Shown here in pieces: positions 1 to 64,000 of a stretch of 64,000 nucleotides of DNA. Location of the stretch: NCBI GenBank assembly GCA_903824785.1, contig CAIJYD010000051.1, forward strand, positions 45,926 to 109,925. Direction: 5' to 3'. Origin of the DNA: an uncultured Bacteroidota bacterium. GTDB taxonomy: Bacteria; Bacteroidota; Bacteroidia; Bacteroidales; VadinHA17. The notes beneath the pieces are model-generated. The model saw only the letters and a list, made by a program, of their open reading frames with translations, ran no database searches and was not told the DNA's origin. The position numbers were made by a program, and so were the translations under genes. Positions within the stretch are counted from its first letter, which is position 1. Every line of letters begins with the position of its first letter.

Positions 1-565
1 CTGACGGAGAATTAATATTAGTAAAAGCCCTCTTGTTCACCTCATTTTCATCAAGTTGCAAATAGCTTACATTCTGTGTCTTAATGAATTCCCTTACGGC
101 ATAATTGTGTTTACCGGCAAGATATTCTTCGAGACTATTTGTTATGGTAGTATTATAAATCGCATGAAGAGGTTCTATGGAATCGTTAATGCGCGGTATC
201 AGGATATCACATTTTATACTGTTATAATGATCTGCCTGTTTTAAAATAACATCCTTGTCAAGCAGAGGCATATCGCCTGCTAATACAAACACTGCTTCCC
301 CGGAAGCGGCTTTCAGTGCAGCATGAATCCCACCAAGAGGGCCTGCTTTCAAAAACTGATCGCTGACCATCTTATGGTTTTTATGTGCATCGAATTCTTC
401 AGGAGTGTTGGTTACAATAATTATCTCAGAGAACAGATTTTTTAACACCGATAATATTCCGGAGATAATAGTCTTTCCATTTATAACGATATTGGATTTT
501 ATTATTCCATTAAATCTGGTGTTGGCACCTCCTGCCAGAATAATCGCTGAAATATTGTTTATCAT
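1..565 (-). CDS. mobA: MobA-like nucleotidyltransferase (molybdenum cofactor guanylyltransferase family), C-terminus cut by the window edge
   Basis: Absent from the ORF track because it runs off the left edge. The reverse complement of 1..565 reads without stops as MINNISAIILAGGANTRFNG...GPLGGIHAAL...VLAGDMPLL...EPLHAIY. These are the LAGG-xx-R loop and DMP motif of the MobA family. The ATG at 565-563 shares 1 nt with the fhs stop (TAATG). Confidence 0.65.
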   Translation of the reverse strand, partial: MINNISAIILAGGANTRFNGIIKSNIVINGKTIISGILSVLKNLFSEIIIVTNTPEEFDAHKNHKMVSDQFLKAGPLGGIHAALKAASGEAVFVLAGDMPLLDKDVILKQADHYNSIKCDILIPRINDSIEPLHAIYNTTITNSLEEYLAGKHNYAVREFIKTQNVSYLQLDENEVNKRAFTNINSPS

Positions 566-2235
566 TAAAAAAGACCTGTAATGTTTCCATCAGCATCTAT
601 ATCAATATTTTCTGCTGAAGGAACAGGCGGAAGCCCTGGCATTCTCATTATTGTTCCTGCAATAGGTACAATAAATCCGGCACCTGAGGAGAGCTCCACC
701 TCTCTGATTTTAATAGTAAACCCAACGGGACGCCCTCTCTTAGTCGGGTCATCGGAGAGAGATTTCTGGGTTTTTGCAATACATACAGCCAGATCTCCAA
801 GCTCCAATTTATCAATTCTATCAAGTTGCGTTTTCGCCTTTACAGTATATTCCACATGGTCGGCACCATACATTCGTTTACATATTGTTTCAATCTTTTT
901 CTCAAATGACCACGACAATTCGTAAAGTGGTTTGAAGTTATTGCGGCTGTCGGAAATTGCCTGAAGAACCAAACGTGCCAGATCAACAGCTCCTTTGCCC
1001 CCTTCCGCCCATGAGTTGTTCAGAGCCACATTAACATCCTGTTTTCTGCAATGTTCCATAAGTTGTTCAATCTCATTGCTTGTATCAGAGTCGAACTTAT
1101 TTACAGCGACAACAGGACTGAAGCCAAACTGCTTCATATTTTCAATATGTTTATCAAGGTTATCGAAACCTTTCTTAAGAGCTTCAATGTCTTCAGTCTG
1201 AAGGCTGGTAAGCTTTGCGCCGCCATGGTATTTCAGTGCGCGGATAGTGGCAACAATTACAACGGCATTTGTTTTCAGATGCCCAAACTGTGATTTGATG
1301 TCAAAGAATTTTTCTGCACCAAGTTCACTGGCAAAACCAGCTTCAGTAACCACAATGTCGCTAAGGGAGAGTCCCATTTTAGTAGCAATTATTGTATTGG
1401 TTCCCTGGGCAATATTGGCGAATGGACCGCCATGGATAATTGCAGGAGTTCCCTCCAGAGTCTGAACAAGGTTAGGTTTTATTGCATCTTTCAGCAGTAC
1501 AGCCATAGCTCCCTGGGCTTTCAGATCTCTTGCAAAAACAGGTTTATCTGCATAAGTATATCCGACAAATATATTCCCGAGCCTTCTCTTCAGATCGGTC
1601 AGGTCTTTAGCAACGCATAATGTAGCCATAACTTCTGAGGCTGCTGTAATATTGAATCCTGATTGTCTTGGAACTCCTTCAGTAGTTCCGCCGAGTCCGA
1701 TAACAATATCGCGCAGCGACCGCTCATTCATATCCATAACCCTTTTCCAGGCAATTGTCCGGGGATCGATCCCAAGATTACCTTCCTTTAACTGAATATT
1801 ATTATCAATAAGGGCAGCAAGAAGGTTATGTGCTTTTTCAACTGCCGACATATCACCGGTAAAATGAAGATTTATATCTTCCATTGGAATAACCTGGGAA
1901 TAACCTCCTCCGGCAGCACCTCCTTTTATACCAAATACCGGTCCAAGTGATGGCTCCCTAAGTACAACCGTTGTCTTCTTACCGATAAGGTTAAGTGCCT
2001 GTGCCAGCCCAATTGATGTTGTTGTCTTTCCCTCTCCTGCCGGCGTTGGAGTTATTGCGGTAACAAGAATAAGACTGCCTTTCCTGACACGCTCTTCATC
2101 TATATATTTAAGAGGAAGTTTGGCTTTGAATTTACCATACATCTCCAGTTCATTCTGAGGAATCCCAAGCAGGGCAGCTATTTCACCTATCGGTCTTATC
2201 TCTGCTGCCTGGGCAATTTCAATGTCATTTTTCAT
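565..2235 (-). CDS. fhs: formate--tetrahydrofolate ligase
   Basis: PTPAGEGKTTTSIGL P-loop and full-length resemblance to FTHFS. Start placed at the internal Met of MKNDIEIAQ (2235), the usual family N-terminus. The longest ORF starts at 2256. Confidence 0.95.
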   Translation of the reverse strand: MKNDIEIAQAAEIRPIGEIAALLGIPQNELEMYGKFKAKLPLKYIDEERVRKGSLILVTAITPTPAGEGKTTTSIGLAQALNLIGKKTTVVLREPSLGPVFGIKGGAAGGGYSQVIPMEDINLHFTGDMSAVEKAHNLLAALIDNNIQLKEGNLGIDPRTIAWKRVMDMNERSLRDIVIGLGGTTEGVPRQSGFNITAASEVMATLCVAKDLTDLKRRLGNIFVGYTYADKPVFARDLKAQGAMAVLLKDAIKPNLVQTLEGTPAIIHGGPFANIAQGTNTIIATKMGLSLSDIVVTEAGFASELGAEKFFDIKSQFGHLKTNAVVIVATIRALKYHGGAKLTSLQTEDIEALKKGFDNLDKHIENMKQFGFSPVVAVNKFDSDTSNEIEQLMEHCRKQDVNVALNNSWAEGGKGAVDLARLVLQAISDSRNNFKPLYELSWSFEKKIETICKRMYGADHVEYTVKAKTQLDRIDKLELGDLAVCIAKTQKSLSDDPTKRGRPVGFTIKIREVELSSGAGFIVPIAGTIMRMPGLPPVPSAENIDIDADGNITGLF

Positions 2236-2395
2236 AAAGATGATATTTGAGAACAATTAATTGCGAATCTAATAATTATGCTGCAGGTGTGATAAAAAAT
2301 GTTAAATTTTCTTTAATTAACAGCGATTTATGAAATTTGTTTACCATTTACAGCCTTCTATCGGCTTCTAAAGGAATCCTCGAATAAAAATTAAT

Positions 2396-3775
2396 CTACT
2401 GCCAACCAAGAAACAGAGCTTTTGACAAGGAAGATGCATCAAGCCTGATACGCCACTCCATTGGGAAATAGTTATTCACCCTGTTGCCAATATTATTCAC
2501 AAACCCAATATTTATTCCATTGAATGTCAAGATATTCCAGCCAGGTGCTGCATTCTGAAGTACAAAATTATCGCGCCGGAGATATGAAACTGCTCCCTGC
2601 AGATCAACTTCTGAATGAGGGAAGGCATCTTTTCTTAACTTTTGCGACAAAGCCAGCTCGTGAGATGGCAGGTAATTATTCTTCTTTACGTTACAGATTC
2701 TGGTTCCTGTTTTAACGATCTTCAGATTCTGAAAGAGTTGCAAATAATCATCCATTTCACAGGGAACAGCAAAAAGCTCATCTCCCCATTTTAAAAGCCT
2801 CTCTTTTGGAAAGTCACTCCACCTTCCTGCAACTTCCAGATCTGTTTTGCCGGGCTTCAGTTCAGATATCTTCTGACTCCTGAAAGGCTTAGTTTCCTGG
2901 CTGCCTGTTTTCCGTAGAACAGAAATAAAGAAGCCTTCCCCTCTTGTCTTACCCGGATAAAAACCATAGCCAAAGATTCCCTGATAGTCGATCTCAGTAA
3001 TTCCTGCAAAGTCTGATATATTTATCCTGACACATTCAGCTTCCTGCTTGTCAGTGAGCCATTTAATATTCTCTTCATTCTCTCCCGGATTAAAAGTACA
3101 GGTGCTGTAGATCAGGATTCCGTCTTGTTTCAGTGCAGGCCAGACATCCATCAGAATCCTTTTTTGTCTGACTGAGCAATGTGCTGTATTTTCTGCCGAC
3201 CATTCATTTATGGCGACACTATTCCTGAACATCCCTTCGCCTGAGCACGGAGCATCAACCAGTATAACATCAAAGAAGCCGGGTAACCTTCCAAACAACG
3301 CGGGATCGTTCTGGGTTACCAGAGCATTTGACGAACCCCATTTTGTAAGAGTTTCTGATAGTACCGCGGCTCTCTGCCTGATTACTTCATTTGCTACCAG
3401 AAGATTCTTTTCGCCAATCAATTGTGATAAATGAGTGCTCTTTCCACCGGGGGCTCCACACAGATCAAGAACCTTAATCCTTTCCGGCAACCCTTCAGTC
3501 TGCCTCAATACCTCTTCAAGAAACATACTTGAAGCTTCCTGGGGATAGTAACATCCTGAATGAAAAATCGGATCAAGCGTATATGACGGTCGGTCTGAAA
3601 GATAATAACCTGTTTTGCACCAGGGCACAGATCCGTCATTTAACGGCTTCTTATCCCATTTTGCAGGATTAACCCTTATGCTTACAGGGGAAGGCTCATC
3701 AAGGGCATTCAAAAGAGCCTCCGGATTCAAATATTTCTGACCAGCAATCCTGTTTATAAAATCATCTGGAAGCAT
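2396..3775 (-). CDS. RsmB/RsmF-type (NOL1/NOP2/Sun) RNA cytosine-C5 methyltransferase
   Basis: SAM-binding motif DLCGAPGGKSTH and catalytic-Cys motif DAPCSGEGMFR. The length of 459 aa fits RsmF-like proteins. Confidence 0.85.
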   Translation of the reverse strand: MLPDDFINRIAGQKYLNPEALLNALDEPSPVSIRVNPAKWDKKPLNDGSVPWCKTGYYLSDRPSYTLDPIFHSGCYYPQEASSMFLEEVLRQTEGLPERIKVLDLCGAPGGKSTHLSQLIGEKNLLVANEVIRQRAAVLSETLTKWGSSNALVTQNDPALFGRLPGFFDVILVDAPCSGEGMFRNSVAINEWSAENTAHCSVRQKRILMDVWPALKQDGILIYSTCTFNPGENEENIKWLTDKQEAECVRINISDFAGITEIDYQGIFGYGFYPGKTRGEGFFISVLRKTGSQETKPFRSQKISELKPGKTDLEVAGRWSDFPKERLLKWGDELFAVPCEMDDYLQLFQNLKIVKTGTRICNVKKNNYLPSHELALSQKLRKDAFPHSEVDLQGAVSYLRRDNFVLQNAAPGWNILTFNGINIGFVNNIGNRVNNYFPMEWRIRLDASSLSKALFLGWQ

Positions 3776-3867
3776 ATATGGGGAATAAAATCCTTTTAAA
3801 GCAAAGTAAGGTAAAAATATCTTCCGCTGACTGCAATTTTATAAGCAGATTAACCACTCCGTTTTAT

Positions 3868-6225
3868 TTACTCTTTCTTTAATGGAATCCTGAAAATGGT
3901 TATACTGGCAGGACCCACCTTAACTCTATTACTAAATCTCGCAGGTTCAGGTCCGGTTATTATTACGGCCGGTTCTCTTCCGGGTTCATTGGTCGACATA
4001 TCGTCAGGTGATGTTACCCGCCATATTTCCATATCCTCAAGAGGAATGTTCCCTGTGACTGAAAGGGGAAACTCAAATGCCTCCCGGGTAGGATTAACTA
4101 CTGAAATAGTAAGAGTATCACCTCCTGTAGTCAGAGTGGAACCGATATCCAGAGGCCGGGTCTCACCACTTGTTTCAACAGGAATAAATCCGAATTTGTG
4201 CCTGTAAAGTTTCAGCACCTGGCCTGTGGCATCAAAAACCGAATGTGTGGTGTTTGTCTTGATACAACCTATCACATTAACGGTCTGTGCATAATTAGCC
4301 ATATAAATTATATCCGAGTTCTTCGAGTACTCATTGAGTCCTGCAGCGATTCCCATAGCATCTCTGAAAAAGTATCTGGTGCCGAGTTCTCCGTAGATAT
4401 ATGGACCATACCAGTAGTTCCATTCATCCATACAGATCCGGATATCTTTTCCTTTAAGGGCAGGTATAGATTTCCGGTATTCCCGGTGGGCAATGGCCTT
4501 TTCCCTGATGGCATCAGGAATCTGCTTAACATGGTTCATCAGGCCTCCCTCAGGATAATTCCCCTTATAAAAATGTTCGCTGATATAGTTAATCTTATCC
4601 GAACAGTTAGCAAGGACCATTTTATCCCAGCTGCCCAGGTCGCCGACAGCAATAAGCTTGATTGAAGGATCCACCGATCTCATCCTGTCGGCAAAGTCGT
4701 TATTCTTTTTAACAAACTGCTCCGTAGACATATGTCCCAGCTGCCAGTCGCCATACATTTCGTTTCCGATTGACCAGAATTTTACTTTCCAGGCCTCTTT
4801 ATGGCCGTTGGAAGTTCGCAATTTACCCATTGGGGTAGTCTCGTTGCCATTAGCGTACTCAACCTCCGACATTGCTTCATCTGAGTTTCCAAGTCCGGCA
4901 TTAACCGCTATATATGGTTCAGTATTAATAAGTTCGCACAGATTCATGAATTCATGTATCCCCACATCATTAGCCTCTACACCGAGCCATGCCGGATTTT
5001 TTCGTGGCGGACGTTTATCGCGATCTCCAATCCCGTCCCTCCAGTTATATCCGCTTACAAAATTACCACCCGGCCAGCGGTAAACAGGAGAATTAAGTTC
5101 CCGAAGCAGGGTCAGTACATCCGTTCTGAATCCTTCAATATTATCGGATGGCATAAGTGAAACTGTTCCTACCCATAGTTTTCCATTACCAACAGGTTCA
5201 ATTGAAAGGAGAGCATCGTGAACTAGAACTGTCGATTTGAAATTCAGTTCGTAAGTTGTATATTTATTAGTAAGCCCTTCTATTTCAACCTTTTCAATTT
5301 TATCGGCCCACTTCAGGGATACTACAGCTTTCAGAATGCCGGGAGTTGCCTTCAGTATAATCCGCCCATTATAATCAAGGTTCTCTTTTAGTCCGAGATT
5401 CTCCTGAAACAGAATTGCTTTTTTATCACCTGCTGCAGACAGAACAGGCGTTTGGTTACCTGTAAAAGGCTCTTTAAGGTCCATTGAAAGAAGATCTTCC
5501 TGACCCGATATTTTCCAGGACGAATCGTCACTTCCGGGCTGGTACCAGAACTTCCGGTCCCCTAACATCTCAGCCCAGATCCCACCGTATATGCAACGAC
5601 CCAGATGCTCAATAAACTGTCCGTAAATATAAACAGGCATAGCTTCGGCTCTTGCAGCAGTATTTATTTTAACCCCTGTTATAATTTTTTCTGACGAGAG
5701 AAGTTTCATATTCATGTCATCGAACCAGGCTCTCCCTTTTGCTTTTTTCTCAATATCGAGAAGGCAGGAGATTGTAATGCAGTCGTTATTTTCTGTTTCA
5801 AACTCATAACTTACTTGCGTCCAGCCATTTGTTCCGGACAATCCTTTAGGCTCCACAGGAAAGCCATCGATTCTGAAACCTGCCCCTTTCCCATTTTCTG
5901 AAATTATATTCTCAGTTTTAATCCAGCCGGAAAAAGTATATTTTGACCAGGGTTTAACCAGTACCTTTGTGGCCCATCGACCTGTTGCAAACCTGTCTGC
6001 GCTGATAAAAAGGCTTTTAGTCCCCTCTTTGGCAACATTGTCATAGAAATGGATTACATCTTTTGCACCTGCATCAAAGGTCCAGCCTTTTACATCAGAT
6101 CCCTCCGTTACTTCAGCTGAAGGATTCTCCATTATTCCATATTCAACACCCTTATTGGTACTGGTTCTGTTTGTGCATCCCGATATCAGGGCGGCACCTG
6201 TCAGGATCATTAGAATTTTCTTCAT
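3868..6225 (-). CDS. GH51 alpha-L-arabinofuranosidase lipoprotein with an N-terminal CBM-like beta-sandwich
   Basis: Lipobox LISGC. GH51 motifs VYRWPGGNFVSGYNWRDGIG and WSIGNEMYGDWQ. About 190 extra N-terminal residues resemble a CBM4/9-type module. Confidence 0.85.
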   Translation of the reverse strand: MKKILMILTGAALISGCTNRTSTNKGVEYGIMENPSAEVTEGSDVKGWTFDAGAKDVIHFYDNVAKEGTKSLFISADRFATGRWATKVLVKPWSKYTFSGWIKTENIISENGKGAGFRIDGFPVEPKGLSGTNGWTQVSYEFETENNDCITISCLLDIEKKAKGRAWFDDMNMKLLSSEKIITGVKINTAARAEAMPVYIYGQFIEHLGRCIYGGIWAEMLGDRKFWYQPGSDDSSWKISGQEDLLSMDLKEPFTGNQTPVLSAAGDKKAILFQENLGLKENLDYNGRIILKATPGILKAVVSLKWADKIEKVEIEGLTNKYTTYELNFKSTVLVHDALLSIEPVGNGKLWVGTVSLMPSDNIEGFRTDVLTLLRELNSPVYRWPGGNFVSGYNWRDGIGDRDKRPPRKNPAWLGVEANDVGIHEFMNLCELINTEPYIAVNAGLGNSDEAMSEVEYANGNETTPMGKLRTSNGHKEAWKVKFWSIGNEMYGDWQLGHMSTEQFVKKNNDFADRMRSVDPSIKLIAVGDLGSWDKMVLANCSDKINYISEHFYKGNYPEGGLMNHVKQIPDAIREKAIAHREYRKSIPALKGKDIRICMDEWNYWYGPYIYGELGTRYFFRDAMGIAAGLNEYSKNSDIIYMANYAQTVNVIGCIKTNTTHSVFDATGQVLKLYRHKFGFIPVETSGETRPLDIGSTLTTGGDTLTISVVNPTREAFEFPLSVTGNIPLEDMEIWRVTSPDDMSTNEPGREPAVIITGPEPARFSNRVKVGPASITIFRIPLKKE

Positions 6226-6470
6226 CTGATATCAATTTTTTATTATTAACTTTTTTTATGAAAGATAGTAATTTTTCCGGTTTGGCATTGTACTTTAGCT
6301 GCTCTTCTGATTAAAACAGATGAAACCCGCATTATCGGGCTTTATCATAAACAAGAAGAATCGAAGCTCAGCGAAGTCAGCATAAATGAGTTTAAAAATA
6401 AAATTTATGCTACCGCTAATGAATTATATTTAAGGAACAAAAACGCACAAAATTAAAGGAGGAAACAATC

Positions 6471-7514
6471 ATGGAAAATAAAATTAAATGGGGCGTTATC
6501 GGATCGGGAGGTATTGCAAGAAGAAGAACAATCCCTGAAGGTATTATTAAAGCTGAAAACGCCGTTCTTACTTCAGTATATGATATAAACAGCAACGTGA
6601 ATGCTGCTGTAGCCAGAGATTTTAATGCCACTGCCGTAAACAGCATTGAGGAACTCCTTCAATCGGGTATTGATGCAGTATATGTAGCTTCTCCGGTAAA
6701 TATGCATCCCTCCCACGTAATTACTTGTGCAGCAGGCAAAAAACATATCTTATGCGAAAAACCACTGGGGATGACAATTGAAGAAACAGAAAAAATGATC
6801 TCAGTCTGCAAAAAAGAAGGCGTCCTTTTAGGCACCTCCTTTATGATGAGGTTTCTTTCACAGCACCAGTCGGCCCTGAAGATAATAAATGAAGGAAAAC
6901 TGGGCAAGCCTGTCTATGGAAGGGCACAGTTGTCATGCTGGTATCCGCCTCTCCCCGATGCATGGAGACAGGATCCGGTTACAGGCGGTGGCGGGTCACT
7001 TATGGATATGGGCAGCCATTGTATTGACCTTATGGAGATGTTTTTCGGAAAGATCAAGAGTGTCAGCTGTTTTATCAATAATAGTGTCCACTCCTATAAA
7101 TCCGAAGACAGTGCAGTGGTATCACTGTTTTTCAGTAACGGGGCAATGGCTACCGTAGATACTTTTTTCTGTATTCCTGATAACAGCAGTAAGAATATCC
7201 TTGAGCTATATGGTTCAGGTGGTAGTATCCTGGCAAAAGGAACAATCGGGCAGGGTGATTCAGGCGAGATGACTGCCTATCTTGAAGCGGATACCTCTGG
7301 ATATAATGCACAGCAGCTGAGAAACCAGGCCGACGGAGTGGTTATCAATCCACTAGCAGTAAACACATATCGCGCCGAAATTGAAGAGTTCAGTAATGCC
7401 ATTCTCCGTAAACAGGAGCCAAAAAACAATGCATCACTTGGATTACAGAATCAGATAATTCTGGCGGCGTGCTATGAATCGGCCAGAAGCGGAAGAATTA
7501 TTGAAATCAAGTAA
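6471..7514 (+). CDS. Gfo/Idh/MocA family NAD(P)-dependent oxidoreductase
   Basis: N-terminal Rossmann motif KWGVIGSGGIARRR and an EKP motif (CEKPLG). AGGAGG-like sequence 8 nt upstream of the ATG. Confidence 0.85.
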   Translation: MENKIKWGVIGSGGIARRRTIPEGIIKAENAVLTSVYDINSNVNAAVARDFNATAVNSIEELLQSGIDAVYVASPVNMHPSHVITCAAGKKHILCEKPLGMTIEETEKMISVCKKEGVLLGTSFMMRFLSQHQSALKIINEGKLGKPVYGRAQLSCWYPPLPDAWRQDPVTGGGGSLMDMGSHCIDLMEMFFGKIKSVSCFINNSVHSYKSEDSAVVSLFFSNGAMATVDTFFCIPDNSSKNILELYGSGGSILAKGTIGQGDSGEMTAYLEADTSGYNAQQLRNQADGVVINPLAVNTYRAEIEEFSNAILRKQEPKNNASLGLQNQIILAACYESARSGRIIEIK

Positions 7515-7525
7515 CCTGAATCATT

Positions 7526-8278
7526 ATGGAAAAAATTGTGCTTGGTATTTTTACACACCCCGATGATGCGGAAATGGTATGTGCTGGTACTTTGTCGCTT
7601 TTCAGAAAAGCAGGATGGGAGGTTCATATTGCCACAATGGCACCCGGAGACAAAGGAACCGCCGAGAACTCAAGAGAAGAGATAAGCCGGAAAAGAAAGA
7701 TAGAGGGAGCCAATGCCGCAGGAATTATTGGGGCAACTTATCATTGTCTTGAGTTTGAAGATGTCTATGTATTATACGACCGTGAAACAATTAACAGAAC
7801 AACTGCTCTTATCCGAACCATCCATCCTTCAGTTGTTTTCACTGCAAGTCCGAATGACTATATGGTTGACCATGAGCTGACCAGCATGGTTGTTCAGACT
7901 GCCTGCTTTGCATCTGGTATTAAAAACATGGAGGTGGATGTCACTCCCTACGAACCGGTTCCCCATCTCTATTATGCCGATCCAATGGAAGGAAAAGACA
8001 TTTTTGGAAAGCCTGTTATTCCTTCAATGTATGTTGATATTTCAGAAGTAATAGAAGTAAAGGAGAAGATGCTTGCGCGTCACGAAAGCCAGAGAAACTG
8101 GCTACTTACCCATCATAAAATTGATGAATACATTCTTGCAATGAAACGCTTCTCCGCGAAAAGAGGTCAGGAAACTGGGGTGGAATATGCAGAAGGGTTC
8201 AGACAACATCTCGGACACGGGTTTCCACAGAATAACATTCTCTCTGAAGTTCTTGGTGATTCGGTGCTTGTAAAATGA
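7526..8278 (+). CDS. PIG-L/LmbE family N-acetylglucosaminyl deacetylase
   Basis: Metal-binding signature IFTHPDDAEMVCAGT near the N-terminus. The 250-aa size is typical. Lies 11 nt after the preceding gene. Confidence 0.8.
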   Translation: MEKIVLGIFTHPDDAEMVCAGTLSLFRKAGWEVHIATMAPGDKGTAENSREEISRKRKIEGANAAGIIGATYHCLEFEDVYVLYDRETINRTTALIRTIHPSVVFTASPNDYMVDHELTSMVVQTACFASGIKNMEVDVTPYEPVPHLYYADPMEGKDIFGKPVIPSMYVDISEVIEVKEKMLARHESQRNWLLTHHKIDEYILAMKRFSAKRGQETGVEYAEGFRQHLGHGFPQNNILSEVLGDSVLVK

Positions 8279-9384
8279 TTAACATAACAAAAAATCAAAA
8301 CAGGATTATGATGGAAAATGAGATCAAATTTCTGAGCCCGGTTGATGGAGATATGTTAAATGAATACGATGGAACAATAATTGAAGATGGTTTACTTATA
8401 AAGGTGAAGGTTCCCGCTTCACCGGGAAGAAAGTTAGAGATTAACCGGATTGAGGCAAAATTCTCAGACGGCAACTATGTGGCTGACATTATTCTGAAAG
8501 ATTACAGGAATGTCATTGTGGCGGAAGATCTGAATTCAGGGGAGAAGAACACTATAATTGTCTTCCGCCTGAAAAACATTGTCAATAAGTACAGACTCTC
8601 AGTCGACGACAATATCTGGGTTATGAAAGATCTTACCGCTAATGCAGACATATACGGATCGATCTTTGAAAACGAATATCTCAGCTTCTTCAGGCAGGTG
8701 CATGATAAATTTGGCACAAAAATCCACCTTAACTTATTTTATCAGACAGACGGATTCAATCTGTCGCAGATGACCGGTAAGTTTAAAAACGAATGGATAG
8801 AGAATGCCGGCTGGCTAAGGTTGAGTTTTCATTCTCTGCAGGATGAACCGGACAGGCCGTATATAAATGCCGGTTATGACCAGATGAAAAAGGATTGCGA
8901 TCTTGTAACGGAGCAGATCAAAAGGTTTGCCGGAGCTCAGTTGCTCGGTCCTGTAATGACACTCCACTGGGGCGAAGCTACTGTGGAAGGCTGCCGTGCA
9001 TTAAGAGATTCAGGATATAAGGTTCTGTCGGGTTATTTCAGTTTAGAAGGCCCTGATACTGTTTCATATTATACGGATGAGAAAATAAGAAAGCATATAA
9101 ATAACAGGTTCATCTGGATGGATACCGGCGAGGGGATTATATTCAGCCGGATGGCGTTAGTAATTAACACACTGGAAAATGACAGGATAATTCCATATCT
9201 CGACAGTCTGAGAAGCGATTCTCATAAACCCGCTTATGTCGATATGATGATACATGAACAGTATTATCACCCGTCATACAAAAATTATCAGTCCGACTTC
9301 AGACAAAAAGTTTTAACATCGGTAAAATGGGCAGCAGATAATGGTTATCAGCCTGCCTTTCTTGACGAGTCTGTTTTCAGCTGA
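8275..9384 (+). CDS. hypothetical protein (no motif recognised), translationally coupled to the PIG-L gene
   Basis: 369-aa ORF. ATGA start/stop overlap with the upstream gene. Alternative starts lie at the Met-Met of MMENEIKF. No recognisable catalytic signature. Confidence 0.6.
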   Translation: MINITKNQNRIMMENEIKFLSPVDGDMLNEYDGTIIEDGLLIKVKVPASPGRKLEINRIEAKFSDGNYVADIILKDYRNVIVAEDLNSGEKNTIIVFRLKNIVNKYRLSVDDNIWVMKDLTANADIYGSIFENEYLSFFRQVHDKFGTKIHLNLFYQTDGFNLSQMTGKFKNEWIENAGWLRLSFHSLQDEPDRPYINAGYDQMKKDCDLVTEQIKRFAGAQLLGPVMTLHWGEATVEGCRALRDSGYKVLSGYFSLEGPDTVSYYTDEKIRKHINNRFIWMDTGEGIIFSRMALVINTLENDRIIPYLDSLRSDSHKPAYVDMMIHEQYYHPSYKNYQSDFRQKVLTSVKWAADNGYQPAFLDESVFS

Positions 9385-9457
9385 CAGCTCATTAGAAAAA
9401 AAATGGAAATTTAATAGAGTAAAGAGTAGTATCAATTAAAATAAGGAGAAACAGACG

Positions 9458-10390
9458 ATGGCCCGGAAATTAAGTATGCTGGCACCCGAATGGTGGGATT
9501 TTACAACCTTACCCGATGATTTACTGAATGAAGCAGCAAGGCTCTCCCAAAAAGATATGCCTCACCTTTCAAGGGAAGGCTTCAGAGTTAAATTTTATGA
9601 TACTCTTGAAGATTTCTACCTTGCTGAAGCTCTCGAATATATAACTGCCTGGAAACAGGCAACAGCTGACAACCCGGTCGGGATATGCGGACCTGTTGGC
9701 CCCACAGAGCAGCTTCCACTGGTGGCCCGAATGGTAAATGAGCTGCAGATGGATCTTTCAAATGCACATTTCTGGGGAATGGACGAATGGTATGTCAATG
9801 GAAAAGAGCTCGATGCAGCAAATCCCCTTTCATTTGAGAAAGCCGACAGGGATCTCTGTTTTAACAGGATGGATAAAAAATACCGGATTCCGGATGCTAA
9901 CCTTCATTTTCCAAAAGCTGATACCCGTAATTATATCAGCAGCTGGGAAAGCGGAATCCGTTGTGCCGTTATGCAGGGAGGACAAGGTGATACAAAGCAC
10001 TGGGCTTTCAATGATCCGGTAAAAAGAGAAGGCAAATATGCTGACGCACCTCCCTCACCGGAAGAATTCAGAAAACTCACAACACGGATAGTTGACCTTC
10101 ATCCCGTAACATGCATGCAGAATGCGCGTACCAGTGCAGGAGGAGTTGTAACAGGTGTACCACGGCAGGCTCTGACAGTAGGACCTCTTCAGACATGGAA
10201 AGCAGAAAAAGTATCCATCTGGCATGCCGGCACCCACGATAATGCATTCGGACAGCGACTTACCGCACTTATGATCAGCAAAGGCATTATGGACAGTTCA
10301 GTACCTATGTCGTTGCTGGCCGGTCATCCCAATGTGCAATTCAATTACTACAGAGGCGGATTCGGCGTCTGTGAAACGGAAATGCATTAG
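9458..10390 (+). CDS. glucosamine-6-phosphate deaminase / 6-phosphogluconolactonase (NagB/SugarP-isomerase) family protein
   Basis: GMDEW resembles the NagB xMDEY motif. An upstream [10 protein letters not shown] segment sits where NagB has its glycine-rich loop. AAGGAG-like sequence upstream of the ATG. Assignment is at family level only. Confidence 0.5.
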
Positions 10391-10438
10391 CCGCCATTCC
10401 TTAAAAAATGGCAGCTGATAAGTGAGAAATAATCCTGA

Positions 10439-11908
10439 TTACAGAAGCGATTCTTTATTCTTTTCCTGCCCTTTATTATATTTTTTCCAGATATAATAAA
10501 CAGGAATACCCATAATTACTATTCCCAGACCGGGGAAGGTGTAATCGGGTTTGTATATTAAAAGAATCACCATAATGAAAACTGTTGTAAGGATATAAAT
10601 GGCAGGTATAACAGGGTATCCGAATGCTTTGTAAGGCCTTGGGATATCGGGCCGCTTTACCCTCAGAACAAATATTGCCAGAATAGTTAATGTGAAAAAA
10701 ATCAAAACTGCAAAGATCACATAATCAAGAAGATTACCGTATGTTCCTGACAAGCATAGCAATACGGACCATACGCCCTGCACAATAATTGCGAAACCGG
10801 GTACATTATTTTTATTTATTTCTCCAACTTTTCTGAAAAAAAGACCATCTTTTGCCATTGCATAATAAACCCGCGGGCCGGCCATTATAAGACCATGATT
10901 ACAGCCAAATGTGCTGATCATAATGAAGATTGCCATTATTATTGCAGCATAATCACCAAAGACCACGCTCATCGCGGATGTAGCCACCCTGTCGTCTGTT
11001 GCAAACTGAATTCCACGGCTTAATACATCTGCACCATCCGGAGAACCAGACAGAGGCAGTATTTTAATATAAACAAAGTTAGTAAGCAGATATATTGCCG
11101 AAACAGTTAAGGTACCGAAGAAGAGGCTGAGAGGAACATTGCGTTTAGGGTTTATTACTTCAGCTGAGAGATAAGTAACATTATACCATGCATCTGCTGC
11201 GAACAAAGATCCGACCAGGGCGGTACCGATTGCAGCAATTAGAGCGAAACCTACAATGGGTATTACCTGGAAATCCTTCCCCACCTGAGCCGCCTTCCAG
11301 AAAACCTCCCTGTTTATCTCAAGCGAATTCAGGTTTTTTGTAGCAAAAAATCCAATAACAATAAAACCGAAAAGGGCAATTACTTTTGTTGATGAGAAGA
11401 TATTAGCTACCGTCTTGCCTGTTACAATTCCTCTGGTATTCAGCCAGGTAAGAAATGTGATCATGGCAATTGCAATAACCATTGTGCTGTTAACCTTCAA
11501 AGGGCCCAGTTCTAGTAAAATATTTTTTTCAGAGATCCAGGGAAAAAGCACCCCGCTGAATTTGGCAAATGCTACTGCAACTGCAGCAATCGATCCGCAC
11601 TGTATTACAAGAAAGGTTGTCCAGCCAAAAAGAAATCCAACCAATGGATGATAAGCCTCCTTCAGATAAACATACTGACCTCCCACATGAGGCATCATTG
11701 AGGCCAGCTCTCCATAACTCAATGCACCAATCACCGTTATTATCCCGGTAATAAGCCAAACCACCATCAGCCATCCCGGAGAACCGACATTCCTGGCAAT
11801 ATCGGCACTTACTATAAAAATTCCCGAGCCGATCATTGCGCCTGCCACAATGGAAAATCCATCGAAAAGGTTTACGCGCTTCTGAAATAGATGATTTTCT
11901 GCCTGCAT
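10439..11908 (-). CDS. APC-superfamily amino acid permease
   Basis: 489 aa with about 12 hydrophobic segments. GSGIF motif in the first TM region and a typical APC layout. Confidence 0.8.
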   Translation of the reverse strand: MQAENHLFQKRVNLFDGFSIVAGAMIGSGIFIVSADIARNVGSPGWLMVVWLITGIITVIGALSYGELASMMPHVGGQYVYLKEAYHPLVGFLFGWTTFLVIQCGSIAAVAVAFAKFSGVLFPWISEKNILLELGPLKVNSTMVIAIAMITFLTWLNTRGIVTGKTVANIFSSTKVIALFGFIVIGFFATKNLNSLEINREVFWKAAQVGKDFQVIPIVGFALIAAIGTALVGSLFAADAWYNVTYLSAEVINPKRNVPLSLFFGTLTVSAIYLLTNFVYIKILPLSGSPDGADVLSRGIQFATDDRVATSAMSVVFGDYAAIIMAIFIMISTFGCNHGLIMAGPRVYYAMAKDGLFFRKVGEINKNNVPGFAIIVQGVWSVLLCLSGTYGNLLDYVIFAVLIFFTLTILAIFVLRVKRPDIPRPYKAFGYPVIPAIYILTTVFIMVILLIYKPDYTFPGLGIVIMGIPVYYIWKKYNKGQEKNKESLL

Positions 11909-12293
11909 TGTCTCAGTTTATATTCGAAAATTTTAACTAATCGGAAATCAGCCTTAAAGGAAACCCAATTTAAGAGTGCCTAAAGTTAGAAAATCAGGTG
12001 TTATTACCAATTTTATTTACGGGTTTAACAATTTCAGGGGTCAATAATCTGCCATATTATAAAAAAAGAGTATCGGGAATCAGGAATATTATCTATTTCT
12101 TTTGTTCCGGGAAACAGATTGATTTAATTTGAGATTACCTTCAGCGAACTCGTCCGGAAAAACAGGGTGTTAATTAATTTAACCTCATCAGATTTTCATA
12201 TATTGCATTAAGAAAAACAGATAAAAATCTTCCACTCTTTTTTATTAATAACTTTAAAACGGACTCTGATAAACCTAATAATATAATACAATC

Positions 12294-13586
12294 ATGAAAC
12301 AAAAATTAAACAGACTGCTGCTGCAATCCATTTTACTTATCGCATTTTCTATCAATGCCTTATCACAACCTGGAACCAACCTGGTAAAAGTAATTATTTC
12401 ACCGGACCACAAAGACTGGACCTACAAAGTGAATGAGGTAGCAAAATTCTCTGTGCAGGTTCTTAAATTCGGCAACCTGCTGGAAAACGTTACCATCGAA
12501 TATGAAACCGGTCCTGAGATGCTGCCTGATGTTAAGAAAGAGGGTGTTCTGCTGAAGAGCGGCAAGACAGAGTTTACCGGAACAATGAAAGTTCCTGGCT
12601 TCTATCGGCTGCGTGTCTGGGCTGTTGTTGATGGTAAAAAATACGAGGGTCTGGCAACAGCAGGCTTTGAGCCTGAAAAAATTCAGCCGACGGTGAAAGA
12701 TGTCGCAGAATTTGATTCCTTCTGGAACAATGCAATCTCAGAAGCAAGAAAGATTAACCTCGATCCAAAACTTACTCTGATGCCCGAAAGGTGCACCAGC
12801 GAAGCCAATGTTTATCATATAAGCTTCCAGAATGAGATTAACGGATCGAGAATTTACGGGATTCTGGCAATGCCAAAAAAACCGGGAAAATATCCTGCAA
12901 TCCTCAGGGTTCCCGGAGCAGGTATTCGTCCCTATGCCGGTGACGCGAAAACAGCGGCTCTTGGTATCATTACACTGGAAATTGGAATACATGGCATCCC
13001 GGTAAACCTTGATGCACAGGTCTATGACAATCTTATGAGCGGAGCATTATCCTCCTACTGGACCATAAAAATGAATAATCGCGATCTGTTTTATTATAAA
13101 CGTGTCTATCTTGGATGTGTGCGTGCAGTCGATTTTATCTTCTCACTGCCTGAGTTCAACGGCTCCGACATTGCTGTTACAGGGGGAAGCCAGGGAGGCG
13201 CTCTGACTATAATTACCGCAGGACTGGACAAAAGGATTAAATATATGGCTGCCCTCTATCCTGCACTTTGTGATTATGCCGGGTATCTTAACAAAAGAGC
13301 CGGTGGGTGGCCGCACTATTTCAAAACTTCCGAACCGAAACCGGGAGAAACTGAAACTCTTGATTATTACGATGTTGTAAATTTCGCACGAAGGATCACA
13401 ATTCCGGGGTTTTATACCTGGGGTTATAATGATATTACCTGTCCTCCAACTTCCATGTATTCGGCTTACAATGTTATAAAAGCACAAAAAGAGTTGCAGA
13501 TCTTTCAGGAAACCGGGCACTGGACATATCCTGAACAGAATGAAGCGGTAAGTAACTGGCTGATAAAACAACTTAAGGGACAATAG
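12294..13586 (+). CDS. CE7 acetylxylan esterase / cephalosporin-C deacetylase family, with signal peptide and N-terminal extra domain
   Basis: Nucleophile elbow GGSQGG, RVPGAG-type oxyanion region and C-terminal H (ETGHW). Signal peptide LIAFSINALSQ. Confidence 0.8.
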   Translation: MKQKLNRLLLQSILLIAFSINALSQPGTNLVKVIISPDHKDWTYKVNEVAKFSVQVLKFGNLLENVTIEYETGPEMLPDVKKEGVLLKSGKTEFTGTMKVPGFYRLRVWAVVDGKKYEGLATAGFEPEKIQPTVKDVAEFDSFWNNAISEARKINLDPKLTLMPERCTSEANVYHISFQNEINGSRIYGILAMPKKPGKYPAILRVPGAGIRPYAGDAKTAALGIITLEIGIHGIPVNLDAQVYDNLMSGALSSYWTIKMNNRDLFYYKRVYLGCVRAVDFIFSLPEFNGSDIAVTGGSQGGALTIITAGLDKRIKYMAALYPALCDYAGYLNKRAGGWPHYFKTSEPKPGETETLDYYDVVNFARRITIPGFYTWGYNDITCPPTSMYSAYNVIKAQKELQIFQETGHWTYPEQNEAVSNWLIKQLKGQ

Positions 13587-13590
13587 CTGA

Positions 13591-14766
13591 TCAGGACCGG
13601 GCAACCGGTTTTATTACAATGCAGCTTTTGGGGCAGACAACCTCGCATGCTCCGCAACCGACACATTTCTGGTTGAGGACCACAGGGATAACGTTTAAAA
13701 CAGAGTGCCCTGATACAAACTTAATTGCATCATACTTGCAGGATTCCACACATCTGACGCACTCTCTGTTATTTACTACCAGGCAGTTCTCCAGATCTGC
13801 TTCTGCTGTCCCCATAAACAACCGGTTTTTTGCTCTGACATCAAAAAGGGTAATGGCACCGCTCGGGCAAACCTGACTGCAACGACTGCAGGTTTCAAGA
13901 CAATAACCCGATTTGAAGCTTATCTCAGGCGTCATCCATGAGAATGGACTGGTAAAATCTGTCTGCGGGGTGATTATCCCTGTCGGACAAGCTTTGCTGC
14001 AACTTCCACACCTGCAGCATAAACTGTTAAAAAGAGAAGCCTCAACGGATGCTGGTGGCCGGATAACATTGCATGCCGGAGGCTTAAGAATGCGTGGAAT
14101 AACCGATCCTGCCACTATTCCTGCTCCGGTCATAATAAAATAACGACGACCGGAATCATTTGATTTTGGTTCCACCGCCCTGTTTGTAAATATTCTCTTT
14201 ACCTGATGGTTCAGATCAGAAATTACCAGCTGAAGTCCACCAAGAGGACACAGTTTTGTACACCATATACCGGGGAAAAAGAAGCTGATCAGAAGAAGAA
14301 GAGGAAAGCCGGCAAGCGAGACAATGGCTGCCAGTTTTAAATCACCTGAGAATACTGAAAAAAATCCATTGAATATTGCCAGCGGATCTGATATTATGAA
14401 AATTGGCAGCCCTGCGGCGGCGGCGGCAAGGGAAATAACTGCGAGCAACCTGCTGATATCAGGTAGTCGCCTGTGGCTTAATGGACTGCGGGTTCCCTGT
14501 CCGGAAACCAGATCACAATAATAGCCAACAGGACAAAGATTATGACAAAACCATCGCTTCCGGAAAACGGCAATAATTATAACCGGGACAGATACAATGT
14601 TCAGCCAGACAAAAGACTTTAAAACCAGAACAGAGTTAAGCATTATAAAGGGGCTTAGCCAGGAATAGAATCCTGCCAGCCCATTCCGGGAGACCGGTAA
14701 GGCCAGAATCAATGCCAGCAAGGCAGAGAAGAGTCGCAGGTTGGAAAACCTGAAAACATTTTTCAT
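13591..14766 (-). CDS. membrane-bound polyferredoxin (NapH/MauN-like 4Fe-4S binding protein)
   Basis: Several TM helices with CHNLCPVG and CTKLCPLG motifs. The C-terminal half carries four Cys clusters (CCRCGSCSKACP, CSRCSQVCP, CVRCVESC, CVGCGACEVVCP). Confidence 0.75.
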   Translation of the reverse strand: MKNVFRFSNLRLFSALLALILALPVSRNGLAGFYSWLSPFIMLNSVLVLKSFVWLNIVSVPVIIIAVFRKRWFCHNLCPVGYYCDLVSGQGTRSPLSHRRLPDISRLLAVISLAAAAAGLPIFIISDPLAIFNGFFSVFSGDLKLAAIVSLAGFPLLLLISFFFPGIWCTKLCPLGGLQLVISDLNHQVKRIFTNRAVEPKSNDSGRRYFIMTGAGIVAGSVIPRILKPPACNVIRPPASVEASLFNSLCCRCGSCSKACPTGIITPQTDFTSPFSWMTPEISFKSGYCLETCSRCSQVCPSGAITLFDVRAKNRLFMGTAEADLENCLVVNNRECVRCVESCKYDAIKFVSGHSVLNVIPVVLNQKCVGCGACEVVCPKSCIVIKPVARS

Positions 14767-16109
14767 CCTAACCAGGCTCCCTGCTGTTTTAGAGTCTCTT
14801 TAAGCTTTCCGATATTAACATCTCTGACTGTTTCCCTCTCTTTAATTGCCAGTCCGGCGGCAGCACCGGCTCCGTGACCAGTAACGAGACAGGTGCCAAT
14901 AATTCTTGTATCCTCAACCAGTTCCTTCTCAAAACAGAAACAACGGCCTGCGACAAGAAGATTTTCTGTTTTTTTAGGAAGCAGCGACCGATAAGGGATC
15001 TGCCAGAGTGGCCGTTCTGAAACAGGAACCTTTTTCCCTTTGTAAAGCATTGTTGTCCATGCACCACTTATACCTATGACATCTTTAAAAGATTTATAAG
15101 TCATTGTATCTTCAAGAGTTAGTCTGTATTCGCCATCAAGAATACGTGACATCCGGACACCTAGCTGCGATGCTGTATCCAACAGGAAAACCTCTTCATA
15201 TCCCGGAGTCTTTCTGATTTTCTGCACGCTCTCCCATATTTCTTTCCTGTATTCCGATTGAAGCTCCGAAAGATTAACCACGTCAAGGGCATTCTGATTC
15301 TCTTTTCCCCACATATTGACCCAGTTAACGCTCGGAATGGGTGTTGCAGTTCCTATATTCATCTTTACATACCCTGCACGGTTCTTATCGATACGATCAA
15401 TGTTTCCAAGTCGGTGAACAAGTCCGATAGCATAGTTCATAACATCATACCTGTCGCCGGCCAGATGAAAAATATCTCCATCACCTGTACAGTCAATTAC
15501 CACTTTGGCCAGTATGGCCTGCCGGCCTGATTTACTCTCAATAAACAGACCTTTTATGACATTTCCATCCATTATCACATTTGCTCCCCAGGTATGATAG
15601 AGCACTTTTACGCCCGATTCGCGCACCATCTCTTCAAGAACATATTTCGCAGCCTCCGGATCAACTACCGGATTAACCTCATTTATTGACATCCCTAGAT
15701 CCACGAGCCTCTTTGACATCTCACCACCAATCCCGAAGATAACCTGTTTTCTTCTTTTCTGCTTATCAACAGCATGAGTGGAGAGAAGCGGGAGCACCAG
15801 CCCTCCGGTCCAAAGCCCTCCGAGATGGTTATATCGTTCCACAAGATATGTTTCAGCCCCTGTTCTGCTTGCCGCTATTGCAGCTGCAGTACCGGCAGGA
15901 CCTCCGCCAATTACAAGAACATCAGTTTCAACCATTACCGGAATTTGTTTCTCCGGCTCTTTAATAGTTTTTCCCGAACCCGTATTCAATGAGAGTTGCG
16001 CCGCCTCTTTTATCTCAGAAACCGGTTCTATCTTTCTCTTACAACCAATTCCAATGGTTAGAGCGCTGCCTGTTATCAGAACTTTGGAAACAAAATCTCT
16101 GCGTTTCAT
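14763..16109 (-). CDS. Tat-exported FAD-dependent oxidoreductase (FAD_oxidored family)
   Basis: Twin-arginine signal MKRRDFVSKVLITGSALTIGIGC. Dinucleotide fold VIGGGPAGTAAAIAASRTG. 4-nt ATGA overlap with the polyferredoxin gene. Confidence 0.8.
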   Translation of the reverse strand: MKRRDFVSKVLITGSALTIGIGCKRKIEPVSEIKEAAQLSLNTGSGKTIKEPEKQIPVMVETDVLVIGGGPAGTAAAIAASRTGAETYLVERYNHLGGLWTGGLVLPLLSTHAVDKQKRRKQVIFGIGGEMSKRLVDLGMSINEVNPVVDPEAAKYVLEEMVRESGVKVLYHTWGANVIMDGNVIKGLFIESKSGRQAILAKVVIDCTGDGDIFHLAGDRYDVMNYAIGLVHRLGNIDRIDKNRAGYVKMNIGTATPIPSVNWVNMWGKENQNALDVVNLSELQSEYRKEIWESVQKIRKTPGYEEVFLLDTASQLGVRMSRILDGEYRLTLEDTMTYKSFKDVIGISGAWTTMLYKGKKVPVSERPLWQIPYRSLLPKKTENLLVAGRCFCFEKELVEDTRIIGTCLVTGHGAGAAAGLAIKERETVRDVNIGKLKETLKQQGAWLG

Positions 16110-16142
16110 ACCTTTTAAATATTATTTTTCAAAATTTATACC

Positions 16143-18797
16143 CTAATTCTTAAAAGAGACCTCTTTTCCTGTCAACCTTACTCTGCCTGTAAGTACCTGT
16201 GTGAACTGAGGATCGAGATATCCAGTAAACCCAGGTTGTTTGCCACCCGCTGAAACGGTAAAATAACCCGGTTCAATTACCCTTTTCCCTTTATCATTTA
16301 TATTTGAAAACTGCCGTGGAACAAGTTTAAATTCAACCTCTTTACTTTCACCCGGCTTCAGAAATATCCTGTTAAAACCTTCAAGCTGACGAATTGGTCT
16401 GGGAGTTGAGGCTTTCTCATCTGAAAGATAAAGCTCAACAACCTCATCGCCTTCTAATTTTCCGGTATTGGTAACGGTAACTTTGATGGTTACATTTTCG
16501 CCTGCAACAGCTTTTTCTGGAACCGATAAGTTACTATAGCTGAAGGTTGTATAACTCAGACCGTAACCAAAGGGAAAAAGCGGCTCCTGTCTGAAGAACC
16601 GATAGGTTTTGCCTTCCATATCATAATTTTCGAATGCGGGTATCTGATCGATTGATTTATAATATGTTACAGGAAGTCTTCCGGCAGGATTATAATCACC
16701 GAAAAGAACATCAGCCACTGCATTACCACCCTGTTGGCCGGGGTAACCGGCGAGAATAACGGCAGATGCCTTTTCCCTGGCACTGTTCACTGACAATGCC
16801 CCGCCATTCATCAGCACTACTACAACCGGTTTTCCGAGGGAGGTAATCGTCTCAAGAAGACGTTCCTGTGAAGCCGGCAGATTTAAATTTGTACGGTCAC
16901 CACCGTTGAACCCCTCAATTCTGATACTCATCTCTTCACCTTCAAGTCGCTGGGAAAGGCCCAGGACAAGAACAACGGCATCGGCTTCTTTTACTGCTGT
17001 AACAGCCTGTGCTGCTAGCGTTTCACGTGGAGGAGCCCAGAGCAGCCTTATATCAGCATCGCCTGAGGAATTCCTGTAAAGAACCTCAATTTTATATTTC
17101 TTCCCTGCCTGCAATTCAACAGGTACCTCACTGTTAAATGCATGATGGTCATTCAGCGATGAGATAATTTTTTTCCCGTCGAGCAGGATCTCTGAACTGT
17201 ATGAGCTCCAGGAGCCAAGAAAATAGGTTCCCGTTTCAGGAGGTACAAGAAAAGTGGTCCACCTGATACCAAAATTATCGTCTGGCATTTTATACGAAGG
17301 AGAGAGCTGCTCCCAGTAAAAATTGATATTATCATCAACCCGTGTAAAAACAGGTTCCCCTTTCATTTCACTGTTGTTGAAATATTCTCCGGTTGCCCCC
17401 TGTTTCCCGTCCGCCGTCTGAAGGTATCTTGAAGGAATTGGCGACAGATTATGAATGCCTTCTGCCAGATCACTTCCTTCGGCATAAATTACCTTTGTTC
17501 CGGGGGTTACCTTACCAATAATACCTTTCAGAACAGTAACCGGGTTTTTGGGGATCCCATTATAATTACCGATAAGCGACTCGAAGTTATCAGCGTTGGG
17601 ACCAATAACCGCTATTGTTTTTAATTCTTTTGAAAGAGGGAGTGTATTATTGTCATTCTTCAGCAGCACAATAGATTTCTGTGCAGCCAGCCGCGAAAGG
17701 GTATTATTAAAATCCGAGCAATTGACAAAAAAAGGAATTTGTGCATAAGGTACCTCCCTGTCGGAATCGAACATGCCAAGTTTAAACCGGGCTGTGAAAA
17801 TTCTTTTTACAGCAACATCAATATCAGACTCTGTAAGCAATCCACGCTCAACAGATGTCATAAGGTTTTTGTAATCAATGCCACATTCAAGGTCAGTTCC
17901 GGCATTAACAGCCTGTGCAGCAGCCTCTGCAGGGTCTTTTGCGAAATTTGTGAATTTATAAAAGTCCGATACTGCCCAGCAGTCGGAAACAATATAACCT
18001 CTGAAACCCCATTCATTACGAAGTATGCCATATAATTCAGGATTGGCACAGCAGGGAAAATCCCGGAATCTGTTATAGGCTCCCATTATTGAATAAACTC
18101 CTGCATCAATTACAAGGGTCCGGAATGCCGGAAGATATGTTTCTCTCAAATCTATCTCACTAACCTTTGCATTAAAAGAGTGTCTGAGAGGTTCCGGACC
18201 AGAGTGAACGGCATAATGTTTTGCAGTAGCAATTGTTTTCAGATATTTCGGATCGTCACCCTGCATCCCTTTTACGAATTCATAACCCATTCTGCCGGTA
18301 AGAAAGGGATCTTCGCCATAAGTCTCATGTCCCCTGCCCCATCTGGGATCTCGAAAAATATTTATGTTCGGCGACCAGAAGGTAAGCCCCTGATAAATAC
18401 CTGTTTTGCCTCTTCTCTGAAACTCATGATACTTTGCCCGTGCTTCATCGGAAATTGCATTTGCAACATTGAACATCAACCCTTCGTCCCAGGAGTTGGC
18501 GATTGTAATTGATTGGGGAAATACTGTTGCATAACCTGCTCTTGCCACACCGTGAAGAGCTTCATTCCACCAGTTATAGGCAGGAATACCAAGACGGGTG
18601 ATAGCCGGTGCGGTATATAGAAGCTGGTCAGCTTTTTCCTGAAGTGTCATCCTTGAAACCAGATCGGCCACTCTAACTTCTGTAGAGAGGGCACTGTTTT
18701 GAAATGGATATTTTACCTCGCCCTGCTGGCCTGATGACACGAAGCAGAATGTAACAAATGTTACAATATGAATTGAAATAAAAAGTTTTTTTAACAT
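16143..18797 (-). CDS. GH3 beta-glycosidase (glucosidase/xylosidase type) with inserted PA14 domain
   Basis: GH3 nucleophile region GYIVSDCWAV. KHYAVHSGPE and WSPNINIFRDPRWGRGHETYGEDP blocks. PA14-like insert around GEYFNNSEMKGEPVF. C-terminal Fn3-like domain. Confidence 0.9.
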   Translation of the reverse strand: MLKKLFISIHIVTFVTFCFVSSGQQGEVKYPFQNSALSTEVRVADLVSRMTLQEKADQLLYTAPAITRLGIPAYNWWNEALHGVARAGYATVFPQSITIANSWDEGLMFNVANAISDEARAKYHEFQRRGKTGIYQGLTFWSPNINIFRDPRWGRGHETYGEDPFLTGRMGYEFVKGMQGDDPKYLKTIATAKHYAVHSGPEPLRHSFNAKVSEIDLRETYLPAFRTLVIDAGVYSIMGAYNRFRDFPCCANPELYGILRNEWGFRGYIVSDCWAVSDFYKFTNFAKDPAEAAAQAVNAGTDLECGIDYKNLMTSVERGLLTESDIDVAVKRIFTARFKLGMFDSDREVPYAQIPFFVNCSDFNNTLSRLAAQKSIVLLKNDNNTLPLSKELKTIAVIGPNADNFESLIGNYNGIPKNPVTVLKGIIGKVTPGTKVIYAEGSDLAEGIHNLSPIPSRYLQTADGKQGATGEYFNNSEMKGEPVFTRVDDNINFYWEQLSPSYKMPDDNFGIRWTTFLVPPETGTYFLGSWSSYSSEILLDGKKIISSLNDHHAFNSEVPVELQAGKKYKIEVLYRNSSGDADIRLLWAPPRETLAAQAVTAVKEADAVVLVLGLSQRLEGEEMSIRIEGFNGGDRTNLNLPASQERLLETITSLGKPVVVVLMNGGALSVNSAREKASAVILAGYPGQQGGNAVADVLFGDYNPAGRLPVTYYKSIDQIPAFENYDMEGKTYRFFRQEPLFPFGYGLSYTTFSYSNLSVPEKAVAGENVTIKVTVTNTGKLEGDEVVELYLSDEKASTPRPIRQLEGFNRIFLKPGESKEVEFKLVPRQFSNINDKGKRVIEPGYFTVSAGGKQPGFTGYLDPQFTQVLTGRVRLTGKEVSFKN

Positions 18798-18807
18798 ATA
18801 ATTAATT

Positions 18808-19809
18808 TTAATCCTTAGCGGTTCTGAAATCTATTTCAAGATATGCTCCTGTTGCATTGGCATCTGCAGTAAACTGGGGAATACCACTTACCATGTCAAT
18901 TGTCTGCCGGTGAATATGCCCGGCAAAGATGCCTAGAAGGGAAGGTGCGGAAAACACCTCCCTGTGAAAATCCAAAGTAACCTGTGAAGGGCCATTTTCC
19001 GGCCATCTCTCGCGTCTCTCGAGACCGAATGAGGTATCAGTTTTTGCTCCCCAGGAAGGGTCTCCGCAGCCATACGACCGCCCCGGGGCAAACATTGGAA
19101 TATGCATCATCAGAATGAAAGGAGCCCCTTCCCTGACATGCTTTCTGAGAAACTCCAGCTGCCCGGGAAGAATCTCATAGGTTGAATTATCAATTGCCAG
19201 AACTGTAATTCCGTTTAACTTATAGGAGGCCATCATCGGGTCATTCCCCTGGTAAAGAATATTCAAACGTTTCTTTGTCCATATTTCCCTCAAACTCTGG
19301 CTGCTTCCCTCCATTCCTTCATAATGCCAGTCATGGTTTCCTGAAATATACAGACATGGGATCCCGGTATTTTTAAGTTTCTCATAAACCCATTCGATAG
19401 CAGCTTCAGAAGGAAAACTGAATATATCTCCCGTCATTGCTATAAGATCGGCTTTCCTTTTAACTGCCATATCAAGAACCTCCTCAAATGCTTTTACAGG
19501 ATTAAGAGGTTCTCCGGTTCTGAAGTGCTTTGTTACATTGTATGCTTTTGACATCCTTTTGCTATACTGAATAAACTGTTCACCTCTCATGTCATCCATC
19601 CATAGGTGAGTATCTGATATTTGTATAATTTTTAAAGGAGTTGTCAACCCTTCAGGAAAATATGAAATTCTATTGTCGTCAACAGAAAAGTCACATCTCC
19701 GGAAGGGAGGCTGCTTTGACTTATTAAATATTTCAGCTGATGCATTTTGACTCAAACCTAACCCGGCTGAGGCTATAAACAGTGTGTTTAAAAAACTGCG
19801 TCTTTCCAT
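18808..19809 (-). CDS. calcineurin-like metallophosphoesterase with Tat-type signal
   Basis: MERRSFLNTLFIASAGLGL signal. Metallophosphoesterase motifs ISDTH, TGDIF, SGNHD and GHIH. Confidence 0.75.
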   Translation of the reverse strand: MERRSFLNTLFIASAGLGLSQNASAEIFNKSKQPPFRRCDFSVDDNRISYFPEGLTTPLKIIQISDTHLWMDDMRGEQFIQYSKRMSKAYNVTKHFRTGEPLNPVKAFEEVLDMAVKRKADLIAMTGDIFSFPSEAAIEWVYEKLKNTGIPCLYISGNHDWHYEGMEGSSQSLREIWTKKRLNILYQGNDPMMASYKLNGITVLAIDNSTYEILPGQLEFLRKHVREGAPFILMMHIPMFAPGRSYGCGDPSWGAKTDTSFGLERRERWPENGPSQVTLDFHREVFSAPSLLGIFAGHIHRQTIDMVSGIPQFTADANATGAYLEIDFRTAKD

Positions 19810-20022
19810 ACTACTTTAATTAACCGGTTTACACTCAACGTCCACCTGATATCAAATATATGTTTTTCTTCTTAATGATTTTTCGCTTCCGTCTCTTCTT
19901 TTGTTTATGAATTTATCATCCGTTCAGAATCCCAGTAAACTTTCCTTTTTACAGGAAATACTGTTAAGGAACTGACCAAGAAGCAAAACTATTAAGAGGC
20001 CATCATTATCAGCCATTTGCTC

Positions 20023-20053
20023 AAAAAAAAGCCCCTGAATAAATTCAAGGGCC
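20023..20053 (-). terminator. Rho-independent terminator downstream of susD
   Basis: Plus strand reads AAAAAAAA-GCCCCTGAA-TAAA-TTCAAGGGC. On the minus-strand transcript this is a 9-bp stem (the single mismatch becomes a G.U wobble), a 4-nt loop and a run of 8 U. It lies 35 nt after the susD stop. Confidence 0.75.
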
Positions 20054-20087
20054 TTTTATAAATCAGTCTATTGACAAATCATTGAAA

Positions 20088-21710
20088 CTATTCTGCACCG
20101 CCATCCCACCAAACTTTGGTAGTCATTTTATCAGGTTGTGTTGAAGTAGCTCCATAATTTGGATTTCCGGCAGCTTCTGCAGCTGGAATCTGAAGTCTTA
20201 CAGGAATCGTGCCACTGGTAGCGTTTCCAGGATAATTTGATGGAGTTAACACAGGGAAACCGGATTTTCTCCAGTCAGACCATGCATCCCACCACATCAT
20301 GAATTTACTAAGCCACAACTGTGTGTAGATCTGTTCGACTGCAGTTGCATCGCTATAAGGATAAAGAGCAAGATAAGCATCAACCTGTGCATCGGAAACA
20401 ACAAGTGAAGCGTCATATACTGTATAAAGCTGCATAGCAAGTTTAACACCGGCATCATAATGCGATTTTGCTGTTCCTGTTATCCCTGAACCTATCCCTT
20501 TTTTAAGAGCTTCAGCTTTAAGGAATTCACTCTCAGCAGCATTCATAATCTGATAAGGCTCATCATCCTGCATCATTTTGAAGTTCACAGATGAAAAGAT
20601 CTTATAAGGTGTTACTGTGGTACCGTAGAAGTTATTCAGCCATGAGCCGTCAACTCCAACTGGATGACCTTCCTGTTTGGTAGGATCAAGTTCGATAGGA
20701 ACAACTGTATTTGCTGTCCATTCAACTATACCGCCTGTGAAGATCATAAGTCTTGGATCGTCATCAGCTGTGCTGGTTTTAATGGGCCCTTTTAGCTTGT
20801 CTATGAGAGTTTTGCTAAGAAGCTGACTCTGCCATGCACCGCCATCACCAGGATAGAATGCACGTGAGATACCATTCTGATTAGTCCACTCACTTGGTGT
20901 AAGGGCCATTTTTACCCATACGTTATCGGTATTGCTGGCCATAGTTCCGCCTGCAACAGCTTTTGTAACATAAGAACCAGCAGTTGCTGCATCTACATCA
21001 GATAATCTCATAGCAAGACGAAGCATAAGGGAATAGCCAAACTTTTTCCATTTTGCAATGTCACCATTAAAGATAATGTCAGCTTTTACAAAGCCAGGAT
21101 AATCAATATCAGAAGCATTAAATGCTGCACATGCCTCCTCAAGCTCTTTAAGCATATCGGTATAGATCAATTTCTGTTTGTCATACTTTGGCTGGAAAAT
21201 TCCCTCAAGGCCCTTGTTGGCCTCAGTATAAGGAACGCTACCATACCAGTCGGTAAGACGGTGGAAATCAAACACCTTAATGATTCTTGCAGCCTGACGG
21301 GTATTAACCAGTCTGCCGTCCATAGTACCTTTTGGATCAGTCTGTTTGAGGATCTCAGCAGTTCTTCTCAGTGCGTCCCTGTAATAGAACTGAAAAGGAG
21401 CATTAAGAGGTTCTACGTCATTATCAAAGTATTTCTCACCTGATGAGGAGCCTGTCATTGCAAAGTGCTGTATTGCAAAAGAGGCAAAGTTGATGTTTGT
21501 TCTCCAGTCAGTATATCTGTTATCACCTGAAGATCCATTACTTGCCATCCCAAGTTCGGCGGCAGTAAAGAAGTAGTTCATGTTAATCTGATTAACTGCA
21601 TTGGGATTGATATTCATCTCGTGCAGTGCATCAGTATCACATCCTGCCGTAACAATTGCTATCAGCAGAGTACCTTGAATCAGTTTTAATATATGTTTCA
21701 TTTTTTTCAA
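20088..21710 (-). CDS. susD: SusD/RagB family outer-membrane nutrient-binding lipoprotein
   Basis: Lipobox VTAGC. 540 aa, placed immediately (10 nt) downstream of a SusC-type TonB-dependent transporter. TPR-like helical composition is typical of SusD homologues. Confidence 0.85.
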   Translation of the reverse strand: MKKMKHILKLIQGTLLIAIVTAGCDTDALHEMNINPNAVNQINMNYFFTAAELGMASNGSSGDNRYTDWRTNINFASFAIQHFAMTGSSSGEKYFDNDVEPLNAPFQFYYRDALRRTAEILKQTDPKGTMDGRLVNTRQAARIIKVFDFHRLTDWYGSVPYTEANKGLEGIFQPKYDKQKLIYTDMLKELEEACAAFNASDIDYPGFVKADIIFNGDIAKWKKFGYSLMLRLAMRLSDVDAATAGSYVTKAVAGGTMASNTDNVWVKMALTPSEWTNQNGISRAFYPGDGGAWQSQLLSKTLIDKLKGPIKTSTADDDPRLMIFTGGIVEWTANTVVPIELDPTKQEGHPVGVDGSWLNNFYGTTVTPYKIFSSVNFKMMQDDEPYQIMNAAESEFLKAEALKKGIGSGITGTAKSHYDAGVKLAMQLYTVYDASLVVSDAQVDAYLALYPYSDATAVEQIYTQLWLSKFMMWWDAWSDWRKSGFPVLTPSNYPGNATSGTIPVRLQIPAAEAAGNPNYGATSTQPDKMTTKVWWDGGAE

Positions 21711-21720
21711 GTTTAATAGG

Positions 21721-24700
21721 TTAGAATACCACCCTTACGTTAAAACCATAGCTGCGGGTTCCGGGCATCGTGAATTGATCAATTCCCTGTCCGCTACTAC
21801 TTGTATAGGATGCTTCAGGATCAATGTTGTCAGTGTTCCTATATATGATCGCAAGGTTTCTTGCTACAAACGAAATTGCAACAGTACTAAGTGGTGTCTT
21901 ATTCAGTAAACTGGAAGGCAGGCTGTATTCGAGAGATACCTGTCTCAGTTTAATAAAAGAAGCATCATACATGAAGTTCTCCTGAGCACGTGAAGAAAGA
22001 TTACCCCAATAGTTTCGAGTCTGCTCCTGATTAAGTGTCATAGATAAAGGAGCATAAATCGCTTTTCCGTCTGTTCCTGTTCCCGTCTGAATAACACCTG
22101 TTATCGGCATGCCGCCTTCACGATAAGCAAGGGTTTGCTTATGCAGTCCCCATGAGGTTAAGTTTACTTCTGTTCCTGAATAGATATCGCCTCCGAATTT
22201 GAAGTCAGACAGAACATCAAGTTTTAAACGTTTCCAGGTCAATGTATTGTTGAAACCACCTGTTAATTTGGCAATTCCATTACCAAGAACTTCAAATACG
22301 TCTGATCTGATAGGATAACCATTGGCATCATATACTTTCAGCCCTGAAGCCGGATCTACCTTCTGTTTATATCCTAAGATCATACCAAAAGGATAGCCTA
22401 CAACGTGATAAACAGCTGCATTCCTTGTACGTGGTTCTTCAACAAATAAGCGGGTAACACCTTCACTGAGTGCAACAACCATGTTCTCATTCTTTGCAAT
22501 GTTCAAAGAGACGTCCCATGTTATCTCACCCTGAATAGGAGTACCTGTAATCAAAATTTCAATACCTTTATTGGTAAGTTCACCAATGTTTACAGATGTT
22601 GAATTGAATCCTGAAGCCTGAGAAATTGTAGCTGAAAGGATGTCATCAGTTGTTTTCTGTGAATAGTATGTAAATTCCACTCCGGCTCTGCCGTTTAAGA
22701 ATCTCAACTCAGTTCCTACTTCAATCTCCGACGATAATGCAGGAGAGAGGTTAGGGTTAGGAATATTATCACCAAATGAGAATGTTCCCATTGGAACACC
22801 AAGGTGTCCCTGCCCAAGCAGACCATAGGTTGGATTAACTGAATAAGCACCCACGTTTGCGGTTGCAACCTGACCCCATGCAGCTCTTACCTTACCAAAG
22901 CTAAGCCATTTAGGAAGACTCTTGAAAGCATCTGTGAAGACAAAGCTACCACCGAGAGATGGATATAACTGGCTGTTGTTCGCTGGATTAAGTACTGAGA
23001 ACCAGTCATTTCTGGCTGTTGCAGTAAGGAAAAGGTAACCTGCATAGCTTAATTCAGCAGAACCGAATACTGAGTTGATTCCGTTTTTACCATAACCATA
23101 TCCAAAACTCTGAGATTTGGTATTGTTAACTGATGTGAAGAATGGAACGTTAAAGTCTGATCCGGAAGCATTAATAGCTTCAGATTCTCTTAACATAGTT
23201 GATCCTCCGACAAAAGCATTCACTCTTACTTTACCAAATTGCTTATCAGCACCCATGGTAACCTCCTGGTTAATCTCCCTTACGAAGTTTGAGGTTTCAC
23301 TTTTTGCGCCACCACGCTGATAACCGGTACCCTGAGGTACAAGAGAATTATTATTTCTGGTGTACCAGTCCATTCCAACCTGGCCCTGGATATACAACCA
23401 ATCGAGAATATTATATTTCATATTTGCAGATGTGATGAAACGATCTCTCACGTTTTCATTCAGGATCTGATAAGCTGCCCACCAAGGATTCTGCAGCCAG
23501 TTATTGTTTGCCTGCTGATACTCTTCACCTGCTGACTTAAGGTCGGGAGTTGTTGTACCGTTTGGAACTGCACCCAGTTTATTCGGGTCGCCTCTCAGGT
23601 CATCAACGTTTACTGTATTGGCAAGACCCCAGATAGAGATAGGTGCATTACCCGGAGAGTCTCCAAGCATGGATCTGTTTTTCATTATCTCATTCGAATA
23701 CATAACCTTCGCATTGAATGTTACTTTTTTGCCAAATTTTCCGTTTGTCGAAAGAGAAAGGTTCTTTCTTTTAAAGCCAGAGTTTGGAATGATAAAATCA
23801 CTTTTCAGATCTGAGAAAGAGAACCTGAATGTCTGATTATTACCACCGCCTGTAACAGCGAGACTGTTGGTAAGAGAAGTTCCTGTCTGATAGAAACGGT
23901 CCCAGTTGTCTCCTGCGAGTGAATAAGGACGCATTACACCATCGAACTGCATAACTGAAGATCCGTCAAGTTTTGGTCCCCACATTGAATTGGCACCCCA
24001 GTTCCATGCTTCAAGCTGGTTAGCAGCTTTCGTATAGATCTTTGGTCCTGTAGGATTAGCAGGATCGGTACCAAGACCGCCAGGTCCGTATACATTCTGA
24101 AGATCATCAATTCTGTAAACTTTTTCAAATACATAGTTTGTGTTGAACTCAATTCCAATACCTTTCTTCTGTGAACCTCTTTTGGTTGTGATGTTGATAA
24201 CACCATAACCACCTCTGGAACCATAAAGTGCTGCTGCTGCTGCACCTTTAAGAACGGTAACTGATTCAATATCCTCCGGGTTGACGCTTGTAAGACCGTC
24301 ACCCTGGTCGGTACCACCCCAGACGCCTACCTGGCCGAACTGGCTGTTATCCATAGGGATACCATCAATAACATACAATGGCTGATTACTTCCACCGATC
24401 GATTTGTTACCCCTGATAATAACGCGGGATGAACCGGCAGGACCTGATGATGATTTTGTTACGTTAACCCCGGCAACACGACCCTGGATAGCCGAACCAA
24501 GGTTGTTTTCACGAGCTGCTGAAAGGCTCATACCAGGAACTTTAGTAATAGAAGACTGCAGCGCTTTCGTGCTTCTTTCAACGCCCAGTGCAGTCACGAC
24601 AACTTCACCCAGCTGCTGAACATCTTCTTCAAGAACTACGTCAATAGAGGACTGAGTGCCAACAGGCACTTCCTGTGAGACGTATCCGATAAAAGAAAAG

Positions 24701-24933
24701 ACAAGTACTGCATCAGACCCTGCCTGAATGCTGAACCTTCCCTTTGCGTCGGTTAAGGTACCAGTTGTTGAGTTCTTTACGAGAACCGTTACACCCGGCA
24801 AACCCGCACCTTTCAGATCCTTTACAGACCCGGACACTGCCCGTCCCTGAGCCAACACTGCGCTTGAGCAGGTTAGCCACAGCAACAGAAGCAGTGTTTG
24901 CTTCAAATTGTTGTACACTTTTTTTCTGATCAT
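21721..24933 (-). CDS. susC: SusC/RagA family TonB-dependent outer-membrane transporter
   Basis: N-terminal carboxypeptidase-regulatory-like domain (GSVKDLKGAGLPGVTVLVKNSTTGTLTDAKGRFSI). Plug domain (VTALGVERS, DIESVTVLKGAAAAALYGSRG). C-terminal beta-barrel ending in F. Confidence 0.95.
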   Translation of the reverse strand: MIRKKVYNNLKQTLLLLLWLTCSSAVLAQGRAVSGSVKDLKGAGLPGVTVLVKNSTTGTLTDAKGRFSIQAGSDAVLVFSFIGYVSQEVPVGTQSSIDVVLEEDVQQLGEVVVTALGVERSTKALQSSITKVPGMSLSAARENNLGSAIQGRVAGVNVTKSSSGPAGSSRVIIRGNKSIGGSNQPLYVIDGIPMDNSQFGQVGVWGGTDQGDGLTSVNPEDIESVTVLKGAAAAALYGSRGGYGVINITTKRGSQKKGIGIEFNTNYVFEKVYRIDDLQNVYGPGGLGTDPANPTGPKIYTKAANQLEAWNWGANSMWGPKLDGSSVMQFDGVMRPYSLAGDNWDRFYQTGTSLTNSLAVTGGGNNQTFRFSFSDLKSDFIIPNSGFKRKNLSLSTNGKFGKKVTFNAKVMYSNEIMKNRSMLGDSPGNAPISIWGLANTVNVDDLRGDPNKLGAVPNGTTTPDLKSAGEEYQQANNNWLQNPWWAAYQILNENVRDRFITSANMKYNILDWLYIQGQVGMDWYTRNNNSLVPQGTGYQRGGAKSETSNFVREINQEVTMGADKQFGKVRVNAFVGGSTMLRESEAINASGSDFNVPFFTSVNNTKSQSFGYGYGKNGINSVFGSAELSYAGYLFLTATARNDWFSVLNPANNSQLYPSLGGSFVFTDAFKSLPKWLSFGKVRAAWGQVATANVGAYSVNPTYGLLGQGHLGVPMGTFSFGDNIPNPNLSPALSSEIEVGTELRFLNGRAGVEFTYYSQKTTDDILSATISQASGFNSTSVNIGELTNKGIEILITGTPIQGEITWDVSLNIAKNENMVVALSEGVTRLFVEEPRTRNAAVYHVVGYPFGMILGYKQKVDPASGLKVYDANGYPIRSDVFEVLGNGIAKLTGGFNNTLTWKRLKLDVLSDFKFGGDIYSGTEVNLTSWGLHKQTLAYREGGMPITGVIQTGTGTDGKAIYAPLSMTLNQEQTRNYWGNLSSRAQENFMYDASFIKLRQVSLEYSLPSSLLNKTPLSTVAISFVARNLAIIYRNTDNIDPEASYTSSSGQGIDQFTMPGTRSYGFNVRVVF

Positions 24934-24988
24934 AGGTTTTGGTTTTTAGAGCATCTGAAAATTTCACTTTCGATGCCATTGTTTGAAA

Positions 24989-24996
24989 CAAAAGTA
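24989..24996 (-). promoter_or_regulatory. candidate Bacteroidota -7 promoter box (TACTTTTG) upstream of susC
   Basis: The minus strand reads TACTTTTG, matching the TAnnTTTG consensus about 56 nt upstream of the susC ATG. No clear -33 TTTG was seen. Confidence 0.3.
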
Positions 24997-25396
24997 AAAA
25001 CTATTTTTAAAAAACATAACATTTTTTAACATTCATTTACAATTATGTTAAAAATCATTAATATTCACAGTGTTCGTCTAACCACAAATAAATCATTTAC
25101 TCTAATATTTTGATTTATTGAGTACTGAAGGGATAATTAGGGAAAGTTGCTTTTCCCGTTTTGTTGTTATTCAGCCTTCTTTGGCAGGCCAATTAAGATT
25201 TTTTAAAAGTAATACAGCGCGAAATCAGGTAAAATGCGAGTCTTTATTGCGGAAAATCAGATCTTTTTCCTGTTGCCATACGGATGCATAAAAAAAATAA
25301 TTTCTGATACTTTCCTGCATGTGATTTACAATAAAAATATTACAACCGATAATGTAAAATACCTTTATTAAAGGGGATACCCATATATAATAAGGC

Positions 25397-25434
25397 TCCT
25401 GAATGCTATCAGAATTTTCCTCCGGCATTCAGGA
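25397..25434 (-). terminator. possible terminator hairpin after the DUF4838 gene
   Basis: 10-bp inverted repeat TCCTGAATGC / GCATTCAGGA with an 18-nt loop, 17 nt after the stop at 25451. On the minus strand it is followed by a U/A-rich stretch, not a clean U-tract. Confidence 0.35.
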
Positions 25435-25450
25435 ACCTTTTCACCGGAAA

Positions 25451-27799
25451 CTATTCTACTACGATCTCATCAATATGCATTCTTGCAGGCTGACCTGCTC
25501 CGGGATGTGATTCGGGAGTATTGCCGATTGTATGAGCAACCACCTTTACATACCGTGCATTCCGTGGTGTGAAATCAGAGATGAAGTCTCTTTGATAGGA
25601 ATCATACTGATCAATGGGAAGAGTATTAATAACAGTACCAACCTGTTCAAATTTCACCCCGTCGTCCGAAACAAAAAATTCAACTTTCGCAGGAACAATG
25701 CTCAGCCATGCAGCAAGCTGGTAAAAGGCACACTCTATATGTTTCACCTTCTGAATTTTTTCAAGGTCTATAACCACATCGAGGTTTTTGCCCTGAAATG
25801 AGGTCCAGTTAAACCCCGTTTCATTGCTTCCACGAATTCCATCAGTCAGTTTCCGGGCGTTTGCAGCCGGGAGTTCAGTGGTATCCGGACTGATGACCTT
25901 CACTTTTTTACCATAGGCAAGATGTTCATTCATACCCTGATAAAAGAGCCTGTACATTGCGGAGCGATATGCTTCCGGGGTTGTGCACCACTCTTTCACC
26001 CTTGTCACCCCCTGACGGAGGCAGAGATCAGTAAACGGATCAATCATTGACCGGATCTCAGGCCTGACCAGCCACTTATCACCTGTCTTAATAAACAATC
26101 CATTTTCGCCGGTGAAATTTTTCTTGGCTTGTTCCATAATAGCATAATTAAGAGGAAGCCGTGCTATTCTTACACGCTCAAGAAGTTCATGTTTTCCTGC
26201 AACTGCAGATTCTGCTTTATCAAATAACTGCTTGTAATTATTAATCAGCGCAGGAGTAAGATAACTGACAGCTGCCTCATTGGGAGAACCGAAAATACGA
26301 AGTTGCTGACCGGAACTGATAAGCGCCTCGCGCATTTCATCAATATACTGACGAATCGGTTTTCCTGCAGCTCCGTAATACCCGTTCAGAAAATCGTTCA
26401 TCAGGGTGTCGGCATTTGCATAGGGATCCCACATAAGCTTTGAGATCAAATAGGTACGCAGTTCGGCAAATTCACCGCCAACTTCACGGTTACCCTGTTC
26501 AAACATTGCAGTAACACCGTTTTCTGCAAAAAACCTGAGATTGGGCTGTAAAACCTGAAGATTCGGGAAAGGGCTGATGAGGTTGTTGAACTGAATAACA
26601 TAATCCCATATTATAATGTCGCTTGCAATCCTGCCCCAGGCTTTAACATCCCTGACAAAATTGATACTCATTGAGTCGTCGGCCATTGCAACAGGTTTAT
26701 CACGCCTTATTTCGATGCTGCAAAGCATTATGTTTACGTTCTTCAGAGGCCGGATTGTGGATGGTGCTTTTCGACCATATTCATAAGCGAGTGTGGAGAT
26801 CATCAGATCAGGAAACTGTTCAGCCACCTGGTTTACAAAAGTGATGATTGAACCGGAAGGTGAGCCTTCGCGTTTATCTATTGCCTGACATTTATCGCAC
26901 ATGCAGTATTTCCTGTTGTCGTTCTGACTGACTGACCAGTAAGTAGCTTCAGGGTTACGGGCAATCTCCTTGCGAAGGTTCTGAATAGTAATCTTTAATA
27001 CTTCGGGATTCGTCAGACAAAGCTGAGTCGGAGTACGTTTACCGTCGCGGAAAGCGTAATATTCAGGATGTTCCTTGAAGTAGATCTCAGGTGGAACAAG
27101 ACTGTTGAATGTATGAACCCATGTGCCCCAGGAAGGATGAGCTCCGTTGGAGTCGTGGTCAATTTTATGCCAGTCGGAATATTCAGCGTCCCAGGATACC
27201 TTGTAATGAGTGTCCCTGAATTTTATCACAGGCACCTCTTTGTCGTTTATTGTACCAAGAATGATACTCTCCTGCTTCGGAATAATTTTCACAGCAGGGC
27301 TGTACATACGGCAACCAAGATACTTTTCAATAAAAGTATAAACTCCGTAGAGTGTGCCTTTCCTGCTTCCCCCGGTAATAAAAAGACGATGACCATCCGT
27401 CCTGATAATAAATCCATCTGCCGAAAGCTCACTCAGATTTACGGCGATACCCAGTTCATCAATACGTTCATTCTGCCCAAGGACTATTTCGTACTGACTT
27501 CCTGGTTTACCGGCAGAGATTATTGGCAGCGCGGCACCGGAAATCTGAAGAAGGTAATCCTGGAGAACTTCAGCTGCTTTCTGCTCCTGCAATGTGGCTG
27601 AAGCGGGGATAACAATACGATAGTTAGTGGTTCCTTTTTCAGTAAGGGTAATATTCTGCTGAACAGGAACGGCAACTTCAGTTTTACTTTTTTTCTTCTG
27701 GGCATTACCTGTCTGAATGAACAGGAACAGACCGCAGAGAGTAATAAATACTACCCGGGTTATAAAACCCAACCTTGTTTCAGTATTCATAATTTTCAT
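25451..27799 (-). CDS. DUF4838-type putative glycoside hydrolase with C-terminal F5/8 type C (discoidin) domain
   Basis: Signal peptide. N-terminal GH20b/GH67N-like block (GGSRKGTLYGVYTFIEKYLGCRMY) characteristic of DUF4838 proteins. The last ~150 aa look discoidin-like (NLDVVIDLEKIQKV...RYVKVVAH). Family call is from memory of domain signatures. Confidence 0.6.
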   Translation of the reverse strand: MKIMNTETRLGFITRVVFITLCGLFLFIQTGNAQKKKSKTEVAVPVQQNITLTEKGTTNYRIVIPASATLQEQKAAEVLQDYLLQISGAALPIISAGKPGSQYEIVLGQNERIDELGIAVNLSELSADGFIIRTDGHRLFITGGSRKGTLYGVYTFIEKYLGCRMYSPAVKIIPKQESIILGTINDKEVPVIKFRDTHYKVSWDAEYSDWHKIDHDSNGAHPSWGTWVHTFNSLVPPEIYFKEHPEYYAFRDGKRTPTQLCLTNPEVLKITIQNLRKEIARNPEATYWSVSQNDNRKYCMCDKCQAIDKREGSPSGSIITFVNQVAEQFPDLMISTLAYEYGRKAPSTIRPLKNVNIMLCSIEIRRDKPVAMADDSMSINFVRDVKAWGRIASDIIIWDYVIQFNNLISPFPNLQVLQPNLRFFAENGVTAMFEQGNREVGGEFAELRTYLISKLMWDPYANADTLMNDFLNGYYGAAGKPIRQYIDEMREALISSGQQLRIFGSPNEAAVSYLTPALINNYKQLFDKAESAVAGKHELLERVRIARLPLNYAIMEQAKKNFTGENGLFIKTGDKWLVRPEIRSMIDPFTDLCLRQGVTRVKEWCTTPEAYRSAMYRLFYQGMNEHLAYGKKVKVISPDTTELPAANARKLTDGIRGSNETGFNWTSFQGKNLDVVIDLEKIQKVKHIECAFYQLAAWLSIVPAKVEFFVSDDGVKFEQVGTVINTLPIDQYDSYQRDFISDFTPRNARYVKVVAHTIGNTPESHPGAGQPARMHIDEIVVE

Positions 27800-27820
27800 A
27801 ATATTGTCTTATTTAATATT

Positions 27821-29602
27821 TTACTTTGCAAGAGGCCTTCCTTTTGCTTTAAGAGGTACCGCGACCGGTTCCTGAATAAGCTCCAGTAAAAACGCAACAT
27901 CCTGCCCGATATAACTGGCATGCGAGCCGTTAATACGCAGATAAGGAACACCAAGAGATACTGAGCCGTTAATACATTCAACCTCCTTTTCATCAATAAA
28001 TGCGCCTCTCCAGGTGTGAAAGATTTTTAGTTTATATTTTCCTGATGGTATTCCTGAAAGGGTAATGTTAACGCCAGCCACATCCGCTTCGGAGTTCACA
28101 ACCCATCCAAAAACTACTTCATTACTCTGAATAGCATAGGCATCGCCTCTGGTAGTTTTAATCCCCGCCGGTTTAATATTTGTCAGCTTATCAAAATGAA
28201 TCTGGTTTGTAAATTTCCGGATACTGGTAATCTGTGAGGTAAGGATATTATCATTGAGCAAACCGGAATATGCCCACCAGAACGGAGTCATTGCTGAACC
28301 TGTTGCCAGAGTTACCCAAAGGGCGTTATGATACATTGCAAGATAACCGGGCATGCTTGGCTCAAAGAAAGTATGATCCCAGCCTGTTTCACCATTTACA
28401 ACTGGTTTTTCGTAGCCATGCCATAGTTTCTGATTTTCAGAAGCATAGTTTGAATAGCTGCTTTTCAGTGGGTTAACAGCTGCTGAATCGATAGTACTTG
28501 TTTTATTAATCTGAAATCCCTGTGCTTCATAGATCTCGCGTGCGGCAATGTCGAATGTCTGATAACCCTGATGCCAGAACTCCTTAACCCCTCCGCTTCT
28601 GGTTCCTGTAGTGGGATGGTTATAGGGATCGTTTGTCTTGAGGTAATTATGAACTTTTTGACCCCAGGCTGATGCTGACAGACTATCACCTGAAACCCAG
28701 CCATCGGTTCCGTTAACTTCGTCGACAACAAACCATATTGCCAACGCCCTGCTGTAACTGTATCTGGCAATGAAATAACGGTATAATTTTTCCTGATATT
28801 TCCATGCTGCATCACTTCTGAAGAAATCTTTGGCACTGGTTATCTGCTGATAAGGATTGGTATACCACCTTACGTTTCCTCCACCCCATACTGTTTCAGA
28901 GAGGTATGAATGAAACCAGAGGTTAAGACTCAGAAGCATATCGCGTTCTTCACACATTTCAAGAATTTCATCAAGACGTCCGCATATATTCTGATCATAA
29001 CGACCTAACCCGCTACCCATTGTCTCAAGCGGAGTAATATATGTTCCGATAAAATTAACACCGAGTGTTTTTAAATTATCGAGCTCTTCCTTCATAATCC
29101 GCCCACTTCCAAAACCTTCATAGCCATCGTTGTACCATAGCCCAACACCATAGAAATCGGATCCGTCGCTGTATTTCAGGTAACGTTTATTCGCAGAAAC
29201 CTGAAGAGGTCCTTTTTTCGAGGATTTAACTGCAACAAACGACTGGACGCTACTGGTTGTCTCACCGTTTTTATCACGAACTTTAACAGAGTAACTCCAT
29301 TTCCCCGTTTCATTAGGAGAGAATCTTATTTTCCAGAGTGTGGCGCGTGAAAAATAATAGAAGCCCGGTATTTCCCATTTCTTTCCTGAGGGTGATGTAA
29401 AAATTGCCTGAATATCAATATCCGCAGGGTCGAACGGGTTAATAAATTCACATTTCATTTCAAGCGAGACTTCAAATTTTTCATAAAGTCCTACCGAGTC
29501 GGGTCTTTGTCTGATATTAATTATTTCAGGTGCCTTTGCAGAATAGGCCTCATTCTGAAAAACGATAAATAATGTAAAAAACAAAAAGCGTACAATCTTC
29601 AT
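27821..29602 (-). CDS. DUF5060-domain putative clan GH-A glycoside hydrolase
   Basis: Signal peptide. N-terminal Ig-like DUF5060 pattern (YEKFEVSL...FINPFDP...FTSPSGKKWEIPGFYY...RFSPNETGKWSY), followed by a (beta/alpha)8-like region with a DEVNG motif. Confidence 0.6.
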   Translation of the reverse strand: MKIVRFLFFTLFIVFQNEAYSAKAPEIINIRQRPDSVGLYEKFEVSLEMKCEFINPFDPADIDIQAIFTSPSGKKWEIPGFYYFSRATLWKIRFSPNETGKWSYSVKVRDKNGETTSSVQSFVAVKSSKKGPLQVSANKRYLKYSDGSDFYGVGLWYNDGYEGFGSGRIMKEELDNLKTLGVNFIGTYITPLETMGSGLGRYDQNICGRLDEILEMCEERDMLLSLNLWFHSYLSETVWGGGNVRWYTNPYQQITSAKDFFRSDAAWKYQEKLYRYFIARYSYSRALAIWFVVDEVNGTDGWVSGDSLSASAWGQKVHNYLKTNDPYNHPTTGTRSGGVKEFWHQGYQTFDIAAREIYEAQGFQINKTSTIDSAAVNPLKSSYSNYASENQKLWHGYEKPVVNGETGWDHTFFEPSMPGYLAMYHNALWVTLATGSAMTPFWWAYSGLLNDNILTSQITSIRKFTNQIHFDKLTNIKPAGIKTTRGDAYAIQSNEVVFGWVVNSEADVAGVNITLSGIPSGKYKLKIFHTWRGAFIDEKEVECINGSVSLGVPYLRINGSHASYIGQDVAFLLELIQEPVAVPLKAKGRPLAK

Positions 29603-29703
29603 ATCTTTAATATTTTACACAAATTATTATTCAAATTTTAAGATCTGTTTTAATTACGATCTATTCCTGATCAAATAAATCTTTAATCAGAAACAAGTGA
29701 CTT

Positions 29704-30846
29704 TTATTTATACTCCTTTGTCAGTTCATCCATCCTTTTGCTCATAGCTCTAAATGTATCCCATGGGTTAAGCAGCTTTTTTTCAGGATTGGTAATATCA
29801 TCAGAATAATATTTTCTGATCCCGTAAAACCCATCAATAAAACCATCAGCGCCCATCCAGGTCGTTTCCATCATTCCATAATAGCGTGGTTTCATTTCAG
29901 GTGTGGCATATTTGATGAACTTTGCCATATCTTCGGTCTGTATTATAGCTGTTTGTACAGTTCTCCATGGGCAGGTAATTACCCTGAAGCCTTTCATGGC
30001 AAAATATACCGGTGTCTGATCAGGTCTTTCGTAATGCCAGTCGCATATAACTATATCTTTTGAAATCATGTCAATAGCTCTGTAGGTATAATTGTAGCTT
30101 GCTTCCCAGAAACCCAGTCCTGTGGTTTTTCCATCAATCAGACGATCGCCCCAGATCCATAGCTCCCTGTTTTTCTCTGCCAGATGATTTCTGAGCCTGG
30201 TTACTTCACCTGCGAAAAGTTCCGCTTTGTCAACACCTTTGCAACGTGGACATTTAGTATCTCCGAGGTAGAACACTTCATCCATTCCTGCATGAAAAGC
30301 AGGCGATTCATAAGCATCGCAGATCTCGTCGATAAGCGCAAAAAGTACTTTGTGAAGGTCAGGATGGAGGGGACAATAGCTTTTGCAATACAACTCATCG
30401 CTGTTAGGCCATACATATTTCTCAGGCATCTTAATATAAGGTGTCTCATCGAACTGAGGGAAATTAGTCAGAAGACTATTAAGTTTATTACCTCCTGACT
30501 GATGACCCAGCATATTAATCTGCGGGATAATCTTAATGTTATTCTTCCGGCAGGCAGCCACGATCTTTTTAACATCAGTTTTTGAAAGCGCTCCCGAGTC
30601 ACTCAGCTGAGGATAGCTCTCAAACTGATAGTTGTAATCCACAAGCACAAGCAGCGTATTGATACCACGAGGTGCAAGCTCCTCATTAATGAACTTTACG
30701 AACCGGTCAACGCCTTTTGGTTGTGGAGCACTGATGCAGAATCCCTTAACCTGGAACAGTTTTCCGGCCGATTCCTGTGCAAATGTACCGGCTTGCCATG
30801 CCAGAAACAAAATTAACAAACAGAGCAGATTGATTTTCTTTTTCAT
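29704..30846 (-). CDS. GH20-like glycoside hydrolase (hexosaminidase-type catalytic domain only)
   Basis: Signal peptide. FHAGMDEV matches the GH20 H-x-G-x-D-E catalytic pair. INMLGHQS is in the expected position. Confidence 0.6.
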   Translation of the reverse strand: MKKKINLLCLLILFLAWQAGTFAQESAGKLFQVKGFCISAPQPKGVDRFVKFINEELAPRGINTLLVLVDYNYQFESYPQLSDSGALSKTDVKKIVAACRKNNIKIIPQINMLGHQSGGNKLNSLLTNFPQFDETPYIKMPEKYVWPNSDELYCKSYCPLHPDLHKVLFALIDEICDAYESPAFHAGMDEVFYLGDTKCPRCKGVDKAELFAGEVTRLRNHLAEKNRELWIWGDRLIDGKTTGLGFWEASYNYTYRAIDMISKDIVICDWHYERPDQTPVYFAMKGFRVITCPWRTVQTAIIQTEDMAKFIKYATPEMKPRYYGMMETTWMGADGFIDGFYGIRKYYSDDITNPEKKLLNPWDTFRAMSKRMDELTKEYK

Positions 30847-30888
30847 TTGATTAGGTTTTTTAGGTTGGATTAAAAACAGTTTACTTTA

Positions 30889-31983
30889 TTAATTGGTCTG
30901 TTTAGTAAGAATATCAAGAACAGGCTGAAGAGGTTTCATCTCTCTATCAACTATTCCGAATTCTCCCGATTTATAATTCCAGTTGGCATAGGCAATTCCA
31001 TATTCATTAAATATTGATACCATATCTGTATACCAGGCCAGTTTTGAAGCCGGAAAAGAGTTCTTGTAGATCCCAAATTCTCCGCAGTATAATGGTAATT
31101 TAAGGCTGTCGGCAAGGTGAATGGGTTTCTGCATCATTTTTTCAAGTGTGTCGCGATTATATACACGCTGATGTTCAGAAAGCTTGCTGTTCAGAACAAC
31201 CTGCCCCGGATAATTCACTTCACCTTTGAAGTCTTTGAACTCTGTCCAGGAAGCCTGATAGTGGGTCAGAAACATTGGTTCATAAAAATGAAAGCTCAGA
31301 ATAATATTGGTGTCGTTCTTTGGAATTCTCAATTGATCAAAAGTGCTGGCAGACTGCCAACGGTTTGAGCCGATAACCAGAACACGTACAGGCTCCCATT
31401 GACGAATGGAATCAGCCACACGGGCAAGAAGTACATTCCATTCTTCTGCACTGTCTGCAACAGGCTCATTCATAAACTCATAAGCAACCATGGCATTTGG
31501 CCATTTCTGAAGAAATCCTGAAAGGTCCTTCCACATTCCGATGAATTTATCCTGTTCTGCAGGAACAGTCCATAACGGCTTTTCCTTTGCATTAAAATGA
31601 TGAGACCGAAGAATATGCAAATCAACAACTACCCGAAGTTCTGCTTTCCGGCACCATTCAAGGCTGTTATCCAGCAGAGTAAAAGCATCTTCATTCCGTT
31701 TTCCGGCTTCATCCCACATCTGTTCTTCGTCGATTGGTATTCTGACATGATCAAAACCGGCGGAGTCAATAAAACGGACATCCTTCTCAGTAAAAAATGC
31801 TTTTCGTTCTTCTCCCCTTGCCTTACTCTGGGAAAGCCAGTGAGCTACGTTGGTACCTCGCTTCATCTCAAATGATGCGAAAGGAAAAGTCTTGACTTCT
31901 GTAGCTGGTTTACTGTTTTTACAAGCTGGAATTAAAACGACAAAAGCCGTAATAGCAATGAAATAGAGCAGAGATCTTCTCAT
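30889..31983 (-). CDS. GH5 family glycoside hydrolase (cellulase/mannanase-type), lipoprotein
   Basis: Lipobox IPAC. RIPI block, YEFMNEP acid/base motif, and CGEFG nucleophile motif near the C-terminus. Confidence 0.85.
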   Translation of the reverse strand: MRRSLLYFIAITAFVVLIPACKNSKPATEVKTFPFASFEMKRGTNVAHWLSQSKARGEERKAFFTEKDVRFIDSAGFDHVRIPIDEEQMWDEAGKRNEDAFTLLDNSLEWCRKAELRVVVDLHILRSHHFNAKEKPLWTVPAEQDKFIGMWKDLSGFLQKWPNAMVAYEFMNEPVADSAEEWNVLLARVADSIRQWEPVRVLVIGSNRWQSASTFDQLRIPKNDTNIILSFHFYEPMFLTHYQASWTEFKDFKGEVNYPGQVVLNSKLSEHQRVYNRDTLEKMMQKPIHLADSLKLPLYCGEFGIYKNSFPASKLAWYTDMVSIFNEYGIAYANWNYKSGEFGIVDREMKPLQPVLDILTKQTN

Positions 31984-32269
31984 AGGTTTATGGTTTTTAG
32001 GTTCATTAAAAAAATCGGTTTTCTGAATTAAGGATAGATGAAGTAAGATTTATGGATTATTGGATTCCAATTTATGATATAAATATAAACATCCTTTAAT
32101 AAAAACAAAAAAAATAAGCTAATAGTGCAATTATGTTTTTAATATAAACCGGAGATGGTATAAAGATATTTTTGTACTCCGAAAATCTGAAAATCAGCAA
32201 AGTTGTAACAGAATATAAATAATTTTTGAATCTTTGCGGACTGACGGTCAGAAATTTAATAGATAGGTC

Positions 32270-35200
32270 ATGAAGAGTTTACTGAATAAAATGTTTTATA
32301 ACATATTTTTTGCAGAGTCATTTCTGATGGCAGTTCTTTTAACCAGCCCTGTTTGTATGTCCGGGCAGCAATTAAAACTTTTTGAATCAGTTCCTCCGCA
32401 GAAATCAGGGGTTGTGTTCAAAAATACTATTACCGAGAATGAGGAGCACAACGCCCTTACCCATGAAAACCTCTACAACGGGGGTGGTGTTGCAACAGGA
32501 GATATTAATAATGACGGGCTGGAAGATATCTTTTTTATTTCAAACATGGGGTATAACAAATTATACCTCAATACGGGTGACTTAAAATTCAAAGACATAA
32601 CAAAAAGCGCAGGTGTTGAAGGAAGGGAAGGGTGGAAGACAGGTGTAACAATGGTTGACATAAACGGAGATAATTTGCTTGATATTTATGTCTGCTACTC
32701 AGGCAAAGACGAACCTGAAAAGAGAAGAAATCAGCTTTTCATTAATAAAGGTAATCTGAAATTCGAAGAGAAAGCCAAAGCCTGGGGTCTGGACGATCCT
32801 ACATTTTCCACCCTAGGTGCATTTTTCGATTATGATCTGGATGGTGATCTCGATCTGTTCATTGTTGCTACCAATGTTATAGTAATCAGGGGCATGGAAT
32901 TCGAACAGGCTCGTACAGGAAATGATCTCTATGCCGGAGATAAATTGTTCAGAAATAACGGCGACCATTTTGTTGATGTAACAGCGCAATCAGGAATTAT
33001 ATCAAATGCGTTAGGCTACGGACTTGGAGTTGCCATTTCGGATATCAACAAAGACGGATGGCCTGACATATATATTACGAATGACTATATCGAGCCTGAT
33101 TATCTCTACATAAATAACGGCAACGGAACTTTCACAAATAAACTGACTGAATATGTTCAGCACATATCCCAGTCTGCCATGGGATGCGACATCAATGATT
33201 TTAACAATGATACCTGGCCCGACATTTTCACAACCGACATGCTTCCTGCGGAGAATAAACGGATGAAGCTTCTTTACGGTCCGGAGAACTATATGCAGTA
33301 TGCTCTAACTGTTATGCAGGGCTATTACCATTCAAGTATGCGCAATATGCTTCAACTGAACAATGGCAACGGAACATTCAGTGAAATAGGTCAGCTTGCC
33401 GGGGTCTCAAATACCGACTGGAGCTGGGCTCCCCTCTTTGCCGATTATGACAATGACGGATGGAAGGATCTGTTTGTCTCAAACGGATATTTCAGGGATT
33501 ATACCAATCGAGATTTCTTAAAAACAAAAAATGACTACTATGCCCAGAAAGCGAGGGCCAAAGAGCCGGCCGACACTTTTCAGATTGCAGCGACAATGAC
33601 CTCTACTCCTGTTCATAATTTTATCTACAAGAACAATAAAGACTTAACTTTTTCTGATAAAAGCATGGAATGGGGATTAGAAAAGAAGGGATTCTCTAAC
33701 GGTTCTGCCTATTCTGATCTTGATAACGATGGGGACCTTGATCTGGTTGTAAGTAATCAGAATGAATCGGCTTCTCTATACAGGAATATGCTTCGCGAAT
33801 CAAAATTACCCGGTACAAACTTTCTGTCTATCCAGCTAAAAGGGACAGGCAAGAACAGTTCCGGACTGGGAAGCAAAGCATATGTTTATACCCGTAAGGG
33901 GGTACAATATATTGAACAGATGCCAACGCGTGGATATCAGTCTTGTGTTAGCAATAAGCTTCATTTTGGATTAGCTGATAATGAAGTTGTTGATTCAGTA
34001 AGAATTGAATGGCCCCGTGGGAATGTCAGTGTCTTAAAGAACATAAGTGCAAATCAGCAGATCTCAATAGCAGAAAGTAATGTAAAACAGAAATCTGCTC
34101 CGTTCATTGCTGCAGTAAAACCCTTCTCGCCAATGGAGTCGCTGATTAAGTATGAACACAACGAATACGGATCGAATGATTTTCAGCGTCAGCCTTTGCT
34201 GACAACAATGCTGTCGGTCTGCGGACCTGTAATCGCGACCGCCGATGTTAACGGAGACAAACTTACTGATGTATTTGTTGGCGGTACAAAAGAGAATCCC
34301 GGGAAACTTTATCTTCAGCTTGCAAATGGAACATTCACAGCTTCAGCGAGTTTTAATTTCAAGGAAGATTTCAGATGCACCGATTCCGATGCATTATTCT
34401 TTGACGCTGATAATGACGGCGATCAGGACCTTTATATCGTCAGCGGTGGTTATCACGATTATGTGAAAAACGACAAAGCGCTTCAGGACAGGCTTTACCT
34501 TAACAACGGCACCGGCCGCTTCACACGCTCAACTGAAGCACTTCCTCCAATGTTAAACTCTAAATCATGTGTGCGTGTTGCTGATATTGACAAAGATGGC
34601 GATGCTGATCTCTTTGTCGGAGGTCGAGTTATGCCGGGCGAATACCCGAAACCACAGGAGAGCTATATTCTTATCAACGACGGTGCAGGGCATTTTAAGA
34701 ATGCTGCTGTATCTTTTCTTCCTGAGCTGAGTACAGGAGGTATGATTACCGATGCAGTATGGGTTGACCTCAATAAAGATTCCTGGCCAGATTTAATTAC
34801 TGCAGGTGAATTCATGCCGGTTCGTGTTTTCATCAATGAACAGGGAAAGAAATTCAGAGAGGCAACGAAATCATGGTTTGATGTGCCGGAAGGGGGCCTC
34901 TGGAATAAAATTACAACTGCAGACTTTGACCATGACGGAAACATGGATCTCATAGCAGGAAACTTCGGAACCAACTCGCAATTAAAGAGTTCCGCAAACG
35001 AGCCACTCTCACTTACCTTTAAGGATTTTGACAATAACGGAACCGTTGACCCGATTCTGACCTATTACAATGAGAAGCAATCGTATCCCTGGGCAAGCCG
35101 CGATGAGATGCTCGGACAGCTTCCTGTACTGCGCAGAAAATTTCCAACCTACGAATCATACTCCGAGGCCAGGCTTTCTGATCTCTTCCCGGCAGGGGAT

Positions 35201-35602
35201 TTAAAAACAGCAGGTGTATTATCGGCTACAGAATTAAGAACCGTTGTCTTCAGAAATACCGGCAGTAAGTTTAAGAAACAGCTACTCCCTGTGGAAGCAC
35301 AGTTTTCACCTGTGTACGCCATTGAGACGCTCGACTATAATCAGGATGGAAATACAGATTTTATTCTGGCCGGAAATCAAAATGCAATTTGTGTCCGTCT
35401 GGGTGTTATGGATGCCAGTTTTGGTCAGTTATATGAAGGGGACGGGAAAGGAAATTTCAGGTATATCTCGCAGCCTGCTTCCGGTCTCTCTCTTACCGGT
35501 GATGTTAAATCGCTGAAAGTGCTGACCATTAATAAAAAACGTTATCTGCTTGCCGGTGTTAACAATCTTGGGATTGTGACTTTTAAAATGAATCTAAAAT
35601 AG
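32270..35602 (+). CDS. CRTAC1-family protein (FG-GAP/VCBS repeats with internal ASPIC/UnbV domain)
   Basis: Repeated D-x-N/D-x-D-G-x-x-D Ca-binding FG-GAP motifs (GDINNDGLEDIFF, FDYDLDGDLDLF, SDLDNDGDLDLVV and others). Central ASPIC/UnbV block NFLSIQLKGTGKNSSGLGSKAYVY...HFGL...IEWPRG. Confidence 0.85.
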   Translation: MKSLLNKMFYNIFFAESFLMAVLLTSPVCMSGQQLKLFESVPPQKSGVVFKNTITENEEHNALTHENLYNGGGVATGDINNDGLEDIFFISNMGYNKLYLNTGDLKFKDITKSAGVEGREGWKTGVTMVDINGDNLLDIYVCYSGKDEPEKRRNQLFINKGNLKFEEKAKAWGLDDPTFSTLGAFFDYDLDGDLDLFIVATNVIVIRGMEFEQARTGNDLYAGDKLFRNNGDHFVDVTAQSGIISNALGYGLGVAISDINKDGWPDIYITNDYIEPDYLYINNGNGTFTNKLTEYVQHISQSAMGCDINDFNNDTWPDIFTTDMLPAENKRMKLLYGPENYMQYALTVMQGYYHSSMRNMLQLNNGNGTFSEIGQLAGVSNTDWSWAPLFADYDNDGWKDLFVSNGYFRDYTNRDFLKTKNDYYAQKARAKEPADTFQIAATMTSTPVHNFIYKNNKDLTFSDKSMEWGLEKKGFSNGSAYSDLDNDGDLDLVVSNQNESASLYRNMLRESKLPGTNFLSIQLKGTGKNSSGLGSKAYVYTRKGVQYIEQMPTRGYQSCVSNKLHFGLADNEVVDSVRIEWPRGNVSVLKNISANQQISIAESNVKQKSAPFIAAVKPFSPMESLIKYEHNEYGSNDFQRQPLLTTMLSVCGPVIATADVNGDKLTDVFVGGTKENPGKLYLQLANGTFTASASFNFKEDFRCTDSDALFFDADNDGDQDLYIVSGGYHDYVKNDKALQDRLYLNNGTGRFTRSTEALPPMLNSKSCVRVADIDKDGDADLFVGGRVMPGEYPKPQESYILINDGAGHFKNAAVSFLPELSTGGMITDAVWVDLNKDSWPDLITAGEFMPVRVFINEQGKKFREATKSWFDVPEGGLWNKITTADFDHDGNMDLIAGNFGTNSQLKSSANEPLSLTFKDFDNNGTVDPILTYYNEKQSYPWASRDEMLGQLPVLRRKFPTYESYSEARLSDLFPAGDLKTAGVLSATELRTVVFRNTGSKFKKQLLPVEAQFSPVYAIETLDYNQDGNTDFILAGNQNAICVRLGVMDASFGQLYEGDGKGNFRYISQPASGLSLTGDVKSLKVLTINKKRYLLAGVNNLGIVTFKMNLK

Positions 35603-35690
35603 AACCGTACTTATTCTAATTCTGTTTATATTCAGCCATACATAATACTAAGGGGTGGATTAAAGATTAGATTTTCATAAAACTAATAAA

Positions 35691-35698
35691 TATATTTG
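35691..35698 (+). promoter_or_regulatory. candidate Bacteroidota -7 promoter box (TATATTTG) upstream of the second CRTAC1 paralogue
   Basis: Exact TAnnTTTG match 63 nt upstream of the ATG at 35761, in a 158-nt intergenic spacer. Confidence 0.3.
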
Positions 35699-35760
35699 TC
35701 TCAGTTAAAGGGCTGAAATAAAGGTCTTATTTGAACCTCAACTAATTTTAATTTCTGTAA

Positions 35761-38700
35761 ATGAACAATCCCCTCCACAAAATATTTATACTATTATTAC
35801 TAATCAGTATATCAGCCTGTACCCGCGATAAAGAGCATCTTTTCACCTCGCTTTCACACAAGAGAACCGGAATAGATTTCAAAAACATGATCACAGAAAG
35901 TGAAGCATTCAATGTCCTTGATTATGGTTATCTCTATAACGGAGCCGGTGTTGCCGTAGGCGATATTAACAATGATGGGCTGGCTGATATCTATTTCAGC
36001 GGCAATCTAACAAAAAGCAAACTATATCTCAACAAGGGCAATTTCAGATTTGAAGACATCACTGAGAAAGCAGGTGTTGCCGGCGGAGGAACGTGGAATA
36101 CCGGGGTTACAATGGCCGACATCAATGCCGACGGGTTTCTCGATATCTACGTCTCGAGTTCAACGGATGGCAGAACAGAATACAGAAAAAATCTTCTTTT
36201 TATCAATAACGGAGATAATACTTTTACAGAAAGTGCCGCCAGCTATGGAATAGACGATTCGTCCTATTCCACCCACAGTGCCTTTTTCGATTATGATAAA
36301 GACGGAGACCTCGACCTTTTTGTTCTGAATCATTCGCTTGACAAATTTGCCCGACCAAAGCCGGGTCTGAAAAACGAACACGATTCAAGATATGAGCAAC
36401 GTCTGTGCAGAAATAACGGAGGCAAATTCACTGATGTTTCCAAAGAAACAGGTATGATACAGAATGTTATGAATTTTGGCCTTGGCATTGCAATAGCTGA
36501 TTTCAATAATGACAACTGGCCCGATATTTATATATGCAATGACTATTCCGAACAGGATTATTTGTATATCAACCAGAAGGATGGAACCTTTTCGGAACAG
36601 CTTGAAAAATATTTCGACCACGTCTCTCTCTCCTCGATGGGCAATGATGCCGCTGATATAAATAATGACGGTTATATTGATCTGTTAACTCTTGATATGT
36701 ATCCGGAGGATAATTATAGCAATAAACTTGTTGCCGGCCCTGATAACTACGATAAGGTGAGCATTCTTAAAAATACCGGCTACTACCATCAATCAACCCG
36801 TAACATGCTGCAGTTGAATAATCAGGGAAAATATTTTACTGAGATTGGTCAGTATGCAGGAGTTTTCAGTACCAACTGGAGCTGGTCGCCTCTCTTCTGC
36901 GATTTTGATAATGACGGTAACAAGGATCTCTATATCACCAACGGATACGGAAGAAACAGCACACATATGGATGCTATTATGTTTTCCGTTGAACAGATGG
37001 TGAAGCAGCAAAAGGGTGAATCATCTATGACCAAGATGGATATCATTAAAACAATACCGGCTACAATACTGAAAAACTATATTTTCCGGAATAACGGGGA
37101 TCTCACATTTACCAATGTTACTGATTCATGGGGCGATGAGATGCCTTCATTATCGAACGGAGCTGCTTATGCCGACCTTGATCATGACGGAGACATGGAT
37201 CTGGTGGTAAGCACAATAAATGACTTTCCGCTGGTTTACCGTAATAACTCGGATAAACTTAATAAAAATCATTTCCTGAAAATAAAATTTGATGGAATTG
37301 GTATGAACAAAGGAGGTATCGGCGCAAAGGTGGAAGTTAAATGCAAGGATAAGACTTATACACAGGAATTCAATCCTTCACGCGGCTATATGTCATCAAT
37401 GAATCACGAGCTGATTTTTGGTATTGGCAATGCTGAGGCTGCCGATGAGGTGAAAATTACATGGCCCGATCTGCGAATTCAGGTGTTGAATGGTGTCCCG
37501 GCAGATCAGACAATTGTACTTCATAATAAGGATGCACAATTTGTAGAACAAATAGCAGATTCAGCCTCACAGGCTCTTTTTATTCCTTTGAATAATCATA
37601 ATATTCTTGATTTTAAGCATATTGAGAATGAGTATTCCGATTTCAGAAAACAAATTCTGCTGCCTCATTTCCTCTCCACGCAGGGACCGCACATAGCCAA
37701 AGGTGATGTTAACAATGACGGGCTGGAGGATCTCTATTTTGGTGGTGCCAAAGATTCTCCCGGCAGACTTTATTTTCAGAAGAAGGACGGATCATTTGAG
37801 CTTCAGAGACAACCGGCTTTCGAAGAAGACAAAGGATCTGAAGACGCCGGGGCTCTGTTTTTTGACGCTGATGGTGACAAAGATGCTGATTTATATGTAG
37901 TAAGCGGAGGTAATGAGTTTCAGGTTGATTCGCCTGAATTGCAGGATCGCCTCTACCTCAATAACGGGAACGGGGTTTTCACTAAAACCGATGACAGACT
38001 TCCAAAAATGTTAACAAGCGGCTCATGCGTCAAAGCTGCAGATATTGATAATGATGGAGACGCAGATCTGTTTGTCGGAGGAAGGGTTACTCCAGGTTCT
38101 TACCCAATTGCACCAAGAAGCTACATTCTTGAAAATAACGGGAAGGGCTATTTCAGCGATGTAACAGCACAGTACAACAAGTCGCTGTTGAATCCGGGAA
38201 TGGTTACTGATGCGGTATGGACCGACTTCAACGGAGACAGGAAGATGGATCTTATCGTTGTTGGAGAATGGATGAAGATCATGATTTTTCAGAATAGCGG
38301 TAAAACTCTTTCCGAAATAAGTGACATGAGCGAACTGAAAGATTCGGAAGGATGGTGGAACACAATTCTGGCTGACGATTTTGATAACGACGGTGATACA
38401 GACTATGTTATCGGTAATCTTGGCCTCAACTCGCAGATAAAGGTTTCTGCTTCTGAACCTGCAACAATTTACGCTAAGGATTTCGACAATAATGGATCAA
38501 TCGATGCTGTAATGTGCTATTTTATTCAGGGTAAAAGCTATCCATTCTATTCAAAGGATGACTTACAGACCCAGATGCCATTTATTAAAAAGAAATATCC
38601 CACTTATGAATCGTATGCAAATCAGACCATTACCGATATCTTCTCTGCCGAAGAACTCAATAAAGCCATGGTTCTGAAGGCCTCTATCTTTGCAAGCTGC

Positions 38701-39066
38701 TATCTGGAGAACAAAGGAGATGGTCAGTTTAAACTTACTCCTCTTCCGCGCGAGGCACAGTACTCCCCGATATATGGCATCAGCTCAGGTGATTTTAACA
38801 ATGACGGAAACCGTGATATGATACTGGCAGGAAATTTCTTTGGAACAAGAATAAAATTTGGCGAATATGACGCAAACAAGGGGTTACTGCTTACCGGAAA
38901 CGGAAAATGTGACTTTACAGCTTTAAGCGAAAAGCAAAGTGGCTTTCATATTAATGGTGAAGTCAGAGATATAGCTTCGGTTAACTCAGCTTCCGGAAAG
39001 AAAACCTTTATTTTTGCACTAAATAATGACTCTGTCAGAATATACGGTTTAACTAATAACAAATAA
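35761..39066 (+). CDS. CRTAC1-family lipoprotein (FG-GAP/VCBS repeats with internal ASPIC/UnbV domain), tandem paralogue of 32270..35602
   Basis: Lipobox ISISAC. Collinear with the upstream gene over its whole length (for example GVAVGDINNDGLADIYFSGN versus GVATGDINNDGLEDIFFISN). ASPIC block HFLKIKFDGIGMNKGGIGAKVEV. Confidence 0.85.
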   Translation: MNNPLHKIFILLLLISISACTRDKEHLFTSLSHKRTGIDFKNMITESEAFNVLDYGYLYNGAGVAVGDINNDGLADIYFSGNLTKSKLYLNKGNFRFEDITEKAGVAGGGTWNTGVTMADINADGFLDIYVSSSTDGRTEYRKNLLFINNGDNTFTESAASYGIDDSSYSTHSAFFDYDKDGDLDLFVLNHSLDKFARPKPGLKNEHDSRYEQRLCRNNGGKFTDVSKETGMIQNVMNFGLGIAIADFNNDNWPDIYICNDYSEQDYLYINQKDGTFSEQLEKYFDHVSLSSMGNDAADINNDGYIDLLTLDMYPEDNYSNKLVAGPDNYDKVSILKNTGYYHQSTRNMLQLNNQGKYFTEIGQYAGVFSTNWSWSPLFCDFDNDGNKDLYITNGYGRNSTHMDAIMFSVEQMVKQQKGESSMTKMDIIKTIPATILKNYIFRNNGDLTFTNVTDSWGDEMPSLSNGAAYADLDHDGDMDLVVSTINDFPLVYRNNSDKLNKNHFLKIKFDGIGMNKGGIGAKVEVKCKDKTYTQEFNPSRGYMSSMNHELIFGIGNAEAADEVKITWPDLRIQVLNGVPADQTIVLHNKDAQFVEQIADSASQALFIPLNNHNILDFKHIENEYSDFRKQILLPHFLSTQGPHIAKGDVNNDGLEDLYFGGAKDSPGRLYFQKKDGSFELQRQPAFEEDKGSEDAGALFFDADGDKDADLYVVSGGNEFQVDSPELQDRLYLNNGNGVFTKTDDRLPKMLTSGSCVKAADIDNDGDADLFVGGRVTPGSYPIAPRSYILENNGKGYFSDVTAQYNKSLLNPGMVTDAVWTDFNGDRKMDLIVVGEWMKIMIFQNSGKTLSEISDMSELKDSEGWWNTILADDFDNDGDTDYVIGNLGLNSQIKVSASEPATIYAKDFDNNGSIDAVMCYFIQGKSYPFYSKDDLQTQMPFIKKKYPTYESYANQTITDIFSAEELNKAMVLKASIFASCYLENKGDGQFKLTPLPREAQYSPIYGISSGDFNNDGNRDMILAGNFFGTRIKFGEYDANKGLLLTGNGKCDFTALSEKQSGFHINGEVRDIASVNSASGKKTFIFALNNDSVRIYGLTNNK

Positions 39067-39094
39067 TATTATTCATTTAAGCAACAATTCCATT

Positions 39095-39874
39095 ATGTAT
39101 AAACTTAAATATTACACCGTTATCATGATACTGGTAATACTCATTACCGGATCATGCGACAATCTGTTAAAAAAGGATTATTCCCTTACTGTAAAGGAAT
39201 ATCAGAAGTTAGGAATCCCTGATCATAACAGAATCTGGACCAATGATGATTATATCAATTCCAACATAACCTTAGGTAGTATTAAGTCAGATTATCCTCT
39301 TTCCCTGCCAAGAAAAAACAGCAAAAAATCGGGAGCCATCTTCAGCCGGTTTATCAACAGGGAAAACCTCTCATTTACTGGTGATACTGCCCTTCCTCTT
39401 CGCTCGAGAGCTTATCTGATCCAGCATTTCACACGTTTTCAGGGCGAATTGCAACAGGCATATTCCGATAAAACCAAAGAGGAACAATATTATGAGGAGG
39501 AGCTGATTGATATTGAGATTTTCGGACTCTTTGTACACGAAAGAATGCTCTCTCTTGCAGAGATAATCATGAAATCAACAGATGAATCTTTAACCGGCAT
39601 CCAATCCGGACTAAAGACTGTGAAATATAACTATTTACAGTTGATTGAGATGTTACTGGCTGAACAAGTCAGAACAAAAGCATACTCCACTAAGAATCTT
39701 GAGAAGTTAAGCAAGGAAGTTTCGCGCTCTTTAATTGAAAATCATGAATGGATCTTACCTGCTGACAGATTAACTATTTCTGCACAGATACAGAGTACAA
39801 TTGATAAATCGTCATCAAAGATTGTTAAGGCTGATTATCAGAAAATACTTAATGCACTTGACGATAAAAAGTAA
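39095..39874 (+). CDS. hypothetical lipoprotein, predominantly helical
   Basis: 259-aa ORF starting 28 nt after the CRTAC1 paralogue. Lipobox ITGSC. No recognisable motif. Confidence 0.6.
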   Translation: MYKLKYYTVIMILVILITGSCDNLLKKDYSLTVKEYQKLGIPDHNRIWTNDDYINSNITLGSIKSDYPLSLPRKNSKKSGAIFSRFINRENLSFTGDTALPLRSRAYLIQHFTRFQGELQQAYSDKTKEEQYYEEELIDIEIFGLFVHERMLSLAEIIMKSTDESLTGIQSGLKTVKYNYLQLIEMLLAEQVRTKAYSTKNLEKLSKEVSRSLIENHEWILPADRLTISAQIQSTIDKSSSKIVKADYQKILNALDDKK

Positions 39875-39905
39875 TATTTTTTCTATTCTGATAATTAAGA
39901 ATTAT

Positions 39906-40823
39906 TCATTTTGAACTGATGAGTTTCATCTGACTCATCCAGTCGATACAATACCCCATCCAGGTATCGCGCGAAAATCCTTTAAGAAAACCGTGATCAC
40001 CTTCGGGATAAATATGCAGCCCCGCAGAAACTGAATCTGAAAGCAGCGCTTTATAGAACATTATGCTGTTTTCAACCGGAACAGCCTTATCATCTCCTGC
40101 ATGAATAAGAAATGCAGGCGGAGTAAGCCGGCTAACCTGCTGCTCGTTTGAGAAATAGCTAACCGTTTCATTTGAAGGTGATTTGCCAAGGAGATTTTCC
40201 CTGGTTCCTTTATGTCCCGTTTTTTCAGAAAGAGAAATGACAGGATAGATCAGTAACATAAAATCGGGTCTCAGGCTGGTTCCATTTGCATTTTCTATGA
40301 ATGCCTTATTAAAATGAGTACCTGCAGTTGACGCCAGATGACCACCTGCAGAGAAGCCCATAATTCCGATCCTGGATGCATCAATATTCCATTCCGAAGC
40401 CCGTTCCCGGACTATCTTTATTGCCTGCTGTGCATCCTGAAGCGGACCGATAGATTTATCTTTCATCGTTTTGTCGTCAGGAAGACGATATTTAAGGACA
40501 AATGCTGCTACTCCGAGTTCATTGAATTTCCGCGCTACCTCATATCCTTCACGTTTAATCACATTTACTCCGTAGCCTCCGCCAGGACAAATAATAACAG
40601 CCGTGCCGTTTGCCTTCTCCTTGGCGGGAATAAAGAAGGAAATAGTTGGTTTTGAGATCTTATACAGCACCTCTCCATTCTCATTCCGGGACTCTTCGTC
40701 AGGAGCAGAAAGCGAGCCGGGAACTACTCCGGGGTATAATGGAATAGTTTCCTGTGACTTAACTGCTGAACAGGAGAAAATCAGCAGCAGCAGAACAAAC
40801 ATTGGTTTTATTTTCATATTCAT
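39906..40823 (-). CDS. secreted alpha/beta-hydrolase (esterase/lipase, CE10-like)
   Basis: Signal peptide FSCSAVKSQ. HGGG-like oxyanion region CPGGGY and nucleophile elbow GFSAGGH. ATGA overlap with the upstream radical SAM gene. Confidence 0.8.
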   Translation of the reverse strand: MNMKIKPMFVLLLLIFSCSAVKSQETIPLYPGVVPGSLSAPDEESRNENGEVLYKISKPTISFFIPAKEKANGTAVIICPGGGYGVNVIKREGYEVARKFNELGVAAFVLKYRLPDDKTMKDKSIGPLQDAQQAIKIVRERASEWNIDASRIGIMGFSAGGHLASTAGTHFNKAFIENANGTSLRPDFMLLIYPVISLSEKTGHKGTRENLLGKSPSNETVSYFSNEQQVSRLTPPAFLIHAGDDKAVPVENSIMFYKALLSDSVSAGLHIYPEGDHGFLKGFSRDTWMGYCIDWMSQMKLISSK

Positions 40824-41782
40824 GTTATTTTATCCGTTAAATCGCAGGAACATTTTTCGCGTATATTAAATTTCTGATGAAGGTTCATCTCTGTCAAACG
40901 GCTTATTCTATGATCAATACATTTACTACAACCTGAAAAGAGGTGTAAATCCCAGGTATCTGCAAACACCCGGCCTGAGTTCAGTCCGATGCCATATTCC
41001 AGGACGCTCTCCAGGGAGGAAATATCCGGAGGGGAGAAGAGTCCCTTTTCCAAAAGCTGATCCATTGCTCCGTTGCCGGCCCTCACAGGAATAACTGTAC
41101 AACATTCGATCCCGGTACTGAAAGCATAATCAATTGACCTTTCAGCCCAGTAAATACCTTCAGATTCAGACAAAAAAGGAGGTCTTAGCAAAATAAATGC
41201 TCTTGACCTGATTCCATTCTGAGTGAGAAAGCTTACAGAGTTTTTAAAATCTTCTGTTGTCATTTTCTTGTTAAGCTTTCTAAGTATCTCCGGATTAGCC
41301 GATTCGAGTCCCATGGCCACCTGCAATTCAGGCTTAAGCAAATTCCTGAATCTCAGGCACTTTTCATTAATAAGTCTGGGGTGACTCTCAACTATTACAG
41401 TTTCATAATTCTCAAGAAGCGAGGCAATCCTTTTATACTCTTTTTCAGGAATGGCCCTTTCATCAAAAAAGCTACCACTGTTATAGAGTTTCAGATGTTT
41501 AACATCAGGCAGCTGACTTAAAGCCCATTCAATCTGGTCAGAGATTGCACCGGCAGGAACTGATTCATCTGTTGTATTTTTCCACAGGTCGCACATCAGA
41601 CAATGAAAGGGACATTCCCTGTTTGTCAGAAAAATGATGGCAATATCTTCGATTCTCCCTGAAGCTGTTCTCTCCTTCTCAACTACCCACCCATACGGTT
41701 TCCGGTGATCGACAGAATTTTTCTTCCCCCGGCAGGATAAGATCCACCCGTCCGTTAATCCGGTGTCGGTATTCTCACTCAT
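40820..41782 (-). CDS. radical SAM enzyme (Elp3/RaSEA-like core)
   Basis: Canonical CxxxCxxC cluster motif in LTNRECPFHCLMCDLW. The NSGSFFDERAIP and VESHPRLI blocks resemble the TIGR01210/RaSEA-like group. Extra C-terminal Cys pairs (CSKC...CSC). Confidence 0.8.
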   Translation of the reverse strand: MSENTDTGLTDGWILSCRGKKNSVDHRKPYGWVVEKERTASGRIEDIAIIFLTNRECPFHCLMCDLWKNTTDESVPAGAISDQIEWALSQLPDVKHLKLYNSGSFFDERAIPEKEYKRIASLLENYETVIVESHPRLINEKCLRFRNLLKPELQVAMGLESANPEILRKLNKKMTTEDFKNSVSFLTQNGIRSRAFILLRPPFLSESEGIYWAERSIDYAFSTGIECCTVIPVRAGNGAMDQLLEKGLFSPPDISSLESVLEYGIGLNSGRVFADTWDLHLFSGCSKCIDHRISRLTEMNLHQKFNIREKCSCDLTDKIT

Positions 41783-43103
41783 AGATTGAAAGAAATTCCT
41801 TTCTGTAGGTCATTTCTTTTAAAGGAAACAGTTTGTCGAATGCTCCGCGGGAAGCAGCGCCGTGCTGAAAACGTCTTTTCTGGAAAACCGGCATATCCAT
41901 TCCTGTAACGGCTTTGATACCGTACGAAACGATCTGTCCCTTAAGGTCATAAAGTTTTTGATGATCCCAGCTGGTCATGTCAATATATGGAATTCCTTCT
42001 GAAATCTCAATAACATTTGGAAGGGTATATGGGCTGAATCCATTAAAACCAAGGATATCGGAAGTTGTGAAGCTCCGCATATATCCTCTGCTCAATCCGC
42101 CGGAATATGTAAGTGAATGCTTTATTGACTCCACTCCCCACCCTTCATGATAAAGCATCAGATTATTCAGTACGCTTCTTATTGTGAGTTCAGGATTTTC
42201 TTCAATCGGATAATCTTTCAGATTTTCATCTCCGCCTTCTCCGTCAATTAAATATTTCCAGTCGGGGTAGCGCGATCTGATTCCCTGAAGAAGAGCAAGA
42301 TTCATTGTTGCAGATTGAATATCAAGAGGTTTATAATCTTCAACAACCTTTATCGCATTCTTCCAGTCGAGTGATGAATAATCAACTTCAATGGGTTCCA
42401 GAAAGATATCAAGATTGAGCGCGGCAAGAAATTTTCTGGCCTGAATAAGGTCAGCTCCGTCGCCATCAATGGAAAGTGTGAAAGCTTTCAGCCTTGAAGG
42501 ACTTTCACCGAGCTCTTTCAGTGCATGATAAGTAAGAAGGAAAACTGAGCCGCTGTCAATTCCTGCAGAAAACGTAACACCGATGGGGCCGGTTTTTGCC
42601 TGAAACTGCAGCCATTTTTTTATCTCCGAGTACAATACTCCAATATAATCCGCTCCTATCTGTGCCGGATTTTCATCTAAAAACCTGTTCCGCTCAGGAG
42701 TGAAAAACCTGCTATAAACAGGATTAGGATCGGGGCAACCCAATAATTCAATTTTAGTAATATAATGGGCAGGAGCCATTCGGGTATAGGATGGATGAAA
42801 CTGATCTTCAAGACCTTCCTTTTTAAGATAATCATAGATAACGTCAATTCGTTCGGCAATAATCAGGTTAGGACCTGCCGGCCTTTTCGCAATGAAATAA
42901 CGTATCGGGCGGCCAATTGATCTTGCCATCCTGATCGTTTTTCCATCGACTGAGATCAGAGAAAACTGCCCGTCGATTTTTCTGACTGCTTCAACATCTC
43001 CGGAGCGGACAATATTAACTGCCTCTTCGTGAGTCATATTATAAATTACATTTTTTTCAGGATTTGTAAGATCCACAACCTTTTCCAGATATTGATTATT
43101 CAT
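41775..43103 (-). CDS. asparagine synthetase B / beta-lactam synthetase-like PP-loop adenylating enzyme without a glutaminase nucleophile
   Basis: PP-loop variant VTFSAGIDSGSV. The N-terminal domain keeps AsnB-like blocks (DGQFSLI, RSIGRPIRYF), but residue 2 is Asn (MNNQ...) rather than the Ntn Cys. 8-nt overlap with the radical SAM gene. Confidence 0.75.
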   Translation of the reverse strand: MNNQYLEKVVDLTNPEKNVIYNMTHEEAVNIVRSGDVEAVRKIDGQFSLISVDGKTIRMARSIGRPIRYFIAKRPAGPNLIIAERIDVIYDYLKKEGLEDQFHPSYTRMAPAHYITKIELLGCPDPNPVYSRFFTPERNRFLDENPAQIGADYIGVLYSEIKKWLQFQAKTGPIGVTFSAGIDSGSVFLLTYHALKELGESPSRLKAFTLSIDGDGADLIQARKFLAALNLDIFLEPIEVDYSSLDWKNAIKVVEDYKPLDIQSATMNLALLQGIRSRYPDWKYLIDGEGGDENLKDYPIEENPELTIRSVLNNLMLYHEGWGVESIKHSLTYSGGLSRGYMRSFTTSDILGFNGFSPYTLPNVIEISEGIPYIDMTSWDHQKLYDLKGQIVSYGIKAVTGMDMPVFQKRRFQHGAASRGAFDKLFPLKEMTYRKEFLSIYE

Positions 43104-43218
43104 ATTCCTGTTTTAAATCTTGATTCAAATTTTATTCTTACCTATTGTAATTATTCAAACATGCAACAATAATTTCCAAGCGGTCAATTCTATAAAGTCC
43201 GTTTTTGCCGTCCTCTGA

Positions 43219-44991
43219 TTATTTGACTATTATTCCCTTACCTTGCTGAATGGTAAGGTAGCGGTCAGCAGCAATATTCTTATAAACCTCCTTCGTTCCG
43301 TCCGACCAGGAGATCTCAAGAGTGCCGATCTGTTTCTCCTTTCCCAATCCTATATGGAGGCGGGGATCGATATTGGAAAGGTAGCTTGTAGTCCACTGGT
43401 TAACGAAAACCTGCTTTTTTTCACCTGCTGTAACCATTACTTTTGCTGCAATTGCAGAAGCCGGTCCGTTTTTTCCTTTCAGAGTCAACCCCAGCCAATG
43501 GTTTGTGTTGCCACCATCATTTCTCAATAAAGCGGCTGTTGTCTGCTTGTCAACATGAGAAATAATTATATCAAGGTCTCCGTCATTATCATAATCCAGG
43601 ACGGCAAGTCCTCTGCCTGAGCGTTTTGTGGAAAAATAGTCACCCCGCTCCTGCCCTGTGTTTGTAAAATGGCCTTTCCCGTCATTCTCCAGCAATAGTG
43701 GTAATTGAAGAATAAGTTCTTCTGCTGTACCATTTGCAGCGACCATATCCAGATCGCCATCATTGTCATAGTCAAAAAGCACTGCACCCCAGCTGCCTTT
43801 ACCCTTAATATAACCTGCTATACCGCTTGTTTCAGTAATATCTTCAAACAGGCCATTTCCCTTATTACGGTAAAGGGCACCATATTCAAGATCAGTAACA
43901 AGCAGGTCAATAAGCCCGTCACCATCAACGTCGCCTAACGATCCGTGCATGGAACCGGTTCCTTTTCCAAGGCTGTTTACTGCAACGCCACTCTCCACAC
44001 CTGCCTCCTTATATACACCCTTGTCATTTCTGAAGAGGAAATTAAGCTGGTGGTCATTTGCCTGGAAGATGTCAAGGTCTCCGTCATCATCAAAATCGAA
44101 TATTGTCAGTCCCATACATTTAGAATCGGGGTAATAGAGGCCATTCTGCCGGGTAACATCAATAAATTTCCCATCGGGCTGCTGTTCATAAAGCATCGAA
44201 GCCTGACCTTTATATTCAGATGGATGCGGCATCATACCCGGTGCTGAAGCAGAAACATAAGCAGGGTCGAAGGCAAGGAAATTGCCAACCATTGCATCAA
44301 GTCTTCCATCTTTATTATAATCCCAGAATGAAACACCAATACTCCATTTTAAAAATCCGTTTAATTTTTCAGGACCGGCCAGCCCTAATGAATTTGTTAT
44401 ATCAGAAAAGGTACCGTTTCCATTGTTACGATAAAACAGATTAGCCCCATAGTTCAGAAGATAAAGATCCTGATCGCCGTCATTGTCATAATCAATAGCA
44501 CCTGCGGCCATGCTCCAGTGCCGGTCGTCGACTCCTGCTGATTCCGAAACCTCTGTGAATGTTCCGTTTCCGTTGTTCCTGTAAAGCTCGTTATGAGTGT
44601 TCTTAAATACTTTCCCGTCCGGATCAGAGATACCCTCAAGGTAAGTCCCGTTCATAAGGTAAAGATCCATCAGATTATCATTGTTGTAATCGAATACAGT
44701 AATCCCCGATCCACTGCTTTCCAGGATGTTAACATATGAGTAGTCACCTATAGTGTACTTAAAATCTATTCCTGCCTTTTTGCTGACCTCTCTGAATGTC
44801 ACCGGGTTTTTCTGGGCACAGATCTGAAACTGGAAAAATGTTAAAAGGAAAACTGCCACAGACAAGAATAGTTTTAAACCAGATGCTTTAGCCCCAAAAT
44901 CTTCCAGAGGGATTATACCGTCAAAATGGTCATCAACTCTCCCTTCCCGGAATTCAGCAGAGACTGACCTGTTATTAAAATACAACATCAA
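43219..44991 (-). CDS. CRTAC1-family protein (FG-GAP repeats with C-terminal ASPIC/UnbV domain)
   Basis: FG-GAP motifs (DYNNDNLMDLYL, DYDNDGDQDLYL, FDFDDDGDLDIF, DVDGDGLIDLLV and others). C-terminal NHWLGLTLKGKNGPASAIAAKVMV...RLHIGLG...ISWSDG. The start codon is uncertain. Confidence 0.85.
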   Translation of the reverse strand: MMLYFNNRSVSAEFREGRVDDHFDGIIPLEDFGAKASGLKLFLSVAVFLLTFFQFQICAQKNPVTFREVSKKAGIDFKYTIGDYSYVNILESSGSGITVFDYNNDNLMDLYLMNGTYLEGISDPDGKVFKNTHNELYRNNGNGTFTEVSESAGVDDRHWSMAAGAIDYDNDGDQDLYLLNYGANLFYRNNGNGTFSDITNSLGLAGPEKLNGFLKWSIGVSFWDYNKDGRLDAMVGNFLAFDPAYVSASAPGMMPHPSEYKGQASMLYEQQPDGKFIDVTRQNGLYYPDSKCMGLTIFDFDDDGDLDIFQANDHQLNFLFRNDKGVYKEAGVESGVAVNSLGKGTGSMHGSLGDVDGDGLIDLLVTDLEYGALYRNKGNGLFEDITETSGIAGYIKGKGSWGAVLFDYDNDGDLDMVAANGTAEELILQLPLLLENDGKGHFTNTGQERGDYFSTKRSGRGLAVLDYDNDGDLDIIISHVDKQTTAALLRNDGGNTNHWLGLTLKGKNGPASAIAAKVMVTAGEKKQVFVNQWTTSYLSNIDPRLHIGLGKEKQIGTLEISWSDGTKEVYKNIAADRYLTIQQGKGIIVK

Positions 44992-45002
44992 TAAACATAT
45001 TA

Positions 45003-48000
45003 TTATTTGATTTTCAAAGCATTAAGATAGGCATCGCGGGTTACTACCCGGGTATTATACTCCTGATGATAATTCTGAAGTTCAGGATCATCGGGGTATT
45101 TATCATCCGGTGAAGGGGGGTAAGCTGACATACCATGAAAAGGAAGCGGAAGCACAGTATTCCCGGTTGCCGTGTTGATATCACCGTCTTTTACCCAGCC
45201 AACACTGTTAATAAGAAAATCCCTTTTCCACCCGGCTTTTAGTTCAGGTAATCCCTTCTGATCAAACCTGACAGATGTTTCGTCACCGGCGTTGGAGATA
45301 ATGTATTTATTATCGGACTCTGTCAGCAGAGGCAGCACATCACCGTATCGGGTATAGCTTCCCGGCAAGTCTCTCCATTTATGATTTGTATCAACATTGG
45401 AATAATCAAACCAATGGGGACCGAACCGGCCGCCTTTTCTAAAAGAGCCGGAGAAACCCCTGTAATGAATTTCGGCTGAAACCGGATTCATTACTGTTGA
45501 AACCTGTGGCGCATCTGAAAGTTCATCGGAAAAAAATATCTGATCCCAGTAGATCTCCATATTGGTTAAGATCCTTATCCTGTGATCGGATGAAAGAAAT
45601 TTACCGGAAAGGTCGGCAATTACCATTTTGTCTTTACCCATCGGGAAGCCCGGATTGTTAATTACCGTTTCCCATGCCCCTTTTTTATTAATAACCTGTA
45701 TGACTGGCGGATTAACTTTCAGGTTACCTGATTGTGAAATGGCCACGTTAATGCTGGCATCAGTGGGGAAGATCCATCCATTCATGAAAAGAAATAATTT
45801 TCCATCCTTACCAATTTTACCCGGATCGAGAATGAGCTCTTTCATGGCTGTAACTCCCTGATATTTATCGGGTTTGAAATCAGATACATATTTATCATCT
45901 TTTTCGGAGATAACCGGAAGCAGATCGTTTCCCTGCGAATCGGTAGCCGAAAGGGGAAGATGCTTATCCCTGACCTGGTAGGTTTTCATTCCGGGAAAAG
46001 GAGGGGGAGAAAACTGTTCCGCAACAAACAGGTCAACTGAATCGGGATGATCGACAGCCACCAGGCGGATCTTATCGAGATATATTGTCTCCCACAATTC
46101 AGATGTGAGCTGAATGGAATAGATTCCCTCTTTCGGTTTTAACACCTCTGAAGGAATTTTAATATAGTCATCCGATGCATCGGCGAAAGCATAAGCAGTT
46201 GCACCGCCCATGATACCCAGCGGCATACCGAGTGCACTTCTCCAGAGAATATCCTTTACAAAAACAAATGCTTCTCCGTTCCAGGTATAAAGAAACGGGC
46301 ATGACCCTTTCAGCGTTTGTGCTTCAATAAGTGACTGATCTGTACCGGGAAAGAAGATATTCTGAGGCACGCCGTTTGTCCAGGTAATTCTGATAACATC
46401 TGCTGTTGAGCGGTGTCCAACGCCAAAATGGACATTAGGATCGGTAACCGTGGTAGTCTGATAAAGGTCTCCTGACCGCATTTCAACTTTTGCCCCAATC
46501 CCGAAATGGTTGTTTTTCGCACTTCCGGCTCTCAGCCCTACAAGTTTAACCCTGAGAAAATGGTTATTGTTACCACCGTCATTGCGTAAAAGGGAGATCC
46601 CTCCGTTCATGCCGGCGATGACAAGGTCGAGGTCGCCGTCATCATTGTAATCAAATACTGCTATCTGCCTTCCCGACTTCACCTCTTCAGGCAAAAGATG
46701 GGAAACACCGGAAAAGTTTCCTTTCCCGTCATTATAATAAAGGAATAACCCTCTTCCTCCTTTTTCCTTAGGTTCACCGGCAAAAAGAAGATCGAGATAT
46801 CCGTCGTTGTTAAAATCGAAAAAAGAGGCGTCATAACCTTTTACATTCTGAATTGAGCTGAACATCTCTTTTGAGTTTTTCTCCAATTCGAAAGTGCCAT
46901 CGCCCCTGTTCCTGTATAACCGGTGAACTTCTCCGCTTACTGAAGTGATGAAGAGATCAAGAAATCCATCATTATTATAGTCTCCTGCCACGACCGAACC
47001 GGATCCACCTTCACTTTTCAAACCGCTTTCAACAGTAATATCTTTGAAGAGACCCTGTCGCTGATTTGAGTATAAAATATTACCTGCATTTTCATTTACG
47101 ACAATAAAATCGATATCCCCATCTTCATCAAAATCGCCAAAGGCTGCATCGCGGCTGTTAACATCCGAAGCTGACAATCCCATTTTTCCGGCTTGCTCCT
47201 GAAAAGTGCCATCGGAATTATTTCTGAACAAAAGGTTTGATTTATTTCCCGTTTCAAACAGATCCAGATCTCCGTCATGATCAAGATCGAAAGCCAGAGC
47301 CATATTTCCTCCGGTTTTACTACCGATAAGAGCTTTATTTGTGACATCTTCAAACGCACCTTTCCCGGTGTTCCGGTATAAAATATCACCATCTTCTTTT
47401 ACAATGAACAGGTCGGTGAAGCCATCGTTATCAAAATCGGCCAATAAGGCTGAAGTTTCTTTGCCTGAATGAGTTATTCCGGTTTCAATTGAAACATCAG
47501 TGAATCTTCCCATCTCATTATTGAAAAGAAAATGTTTCCAGGATGAAGTTGCCGGATCGTAACTACCTGCATAAAGATCTATATCACCATCCCCGTCATA
47601 ATCGGCAGCTGCCACGTGAGAAGGATATTCTGAAAGAGGAACAAGATCCAAACCTGCAGAAGAAGTTACATCATTGAATTTAACGACATCCAGAAGAGAT
47701 TGATTTTCAACTATCTGAGTAAGCATCTGCTGATCAAAAGTAATCAGAGGAAATCCTATGAGCGAACCACCGGGGCCCTTTAAATCCATTATGCCTGCCT
47801 GATACGGAGATGTTACTTTCAGATAATTATGAAAAATCGTAAATTGAATAATCGCATTTCCCTTATCCTGTTTTTTCAGCAATGACGATGCTTTATCGTA
47901 ATATTCAATAGCTTCCTTTGGGAATTCGGGGAACTGTTTATGTATTATTTCAAGTTTTTCAAGAGCCTTATCGTTTTCTCCGTTGACGATATAGATCTCT

Positions 48001-48569
48001 GTCAGGTTAAGGAGCGGTACTAAATTTCCGGGGGCTTTTTCAACGAGCTGAAGTAAATAGTTCTCACGTTGCTTCCGGGAATCCTCATCTGAAGCTGCAG
48101 TGTATAATTCAGAAAGATCATATAGAATTTTTATATTGTCGGGAGCAAATTTAAGAGCCTCTTTAAGTTCTGTAACAGCTTTTTCCCGTTGATCATTCAT
48201 CTGGTAAACTGTTGCCAGAATCAGACGGATGTCAGGATCGGCAGCATCAATTTTAATTGCTTTCAGCAGTTGTTTTTCAGCTTCCGGATACCTTCCCATT
48301 CTAAGGTAGGCAAGGCCGAGGTTTGCATATCCCAGTTTCTCTTTGGGTGCCAGTTTAATAAACTTCAGGAACTCTTTTTCCGCATCTTCCAGTTTAAACT
48401 CTTCAAGATAGGCAAGTCCCAGAGTTTTTATTGTCATCAGATCAAGAGATTTCTGCTTTGCTTTCTCCGGACTCTCCTTACAACCTAAAAATGAAAGGGA
48501 GATAATTGCAAACAAGAGCAAAATTTTCAGGCTATATTTAATATTACACATAAAAGTATTGAATTTCAA
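45003..48569 (-). CDS. TPR plus FG-GAP plus ASPIC/UnbV lipoprotein with a large uncharacterised C-terminal module
   Basis: Lipobox SFLGC. About 250 aa of TPR-like repeats (LGLAYLRMGRYPEAEKQLLKAIKID...), then FG-GAP motifs. ASPIC block NHFLRVKLVGLRAGSAKNNHFGIGAKVEM...ITWTNG. About 430 aa follow without a recognised motif. Confidence 0.85.
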   Translation of the reverse strand: MKFNTFMCNIKYSLKILLLFAIISLSFLGCKESPEKAKQKSLDLMTIKTLGLAYLEEFKLEDAEKEFLKFIKLAPKEKLGYANLGLAYLRMGRYPEAEKQLLKAIKIDAADPDIRLILATVYQMNDQREKAVTELKEALKFAPDNIKILYDLSELYTAASDEDSRKQRENYLLQLVEKAPGNLVPLLNLTEIYIVNGENDKALEKLEIIHKQFPEFPKEAIEYYDKASSLLKKQDKGNAIIQFTIFHNYLKVTSPYQAGIMDLKGPGGSLIGFPLITFDQQMLTQIVENQSLLDVVKFNDVTSSAGLDLVPLSEYPSHVAAADYDGDGDIDLYAGSYDPATSSWKHFLFNNEMGRFTDVSIETGITHSGKETSALLADFDNDGFTDLFIVKEDGDILYRNTGKGAFEDVTNKALIGSKTGGNMALAFDLDHDGDLDLFETGNKSNLLFRNNSDGTFQEQAGKMGLSASDVNSRDAAFGDFDEDGDIDFIVVNENAGNILYSNQRQGLFKDITVESGLKSEGGSGSVVAGDYNNDGFLDLFITSVSGEVHRLYRNRGDGTFELEKNSKEMFSSIQNVKGYDASFFDFNNDGYLDLLFAGEPKEKGGRGLFLYYNDGKGNFSGVSHLLPEEVKSGRQIAVFDYNDDGDLDLVIAGMNGGISLLRNDGGNNNHFLRVKLVGLRAGSAKNNHFGIGAKVEMRSGDLYQTTTVTDPNVHFGVGHRSTADVIRITWTNGVPQNIFFPGTDQSLIEAQTLKGSCPFLYTWNGEAFVFVKDILWRSALGMPLGIMGGATAYAFADASDDYIKIPSEVLKPKEGIYSIQLTSELWETIYLDKIRLVAVDHPDSVDLFVAEQFSPPPFPGMKTYQVRDKHLPLSATDSQGNDLLPVISEKDDKYVSDFKPDKYQGVTAMKELILDPGKIGKDGKLFLFMNGWIFPTDASINVAISQSGNLKVNPPVIQVINKKGAWETVINNPGFPMGKDKMVIADLSGKFLSSDHRIRILTNMEIYWDQIFFSDELSDAPQVSTVMNPVSAEIHYRGFSGSFRKGGRFGPHWFDYSNVDTNHKWRDLPGSYTRYGDVLPLLTESDNKYIISNAGDETSVRFDQKGLPELKAGWKRDFLINSVGWVKDGDINTATGNTVLPLPFHGMSAYPPSPDDKYPDDPELQNYHQEYNTRVVTRDAYLNALKIK

Positions 48570-48656
48570 GCGGTTTGGACTGGATTCTCATTTAACCCTT
48601 TAATGTTTTTTATAGCATCAAATTTAAGAAATAAAAAGAATTTAATACCGTGGTTT

Positions 48657-49802
48657 TCATTCAACTGCAGCGGGATGTCCGTTTTTTATCTCCATCAGCA
48701 CTCCGGGATTCACCCTGTTTCCTTTGGCATCAAATGTAATTGTTCCTGTAACCCCTTCGAATTTAAGGTCCGCCAATGATTTTTGAATCTTATCACGGTC
48801 ACCGCCGGCCTTTCTGACAGCCTCAATAATCATGTTCATACCATCGAAGGCATAAGCAGCAACTGCCCCCGGCATAGTGCCGTAAGTACTCTGATATTCA
48901 TCAATGAAGGCAGACCCCCCGGCACTCAGCCAATGACCCGGTGTTATCAGAACAACACCCTCATATTTCTTTAATTCCATTTCAGACAACTCTTTTTCAT
49001 CGAGCAGGGATAATGCACCAAAAACCTGCCTGCTCATTTTTCTATGCCTCATCTGGTCGATAATTTTAATTGAAGAACGAGGTAGTCCGAAAAGGATAAT
49101 TGCCTCACTTCCTGCTTTATCTAACTCATCAATGATCGAAGTAAAATCCTGATTCTGATTATCATAAGAAAACAGTGCAGGGACCGGCACCCCTTTTGTT
49201 TTTGCTGTTTTCAGGAAACTGGATATGGCGAGTTTTGAATCATACCCATCATCGCCTACCAGAGCTACTTTACTAAACTTTCTTTTAGTAAATATTTCAT
49301 GGATGAGCAGGTCTGCCTGCTGGAGATTGTTTGGAACACAATTGAAAAACCAGGGAACAAATGCCTGGGAGAGGGTTGGATCAGCGGCCCAGGCTGATAA
49401 GAAAACTATCCGTTCTTTTGTGGCCACCTGCTCTGCAAGGTGTGCATTCCTCCCGTAGTGAGAACCTATAATTGCCCATACCTTTTCATCAAAGATCAGG
49501 TTTACCGTCTCTTTGGAACCTGTTCCCCAGGGTCCTTCCATAGAACGCACAACAAGACGAACAGGGTGCCCGTTGCAACCACCGTTCTGATTTGCGGTTC
49601 TGACGGCTATTGCAGCCCCTTGCCTGGCTGAGGGTGATTTATTGTCTGATATTAACAGACCGATTTTTACGGTATCGCCTTTCAGTTCGTTTCCCGGAAA
49701 CGGCTGAACTCCACAGACAACATAATAAGGAAGAACAGTTACCAGGAATACCGGGAATAAGAATTTAAGAAATCGCATATAACTATTCCCTGAAACCTTC
49801 AT
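48657..49802 (-). CDS. LivK-type (Peripla_BP_6) periplasmic substrate-binding protein, orphan
   Basis: Signal sequence (the likely true start is the Met of MRFLKFLF at about 49778). Type I periplasmic-binding-protein pattern, including [19 protein letters not shown]. Confidence 0.75.
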
Positions 49803-49818
49803 ATTCTGAAAGTTATGG

Positions 49819-50679
49819 TTATGAAATATTTCTATCGACAGCCAGTGCTATTTTTTTCAGCTCCTTTATCAGCTGTTCAAACTCAGGCAGATTAAGTGAT
49901 TGGTGGCCATCGCATAACGCTTCCTCAGGGTTGCAATGGACCTCCATAATGATACCATCGGCTCCAACGGCAACAGCCGCTTTTGTCATTGCAGGCACCA
50001 TCCATCTCAGACCGGTTCCATGGCTGGGATCTATTATTACAGGAAGGTGGCTCAGCCGTTTAAGCATTGGTACAGCGCTAAGGTCGAGAGTGTTTCTGGT
50101 AGATGTTTCAAAGGTGCGGATACCACGTTCGCAGAGTATTACCTGATCGTTACCCTGATTTAGAATGTATTCAGCTGCCAGCAAAAACTCCTCAATGGTT
50201 GCCATCATACCCCTTTTGAGCAAAATCGGTTTCTTGCATAATCCTGCTTCCTTTAAAAGAGGAAAATTCTGCATATTTCGTGAACCTATCTGAAGCATAT
50301 CGGCATAGCCTGCAACCAGTTCAACCTGACGTGTATCCATTACTTCGGTCACCAATGGCAGACCTGTTTCTTTACTTATTAAACCAAGGAGCCGTAACCC
50401 CTCTTCTCCCATACCCTGAAAGTTATAAGGAGAAGAGCGTGGTTTGAAAGCCCCTCCTCTTAATATCCCTGCTCCACCTGCCGCTACTGCTCTGGCAGTT
50501 TCAAACAACTGATCCTGACTCTCAACAGCGCATGGCCCGGCAATTATAACAATATCCGAACCACCTATCGTCACCCCGGCAACGTTTACTATTGTTGCCT
50601 CAGGCTTTATCTTGCGACTAACCCTGGGGGGAATTGGAAATCCGGCATTTACAGGAACATCGCATGAATTAGTTTCCAT
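49819..50679 (-). CDS. aroF: 3-deoxy-7-phosphoheptulonate (DAHP) synthase, class I-beta, no regulatory domain
   Basis: [10 protein letters not shown] and [27 protein letters not shown] are near-identical in pattern to Thermotoga/Bacillus-type DAHPS. DPSHGTG metal/substrate motif. No signal peptide. Confidence 0.8.
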
Positions 50680-50698
50680 TTTCTCTTTTTCTGTGATA

Positions 50699-52012
50699 TT
50701 AATAACTTCCGGTTTTGCTGCCTGTTTTTGTCTTCAGATCCAAAGGAGGAGCCGGAGAAAATAAGAACTTACCATTCCTTACTTCAGCCATAAATATGTC
50801 TCCCATATCATTCCAGCTTCCATCCAATATAATCTTCCCGGTTATCCCCTGATATCCCTGAAATGTCTTTCTGTCGGTAAGCACATCGCGCAGAAGGACG
50901 CGGTTAAGTCCCACTTTACGGATAGCTTCAATAGTTATGTTCATACCATCATAAGCATGTGCAGCAAACACATCTGGCTCCTGTCCAAACCTCTTCAGGT
51001 AATCTGCCTGAAAGGTTTTCAGTTTAGGATTATCCGAATCAGGATTATACTGACAAGTAGTAACAACACCTTCAGCCAGATTGCCGGCTATTTTCAGAAA
51101 CTCAGGAGAAACAACCCTGTCGGAACAATAGACAGGCTGTTTCAAGCCTGCTGAACGAATCTGTTTGAGAATAAGTGCTGACTCTTTTGCATTTCCCCAA
51201 ACTAAAATTGCATCAGGTGAAGTTCTTTTAATCCTTTCGAGTTGTGAAGTAAAATCGATATCTCCGTCAAGAAACCGTTCTTCAATGACAACCGGATGGC
51301 CAATGCGGATTGCCGCATCGGTATATTCCTTTATACCCACACGTCCATACCGGTTATTAGGTCTGATAACAGCAACACGGGTATGTCCCTCCTTTTCATG
51401 TATATAATTAAGCAATGCGTATGAGCTGGCTCTGTCATCGCTTATCACACGAATCGTCCAGGGTATGTTTGTCTCTGTATAAGTTGGGTCGGGATTTCCT
51501 GTACAGACCATAAAGATCTCAAGCTTTAAAGCAGCACGCAGGGCAACATGGGAAACAATATCGTCAATTGAGCCAAGAAAGAGCCAGACTTTTTCATCAT
51601 CCATTTTTACCACTTCGTTGGCTGCAGCACCCCATAAACCGGCATCATTATGAGGCATTAAGACAAACGGCAAACCACGGTAACCTCCTTTTTTATTAGC
51701 CGCTTCAAGGGCCAGTGTTGCTCCCTGAAGCATCTGCAAACCCTGAGGAACCATTATAGAACCGCTTAAAGGCCCGAGAAAACCAATTCTTACTTCTTTC
51801 AGACCAGAAGGGGCAAGTTTTTCACGACCGGCACCATTAAACGTGAGAGGGATAAGAAAGTGATATTTATAAGCTTTAGTGAAATTCTGATATGGGAAGA
51901 TCTCATCAGGTGCTTTTCCGTAGTTCTGTGTTTTCTCCTGTCCATAAACGAAGGAAACAGGAAGAATAAAAATCAACACAAAGATTGCAGTAGAACAGAA
52001 TTTAGCTTTCAT
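50699..52012 (-). CDS. LivK-type (Peripla_BP_6) periplasmic substrate-binding protein, orphan paralogue
   Basis: Start moved to the Met of [25 protein letters not shown] (signal peptide). The longest ORF (to 52063) would overlap the upstream gene by 41 nt. [19 protein letters not shown] parallels the other binding protein. Confidence 0.75.
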
Positions 52013-52022
52013 TATTCTTTTA

Positions 52023-52598
52023 TTATACAGATTTACATATTGCGTATGCTTCAATTTCAACAAGCAGGGTCTCCCAGCATAATCTTGCCTGAATCCCTGT
52101 GCTTGCCGGAAGAGGATCGAGATTCATCCACTGATAAAAAGAGGTACGGATCTTATTGAATTCGGCATAATCCCGCTCAATGTCCCTGAGGTAATTTGTT
52201 GTTCTCACAACATCGTGCCACGACATTCCTTCTGCCTCCAGAAGTGTTGTAATATTGCGGTATGTTCTCCATAGCTGAGCCTTAAAATCACCAATATGTT
52301 CAGGTTTCCCCTCTTCATTTACGCTGGCAGTACCCGAAATCAATAAAACTTTATAGCCTCCAAAGTCAAGTCGCAACGCTCTTGAGAAAGAGGATGGTTT
52401 CTGGTAGTCGTAAGCTTCATTCAATACCTGAGGAGCATGCACAACATGTTTCTCTATCGGAGGACGACCTATATGCACGGAAGGATAGATGAACCCTGAT
52501 ATCTTGTTCTCATCCGTCAACATTCCGAGTTTTTTCATCTCAATCTTTTCTCCATCTGTAAGTTTTGCCAGATCAATCAGTAACTGCTTATCACCCAT
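52023..52598 (-). CDS. RidA/YjgF-fold protein with a chorismatase-like (FkbO/Hyg5-type) ISGTAS signature
   Basis: The C-terminal 130 aa follow the YjgF pattern (...VRTTNYLRDI...PASTGIQARL...LVEIEAYA). The active-site strand reads LLISGTASVNEEGKPEHIGDFKAQ rather than the SGQ of canonical RidA. There is a ~60-aa N-terminal extension and no signal peptide. Confidence 0.6.
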   Translation of the reverse strand: MGDKQLLIDLAKLTDGEKIEMKKLGMLTDENKISGFIYPSVHIGRPPIEKHVVHAPQVLNEAYDYQKPSSFSRALRLDFGGYKVLLISGTASVNEEGKPEHIGDFKAQLWRTYRNITTLLEAEGMSWHDVVRTTNYLRDIERDYAEFNKIRTSFYQWMNLDPLPASTGIQARLCWETLLVEIEAYAICKSV

Positions 52599-52652
52599 TA
52601 TTTCTTATATTTTAATTTTAATATTCGTTTTAGTATTTTCAGTGAACTGTTT

Positions 52653-53852
52653 TTATTTCATCAACTCCCCGCGGCTTACTCCTTTTGAAGTGGCAACCCA
52701 TAATACGTCAGCATCAGCATCAACACCAATAATAAAATTATGTGAAATTGATGGAGAGAGCGGAAGTTCTTTTTTCTGAGTACCATTTATTATTATGGCC
52801 ATTCCATTACTATTGTTTTCATTCTTTTTATAGGTAACCCAGTTTTTCCCGTCCGTAGTACTAAGTCCCTTATCGGAGCAGATAAAAACCCATGGCCCCT
52901 CTGCCCGTACAAAGTTGATGAAATTACTTGCAAGACCGCTGTCGTGATCAAAAAATCCCTTCCAGTGAGAACCATCATAACTGGATAATCCAAAGTAGGT
53001 TGACACCCATAGCATTCCATTAGCGTATGTTGTTCCGGTTGTTATATCATGAACAGGGCCATCATCGGGAAGAAGATCTATTTCCATCTCTCCGTCTGGA
53101 TCAGTGTAGTCTCTGAACTGTTTTGTTTTGGTTGTATATTCTATTACTCCTCCGCCCCAGGCAGCAATAAAGATCTTGCCATCTCCTGCAGAGATTCCGT
53201 ATGTCCATGGTTCATGCATAGGAGCATTCTTTTCAGTAAAAATCTCCCACTTTTTTGTATAGGTATCATATTGGCCGGCACCACCTCCTGTTGCAACCCA
53301 AACATCTTTCCCATCACAGATAACGCAATAGACCAGATCGTTTGGCATTCCGCTGTTGAACTGGGTAAAATTTTCAAATTTACCTCCCGACCAGCAGCTT
53401 AATCCTCCAAGGGTTCCGATCCAGACATCACCAGTAATTTCACTGACATCAATTGATACAACCCCGTTATGCGGCAACCCATCTTTTGAAGTATAGGTCC
53501 GCCACTTGCCTTTTTCATAAACGGCAAGCCCATCATGAGTACCAACTAATACCCTGTCGCCGTCAATACGAACGCAATAGGCTTTATCAGAAGGCAATCC
53601 GTCTTTTGTTGTAAAATTTTTCCAATTACCATATACAGGTACAGGTTTTGAATCCGCTTTCGAATCACTTGTTTTACTGCCAGTTTCAGTCAATCCTTTC
53701 AGATTACCATCAGTAACCGGCTTATCCGCAGTTATATCATTTCTATAGCCAGGCTGATTCTCAACAATGATAAATCCTGTTGAAAGTAAACCTGAAATGG
53801 CAACCGGGAGCATAGCAAATTTAAACCAATTCCTTTTATCTCTCTTTTTCAT
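52653..53852 (-). CDS. membrane-anchored beta-propeller built from two-component-regulator propeller (Reg_prop) repeats, no output domain
   Basis: N-terminal TM helix. Repeated units of the form F/Y-T-x-x-DGLP-x-x-x-V-x-x-I-x(n)-VW-x-G/A-T-x-GG-L (for example FTTKDGLPSDKAYCVRIDGDRVLVGTHDGLAVY and YTSKDGLPHNGVVSIDVSEITGDVWIGTLGGLSCW). Confidence 0.7.
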   Translation of the reverse strand: MKKRDKRNWFKFAMLPVAISGLLSTGFIIVENQPGYRNDITADKPVTDGNLKGLTETGSKTSDSKADSKPVPVYGNWKNFTTKDGLPSDKAYCVRIDGDRVLVGTHDGLAVYEKGKWRTYTSKDGLPHNGVVSIDVSEITGDVWIGTLGGLSCWSGGKFENFTQFNSGMPNDLVYCVICDGKDVWVATGGGAGQYDTYTKKWEIFTEKNAPMHEPWTYGISAGDGKIFIAAWGGGVIEYTTKTKQFRDYTDPDGEMEIDLLPDDGPVHDITTGTTYANGMLWVSTYFGLSSYDGSHWKGFFDHDSGLASNFINFVRAEGPWVFICSDKGLSTTDGKNWVTYKKNENNSNGMAIIINGTQKKELPLSPSISHNFIIGVDADADVLWVATSKGVSRGELMK

Positions 53853-53870
53853 ATTTTGTCTCTTTTTATA

Positions 53871-55895
53871 TTAAAATGAAGCATGATATAACTTTGAAGA
53901 TTTATGTTCATAGGCCGGAGCTCTAAGTGATTTCAGATAATCGACCAGATCGTTAAGCTGATTTTTTGTCATGTCATTTGCCAGTCCATGCTTATCTTCC
54001 TTACCATACTTTGTCCAAATCTCTTCAAGAGTCGCTGCGCGTCCATCGTGCAAATAGGGAGGGGACGCAAAAATATTATTAAGGTGTGGTGTGTCAAACT
54101 GAATCGAATCGTCAGATATAGCCAGCGTACCTACACTGGCAAGTTTTAAATTTGTAAAATATGGCGGAGGATGACAGGTAATGCATCTATTATTTTCAGG
54201 GATTATTTTACCTGTATTATCCTTTGAACGTTCAAAAAGATCTTTCCCCCGAAGCTGCGATTCAGTAAGTTTTCCTTCGGGGTTATACTGCAGATTAGGA
54301 GGATAATGAATTCCTGTTATTATATAGGCTGTTATTGCATCAAGGTTATTATAACTAAACTGTTCAGTCCTTGTAAGAACAGTAGAAAATCTCATCCCGT
54401 CCTGTTTGTAAACGGTCTGGTTTTTACCATTCCATTTAAATGGAGGGGTATCGCCAATATCGCGTAATGACTGGGTATTGGTAAGGTTACGTCCCATATC
54501 TTTTGAGGCCATATTGTACACAAGGCCATCCTCATGCATATCGGGGTGGCAGGTATAGCAATCGAACTGATTCTGAAATGTATGTCCTGAATTGTTAAAA
54601 AGCCTGCGCCCCTGACGGGCAACAGTAATTCTCCGCGGACCGCCAAGATCGATAGAATTGATTTTCTCAAGCGTTTCAGTATTTATAACTCCAATCCTGT
54701 CTTCGAGCTGTTCGGCAACATAAAGACGTTTCCCGTCAGGAGAAAGAACGAGTCCTTTAGGATCAGCACCGGTTTTAATGCGTTTGATAACATAGCGGCT
54801 GCTTATTCCAAGATTATTCGAATAAGTTTTAACCACTTCAGGTGTAGCTTCAGCAATTAAGCTCCTTACAGAGTCGATATCGACAACAGAAATGCAATTA
54901 ACACCGGAATTTGAAATAAAAGCTTTTTTGCCATCCGGAGAGATAACAATATCGAAGGGATCGCAATAATAGGCATTCGGTTCATCGAGCAAAAGCTGAA
55001 TAACCCGGCCATTTTCCTTCTGTTCAACAATACCTATTCCATAAGTCATCATCCACCCCTGTTCAACCTGTATTGAAGGAACAAGGTTCTTTGGTCTGAT
55101 AAGTGTAATTATTGCCAGATCTCCGCCCGGAGTAAAGGCAATGTTCTCCATGATATATGCCGATTCTATGGTCTTTCGTTCAGTAACTCTTTGCCTGCTC
55201 TCATCAATTACAGTAAGCTCACTTTTAAGGGTATCGCCGTATGGGGCAAGAAGAGCACGCCTGCTGGTAACATATAAAGTTTTGCCATCGGGTGAAAGCT
55301 GGGTTCCTGTAGGATTATTACCTGCAGTAAATCTTTTTCGTTCTTCTCCGGTATTGAGGTCAATAACAGTAACATCTGAAGAAAAAGAATTTACGATATA
55401 AAGTAATTTGTCGTCGGCGCTTAAGGAGAGGCCTGCAGGACCATTTCCTGTTAAAAGAGTATCAACCACCTTCGATTTGGCCAGATCTATTACCGACACA
55501 TTATCAGACCACTGATTACTCACATAAGCCTTTTCTCCCCTGTCATCAATTACCACACTATGAGGGTACTCTCCGACTTTTATCTTATTTAATACCTTAT
55601 GACTTTCAGGATCAACTACCATCAACGTATTTGCCTCCTGTGCCACGACATATAGTCTGTCACCGTTTTTGGAAACAGCCATATTGAACGGCGAATAATA
55701 ATCAGCATTAATAAGCTTTGAGACAAGTGGATTCTTTGAGGTATAAAGATGGCAGGAGATACAGAGAAGAGGATGATCTTCAACAGCAGTCTTGGTATTA
55801 ACATGTTTCCGGGCTATTTTGCGTCCGGGGAAATATATGGCCAAACCAACCACAAAAAGAATTCCAAAAATCAACAATAATTTTGATGTCTTCAT
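53871..55895 (-). CDS. tri-haem c-type cytochrome: YVTN-type beta-propeller fused to a di-haem cytochrome c peroxidase/MauG-like domain
   Basis: N-terminal TM anchor. Three CxxCH motifs (CISCH, CYTCH, CITCH). YVTN-like blades (LYVVAQEANTLMVVD, AYVSNQWSDNVSVIDL, LYIVNSFSSDVTVIDL, LYVAEQLEDRIGVIN). The C-terminal TPHLNNIFASPPYLHDGRAATLEEIW matches the CCP/MauG signature. Confidence 0.8.
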   Translation of the reverse strand: MKTSKLLLIFGILFVVGLAIYFPGRKIARKHVNTKTAVEDHPLLCISCHLYTSKNPLVSKLINADYYSPFNMAVSKNGDRLYVVAQEANTLMVVDPESHKVLNKIKVGEYPHSVVIDDRGEKAYVSNQWSDNVSVIDLAKSKVVDTLLTGNGPAGLSLSADDKLLYIVNSFSSDVTVIDLNTGEERKRFTAGNNPTGTQLSPDGKTLYVTSRRALLAPYGDTLKSELTVIDESRQRVTERKTIESAYIMENIAFTPGGDLAIITLIRPKNLVPSIQVEQGWMMTYGIGIVEQKENGRVIQLLLDEPNAYYCDPFDIVISPDGKKAFISNSGVNCISVVDIDSVRSLIAEATPEVVKTYSNNLGISSRYVIKRIKTGADPKGLVLSPDGKRLYVAEQLEDRIGVINTETLEKINSIDLGGPRRITVARQGRRLFNNSGHTFQNQFDCYTCHPDMHEDGLVYNMASKDMGRNLTNTQSLRDIGDTPPFKWNGKNQTVYKQDGMRFSTVLTRTEQFSYNNLDAITAYIITGIHYPPNLQYNPEGKLTESQLRGKDLFERSKDNTGKIIPENNRCITCHPPPYFTNLKLASVGTLAISDDSIQFDTPHLNNIFASPPYLHDGRAATLEEIWTKYGKEDKHGLANDMTKNQLNDLVDYLKSLRAPAYEHKSSKLYHASF

Positions 55896-55897
55896 AT

Positions 55898-57337
55898 CTA
55901 TTCCAATGAAATCTTTTTTTCAGCGATTTTACTAATGTGAACCGGAATAACGACCGGAGGATTTTTAACTGACATTGACAACCTGTTTTCCGGAACTATC
56001 TCACGGTCCTCATGGCATCCGACACATCCACGCCTCTCATTTGGCCTTAGCCAGATCCAGCCACCCGGTCCGTTCAGAACTTTTCCTTTTTCATCAATCG
56101 TCTGAATCCTGAATGGGGTATCAGCTATCACTTTTAAATAGACCGAGCCATCTTTCTCAACATTTACCACACCAAGTGTTGAATCAATTCCCAGAACCTC
56201 AATCATACCGGCGTTGAGAACAGAGACTGAACTTACTGATAGGGGATCCGTGAAATTGATATCCTGGCAAAAGAGCAACCCCGATTTCACTCCAAAATCT
56301 ACTTCGCTTGGCAATTTTTTTGGTCTGTCATGTGTTTCAACTGCAACAGCTTCCAGAACATTGTAATCTGCATTGCTATAAAGAACAGATCCGAGAGATT
56401 TTTTATCAGGATCAAATTCATAAAGTGAATATGTTTTTGCTTCCGGCGAACGGTAAGAAACCATAAGTTTTCCTGAATTTAAAGGGAAGGGAGGACCGAA
56501 ACTTCCTTTAATTTCGGAAGTTAAATTAACCCTGCTGTGCAAAGGGCGGTTATATTTAACTGAAATTAAATTTCCTCCTGACAGGGTATCGGAGTCTGAT
56601 TCTGTAAATATTATATTTCCATTTGTAGTTTCCCTTATCCTGCTTTGCAAAATACTACCCTCCAATCCTTTATAGAATAGTTCCGATTTTGTGCCGTCAG
56701 GTCTTAAAACCATCAGCACAGGATCACGATTATCCGGGAAAAGTTGTCTGCTGATTGTCACTACGCGACCATCTTTTAAAACAGAAGAAGCGAAATAAGT
56801 ATGAGGATTGAAAGTAACACGTTTAAGGTCAGAACCATCAAGGTTGCAAGTATAGAGTGAATGCCCTGCCTTCATTGTTTCTTTCATATCGATCTTGCTG
56901 AATAAGATGCGTCCTCCAGGTAAATAAGCAGGATCGATACAGTTTTCCAATGAAGAGAAAACCTGTTTTATTTTCATATTATTCAGATTCATCTCCCAGA
57001 TCTGCCACGGATCGTTCTGTTTTTGCTGAGCAGAAAAGAGCATCGATCCGGCATCATAAGAAATATCAGGAGAGAGTGCAGAATAGAATCCTCCTGTAAG
57101 CAGCTTAACCGGTTTTTCTGGTTTACCGGGGTCAATTGCAACAATGTTAGCCTGAGAAATATATCGCCAGGAATCTCCGGAAAAATAATTTCCTTTCTTT
57201 ATCTCTCCTGCATATTGAGTTAAAATGACCATCCCGTTCATTGACTTTCCCCTGCAGGAAGAAAAGAAAATGGTAAATAAGCCAATAGCCACTATTAATA
57301 AGAGTGAAAGGGCAGCTCTGTTTCTGTTCATTAACAA
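55898..57337 (-). CDS. TolB-like beta-propeller lipoprotein with a C-terminal single CxxCH haem-binding motif
   Basis: Lipobox FFSSC. TolB/WD40-like blades (DPWQIWEMNLNNMKIKQV, LYTCNLDGSDLKRVTF, VLRPDGTKSELFY). The C-terminal segment is WIWLRPNERRGCVGCHEDRE. Lies 2 nt from the next gene. Confidence 0.7.
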   Translation of the reverse strand: MLMNRNRAALSLLLIVAIGLFTIFFSSCRGKSMNGMVILTQYAGEIKKGNYFSGDSWRYISQANIVAIDPGKPEKPVKLLTGGFYSALSPDISYDAGSMLFSAQQKQNDPWQIWEMNLNNMKIKQVFSSLENCIDPAYLPGGRILFSKIDMKETMKAGHSLYTCNLDGSDLKRVTFNPHTYFASSVLKDGRVVTISRQLFPDNRDPVLMVLRPDGTKSELFYKGLEGSILQSRIRETTNGNIIFTESDSDTLSGGNLISVKYNRPLHSRVNLTSEIKGSFGPPFPLNSGKLMVSYRSPEAKTYSLYEFDPDKKSLGSVLYSNADYNVLEAVAVETHDRPKKLPSEVDFGVKSGLLFCQDINFTDPLSVSSVSVLNAGMIEVLGIDSTLGVVNVEKDGSVYLKVIADTPFRIQTIDEKGKVLNGPGGWIWLRPNERRGCVGCHEDREIVPENRLSMSVKNPPVVIPVHISKIAEKKISLE

Positions 57338-57343
57338 CTATTT

Positions 57344-59041
57344 TTAAGGTTCTTTAACCGAAAGGATCTGATTAGCTTTGACATTCTCCAAGACCTGAAC
57401 TTTACCTGATGGCCACTTAATTTCAATTTTTTCAACCATCTCATTTTTTGCAAGTCCAAAATGGAGACGAGGATCATTCTGTGAAAGGTAACCTGTTGTA
57501 CTTCTTTTCTGTGCTGTCTGAACTTTTCCACCGGAAATGACCTTTATCCTGGAGCCTAATCCATCTCTGTTACTGGTAGTTCCTGTTAAATCGAGGGTGA
57601 GCCAGTTATTCTGATTTCCTTTATTGTTTCGCAGTAATACTCCCCGGTCGTTAAGGTTCACTATAAAGGCATCAATATCGCCGTCGTTGTCGTAATCACC
57701 CAGACATGCTCCGCGCCCAACCAGCTCTTTCTGAAAGTATTTTCCACGTTCAGTTGAAACATCAAGGAATTTTCCATCGCCTGAATTTTCAAATATCTGG
57801 TCTTCATGCCCGTACAGATGCTTCAAGGCACCATTTGTTTTAAAAATGTCCACATCACCATCATTGTCATAATCCACAAAAGAGGATGACCATCCGACAT
57901 ACTGGGCTGCTGCCATTGAAATACCGGAACTATAAGATCTGTCAGAAAAGACGCCGTTCCCAATGTTTTCATAAAGAGAACAGTACTTATCATCAGAAAC
58001 GAACAGGTCGAGAAGTCCGTCTCCGTTATAGTCGGCAAAATCGACCGACATACTTACAGTTGCTTCTCCTGCCTGGCTGAAGGCTGTTCCCGACATTGTC
58101 CCCTTATCAGTAAATCCTTTCCCTCCGTCGTTATGCCAGAGATAATTCACTGTATGATCATTTGCTACATAAACATCCACGAAACCATCATCATCATAAT
58201 CGGCTGCCCCCACGCCCATGGCCCTTCCGTCAAGGTCGGTTATTCCCATGGCTTTGGTAACATCTTCAAAGATACCATCTCCCATGTTGTGGTAAAGGAA
58301 ATCCGGCTGACTGTCATAAGCCATAGGGCCCGGAAATCCATCGGGAGCATAGTAATATTTATACTGAGGATCAAAATTCAGGTAGTTCCCGACGTAAAGA
58401 TCAAGCAGGCCGTCATTATCATAATCAAACCAGACAGCTCCTATACTGCATTCATTTCCTGCTACTTTGGCTTTTTTTGTTACATCAGAAAAAGTTCCGT
58501 TACCATTGTTTTTATAAAGTACATTGGGGCCGTAATTACTTACATAAAGGTCAGGAAAACCATCGTTATTAAAATCGCCTACTGTTACACCCATGCTGTA
58601 GCCATGACCACCGACACCGGCTTTTTTGGTAACATCTTCGAAGGTACCATTCTGAAGGTTACGGTAAAGATGGTTCTCAGGCAACTTACCGGGTTTTTCG
58701 GTCCCGGTGAAACCTTCGAGCCATGTCCCGCTGCAGACATATAAATCAATATAGCTATCCTTATCATAATCAAGAAAAGCAGCTCCGCCACCGCTTGATT
58801 CGACAATATTGGTGAGATGTTCAGCACCTATAGAATGGACAAAATCAAGTCCGATCTCCTCATCTATCTCCTGAAAAAAATCATCATTTGCCGGTGCAAG
58901 AATTTCAGCAGATTGCTTCTTCAACTGTGAGGAAGGCTTATTATCCGACTGGCATCCGGACAGTATCAGCATAATAAAGAAGACGGATAATAAATACCCA
59001 TAATCATTCACACTGATGTAAATATTTCTAATTGTAATCAT
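57344..59041 (-). CDS. CRTAC1-family lipoprotein (FG-GAP repeats with C-terminal ASPIC/UnbV domain), first gene of the array
   Basis: Lipobox ILSGC. FG-GAP motifs (LDYDKDSYIDLYV, GDFNNDGFPDLYV, FDYDNDGLLDLYV, ADYDDDGFVDVYV, ADYNGDGLLDLFV, VDYDNDGDVDIF, GDYDNDGDIDAFI). ASPIC block NNWLTLDLTGTTSNRDGLGSRIKV...RLHFGLA...IKWPSG. Confidence 0.85.
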   Translation of the reverse strand: MITIRNIYISVNDYGYLLSVFFIMLILSGCQSDNKPSSQLKKQSAEILAPANDDFFQEIDEEIGLDFVHSIGAEHLTNIVESSGGGAAFLDYDKDSYIDLYVCSGTWLEGFTGTEKPGKLPENHLYRNLQNGTFEDVTKKAGVGGHGYSMGVTVGDFNNDGFPDLYVSNYGPNVLYKNNGNGTFSDVTKKAKVAGNECSIGAVWFDYDNDGLLDLYVGNYLNFDPQYKYYYAPDGFPGPMAYDSQPDFLYHNMGDGIFEDVTKAMGITDLDGRAMGVGAADYDDDGFVDVYVANDHTVNYLWHNDGGKGFTDKGTMSGTAFSQAGEATVSMSVDFADYNGDGLLDLFVSDDKYCSLYENIGNGVFSDRSYSSGISMAAAQYVGWSSSFVDYDNDGDVDIFKTNGALKHLYGHEDQIFENSGDGKFLDVSTERGKYFQKELVGRGACLGDYDNDGDIDAFIVNLNDRGVLLRNNKGNQNNWLTLDLTGTTSNRDGLGSRIKVISGGKVQTAQKRSTTGYLSQNDPRLHFGLAKNEMVEKIEIKWPSGKVQVLENVKANQILSVKEP

Positions 59042-59066
59042 AATGTCAGGCCTTTAGGTAGTAATA

Positions 59067-59074
59067 CAAACATA
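59067..59074 (-). promoter_or_regulatory. candidate Bacteroidota -7 promoter box (TATGTTTG) upstream of the 19-kb array
   Basis: The minus strand reads TATGTTTG, matching TAnnTTTG about 26 nt upstream of the ATG at 59041, in a 193-nt AT-rich spacer. No clear -33 element was seen. Confidence 0.3.
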
Positions 59075-59234
59075 TCCAATAATTCCTTCTTAAAATTTAT
59101 TAAAGGAATTTTAACTTTTGAAACGAATATATTTATGAGAATTTTAAGACTCCGCTCTTAAAGTTTAAAAAAAATTAACACTCTCCGGGATTATAAAAAT
59201 ATTCCGGTTTAAGAACAGAAAACAGATGCAGAAA

Positions 59235-60125
59235 TTATTTTTTGGAAATAACCCTGACTTTATACATATTGATATCGGGAATATTAATAATAATGTCCGG
59301 GTTCTTACAGTAAATATTATGAGTCCACCAGCTGATTTCGCCTTTCGTATAAACCAGTTCCTGAGTAGTTTCATTATAATTAACAGATTTAACATTTTCT
59401 ATTCCCTGCAATGGTGTGAAAGGAGAAAATGTTTTCTTACCTGTGTCAAATACCCAGACGCCTTTCATAGTTGTAAGAATAAATTTATTGGCTGAAAATG
59501 ATACAAGGTCATGACCTCCGTCATCGGGTAAGATCCACCTCTCCATCAATTGAAGCTCAGGCTTACCGGAGTCCCAGTTTTTGAGTGAATATGAGCGCAG
59601 ATCATTAAAACCCAGAGTGAACAACCGGCTCATTCCGGCCATCCATACCACCCCATGACCAGAATAAAGTGTGTCTTTGAAAATAACAGTTTCCGGTTTC
59701 TGAATATCAAATATCTTAATGCTATTGCCATCAGCAGCAGTAGATGAGGCCACTGCAATCCTGTCATTGGGAAGCAGTTCTGCCGAATGTGCATTAGGGA
59801 CGTATGCATAGAAAATAGTTCGTTTGGTTTTCCTCTCCACCAAAGCAACTCCTCCTCCGGAAGAGGTGATAAGTATTTTCCTGTTACCATCGACAGGTTT
59901 GCACTCATCGGTTGTTGCAAGATACTTCTGATATTCTTCCGGCATGCCGGTAGCTTCAGAGACTTTCCATCTCCAGAGAACTTTAAGGCTCTCTTCAGGG
60001 GATATCTTTTTTTCAATAATCAGGATCTGATCCCCTCCACAGATTAATATTTCAGAAGTCTTACCGGAACAACCTGATATTGTTATAATTATAACACTAA
60101 ATATCAGCCACTTAATTAATTTCAT
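59235..60125 (-). CDS. hypothetical lipoprotein (beta-rich, possibly propeller-like)
   Basis: 296-aa ORF with lipobox TISGC. No catalytic motif recognised. Nested antisense and shadow ORFs were ignored. Confidence 0.6.
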   Translation of the reverse strand: MKLIKWLIFSVIIITISGCSGKTSEILICGGDQILIIEKKISPEESLKVLWRWKVSEATGMPEEYQKYLATTDECKPVDGNRKILITSSGGGVALVERKTKRTIFYAYVPNAHSAELLPNDRIAVASSTAADGNSIKIFDIQKPETVIFKDTLYSGHGVVWMAGMSRLFTLGFNDLRSYSLKNWDSGKPELQLMERWILPDDGGHDLVSFSANKFILTTMKGVWVFDTGKKTFSPFTPLQGIENVKSVNYNETTQELVYTKGEISWWTHNIYCKNPDIIINIPDINMYKVRVISKK

Positions 60126-60192
60126 TGAATTATTTTTTATTGAGTATCGGATTTAAGTAATGAACTCACCCCCTGCTTTTCACCTCTGATCT

Positions 60193-61530
60193 TCACTTAT
60201 CAGAAAGATTTTCTCCAAGCTCCTCCAGAGTTCTTCCATTAGTTTCAGGAAAATATTTCCATACAACAAAAACCTGAATGATCATCATTATTGAAAAGAA
60301 CATAAACGCATGTCCTACCCCAAACTGAGATAGTTTTCCAATTACAGGAAACAAAAATGTTATTAATGCAGCAAAGAACCAATGTGAGAAGCTACCGAGT
60401 GATTGTCCTTTTCCACGAACCTGTGTAGGAAATATTTCTGCAATCAATACCCAAATAACAGCACCTGTTGAAAAGGCAAAAAACATAATATATATTAACA
60501 GGTAAATCAATAACCCATAGCCTGAAAAATCCTGAGTATAAAACGTTTTAGCAACAAGTCCGAGGCAGATTGACATTCCAATGGATCCGGTTATCAGCAG
60601 TTTTTTTCGTCCAGCCCTGTCGATCAGAATAAGTCCGACAATTGTAAATAAACCATTGGTAATTCCAATGAGTATTGACTGAAACAATGAATCAGAGTTG
60701 GTAAGGCCGCTTAGTTCAAAGATGCGGGGAGCATAATATAGAATTGCATTAATACCTGAGAACTGGTTAAACATAGCTACTAAAAATGCTATTGAGATTG
60801 GTTTGAAATATATTTTTGAAAAGAGCTTTTGCCGTTTAATTGATGACTGACTCATACTTAACTTTATCTCCTCAATCTCCTCATCTATTGACGAAACCTC
60901 AATCTTTTCAAGGATTGCACGCGCTTTTCCCATCTGTCCGATCTTAATAAGAAATCTGGGACTTTCAGGTATAATAAAAAGCAGGGAAAAAAAGATGAAG
61001 GCCGGAATACCGGCGACACCAAGCATCCATCGCCATGGTTCAGCACCTGCATCTCTTAAAAGATAATTGGAGATATATGCTATCAATATCCCGGCGATAA
61101 CATTAAACTGAAACATTGCGGTCATCCTGCCTCTGATTTTAGCCGGTGAAATTTCTGCAATATACATAGGTGCAACCACCGACGAAGCTCCAATTCCAAG
61201 TCCACCCAGGAAACGAAAAATAATAAATGAACTTACATTATTTGCAAGGGAGCTTCCCAGCGCTGTAAGAATGTATAATGCAGCAATTACAAAGAGTATC
61301 GGCTTTCTGCCATACCTGTCCGACGGGTTTCCGGATATTAATGCTCCAACTATCGTTCCTATTAATGCTGATGATATTGTCAGACCATGCCTGAATGATG
61401 ATAGCTGAAATAATTCCTGTACATGTTTTTCTACCCCTGAAATAACTGCTGTGTCAAAGCCAAAAAGGAATCCTCCCATGGCAACAATGATTGACCAGAC
61501 AAAAACCTTATTATTTGTTTGTTTCTTCAT
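60193..61530 (-). CDS. MFS sugar porter family transporter
   Basis: 12 TM segments. Sugar-porter signatures GRKPILFV (the GRK/R loop), PESPRFL and PETNGRTLEEL at the C-terminus. Confidence 0.9.
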   Translation of the reverse strand: MKKQTNNKVFVWSIIVAMGGFLFGFDTAVISGVEKHVQELFQLSSFRHGLTISSALIGTIVGALISGNPSDRYGRKPILFVIAALYILTALGSSLANNVSSFIIFRFLGGLGIGASSVVAPMYIAEISPAKIRGRMTAMFQFNVIAGILIAYISNYLLRDAGAEPWRWMLGVAGIPAFIFFSLLFIIPESPRFLIKIGQMGKARAILEKIEVSSIDEEIEEIKLSMSQSSIKRQKLFSKIYFKPISIAFLVAMFNQFSGINAILYYAPRIFELSGLTNSDSLFQSILIGITNGLFTIVGLILIDRAGRKKLLITGSIGMSICLGLVAKTFYTQDFSGYGLLIYLLIYIMFFAFSTGAVIWVLIAEIFPTQVRGKGQSLGSFSHWFFAALITFLFPVIGKLSQFGVGHAFMFFSIMMIIQVFVVWKYFPETNGRTLEELGENLSDK

Positions 61531-61643
61531 AAATTAAAATGTTTCCTGCTTAATCATTATATACCACGGCCGGCTCAAAAACCGGTCGTGGTTATGCCCA
61601 TAAAACAGAGGAATCCATTGTATAAGAACGGATTAACTGTTAA

Positions 61644-62864
61644 TTAAACCGATGCTTTGCTAAGCTCCTCGTATAAACGGTCAGCTACTATTTTCACCTG
61701 ATCGGGCTTCAGCATAAATACTGAAACTGCAACATTGTTTCCGCTCCCACCCATTATTTCAATAGAAGGAGTTCTTCCCCGCATTTTTTCCTGAAGATCT
61801 TTACTTGTAAGCTTCACCTTGTTTACGTCCCACGATATTTTGAGATTAGGAGTATGGTTTGCAAACGGAGGAACTGTAACCTCAGTAGTTACACTGGTTA
61901 CCTTCTTAACCGAGTTATCAATGAAAGCGATTCTCTCCTCCCACATTTTCCATTCTTTTACATGATCGGTATTGACATACTTTTCAAGAGCAATATACAT
62001 TCCAAGGATCTCCTCTTTATTTACTTTCATTCCCCGACCAATATTTCCACCACGAGGAGGAGCATTAAAGCGGGCTGCTGCAATCAGATCCTTCTTACCC
62101 ATAAGTATTCCGGCACTTTGAGGTCCACGCATAGCTTTTCCTCCGGAGACACATACCAGATCAAAACCCATGTCATTAAATCTCCACAGGTTTTCAACAG
62201 GAGGAACATCAGCTGCCATGTCAATCATTGTAGGAATATTGAATTTTTTTCCAAGAGCAACCCATTCCTCATGTTTGATTTTTCCATCAGCGGTACAATA
62301 ATTAAGGAACCACATCATTGCAGTTTTTTCATTAACTGCAGCTGCCAGCTCTTCTGCAGTTTCCACTTCAATTATTTTAACCCCTGTGTTTTTAAGAGCA
62401 TGAATATATCCCTGGTTATGAGATTTCTGTGTAATGACCTCCGACTTCATACCATCGAGGAAAGGCAGCTGTTCCGACTTTTTAGCATCCAATCCGGTAA
62501 GTACTCCGGCAGTACCTAATATCATTGCAGACCAGCAGCCAGCTGAAACCATAGCTGCCTCAGCATGACATAGTTCTGCAATTTTCACTCCTACCTTATC
62601 CTGGACTTCATCAAGTATCACAAAATCCTGGGAAGAGGTAACAATGGTATCAATTACCTCATCATGCATCAAAGAGCCGGTCATAAAAGTAACCGTTCCA
62701 ACAGCATTGATTATTTTACGAATACCAAGCTCATTAATTAAGTCGCGTTTTACAACTGCCGGGGTACAGGCAGTCATCATTGCACCAATTGGAATGGCAC
62801 TGCCTAAAAGAACTTTTGATGCAGGCAGGATTGATAAATTTTTGATTAAGTCTCTACGTTTCAT
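61644..62864 (-). CDS. SelA-like (DgaE-type) fold-type I PLP-dependent enzyme with a twin-arginine signal
   Basis: MKRRDLIKNLSILPAS Tat-type N-terminus. VSGGKAMRGPQSAGILMGKKDLI parallels the SelA/DgaE PLP-lysine block SG-D/G-K-x-x-GGPQAG-I-x-x-G-K-K. Confidence 0.7.
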   Translation of the reverse strand: MKRRDLIKNLSILPASKVLLGSAIPIGAMMTACTPAVVKRDLINELGIRKIINAVGTVTFMTGSLMHDEVIDTIVTSSQDFVILDEVQDKVGVKIAELCHAEAAMVSAGCWSAMILGTAGVLTGLDAKKSEQLPFLDGMKSEVITQKSHNQGYIHALKNTGVKIIEVETAEELAAAVNEKTAMMWFLNYCTADGKIKHEEWVALGKKFNIPTMIDMAADVPPVENLWRFNDMGFDLVCVSGGKAMRGPQSAGILMGKKDLIAAARFNAPPRGGNIGRGMKVNKEEILGMYIALEKYVNTDHVKEWKMWEERIAFIDNSVKKVTSVTTEVTVPPFANHTPNLKISWDVNKVKLTSKDLQEKMRGRTPSIEIMGGSGNNVAVSVFMLKPDQVKIVADRLYEELSKASV

Positions 62865-62918
62865 GGCAATTTATTTAAGTTAAGCTAAAACTATACAACA
62901 GGATTAAAAAATTCTTAC

Positions 62919-64000
62919 TCAGGTGACAATAAAATCTGCAGGAACATTTACCAGTCGTGATATATCGGTAATTTTTTCCTTTAAGTTGAAGTTTTTGCTG
63001 CAGGCGGTACTGCATGTGTCACAGGATTGGCAAGGGTTATCTCCTGTTGCAATGCCGGTTAATAATGTATGGGCCAGTTCATTATTGGCATAACCATAAG
63101 CATACATGTATGCTCTCATAATTTTAGGTATGGGAAGATTCCGTTTGCAGTTGGGAACACAGTTATTGCAGGCGGTACAATAGAGCCCTGCTTCAGACTG
63201 CGCAAGAGCAAGATCTTTCTTTTCCATATCATTCAAAGCTATATCCTCTAAAATCCTGATATTAAGATCAAGCTGATCAAAATTTGTCATTCCGGGAATA
63301 GTTGTATGAACACCGGGGTTCGACAAAGCCCACTTAATAGCAGCAGTTGTGTTAATAGGTTTTGTTCTCTCCTTATCAAGAAAGCCGCCTCCGGCCAGAA
63401 CCTTCATGGCAACAACACCAAGCCCGGCATCACTGGCCTTTTTGATTGCTATTTCCATACCTTTTACAGGAGGTTCTGAATTTTTACGGATCAGTTCTGT
63501 ATTTAAGAAATTATATGTAGTTAAAACAACATCCCAGATGCCTGCATCTACCATTGCATCAATCACTTTAGGCAGATTATGTGTAGAAACTCCAATAAAT
63601 CTGGTCTTACCTTCCTTCTTAAGTTTCTGCATGACTTTAACGATCGGCTTGAAGTTTACCATCTCAGGTGATAAAGCTTCATGCATATAAAGGATGTCAA
63701 CATGATCCATTCTGAGGCGCTTGAGGCTGGTATTAAACTTTTCGAGGAAATCTTCCCCTGTAGTAGCGTCCGATGGCATTCCTGTTTTAAGATCTACGCC
63801 ATTAGGCTCAACCTTTGTTGCAATAATAAATGAATCGCGGGGATAATCCTTAAATACCTCTCCGAGCATCTCCTCGTTCTTCCCATTCTGATAGCTGTTT
63901 GCCGTATCAAAGAATGTAATACCTTTATCTATAGCAGCTTTTACCAGCGAAGGATTATTGGCACTCATTACCCCCATACTGATAACAGGTATTTTGAGCC
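62919..64000 (-). CDS. aldo/keto reductase with C-terminal Fe-S Cys clusters, N-terminus beyond the window edge
   Basis: AKR blocks FFDTANSY, ATKV and FIGVSTH. C-terminal Cys motifs CTACNNCVPNC and CQSCDTCSTAC. The frame stays open upstream of the first Met (..LKIPVISMGVMS..), so the gene continues past 64000. Confidence 0.75.
   Translation of the reverse strand, partial: LKIPVISMGVMSANNPSLVKAAIDKGITFFDTANSYQNGKNEEMLGEVFKDYPRDSFIIATKVEPNGVDLKTGMPSDATTGEDFLEKFNTSLKRLRMDHVDILYMHEALSPEMVNFKPIVKVMQKLKKEGKTRFIGVSTHNLPKVIDAMVDAGIWDVVLTTYNFLNTELIRKNSEPPVKGMEIAIKKASDAGLGVVAMKVLAGGGFLDKERTKPINTTAAIKWALSNPGVHTTIPGMTNFDQLDLNIRILEDIALNDMEKKDLALAQSEAGLYCTACNNCVPNCKRNLPIPKIMRAYMYAYGYANNELAHTLLTGIATGDNPCQSCDTCSTACSKNFNLKEKITDISRLVNVPADFIVT

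Follow-up and report, generated by a model that had tools for sequence, protein, structure and literature searches.

We show here that the minus-strand gene array of the window (the whole 64,000-nt stretch of DNA analysed) contains a unit of 12 genes, g1 to g12, kept in the same order and on the same strand in all 84 related loci, which supports its being a conserved and selected unit. On balance we think it fairly probable that this array is a Bacteroidota clade III system of hydrazine synthase (HZS) homologues, an envelope haem-enzyme system built of two genetically linked modules, A (g1-g8) and B (g9-g12). The homology, the haem motifs, the gene order, the conservation and the modularity behind this reading are direct observations.

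ORF calling places 13 co-directional ORFs between positions 39,906 and 59,041 of the minus strand (Table 1), and the tight packing described in an earlier note on this DNA is borne out, with successive gaps of 6, 2, 18, 54, 10, 19, 16, 87, 11 and 115 nt, after which the last two junctions are overlaps, of 8 and 4 nt; the 10-nt gap between g5 and g6 presumes the ATG at 52012 as the g6 start, and the upstream TTG at 52063 would give a 41-nt g5/g6 overlap instead. The domain assignments of that note were all recovered by Pfam and NCBIfam, as was its division into exported and cytoplasmic products: N-terminal hydrophobic segments, lipoboxes or signal anchors are present in g1, g2, g3, g4, g6, g8, g9, g10 and g13, and were not found in g5, g7, g11 and g12. 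The exception concerns g3, which had been called a di-haem protein and has three CxxCH motifs (residues 45, 446 and 571), not two. Two more FG-GAP/ASPIC genes of 1100 aa lie directly downstream of the array on the opposite strand, and a PUL is found in the window 7 kb from the array.

The TAnnTTTG box that had been noticed in the spacer upstream of g1 was located at 59067-59074 (TATGTTTG, minus strand), some 25 nt upstream of the ATG of g1. The window holds 48 copies of the motif where 59.8 would be expected, so that there is no enrichment and the box is only weak evidence for a promoter; among 54 orthologous loci, only 14 have such a box in the 150 nt preceding g1. The second box, in the g8-g9 spacer, makes an internal promoter at the boundary between the two modules possible.

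Table 1. Genes and spacers of the array in the window.
Feature	Coordinates	Strand	Description
g1	57344..59041	-	FG-GAP/ASPIC (CRTAC1-family) lipoprotein, 565 aa; module A
g2	55898..57337	-	Hydrazine synthase alpha-like lipoprotein, 479 aa
g3	53871..55895	-	Hydrazine synthase beta-gamma-fusion-like protein, 674 aa
g4	52653..53852	-	Membrane-anchored single Reg_prop-type beta-propeller, 399 aa, without kinase part; Pfam Reg_prop
g5	52023..52598	-	Cytoplasmic Rid-family protein, 191 aa; accessory
g6	50699..52063	-	Exported LivJ/HAAT-family solute-binding protein; likely start ATG 52012
g7	49819..50679	-	Type I-beta DAHP synthase, catalytic core only, 286 aa; accessory
g8	48657..49802	-	Second exported LivJ/HAAT-family solute-binding protein, 381 aa
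g8-g9 spacer	48570..48656	-	87 nt; second TAnnTTTG box at 48619-48626
g9	45003..48569	-	1188-aa lipoprotein: TPR repeats, FG-GAP propeller, ASPIC domain; module B
g10	43219..44991	-	FG-GAP/ASPIC (CRTAC1-family) exported protein, about 590 aa; module B
g11	41775..43103	-	Cytoplasmic AsnB-superfamily ATP-dependent amide ligase, 442 aa
g12	40820..41782	-	Radical SAM enzyme, TIGR01210/RaSEA family, 320 aa; 8-nt overlap with g11
g13	39906..40823	-	BD-FAE/acetyl-esterase-like lipoprotein, 305 aa; 4-nt overlap with g12
Spacer upstream of g1	59042..59234	-	193 nt, AT-rich, TAnnTTTG box; candidate Bacteroidota-type promoter

Conservation of the array across Bacteroidota

With g8 as bait, a scan of a species-representative genome collection found relatives at 209 sites. 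Of the 84 related loci, 80 come from species-representative MAGs of Bacteroidota and 4 from metagenome contigs; the carriers are Bacteroidales, Flavobacteriales and Chitinophagaceae MAGs, both flanks of the array are variable, and with g1 to g12 colinear throughout, a random juxtaposition of genes is not borne out. Median amino-acid identity to the window genes lies between 51 and 83% for every gene. Junction medians are mostly 2-20 nt, with −8 nt for g11-g12 (46 loci), and the longest median spacers are g8-g9 (75 nt) and g10-g11 (82 nt), the latter being just 2-29 nt in several loci.

Individual genes differ in constancy. The 54 loci that cover the g1 position all carry g1 (median identity 74%), and g4 and g6 are likewise never missing where their positions are covered; by contrast, g5, g7 and the g11-g12 pair are each lacking in some arrays that are otherwise complete. 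Since g5 is missing at its usual place in 13 of the 67 loci covering it (83% identity where present) and g7 in 5 of 83, these two appear to be frequent but dispensable cytoplasmic accessories. The esterase-like gene g13 has no homologue in the 46 loci that reach at least 0.6 kb past g12, where unrelated genes (truA, yeeE-like and others) are found instead. Because no related locus has g13, it is lineage-specific and lies outside the conserved unit, so that the 13-gene array first proposed is reduced to its first 12 members.

No SusC/D, glycoside hydrolase or lyase gene occurs inside the conserved unit in any locus, and the earlier view that this is not an ABC transporter operon, a two-component locus or a PUL is supported. 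The accompanying claim that kinase and response regulator are lacking holds for the window, where no OmpR-type response regulator or HAMP sensor kinase flanks the array, but not for at least 22 related loci, in which orthologues of both do. This two-component system is dedicated to the array and new relative to the published description of these genes, and the full 12-gene unit, with its embedded DAHP synthase and Arg-less Rid protein, is also new here.

The hydrazine synthase-like core and its neighbours

The clade III cluster of HZS homologues (Hagglund et al. 2025, PMC12758564) consists of an FG-GAP gene, an alpha-like gene, a fused beta-gamma-like gene that encodes one additional haem motif, and a pair of genes for substrate-binding proteins. 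Every one of these features is present in our array, and contigs of two of our loci (L016 and L022) appear in the tables of that study. Thus g1, g2, g3 and the two binding-protein genes are the clade III cluster, and the statement in the earlier note that no described pathway has this gene set does not stand, its core having already been published. The same study found the HZS catalytic residues missing from the homologues, concluded that clades I-III are not genuine hydrazine synthases, left their function open, and reported that in other phyla, too, the clade I and clade II HZS-like clusters include an FG-GAP/ASPIC gene (PMC12758564).

Our sequences confirm the loss of catalytic residues. 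The g1 lipoprotein (lipobox LSGC) matches FG-GAP_3 (7e-51) and UnbV_ASPIC (1e-22) in Pfam. In g2, a beta-propeller and an HZS_alpha middle domain (Pfam, 6e-19) form a protein truncated relative to HZS-alpha, with one haem c site (C438-x-x-C441-H442) and a missing alphaII domain; its sole PDB sequence match, 5C2V_A, is colinear as far as the alphaI CxxCH, and its top NCBIfam match, hydrazine_alpha, reaches 110 bits against a cut-off of 800. The g3 protein is anchored in the membrane by its N-terminus and combines an additional haem c (C45-x-x-C48-H49) with a YVTN propeller of seven blades and a CCP/MauG-like domain that holds two haems (CxxCH at 446 and 571). Its top NCBIfam match is hydrazine_BC (235 bits, cut-off 1250), its best PDB sequence matches are 5C2V_B (2.7e-50) and 5C2V_C (3.7e-18), and it weakly matches MbnH, MauG and the QH-AmDH beta subunit. 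The four CxxCH motifs of g2 and g3 are invariant in 54 orthologues, as are C28, C438, C441 and H442 of g2 and H31, H41, H616, H636 and W488 of g3. Unlike anammox HZS, g2 has neither the alphaII haem domain nor the Tyr ligand of haem alphaI, and in g3 gamma-His144 is replaced by W488, which stands at the position of the CCP/MauG Trp; the gamma-Cys165 link is missing, no Cys being found at that position in the alignment to 5C2V.

Among the remaining genes of module A, g4 has its best PDB sequence matches in the sensor propellers that hybrid two-component systems of Bacteroides carry in the periplasm (4A2L, 1.5e-24). The Rid-family protein g5 (Pfam Ribonuc_L-PSP, 2e-16; under the TIGR00004 cut-off) has an 80-aa N-terminal extension and lacks the catalytic Arg, with PAS instead of PAR in the alignment to 2DYY. 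The g7 DAHP synthase exceeds its NCBIfam cut-offs (NF006421, 442 against 335; TIGR01361, 395 against 268). Both binding proteins match Peripla_BP_6 (g6, 1.6e-47; g8, 2e-44), the best PDB matches of g6 being the amino-acid binding proteins 3TD9, 3HUT and 4GNR, and g8 matching 4GNR at 6e-23.

A separate module, g9-g12

That g9-g12 form a separate module is new here. The last 432 aa of g9 have no Pfam match, and full-length g9 homologues (aa 11-1176, E 1e-103) adjoin g11-g12 homologues in two non-Bacteroidota loci, L152 and L164. The sole PDB sequence match of g10 is human CRTAC1 (9ETN), and in a locus of 66% GC (L156) a full-length, 65%-identical g10 homologue directly follows g11-g12. The most conserved gene of the array is g11 (median identity 83%), which belongs to a narrow family of 749 representative clusters. 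It matches Asn_synthase (Pfam, 2e-9) and has the PP-loop SAGIDS, but its N-terminal domain is vestigial and the Cys nucleophile is missing; the best folds for its AF2 model (pLDDT 85) are beta-lactam synthetase 1MBZ (E 1.7e-13, TM 0.64), ASNS, AsnB, TsnB9 and CarA. The g12 protein is a full-length TIGR01210 homologue (1e-35) scoring 123 bits against a cut-off of 212, with C57-x3-C61-x2-C64 and seven more invariant Cys, and its AF2 model (pLDDT 88) resembles radical SAM folds of a generic kind, among them Elp3, MgmA and PFL-AE.

Outside the Bacteroidota arrays, 48 of 63 loci carry a g11-like and then a g12-like gene without HZS-like genes, so that the AsnB-like/radical SAM pair constitutes a module in its own right. 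Named homologues of the pair are from Acidobacteriota and Gemmatimonadaceae, and stand-alone module B is also found in other, higher-GC lineages. In these loci the pair tends to adjoin FG-GAP/ASPIC genes, not shikimate genes, and full-length g9-type or g10-type proteins stand beside it in varied architectures (L152, L156, L164 and L172). Such adjacency to FG-GAP/ASPIC genes holds for 17 of 56 loci, or for 7 of 28 sequence clusters, and as FG-GAP/ASPIC genes are abundant in these genomes, part of it could be due to chance. A flavoprotein with weak matches to QhpG, GoxB, LodB and CmlS follows g11-g12 in non-Bacteroidota loci and is absent from the window and all Bacteroidota loci.

Competing explanations and a proposed mechanism

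A true hydrazine synthase, through which Bacteroidota would cryptically join NO and ammonium by an N-N bond as in anammox, is suggested by best family matches to HZS alpha, beta and gamma and by alpha-like and beta-gamma-like genes lying 2 nt apart, but it is barely credible: scores fall far short of the equivalog cut-offs, the haem ligand, haem domain and gamma residues named above are gone, the ORFs of the window that were scanned revealed no gene of HAO/HDH type, and Hagglund et al. conclude likewise for clades I-III (PMC12758564). This candidate is already close to refuted. The CCP/MauG-type Trp at W488 (also noted in PMC12758564) is one ground for considering a MauG/QHNDH-type quinoprotein or protein-cofactor system, in which the g3 di-haem domain would oxidatively mature, or serve, a protein-derived cofactor in one propeller protein of the array, with g11-g12 and, in other phyla, the LodB/QhpG-like flavoprotein as cytoplasmic maturases; the substrates of the enzyme would be amines or amino acids supplied by the LivJ-type binding proteins. 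The weak matches of g3 and of the flavoprotein, the amino-acid/amide (HAAT) type of g6 and g8 and the presence of a Rid-family protein fit this scheme, which we nevertheless judge quite unlikely, since all the matches are weak and mostly involve generic FAD-binding or propeller regions, the flavoprotein is missing from Bacteroidota loci, g5 is cytoplasmic and lacks the Rid catalytic Arg, and there is no gene for a small cofactor-bearing subunit, QhpD-type SPASM radical SAM enzyme or dedicated exporter.

Unlikely, but less so, is the existence of two or three functionally independent units sharing one Bacteroidota operon without biochemical coupling: an HZS-like haem system (g1-g4, g6, g8), an FG-GAP/ASPIC and ligase/radical SAM unit (g9-g12), and the metabolic hitchhikers g5 and g7. 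Stand-alone module B, the loss of g5, g7 or g11-g12 from some arrays, the long g8-g9 and g10-g11 spacers and the box in the former agree with it. However, gene order is kept across three groups despite variable flanks, the modules remain together even in a permuted locus (L162, g10-g11-g12-x-g1-g2-g3), the g10-g11 spacer shrinks in several loci, and the FG-GAP/ASPIC family bridges both modules, because it is also found in HZS-like clusters of clades I and II. Very improbable is an accessory role in polysaccharide utilisation, in which the array would sense glycans or bind polymers at the surface or in the periplasm and the haem proteins would play a minor redox part; the similarity of g4 to sugar-sensing propellers, SusC/SusD genes adjoining FG-GAP/ASPIC genes in L002, L003 and L086, the nearby PUL and the acetyl-esterase-like g13 speak for it, yet the conserved unit lacks SusC/D, glycoside hydrolases and lyases, g13 is not conserved, and the most conserved and defining genes encode cytochromes c and cytoplasmic enzymes.

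For the clade III haem-enzyme system that we favour, we infer the electron path, substrates, accessory-protein roles and g11-g12 chemistry as follows. Anchored in the inner membrane and facing the periplasm, g3 would receive electrons via its extra membrane-proximal haem (C45/C48/H49) and pass them to a gamma-II-like haem with two His ligands (H575 and, as the candidate distal one, H636) and then to a five-coordinate gamma-I-like catalytic haem (H450), with W488 as in CCP/MauG; a small product would then reach the one haem of g2, which is His-ligated, and undergo a second reaction there. Because the residues that define anammox HZS are missing, the chemistry would differ from hydrazine synthesis, our best guess being that a small N- or O-species (along the lines of NO, NH2OH or H2O2) is converted reductively or peroxidatively, perhaps with an amine or amino acid as co-substrate. 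As the HZS catalytic residues are not conserved, its two-site tunnel logic may not be transferable. The products of g1, g4, g6 and g8, without a transporter partner, would be ligand-capturing or scaffolding subunits.

In module B, the two FG-GAP/ASPIC lipoproteins would be coupled to the translationally coupled cytoplasmic pair, g11 joining an amine donor to a carboxylate and g12 then trimming the adduct, by analogy with RaSEA, which acts in complex with the lysine transferase ArcS (PMC11298593). However, g12 falls under the curated TIGR01210 cut-off, and an ArcS-like partner is missing here. The cytoplasmic enzymes have no obvious route to Sec-exported lipoproteins. Given the arrays that lack g5, g7 or g11-g12 and the lone module B elsewhere, the modules may be functionally independent and merely co-regulated.

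The overall interpretation of the earlier note is thus kept in its conserved unit and its envelope redox reading, and not in the absence of a described system. The coupling to the synthesis of an aromatic or amide small molecule that it put forward as a possibility is weakened in its simple form, because g7 and g5 are dispensable and the AsnB-like/radical SAM pair is autonomous. For the exported half of the array, the reading that fits best is an envelope redox machine.

A conserved gene order in Bacteroidota

The thirteen minus-strand open reading frames called from 59041 down to 39906, numbered g1 to g13 in the direction of transcription, have the tight spacing described in the earlier note (gaps of 6, 2, 18, 54, 10, 19, 16, 87, 11 and 115 nt, then two junctions overlapping by 8 and 4 nt, the 10-nt value presupposing that g6 starts at the ATG at 52012), and Pfam and NCBIfam profile searches returned all of the domains that it had assigned. 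Its two localisation classes were also recovered, with a hydrophobic N-terminus or lipobox in g1-g4, g6, g8-g10 and g13 and none in g5, g7, g11 and g12. Conservation of the neighbourhood had been proposed there as a check. The g1-to-g9 order is identical in four long metagenome contigs whose g2 homologues are 58-62% identical, and a scan of one genome per GTDB species with a g8 alignment as bait found relatives at 209 sites. The best 80 of these 209, examined with 10-kb flanks, are all Bacteroidota MAGs, recorded as Bacteroidales, Prolixibacteraceae, Rikenellaceae, Lutibacter, Flavobacteriaceae and Chitinophagaceae and in many cases as coming from fen, peat, permafrost, lake sediment or soil. 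When the 13 window proteins were compared by tblastn with these 80 MAG loci and the four contigs, colinearity with the window array was found in 84 of 84 loci; the objection that the order might not be conserved thus falls away, and chance juxtaposition is excluded.

Genes g1, g3, g4, g6, g8 and g9 are never absent from a locus covering their position (75 and 84 of the 84 loci cover those of g6 and g8, respectively), g2 and g10 are each missing in the single locus L035, and g7 is missing in 5 of 83 loci, g11 in 6 of 57, g12 in 6 of 52 and g5 in 13 of 67. Median identity to the window proteins is 51-83%, highest for the cytoplasmic g11 and g5 (83%), and the median junctions from g1 through g12 (12, 2, 11, 56, 8, 19, 20, 75, 2.5, 82 and -8 nt) stay tight in every lineage. 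It is g1-g12, and not the whole 13-gene array, that is conserved as a unit, since g13 was found in no related locus: none of the 46 loci reaching past g12 has a counterpart after that gene, and varying genes, such as truA or a yeeE-like gene, lie there. The 4-nt overlap of g13 with g12 in the window would suit translational coupling, but g13 was apparently added to the operon recently and in this lineage only.

Many relatives have an envelope sensor dedicated to the array: a response regulator of OmpR type and a HAMP/HisKA kinase, orthologous and 57-89% identical between loci, flank it in at least 22 of the 84 loci, directly 5' of g1 on the same strand in 19 of them and otherwise just 3' of g12 on the other strand. 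The earlier statement that there is no kinase or response regulator is true of the window, where no homologue of either was found, but given the pair beside the array in relatives this absence is a local accident. That the array is not an ABC transporter operon agrees with the lack of BPD_transp and ABC_tran domains in the array and in the gene calls of the four metagenome contigs.

The TAnnTTTG box reported 5' of g1 is present, and since the window holds no excess of such boxes (48 found, 59.8 expected) it is a weak promoter indication only. A scan for sigma-70 promoters was uninformative (52 found, 45.9 expected in the window), the sequence of the g8-g9 spacer contains a possible internal promoter box, and none of the 31 terminator-like sites in the window (17.3 expected) lies within the array spacers. 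At gathering thresholds, Rfam found no RNA family in the whole window, and hence no riboswitch or leader was detected in these spacers. GC content is flat across the array (0.40-0.44), giving no sign of recent transfer.

Downstream, and convergent with the array, the window carries a plus-strand pair of 1100-aa double-propeller FG-GAP/ASPIC genes, after which comes a 259-aa lipoprotein without a Pfam match; in the metagenome contig L002, proteins of this 1100-aa type adjoin SusD genes. An ordinary-looking polysaccharide utilisation locus (PUL) marks the host as a saccharolytic Bacteroidota. The same-strand genes 5' of the array have not been kept beside it in any of the other loci.

Features of the window and of related loci (window coordinates, unless a locus handle, L001 and so on, precedes them)
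Feature	Content	Position	Strand	Source or context
g1	FG-GAP + UnbV_ASPIC		-	Pfam/NCBIfam
g2	Propeller + HZS_alpha middle domain, one CxxCH		-	Pfam/NCBIfam
g3	YVTN/YncE propeller + CCP/MauG-like domain		-	Pfam/NCBIfam
g4	Reg_prop propeller		-	Pfam/NCBIfam
g5	Rid/L-PSP		-	Pfam/NCBIfam
g6, g8	Peripla_BP_6 binding proteins		-	Pfam/NCBIfam
g7	DAHP synthase		-	Pfam/NCBIfam
g9	TPR + FG-GAP + ASPIC, 1188 aa		-	Pfam/NCBIfam
g9, last 432 residues	No Pfam match	45003-46301	-	
g10	FG-GAP + ASPIC		-	Pfam/NCBIfam
g11	Asn_synthase-like		-	Pfam/NCBIfam
g12	Radical SAM		-	Pfam/NCBIfam
g13	BD-FAE esterase	39906-40823	-	Pfam/NCBIfam
TAnnTTTG box	TATGTTTG	59067-59074		5' of g1
FG-GAP/ASPIC pair	1100-aa double-propeller proteins	32270-35602, 35761-39066	+	Downstream of array
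Lipoprotein	259 aa	39095-39874		After FG-GAP/ASPIC pair
PUL	GH3 with PA14 insert, GH5, GH20, DUF4838 and DUF5060 proteins	16143-31983	-	Window PUL
SusC-like		21721-24933	-	Within window PUL
SusD-like		20088-21710	-	Within window PUL
Upstream genes	DUF6528 lipoprotein; MFS sugar transporter; SelA/aminotransferase-like protein with N-terminal hydrophobic region; aldo-keto reductase with 4Fe-4S dicluster domain	59235-63977	-	5' of array
Regulator/kinase pair	OmpR-type + HAMP/HisKA	L001:4256-6302; also L003, L004, L008, L010, L012, L016, L023, L025, L026, L034, L039, L057, L061, L062, L066, L069, L076, L082	same as array	5' of g1
Regulator/kinase pair	OmpR-type + HAMP/HisKA	L040, L043, L048	opposite to array	3' of g12
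Split beta-gamma-like gene	Two overlapping genes	L001:11437-13471		
Stand-alone g11-g12 operons	g11-like and g12-like	L085:10001-13911; L172:7968-11858		
g9-type gene with g11-g12		L152:3232-10337; L164:1-5485		
g10 counterpart with g11-g12		L156:7977-12011		
g1-like gene with g11-g12		L172:7968-16758		
RnfD/NqrB-type gene with g11-g12		L086:10001-15837		Also in L172
Permuted array	g10-g11-g12-x-g1-g2-g3	L162:6147-17296		

The haem proteins and hydrazine synthase

To our knowledge, hydrazine synthase (HZS) was long thought to have no relatives. The top NCBIfam match of g2 is HZS subunit alpha (9e-32), and its sole PDB sequence match is the alpha chain of the Kuenenia enzyme (5C2V_A), with which it is colinear from the propeller through the middle domain as far as the haem motif of alphaI. 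For g3 the top matches are the HZS beta-gamma fusion (1e-69), HZS-beta (5C2V_B; 2.7e-50, full length) and HZS-gamma (5C2V_C; 3.7e-18). The two genes, 2 nt apart, have the adjacent arrangement of HZS genes, their alignments to chains A, B and C are colinear, and both products are HZS-homologous c-type cytochromes, exported or anchored. However, on the HZS equivalog profiles (NCBIfam NF052339, NF052340, NF052341 and NF052342) g2 scores 109.8 bits against an alpha cut-off of 800, and g3 scores 235.5 against 1250 (BC fusion), 205 against 560 (beta) and 80.6 against 625 (gamma). These scores are far under the curated cut-offs; g2 and g3 are distant homologues of HZS and not HZS itself.

With the anammox enzyme of Kuenenia stuttgartiensis the pair shares the propeller and haem-bearing middle domain of alpha, the 7-bladed propeller of beta, the CCP-like di-haem domain of gamma and the encoding of exported cytochromes c by adjacent genes; the fusion of beta and gamma is that of Scalindua HZS. 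At the catalytic positions the two nevertheless differ. The single CxxCH of g2 (438-442) is followed by only 37 residues, so that the protein is truncated after haem alphaI, and it has a canonical His ligand, with E446 at His+4 where HZS has Tyr; the two-haem alpha subunit of HZS, with its Tyr-ligated alphaI and the bis-His alphaII of the C-terminal domain, is thus not found. In g3, W488 aligns with gamma-His144 (PPFKWNG against PPFRHEG) and the position of gamma-Cys165 falls in an alignment gap, so that the third covalent haem link of gamma is lacking too; an extra N-terminal haem and a membrane anchor are present. The alpha and beta-gamma genes are in reversed order relative to anammox bacteria, and the array has neither an anammoxosome context nor an HDH/HAO partner. 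With scores below the cut-offs and the HZS catalytic residues missing, a true hydrazine synthase is essentially excluded.

The earlier reading of g3 as a di-haem protein needs correction, since it carries three CxxCH motifs (45-49, 446-450 and 571-575). Across 54 orthologues there is no variation in the four haem motifs of the pair or in a few His, Trp and Met positions. In one metagenome contig, L001, gene calling divides the beta-gamma-like gene into two overlapping ones, for a 386-aa propeller and a 308-aa di-haem protein, a split which, to judge from the sequence, would be either an assembly frameshift or a fission of beta and gamma as in Kuenenia.

The earlier note knew of no described pathway with this gene set, but the core of the array has already been described as a cluster. 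A search for HZS homologues by Hagglund et al. (Genome Biol Evol, December 2025; PMC12758564) recovered four clades in which an alpha-like gene is co-localised with a fused beta-gamma-like one. In clade III an FG-GAP/CRTAC1 gene lies 5' of the alpha-like gene, whose short product lacks haem alphaII; the beta-gamma-like protein has one extra haem motif and Trp replacing gamma-His144, and two substrate-binding-protein genes lie 3'. That study agrees that the alpha-like protein is without the two-haem and Tyr-ligand features of true HZS (its tables give the Bacteroidota proteins about 21-24% identity to Kuenenia HZS-alpha) and concludes that the homologues cannot make hydrazine; no function was assigned. 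All of the clade III features are found in the array, including the g1-g2-g3 order (FG-GAP, alpha-like, beta-gamma-like) in the window and every covering locus, the one CxxCH of g2 and three of g3, all invariant, and the two downstream binding proteins g6 and g8 (Peripla_BP_6), and two of our loci, CAIXCY010000079 (L022) and JADGPT010000008 (L016), are in its tables. A 2023 note on Phycisphaerae/KSB1 MAGs had suggested that hzs-like genes belong to a wider family of enzymes acting on other substrates. We consider it highly probable that the array is one conserved HZS-homologue cluster; it is a newly fully described case of these recently recognised clusters.

The description of clade III in PMC12758564 makes no mention of the g4 propeller, the Rid protein or the TPR-FG-GAP giant g9, nor does it report a linked two-component system or an independent distribution of g9-g12. 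Neither the text of that paper nor the supplements searched contain the terms DAHP, radical SAM or asparagine synthase, and DAHP synthase, Rid, AsnB-like and radical SAM genes are mentioned neither there nor in the 2023 note. Literature on bacterial CRTAC1/ASPIC/UnbV proteins, bacterial TIGR01210/RaSEA and HZS-like genes yielded only these two sources and work on archaeal RaSEA. New here are the complete conserved parts list, the linked regulator, and a module tying bacterial CRTAC1-like proteins to a ligase and a radical SAM enzyme across phyla.

The ligase and radical SAM module

PDB sequence searches with g11 and g12 returned nothing significant. The closest full-length fold to an AF2 model of g11 (pLDDT 85) is beta-lactam synthetase (E 1.7e-13, TM 0.64), followed by ASNS, AsnB, TsnB9 and carbapenam synthetase. 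The protein has the PP-loop SAGIDS, its N-terminus (MNNQYLEK) has no Cys2, and it scores 30.3 bits on TIGR01536 against a cut-off of 267, placing it by fold in the AsnB superfamily but outside glutamine-dependent AsnB. It is predicted to be an ATP-dependent amide-forming ligase that works without glutamine hydrolysis. Like the beta-lactam and carbapenam synthetases it combines a PP-loop synthetase domain with a vestigial N-terminal domain without the Cys nucleophile, although it is only 15-16% identical to them and has no beta-lactam pathway context. The family is narrow (749 representative clusters among 1.84 billion representatives) and highly conserved, with about 55% identity between phyla.

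The partner g12 is a full-length homologue of TIGR01210/RaSEA (1e-35), at 123.5 bits against a cut-off of 212.15, with a CxxxCxxC motif (C57, C61, C64) and seven further invariant Cys, and a fold search retrieved generic radical SAM folds only (Elp3, MgmA, PFL-AE). RaSEA is found in complex with ArcS, which attaches lysine to the substrate before RaSEA converts the adduct (PMC11298593). As in the ArcS-RaSEA system of Thermococcus kodakarensis, g12 is coupled, here translationally, to a group-transfer or ligase partner, and, because their 8-nt overlap is conserved, g11 and g12 may make up a comparable complex of two enzymes, in which g11 would ligate an amine donor and g12 would then carry out a radical trimming. 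Unlike RaSEA, however, g12 scores below the equivalog cut-off, is partnered by an AsnB/beta-lactam-synthetase-like ligase and not by an ArcS/TGT-like protein, has no tRNA-modification context and carries the seven extra invariant Cys. A lasso-peptide or other RiPP cluster was rejected, as B-protein and RRE are lacking and the space 5' of g11 does not consistently accommodate a precursor gene.

The other two cytoplasmic genes are of a metabolic type. The product of g7 passes the type I-beta DAHP synthase cut-offs (NF006421, 441.9 against 335; TIGR01361, 394.6 against 267.75) and is a bare catalytic core, without a regulatory FXD or chorismate mutase domain. That of g5 has the Rid fold with an 80-residue N-terminal extension, falls short of RidA itself (TIGR00004, 43.5 bits against 106.25) and, aligned to PH0854, reads PAS where RidA has PAR, whose Arg (R105 in E. 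coli) we take to be the catalytic residue. Its reading as a chorismatase, supported by one partial match (4e-5) only, was rejected; g5 has a single Rid domain.

Outside Bacteroidota, the nearest relatives of g11 are about 55% identical, and the named ones belong to Acidobacteriota, Thermoanaerobaculia and Gemmatimonadaceae. In four such loci (L085-L088) a g11-like gene is followed by a g12 homologue and a 500-580-aa flavoprotein, with no HZS-like gene near. A metagenome scan covering the main g11 family, short of its most distant (P0182-like) branch, gave 80 further loci (L093-L172) of 36 to 72% GC. A g12-like gene follows the g11-like gene in 48 of 63 loci, the flavoprotein comes next in 27 of 56, and FG-GAP/ASPIC genes lie within 8 kb in 17 of 56, several of them being specific counterparts of array genes. 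The flavoprotein, which has weak matches to CmlS, QhpG, GoxB, LodB and geranylgeranyl reductase, was found neither in the window nor in any Bacteroidota locus.

Counterparts of g9, g10 or g1 adjoin g11-g12 homologues in four different arrangements in these non-Bacteroidota loci. A 1090-aa protein aligning with g9 over its whole length (E ~1e-103) is encoded 5' of g11-g12 on the same strand in L152, and a g9-type gene is divergent from them in L164; the C-terminal third of g9 is conserved in both of these full-length homologues as well as in the Bacteroidota orthologues. In L156 (66% GC) a protein 65% identical to g10 comes after g12, and in L172 and similar loci a g1-like gene (39%) is convergent with g11-g12 and adjoins a gene for a membrane protein of the RnfD/NqrB family. 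A 298-303-aa membrane protein of the NQR2/RnfD/RnfE family lies between FG-GAP genes in L172 and L086. The 38% GC locus L162 has a permuted array in which the modules are still adjacent, with identities of 66% for g10, 72% for g11, 64% for g1, 38% for g2 and 51% for g3; its g12 is called as a 252-aa fragment, perhaps through a frameshift, and x is a 218-aa PA14-like lipoprotein. Together, the stand-alone g11-g12 loci, the g9 and g10 counterparts beside them and the permutation in L162 lead us to read the array as composed of an HZS-like module A (g1-g8) and a module B (g9-g12) of FG-GAP/ASPIC proteins, ligase and radical SAM enzyme.

Possible working of the array and its significance

Around the two cytochromes, g1, g4, g6, g8, g9 and g10 are exported proteins of ligand-binding type without enzymatic signatures or transporter partners. 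The products of g2 and g3 would come together in an HZS-like complex at the periplasmic side of the inner membrane, where electrons would enter through the extra N-terminal haem of g3 and pass by the gamma-II-like haem to the gamma-I-like catalytic haem beside Trp488; a small intermediate would then move on to the haem of g2, and the LivJ-type proteins may bind an amine or amino acid that participates as co-substrate. We give such a two-site architecture roughly even chances. With CCP/MauG-like or canonical residues standing where HZS has its specific ones, chemistry on small N- or O-species is to be expected in place of hydrazine synthesis, and a nitrogen compound can be put forward as the substrate only tentatively. 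The observation made in the earlier note is confirmed, and its interpretation, an envelope redox or ligand-processing machine coupled to the synthesis of an aromatic or amide small molecule, is supported in part. The fullest version, a two-site haem enzyme carrying out an off-map nitrogen transformation in the periplasm of abundant anaerobic wetland and sediment Bacteroidota, with amidation by module B serving the CRTAC1-like propellers, is a speculative and quite improbable reading. Within it, the chemistry may be, for example, a reduction of NO or hydroxylamine at the gamma-I-like haem followed by condensation with an organic amine or amino acid that the LivJ-type binding proteins deliver (N-N or N-C bond), and module B, by analogy with ArcS-RaSEA, may perform an amidation with a lysine-type amine donor through the ligase and a RaSEA-like C-N lyase.

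Foremost among the rival explanations is that one operon carries modules A and B and the two metabolic genes as passengers with independent functions, which we judge unlikely. A protein-cofactor system of the MauG or quinohemoprotein amine dehydrogenase (QHNDH) type seems rather improbable. In its favour are the Trp W488 of g3, weak matches to MbnH, MauG and QH-beta, and the LodB/QhpG-like flavoprotein of other phyla, but every match is weak and key parts are missing. With the bacterial di-haem CCP/MauG/MbnH family the C-terminal domain of g3 has in common two invariant CxxCH motifs, a PxYxHDG-type motif and the inter-haem Trp; on PF03150 the whole protein reaches 34.1 bits (cut-off 25.6), and no single stretch passes alone. 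Unlike those proteins, the domain is fused to a propeller and an extra haem and is paired with a second haem protein, it scores far below their equivalog cut-offs, and its second haem looks, from the alignment, bis-His as in HZS gamma-II and not His/Met or His/Tyr. The QhpA-G system likewise has a di-haem protein, a 7-bladed propeller subunit and a cytoplasmic radical SAM maturase, whereas the array has no small gamma subunit, SPASM-type QhpD, protease or exporter, and the parallel to the QhpG/LodB-like flavoprotein exists in non-Bacteroidota loci only; since all of these matches are weak, QhpA-G offers an analogy only. An accessory role in glycan sensing or in a PUL draws support only from the context, and we hold it to be very unlikely. 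The array is not itself a PUL, as the earlier note had held: g1-g12 include no SusC/SusD or CAZyme gene in the window or related loci, and the esterase-like g13 is not conserved.

Distant HZS homologues are the sole handle on the origin of the key anammox enzyme, and the Bacteroidota branch, far from being a stray pair of genes, lies within a strictly conserved unit of 12 genes with relatives at 209 species-representative sites. The array offers experimental openings in its defined parts list, in a regulator that can be used to search for the inducing signal, and in candidate co-substrates of amino-acid type, and module B gives a phylum-crossing link between bacterial CRTAC1-like proteins and a ligase/radical SAM pair. 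If the complex does act on nitrogen oxides or hydroxylamine, it would be relevant to nitrogen cycling in wetlands; otherwise it would still define the ancestral chemistry behind hydrazine synthase.

Follow-up and report, generated by a model that had tools for sequence, protein, structure and literature searches.

What do two adjacent haem-bearing propeller proteins that resemble subunits of hydrazine synthase (HZS) do in an uncultured Bacteroidia bacterium? The genes lie on the minus strand of the window, the 64-kb stretch of DNA analysed here, to which all positions refer. The first (55898..57337) encodes an HZS-alpha-like lipoprotein of 479 residues, or 477 residues from the ATG at 57331 chosen by the gene callers. 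The second (53871..55895) encodes a 674-residue HZS-beta-gamma-like fusion protein composed of a membrane anchor, an extra c-haem, a seven-bladed YVTN propeller, and a di-haem domain of the CCP/MauG/HZS-gamma type. The two proteins are very probably true homologues of HZS subunits and share their subunit organisation. They are almost certainly distinct from HZS in catalysis and do not constitute a hydrazine synthase.

The gene pair

The haem-motif coordinates of both proteins were confirmed by translating the DNA. The preliminary description of the pair is borne out: a 2-nt spacing (junction TAG-AT-ATG), a lipoprotein with lipobox Cys28, TolB-like blades and a single C-terminal CVGCH at residues 438–442, and a membrane-anchored protein with a CISCH motif, YVTN blades and a CYTCH/CITCH di-haem domain that includes PPYLHDGRAATLEE (residues 612–625). 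A CxxCH search of the 64-kb window found real motifs only in these two genes and revealed no other cytochrome gene; one additional match falls in an 82-residue segment inside the span of the 10439–11908 ORF. All four motifs of the pair are invariant among orthologues (81 alpha-like and 68 beta-gamma-like sequences).

Conservation was counted in the 80 best-matching Bacteroidota genomes. The two genes are adjacent in 73 of the 80 loci, so the propeller proteins are co-conserved, which favours the earlier reading. The other seven loci appear to be broken by a contig end.

Structure of the alpha-like lipoprotein

The alpha-like protein contains the same modules as HZS-alpha of ‘Ca. Kuenenia stuttgartiensis’ (PDB 5C2V; Dietl et al. 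2015), namely a PD40/TolB-type propeller and an HZS_alpha middle domain with a single c-haem. The middle domain, whose presence in this protein also favours the earlier reading, spans residues 386–443 (56009..56182, minus strand) and matches Pfam PF18582 at 6.1e-19, with 68.8 bits against a cutoff of 26.6. Within it, C438, C441, and H442 of the CVGCH motif (56012–56026, minus strand) are invariant in the 81 orthologues, and the lipobox Cys28 (FFSSC) is conserved in 98% of them. The best PDB sequence match is 5C2V_A (2.2e-20 for the single protein and 2.7e-42 for the profile). Foldseek also places 5C2V_A first (E 3.6e-24, TMq 0.70), followed by TolB at 3.5e-11. The NCBIfam model hydrazine_alpha is matched at 9e-32, yet with 110 bits against a cutoff of 800.

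The differences from HZS-alpha are substantial. The alpha-like protein is about 300 residues shorter; it stops 37 residues past the CxxCH motif and therefore lacks the haem alphaII domain. The equivalent of alpha-Tyr591 is missing, because no tyrosine follows CVGCH, and the position of alpha-Cys303 is occupied by leucine in the alignment. Since both the Tyr591 proximal ligand and the His587/Cys303 zinc site of HZS are absent, a canonical His-ligated alpha haem is expected. Across the 81 sequences, no histidine is conserved other than that of CxxCH, and the sole conserved methionine, Met116, lies within a propeller repeat motif. This pattern is consistent with an open and reactive alpha-like haem.

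Structure of the beta-gamma-like fusion protein

The N terminus of the beta-gamma-like protein is an uncleaved hydrophobic helix, modelled over residues 2–36. It is closely followed by the extra haem motif CISCH (residues 45–49; 55749–55763, minus strand), which is invariant in the 68 orthologues, like the two motifs of the di-haem domain. The invariant residues His31 and His41 are candidate sixth ligands of this haem. Neither the anchor nor the extra N-terminal haem is present in HZS.

The propeller (residues 62–406; 54678..55712, minus strand) aligns to residues 8–349 of the 352 residues of 5C2V_B and is well modelled by AF2, with a pLDDT of about 90. Foldseek returns 5C2V_B first (E 2e-29, TMt 0.87, rmsd 3.0 Å). 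As in HZS-beta, it is a seven-bladed YVTN propeller with a loop insertion in blade 6, here RPKNLVPSIQVEQGWMMTYG. Over the whole protein, the best PDB sequence matches are 5C2V_B (2.7e-50) and 5C2V_C (3.7e-18). The NCBIfam models matched are the hydrazine_BC fusion (9.7e-70, 235 bits against a cutoff of 1250), hydrazine_beta (1.6e-60), and hydrazine_gamma (1e-22); fusion of beta and gamma is also found in Scalindua. Pfam assigns YNCE/lactonase propellers and CCP_MauG (5e-8, 34.1 bits against 25.6). With HZS_alpha and CCP_MauG both above their cutoffs and 5C2V the best match in sequence and fold, the proposal that the pair shares its building blocks with HZS subunits and CCP/MauG enzymes is supported.

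Quinohaemoprotein amine dehydrogenase (QHNDH) and the methylamine dehydrogenase/MauG system are likewise periplasmic and pair a seven-bladed propeller subunit with di-haem cytochrome modules. The match to the QHNDH beta subunit is weak (TIGR03907 at 2e-16; 1JJU_B at Foldseek rank 13), and the likeness is only at the level of a generic YVTN propeller. Unlike those systems, the operon encodes neither a small subunit that carries a cofactor nor a conserved radical-SAM maturase.

The di-haem domain

The di-haem domain (residues 420–657; 53925..54638, minus strand) contains the first motif CYTCH at residues 446–450 (54546–54560) and the second motif CITCH at residues 571–575 (54171–54185). In profile searches it matches HZS-gamma (5C2V_C) at 7.2e-24, the best CCP at 2.4e-5, and MbnH at 2.7e-5; MauG is not matched. 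The domain thus does not group with ordinary peroxidases, which again favours the preliminary description. It also shares with HZS-gamma an ‘xHG’ insertion that CCPs lack (‘KHG’ here, ‘MHG’ in HZS-gamma), which contains the conserved His636 (53988–53990, minus strand). In alignments, three HZS-gamma residues are replaced: gamma-Cys165, the third covalent haem link of HZS, by Gly500, gamma-His144 by Trp488, and gamma-Asp168 by Phe503.

The domain also resembles the superfamily (Pfam PF03150) of the bacterial di-haem proteins CCP, MauG, MbnH, and BthA, with which it shares two c-haems, a two-lobed organisation, and the PY(F/L)HDG motif. Trp488 (54432–54434, minus strand), invariant in the 68 orthologues, is located at the position of the inter-haem tryptophan of CCP and MauG (PMC12758564). 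In the C-terminal haem lobe, which aligns to CCPs with an hhalign probability of 96.5%, the invariant Met-ligand position of CCP is taken by the conserved Tyr630 (54006–54008, minus strand), where MauG and BthA likewise carry their sixth ligand. Tyr630 also lines up with a tyrosine of MbnH (6E1C). His/Tyr ligation is the state found in MauG and BthA, where the tyrosine is required for bis-Fe(IV) (PMC6405878). The resemblance to the superfamily is weak, with E about 1e-5 compared with 1e-24 for HZS-gamma, and the first-haem half has no detectable sequence similarity to CCPs. Fusion to a propeller, an extra haem and a membrane anchor, and pairing with a second haem subunit, also set the protein apart.

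Two alternative functions rest on these features. The beta-gamma-like protein could be a protein-modifying di-haem enzyme of the MauG/MbnH type, in which reaction with H2O2 or O2 produces a high-valent state similar to bis-Fe(IV), with His/Tyr630 ligation and Trp488 lending it stability. Such a state would oxidise residues of the FG-GAP/CRTAC1 lipoprotein encoded next to the pair, or of the alpha-like protein, by long-range hole hopping, and would yield a cofactor or a metal-binding site. Tyr630 and the invariant Trp488 favour this idea, and MbnH offers a precedent: its modification of the partner protein MbnP creates a copper site. However, the domain is much nearer to HZS-gamma than to MbnH, and the true sixth ligand may be His636. 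Because that residue is conserved in the KHG/MHG insertion, the second haem may be bis-His ligated and serve as a plain electron-transfer haem rather than a His/Tyr haem. Protein modification would also give no account of why the alpha-like protein has a conserved haem with apparently open coordination, and we regard it as improbable.

Alternatively, the pair could be an elaborate periplasmic module for peroxide reduction or oxidant detoxification, functionally a bacterial cytochrome c peroxidase, with the alpha-like and N-terminal haems serving only as electron-transfer stations. The CCP_MauG score, Trp488, and the alignment of the C-terminal haem domain to CCPs point in this direction. The replaced Met ligand and the first-haem half that is unlike CCPs argue against it, as does the alpha-like family, whose lack of a conserved sixth ligand would be unusual for a pure electron-transfer haem. 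The chance that the pair is simply a peroxidase is small.

A conserved operon of exported proteins

The pair is embedded in an operon of fixed order: FG-GAP/CRTAC1 lipoprotein, alpha-like, beta-gamma-like, sensor-type propeller, optional RidA, binding protein, optional DAHP synthase, binding protein, and TPR-FG-GAP lipoprotein. All of these genes are on the minus strand in the window, and every core protein carries an export signal. The block is preserved across the 80 Bacteroidota genomes, aerobic Maribacter among them.

The first gene (57344..59041) encodes a 565-residue FG-GAP/UnbV_ASPIC lipoprotein (Pfam FG-GAP_3 7.4e-51, UnbV_ASPIC 1.1e-22) with a conserved lipobox, LSGC, that matches human CRTAC1 (9ETN) at 7.7e-21. 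In 78 of the 80 loci it precedes the alpha-like gene by 1.6 kb in the same orientation (66–81% identity). Its linkage to the pair, also reported for clades I–III of HZS homologues (PMC12758564), is a further point in favour of protein modification. Downstream of the pair, a membrane-anchored propeller of 399 residues (52653..53852; PDB 4A2L 1.5e-24, 3V9F 6.8e-14) shares homology with the sensor domain on the periplasmic side of Bacteroides hybrid two-component systems and contains no kinase or receiver domain; 69/80 loci have it at +3.4 kb in the same orientation. The 191-residue RidA/YjgF-family protein (52023..52598; Ribonuc_L-PSP 2.3e-16) has no signal peptide. RidA occurs in 47 loci, is missing even where the genes flanking its slot exist, and is an accessory operon member.

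Two orphan periplasmic binding proteins of the Peripla_BP_6 type follow, each present in 64/80 loci. The first (50699..52012; 437 residues from the ATG at 52012; Pfam 1.6e-47) has a cleavable signal peptide and is distant from the branched-chain amino-acid binder, with 77.6 bits against a cutoff of 477. The second (48657..49802) has 381 residues (Pfam 2.1e-44). Neither the operon genes nor the conserved ORF clusters showed any ABC permease or ATPase homologue. Between the two binding-protein genes lies a cytoplasmic type I-beta DAHP synthase of 286 residues (49819..50679; NF006421 441.9 bits against 335, TIGR01361 394.6 against 267.75), present in 56/80 loci. Four loci (L010, L038, L067 from Maribacter, and L078) contain both binding-protein genes and no DAHP synthase. 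The enzyme is genuine and is a frequent yet dispensable passenger of the operon. The last conserved gene (45003..48569; a 1188-residue ORF, 1182 residues from the ATG at 48551) encodes a lipoprotein with TPR, FG-GAP and UnbV_ASPIC domains (Pfam) and a conserved lipobox cysteine. It is found at +9.4 kb in 55/80 loci, and many of the loci without it appear to end short of its position.

Among the 49 loci with enough upstream sequence, 28 have an envelope metal/oxidant two-component system of the CusRS/HprRS type directly upstream, an assignment made from scores below the NCBIfam cutoffs. Inspection of one kinase (L006) showed a periplasmic loop nearly devoid of His, Met, and Cys. The 64-kb window itself does not contain this system. 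A regulator of this type speaks for CCP/MauG-like chemistry in general, for a MauG/MbnH-like enzyme, and for oxidant detoxification alike, and detoxification would also suit an operon found in both aerobes and anaerobes. On the other hand, detoxification needs far less than 7–9 genes with four propeller proteins and two binding proteins.

The preliminary description placed the pair in a saccharolytic context beside FG-GAP proteins. The window does hold five FG-GAP/UnbV paralogues and a polysaccharide utilisation locus (PUL; SusC/SusD/glycoside hydrolase), but the PUL genes are not conserved alongside the operon in the 80 loci. The saccharolytic surroundings are incidental, and the conserved context is the 7–9 gene operon of exported proteins. 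This bears on whether the FG-GAP and sensor-type propellers form a surface system that processes polymers or glycans, with the haem proteins as its accessory redox partners, giving or taking electrons when, for example, a polysaccharide or matrix polymer is oxidatively cleaved or cross-linked. The homology of the sensor-type propeller to glycan-binding HTCS sensor domains, the gene content of the window, and a SusC-like receptor upstream in about 21 loci speak for such a role. Besides the lack of PUL co-conservation, the conserved block encodes no carbohydrate-active domain, and the operon lipoproteins have no obvious acidic surface-export signal behind the lipobox cysteine. A glycan-directed role is therefore very unlikely.

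Comparison with hydrazine synthase

Homologues of all three HZS subunits are encoded in one operon, as in anammox bacteria, and the binding proteins belong to a family that binds amino acids, urea, and amides. One could thus imagine a genuine hydrazine synthase or another N–N bond-forming enzyme, in a cryptic anammox-like or hydroxylamine/NO-processing step. Every alignable catalytic feature specific to HZS is absent, however: alpha-Tyr591, alpha-Cys303, haem alphaII, gamma-Cys165, gamma-His144, and gamma-Asp168 (the beta-loop Glu is not placeable). NCBIfam scores are 4- to 8-fold under the equivalog cutoffs. The gene order is reversed relative to HZS, with alpha first. There is no anammoxosome, the window contains no hydrazine dehydrogenase (HDH) or HAO partner and no other cytochrome gene, and the operon occurs in strict aerobes. 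Hagglund et al. (PMC12758564) reached the same verdict for the family. We strongly disfavour N–N bond formation and give it next to no chance.

A proposed mechanism

Our best guess is a periplasmic alpha/beta-gamma haem complex that performs peroxidase/MauG-like or other small-molecule redox chemistry. The haem domains are modelled unreliably by AF2 (pLDDT below 50), so the haem ligation, the tunnel, and the alpha/beta-gamma interface proposed here are taken from HZS by analogy. The complex would consist of a short alpha-like lipoprotein, with a six-bladed-type propeller and one c-haem ligated normally by the CxxCH histidine, and of the fused subunit, with its inner-membrane anchor, extra electron-transfer haem, seven-bladed propeller, and di-haem domain. 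Both subunits would face the periplasm and be co-translated from the conserved operon.

Electrons would enter or leave via the membrane-proximal haem (Cys45/Cys48/His49) and the second haem of the di-haem domain (Cys571/Cys574/His575, with His636 or Tyr630 as sixth ligand). They would cross via Trp488 to the first, catalytic haem (Cys446/Cys449/His450), which would react with a small oxidant, most likely H2O2, in the manner of bacterial di-haem peroxidases and MauG. By analogy with HZS, this site may be coupled through the beta-propeller loop region to the open-coordination alpha-like haem, where a second substrate would be transformed, one that the binding proteins might bring or the FG-GAP partner might present. 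Trp488, Tyr630, the apparently open alpha-like haem, and the frequent upstream two-component system speak for oxidant-driven chemistry of the CCP/MauG kind at the di-haem domain, and the first-haem half and His636 speak against it. Such chemistry is a reasonable possibility with the odds somewhat against it, and two-site coupling is more doubtful still. The explanation as a whole, a non-anammox homologue of the HZS complex with a di-haem redox mechanism, is probable, if only slightly so.

A widespread non-anammox branch of the HZS family

Non-anammox HZS homologues, including ‘clade III’ gene clusters, have already been described (Hagglund et al. 2025, Genome Biol Evol, PMC12758564). As here, the genes of clade III run from FG-GAP/CRTAC1 through alpha to a fused beta-gamma, with two ABC-type binding-protein genes downstream. 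Alpha is without haem alphaII and the C-terminus and has neither alpha-Tyr591 nor alpha-Cys303, while beta-gamma has one additional haem motif and a Trp at gamma-His144. The supplement of that study lists Bacteroidales alpha homologues of about 484 residues and Maribacter beta-gamma homologues of about 678 residues. Because every described feature matches, the pair is a further member of clade III, and its resemblance to HZS is already in print (PMC12758564). The sensor-type propeller, RidA, DAHP synthase, the TPR-FG-GAP lipoprotein, and the frequent upstream two-component system are not mentioned there.

The main text of that study stresses a few anaerobes, whereas at least 541 reference genomes (species) encode an alpha-like relative, the alpha-like family forms 3,396 clusters at 50% identity, and the 80 operon-bearing genomes include aerobes such as Maribacter polysiphoniae. 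Since the residues that define hydrazine synthase are absent, the likeness of the pair to HZS reflects ancestry and architecture, not function.

The gene pair and its haem motifs

The alpha-like gene at 55898..57337(-) encodes a protein of 479 aa, and the beta-gamma-like gene at 53871..55895(-) one of 674 aa. These two adjacent haem-propeller genes lie exactly where the preliminary description placed them. They are on the same strand and tightly linked for translation, with a 2-nt gap and a junction that reads TAG-AT-ATG; translation verifies the haem motifs. The alpha-like protein contains a single CxxCH motif (CVGCH, aa 438-442), and the beta-gamma-like protein contains three (CISCH, aa 45-49; CYTCH, aa 446-450; CITCH, aa 571-575). 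The motifs are invariant in 81 alpha-like and 68 beta-gamma-like orthologues. Real CxxCH motifs within the 64-kb window are confined to these two genes; one additional match is an 82-aa segment inside the span of the 10439-11908 ORF. Both proteins carry export signals. In the alpha-like protein there is a lipobox (FFSSC), whose Cys28 is conserved in 98% of orthologues, and the N-terminus of the beta-gamma-like protein is an uncleaved hydrophobic helix. The gene pair is confirmed and lies far beyond chance.

Homology to hydrazine synthase

In the 479-aa protein, Pfam identifies the middle domain of hydrazine synthase alpha (PF18582; 6.1e-19, 68.8 bits against a cutoff of 26.6). In the 674-aa protein it detects YVTN/lactonase propellers and a two-lobed di-haem domain of CCP_MauG type (PF03150; 34.1 bits against a cutoff of 25.6) with two CxxCH motifs. 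The top NCBIfam matches of both proteins are hydrazine synthase (HZS) models: alpha at 9e-32, beta-gamma fusion at 9.7e-70, beta at 1.6e-60, and gamma at 1e-22. All miss their equivalog cutoffs, at scores of 110 vs 800, 235 vs 1250, 205 vs 560, and 81 vs 625, respectively, being four- to eight-fold short.

Compared with all PDB sequences, the alpha-like protein best matches chain A of 5C2V (HZS-alpha), at 2.2e-20 as a single sequence and 2.7e-42 as a family profile. The beta-gamma-like protein best matches chain B (HZS-beta) at 2.7e-50 over residues 8-349 of 352, and also matches chain C (HZS-gamma) at 3.7e-18. In the AF2 models the propellers are confident and the alpha middle domain is moderate, and the haem domains of the beta-gamma-like protein are unreliable, with pLDDT <50. 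In a Foldseek comparison with the PDB, the alpha-like model has 5C2V_A as its top match (E 3.6e-24, TMq 0.70), followed by TolB (3.5e-11), and the top match of the beta-gamma-like model is 5C2V_B (E 2e-29, TMt 0.87, rmsd 3.0 Å).

From the domain, PDB sequence and Foldseek matches, the alpha-like gene therefore codes for a homologue of HZS-alpha that is cut short behind its first haem, and the beta-gamma-like gene for fused homologues of HZS-beta and HZS-gamma that also carry a membrane anchor and one more haem at the N-terminus. The pair has an HZS-like subunit composition, and we regard its homology and HZS-like organization as highly probable. The preliminary description had named propeller, c-haem and CCP/MauG-type domains in the pair and likened them to the building blocks of HZS subunits; with PF18582 above cutoff and HZS chains as the best PDB matches, that interpretation was correct.

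The propeller and loop insertion of HZS-beta are also present in the beta-gamma-like protein. In HZS-beta, the loop (245-260) reaches the inter-haem tunnel and a Glu binds Mg. The two Glu of this loop align to Gln276 and Glu278, a residue numbering that is uncertain. PMC12758564 reports the Mg-binding Glu as non-conserved.

A conserved operon in Bacteroidota

Relatives of both proteins are abundant. The alpha-like protein has 3,396 matching clusters at 50% identity, 381 of them at E <= 1e-30, and most of its top matches are of a short form, 450-500 aa long. For the beta-gamma-like protein, the matches at E <= 1e-10 among the scored candidates exceed 2,541 clusters, with 'YVTN family beta-propeller protein' and 'lactonase family protein' as their only source names. 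Alpha-like relatives are encoded in at least 541 species-level reference genomes, and also occur in other phyla. Every one of the 80 best-matching genomes belongs to Bacteroidota, with members of Bacteroidales, Prolixibacteraceae and Flavobacteriaceae and MAGs labelled Rikenellaceae. Their habitats are lakes, fens, groundwater, soils, and the sea, and the nearest relatives among them are 66-68% identical. The locus search used the closer alignment, A2, as the diverse alignment, A1, lacked a sufficiently conserved stretch.

A tblastn survey of the window proteins against the 80 loci finds the same order, strand, and spacing of the operon genes throughout. The first gene, FG-GAP565, encodes a 565-aa FG-GAP/UnbV_ASPIC (CRTAC1-like) lipoprotein. 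It lies 6 nt upstream of the alpha-like gene in the window (57344-59041(-)) and is found in 78 of the 80 loci, 1.6 kb before the alpha-like gene that marks position 0 in all 80. The beta-gamma-like gene follows at +1.7 kb in 73 loci. The preliminary description had made its reading depend on the propellers being conserved together with the di-haem domain, and these 73 of 80 related loci hold both members of the pair. Next are a sensor-type propeller at +3.4 kb (69/80) and RidA at +4.3 kb (47/80). Downstream of RidA are a first binding protein (Peripla_BP_6; 50699-52012; 64/80), DAHP synthase between the two binding-protein genes (56/80), a second binding protein (Peripla_BP_6; 48657-49802; 64/80), and a TPR-FG-GAP protein at +9.4 kb from the alpha-like gene (55/80). 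Loci from which core genes are missing appear to be cut by contig ends.

The core consists of seven exported proteins, namely three lipoproteins, two membrane-anchored proteins, and two with signal peptides. RidA and DAHP synthase are cytoplasmic and are missing from loci in which the flanking operon genes are present. They are therefore accessory, and a role integral to the mechanism is rejected for both. The flanks of the operon in the window are not conserved with it in the 80 loci. They comprise DUF6528, MFS transporter, SelA-like, and AKR genes upstream, and genes for a third FG-GAP protein, an Asn-synthase-like protein, a radical SAM protein, and a hydrolase, followed by a PUL, downstream.

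Hagglund et al. 2025 (Genome Biol Evol, PMC12758564) sought HZS homologues outside anammox bacteria and sorted co-localised alpha and fused beta-gamma pairs into clades I-IV. As described there, clade III has an FG-GAP/CRTAC1 gene upstream of alpha, alpha upstream of beta-gamma, and two ABC-type binding-protein genes downstream; its alpha lacks haem alphaII and the C-terminus, and its beta-gamma has one extra haem motif. The window locus shares every listed feature, including the FG-GAP gene upstream rather than between, alpha first, one extra haem, and two Peripla_BP_6 genes; this match is one of gene anatomy and residues. Among the homologues listed in the supplement are Bacteroidales alpha proteins of ~484 aa and Maribacter beta-gamma proteins of ~678 aa. 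The locus is a new member of the family and operon type published in December 2025, and the resemblance itself is not new. Its authors conclude that the homologues are not hydrazine synthases and put forward no function for them. An earlier paper, Dalcin Martins et al. 2023 (PMC10732223), had raised the idea that hzs-like genes belong to a wider family whose members act on other substrates. Literature searches on HZS_alpha proteins and on the bacterial FG-GAP/UnbV/CRTAC1 partner yielded no functional data.

Replacement of hydrazine synthase residues

Residues were compared by profile alignments to the sequences of the solved structure. In HZS-alpha, Tyr591 is the proximal ligand of haem alphaI, and His587 of the CxxCH motif instead binds zinc together with Cys303 (PMC12607021). 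At the haem motif HZS-alpha reads CSGCHYGSYRG, whereas the alpha-like protein reads CVGCHEDREIV and has no Tyr; Cys303 aligns to a Leu (FYKGLEGS). The alpha-like protein ends 37 aa past its CxxCH, whereas HZS-alpha runs on for ~220 aa. The haem alphaII domain, a C-terminal bis-His feature of HZS-alpha, is therefore absent.

Haem I of HZS-gamma has a third covalent link via Cys165, with His144 close by. These residues align to Gly500 and to the invariant Trp488, respectively, in the beta-gamma-like protein, and Asp168, the proton donor of HZS-gamma (PMC12607021), aligns to Phe503. As aligned, the HZS-specific catalytic residues are replaced by CCP/MauG-like or other residues. The Tyr591 gap, the Cys303 loss, and the His144-to-Trp change are reported in homologues in PMC12758564.

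Apart from the pair, the 64-kb window contains no cytochrome gene, and hence none for hydrazine dehydrogenase or an HAO-type octahaem protein. Its lineage is Bacteroidota as opposed to the anammox lineage, and the aerobe Maribacter polysiphoniae has the operon too. With the HZS-specific residues replaced, haem alphaII absent, the equivalog cutoffs missed, and the operon found in an aerobe, a functional hydrazine synthase is rejected, and the pair is almost certainly not one. For all its homology to HZS, a true N-N bond-forming enzyme is extremely improbable.

The di-haem domain and haem ligation

The relation of the gamma-like domain to CCP, MauG, and HZS-gamma was judged by E-value ranking and hhalign. 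The domain profile matches HZS-gamma at 7.2e-24, as against 2.4e-5 for Shewanella CcpA, 2.7e-5 for MbnH, and 3.3e-4 for Nitrosomonas CCP; MauG gives no match to this profile. By this ranking, the domain therefore does not appear to cluster with ordinary peroxidases, a grouping that the preliminary description had named as counting against its reading. A plain periplasmic peroxidase, to which the CCP matches would point, is ranked by us as quite unlikely. The first-haem half alone aligns in the PDB to HZS-gamma only, with no alignment to CCP, MauG, or MbnH. A homologue search seeded with a CcpA fragment returned C-terminal fragments only, of <=142 aa, and the C-terminal lobe aligns to CCP C-terminal fragments with an hhalign probability of 96.5%.

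Gln498 (Trp+10) and Glu511 (Trp+23) are invariant in the beta-gamma-like protein and are candidates for the distal Gln/Glu acid-base pair of a peroxidatic haem, their spacing being roughly that of P. aeruginosa CCP. The invariant Trp488, at the His144 position of HZS-gamma, would correspond to the Trp midway between the haems in CCP/MauG; PMC12758564 likewise equates this position with the inter-haem Trp.

In the di-haem superfamily, the sixth ligand of the second haem is Met in CCP and Tyr in MauG and BthA, where ligation is His/Tyr (PMC6405878). In profile-profile alignment to CCP C-terminal lobes, Tyr630 (97% conserved) falls at the place of the invariant Met ligand of CCP, and His636 sits in a three-residue insertion, 'KHG', common to HZS-gamma, 'MHG'. 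The second gamma-like haem would therefore be either bis-His, as HZS gammaII, or His/Tyr, as MauG/BthA, with His636 an equally good candidate as Tyr630. A protein-modifying enzyme of MauG/MbnH type that acts on the FG-GAP partner would suit a His/Tyr haem and the MbnH match; MauG itself is not matched, and we consider this reading unlikely.

In the alpha-like family, the His of CxxCH is the only conserved His, and the only conserved Met, Met116, lies inside a propeller repeat motif. The family thus offers a pattern consistent with a five-coordinate, reactive haem. Two further cysteines, Cys133 and Cys357, are nearly invariant; Cys133 (ENCIDPAYLP) is also a Cys in HZS-alpha (GTCRSPIYY). Cys133 could serve in a disulfide, metal binding, or a haem contact. 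In a subset of alpha-like representatives (P0163, P0188, P0191, and P0233), RRGF(A/T)GW(D/N) replaces RRGCVGCH(E), and these are predicted to be haem-less variants of the HZS_alpha middle domain.

Partner genes and regulation

The FG-GAP565 protein matches human CRTAC1 (9ETN, 7.7e-21). The sensor-type propeller, of 399 aa, is a homologue of the domain with which hybrid two-component systems of Bacteroides sense glycans in the periplasm (4A2L, 1.5e-24), and has no signalling domains. Five FG-GAP/UnbV_ASPIC (CRTAC1-like) paralogues lie within 27 kb of the window, at 32270-35602(+), 35761-39066(+), 43219-44991(-), 45003-48569(-), and 57344-59041(-), of which the conserved operon holds only two (565 aa and 1188 aa). 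The two on the + strand (~1100 aa each) have ~500 aa at the C terminus without domain assignment.

The DAHP synthase (49819-50679(-)) is a genuine type I-beta enzyme without a chorismate mutase domain, scoring 441.9 bits against a cutoff of 335, and is 63-82% identical across its 56 loci. The RidA-family protein (52023-52598(-)) has a conserved N-terminal extension of ~70 aa (LLIDLxKLTDGExxEMKKLG) and a faint similarity to FkbO/Hyg5 chorismatases (TIGR04444, 4e-5). This likeness and the DAHP synthase could hint at a shikimate-derived metabolite.

De novo ORF clustering of the 80 loci reveals two regulatory genes immediately before the operon and in the same orientation, for a response regulator of the OmpR family and a sensor kinase of HAMP/HisKA type. 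Of the 49 loci that have >=6.5 kb of upstream sequence, 28 contain them. The pair is at L006:5989-8115 in one related locus and in 27 others, e.g. L004, L009, L013, L022, and L029; the window has no copy. Its best NCBIfam matches are of heavy-metal/CusRS/HprRS type, under curated cutoffs. In the one kinase inspected, that of L006, the periplasmic loop is almost without His, Met, and Cys, and therefore the signal is not obviously a metal.

The Bacteroidota -7 box TAnnTTTG occurs at two intergenic positions, 59067-59074(-), 26 nt upstream of the FG-GAP565 start codon, and 48619-48626(-), upstream of the TPR-FG-GAP start. The window shows no enrichment of this motif (48 found vs 59.8 expected), and the boxes weakly suggest an operon promoter and a possible internal promoter. 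A sigma-70 scan of the operon, with a model that is wrong for Bacteroidota, gave 48 sites vs 42.2 expected, at chance level. By their coordinates, the terminator-like hairpins in the operon lie within coding sequence, and Rfam has no match in the whole window or the leader region.

Overlapping genes downstream of the operon at 39906-43103(-) encode a BD-FAE-type alpha/beta hydrolase, a radical SAM protein, and an Asn-synthase-like ATP-pyrophosphatase. The radical SAM protein has its greatest similarity to the RaSEA family of archaeosine synthesis, at 123.5 bits where the cutoff is 212. Radical SAM and Asn-synthase-like genes are found upstream of the operon in only two related loci, L025 and L026.

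A PUL-type region at 13591-31983 includes SusC/SusD at 20088-24933 and genes for GH3, GH5, GH20, DUF4838, and DUF5060 proteins, with FAD/4Fe-4S oxidoreductases at 13591-16109. The saccharolytic context in which the preliminary description set the haem genes is present in the window, as this region and the FG-GAP neighbours, but the PUL is not conserved with the operon, and a functional link between them is rejected. A divergent SusC-like receptor lies ~6.6 kb upstream of the operon in ~21 related loci. That the haem proteins are a redox accessory of a polymer-processing system is improbable.

Proposed function and implications

The alpha-like and beta-gamma-like proteins may assemble in the periplasm into a complex that is anchored to the inner membrane. 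Electrons would move between the haem next to the membrane, the second haem of the gamma-like domain, Trp488, and the first haem of that domain, which would react with a small oxidant, most plausibly H2O2. We tentatively propose such CCP/MauG-like oxidant chemistry. The first gamma-like haem might be coupled, as in HZS, past the conserved propeller loop GWMMTYG to the alpha-like subunit, whose open haem would handle a second substrate. This substrate would be delivered or presented by the binding proteins, the CRTAC1-like lipoproteins, and the sensor-type propeller. Coupled chemistry at two sites is possible but doubtful.

Taken as a whole, the proposal is of a widespread periplasmic machine that keeps the two-active-site design of HZS for a different reaction, a CCP/MauG-like di-haem site being coupled to another haem, an open one carried by a propeller subunit. 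It is speculative, and we hold it with low confidence. The reaction could possibly be an oxidant- or N-oxide-driven transformation of a ligand brought by the orphan binding proteins, or it could equip the CRTAC1-like partner with a cofactor or a metal site. Either, if true, would represent a new class of haem enzyme and a living outgroup from which hydrazine synthase evolved.

HZS was long thought to be without relatives, and there was no comparative framework for its origin or for its unusual two-haem mechanism. In metagenomes, a match to the HZS_alpha domain or an hzs-like BLAST hit is no evidence of anammox. The window locus belongs to the recently recognised non-anammox family, which is common among ordinary heterotrophic Bacteroidota; aerobes that can be cultivated, such as Maribacter, are among its carriers. 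Its genes are part of a tightly conserved operon for exported proteins of propeller and binding type, and the family unites an HZS-type architecture with residues of CCP/MauG type. What the HZS scaffold did ancestrally is therefore open to experiment in tractable organisms, and the family could reveal new periplasmic haem chemistry.
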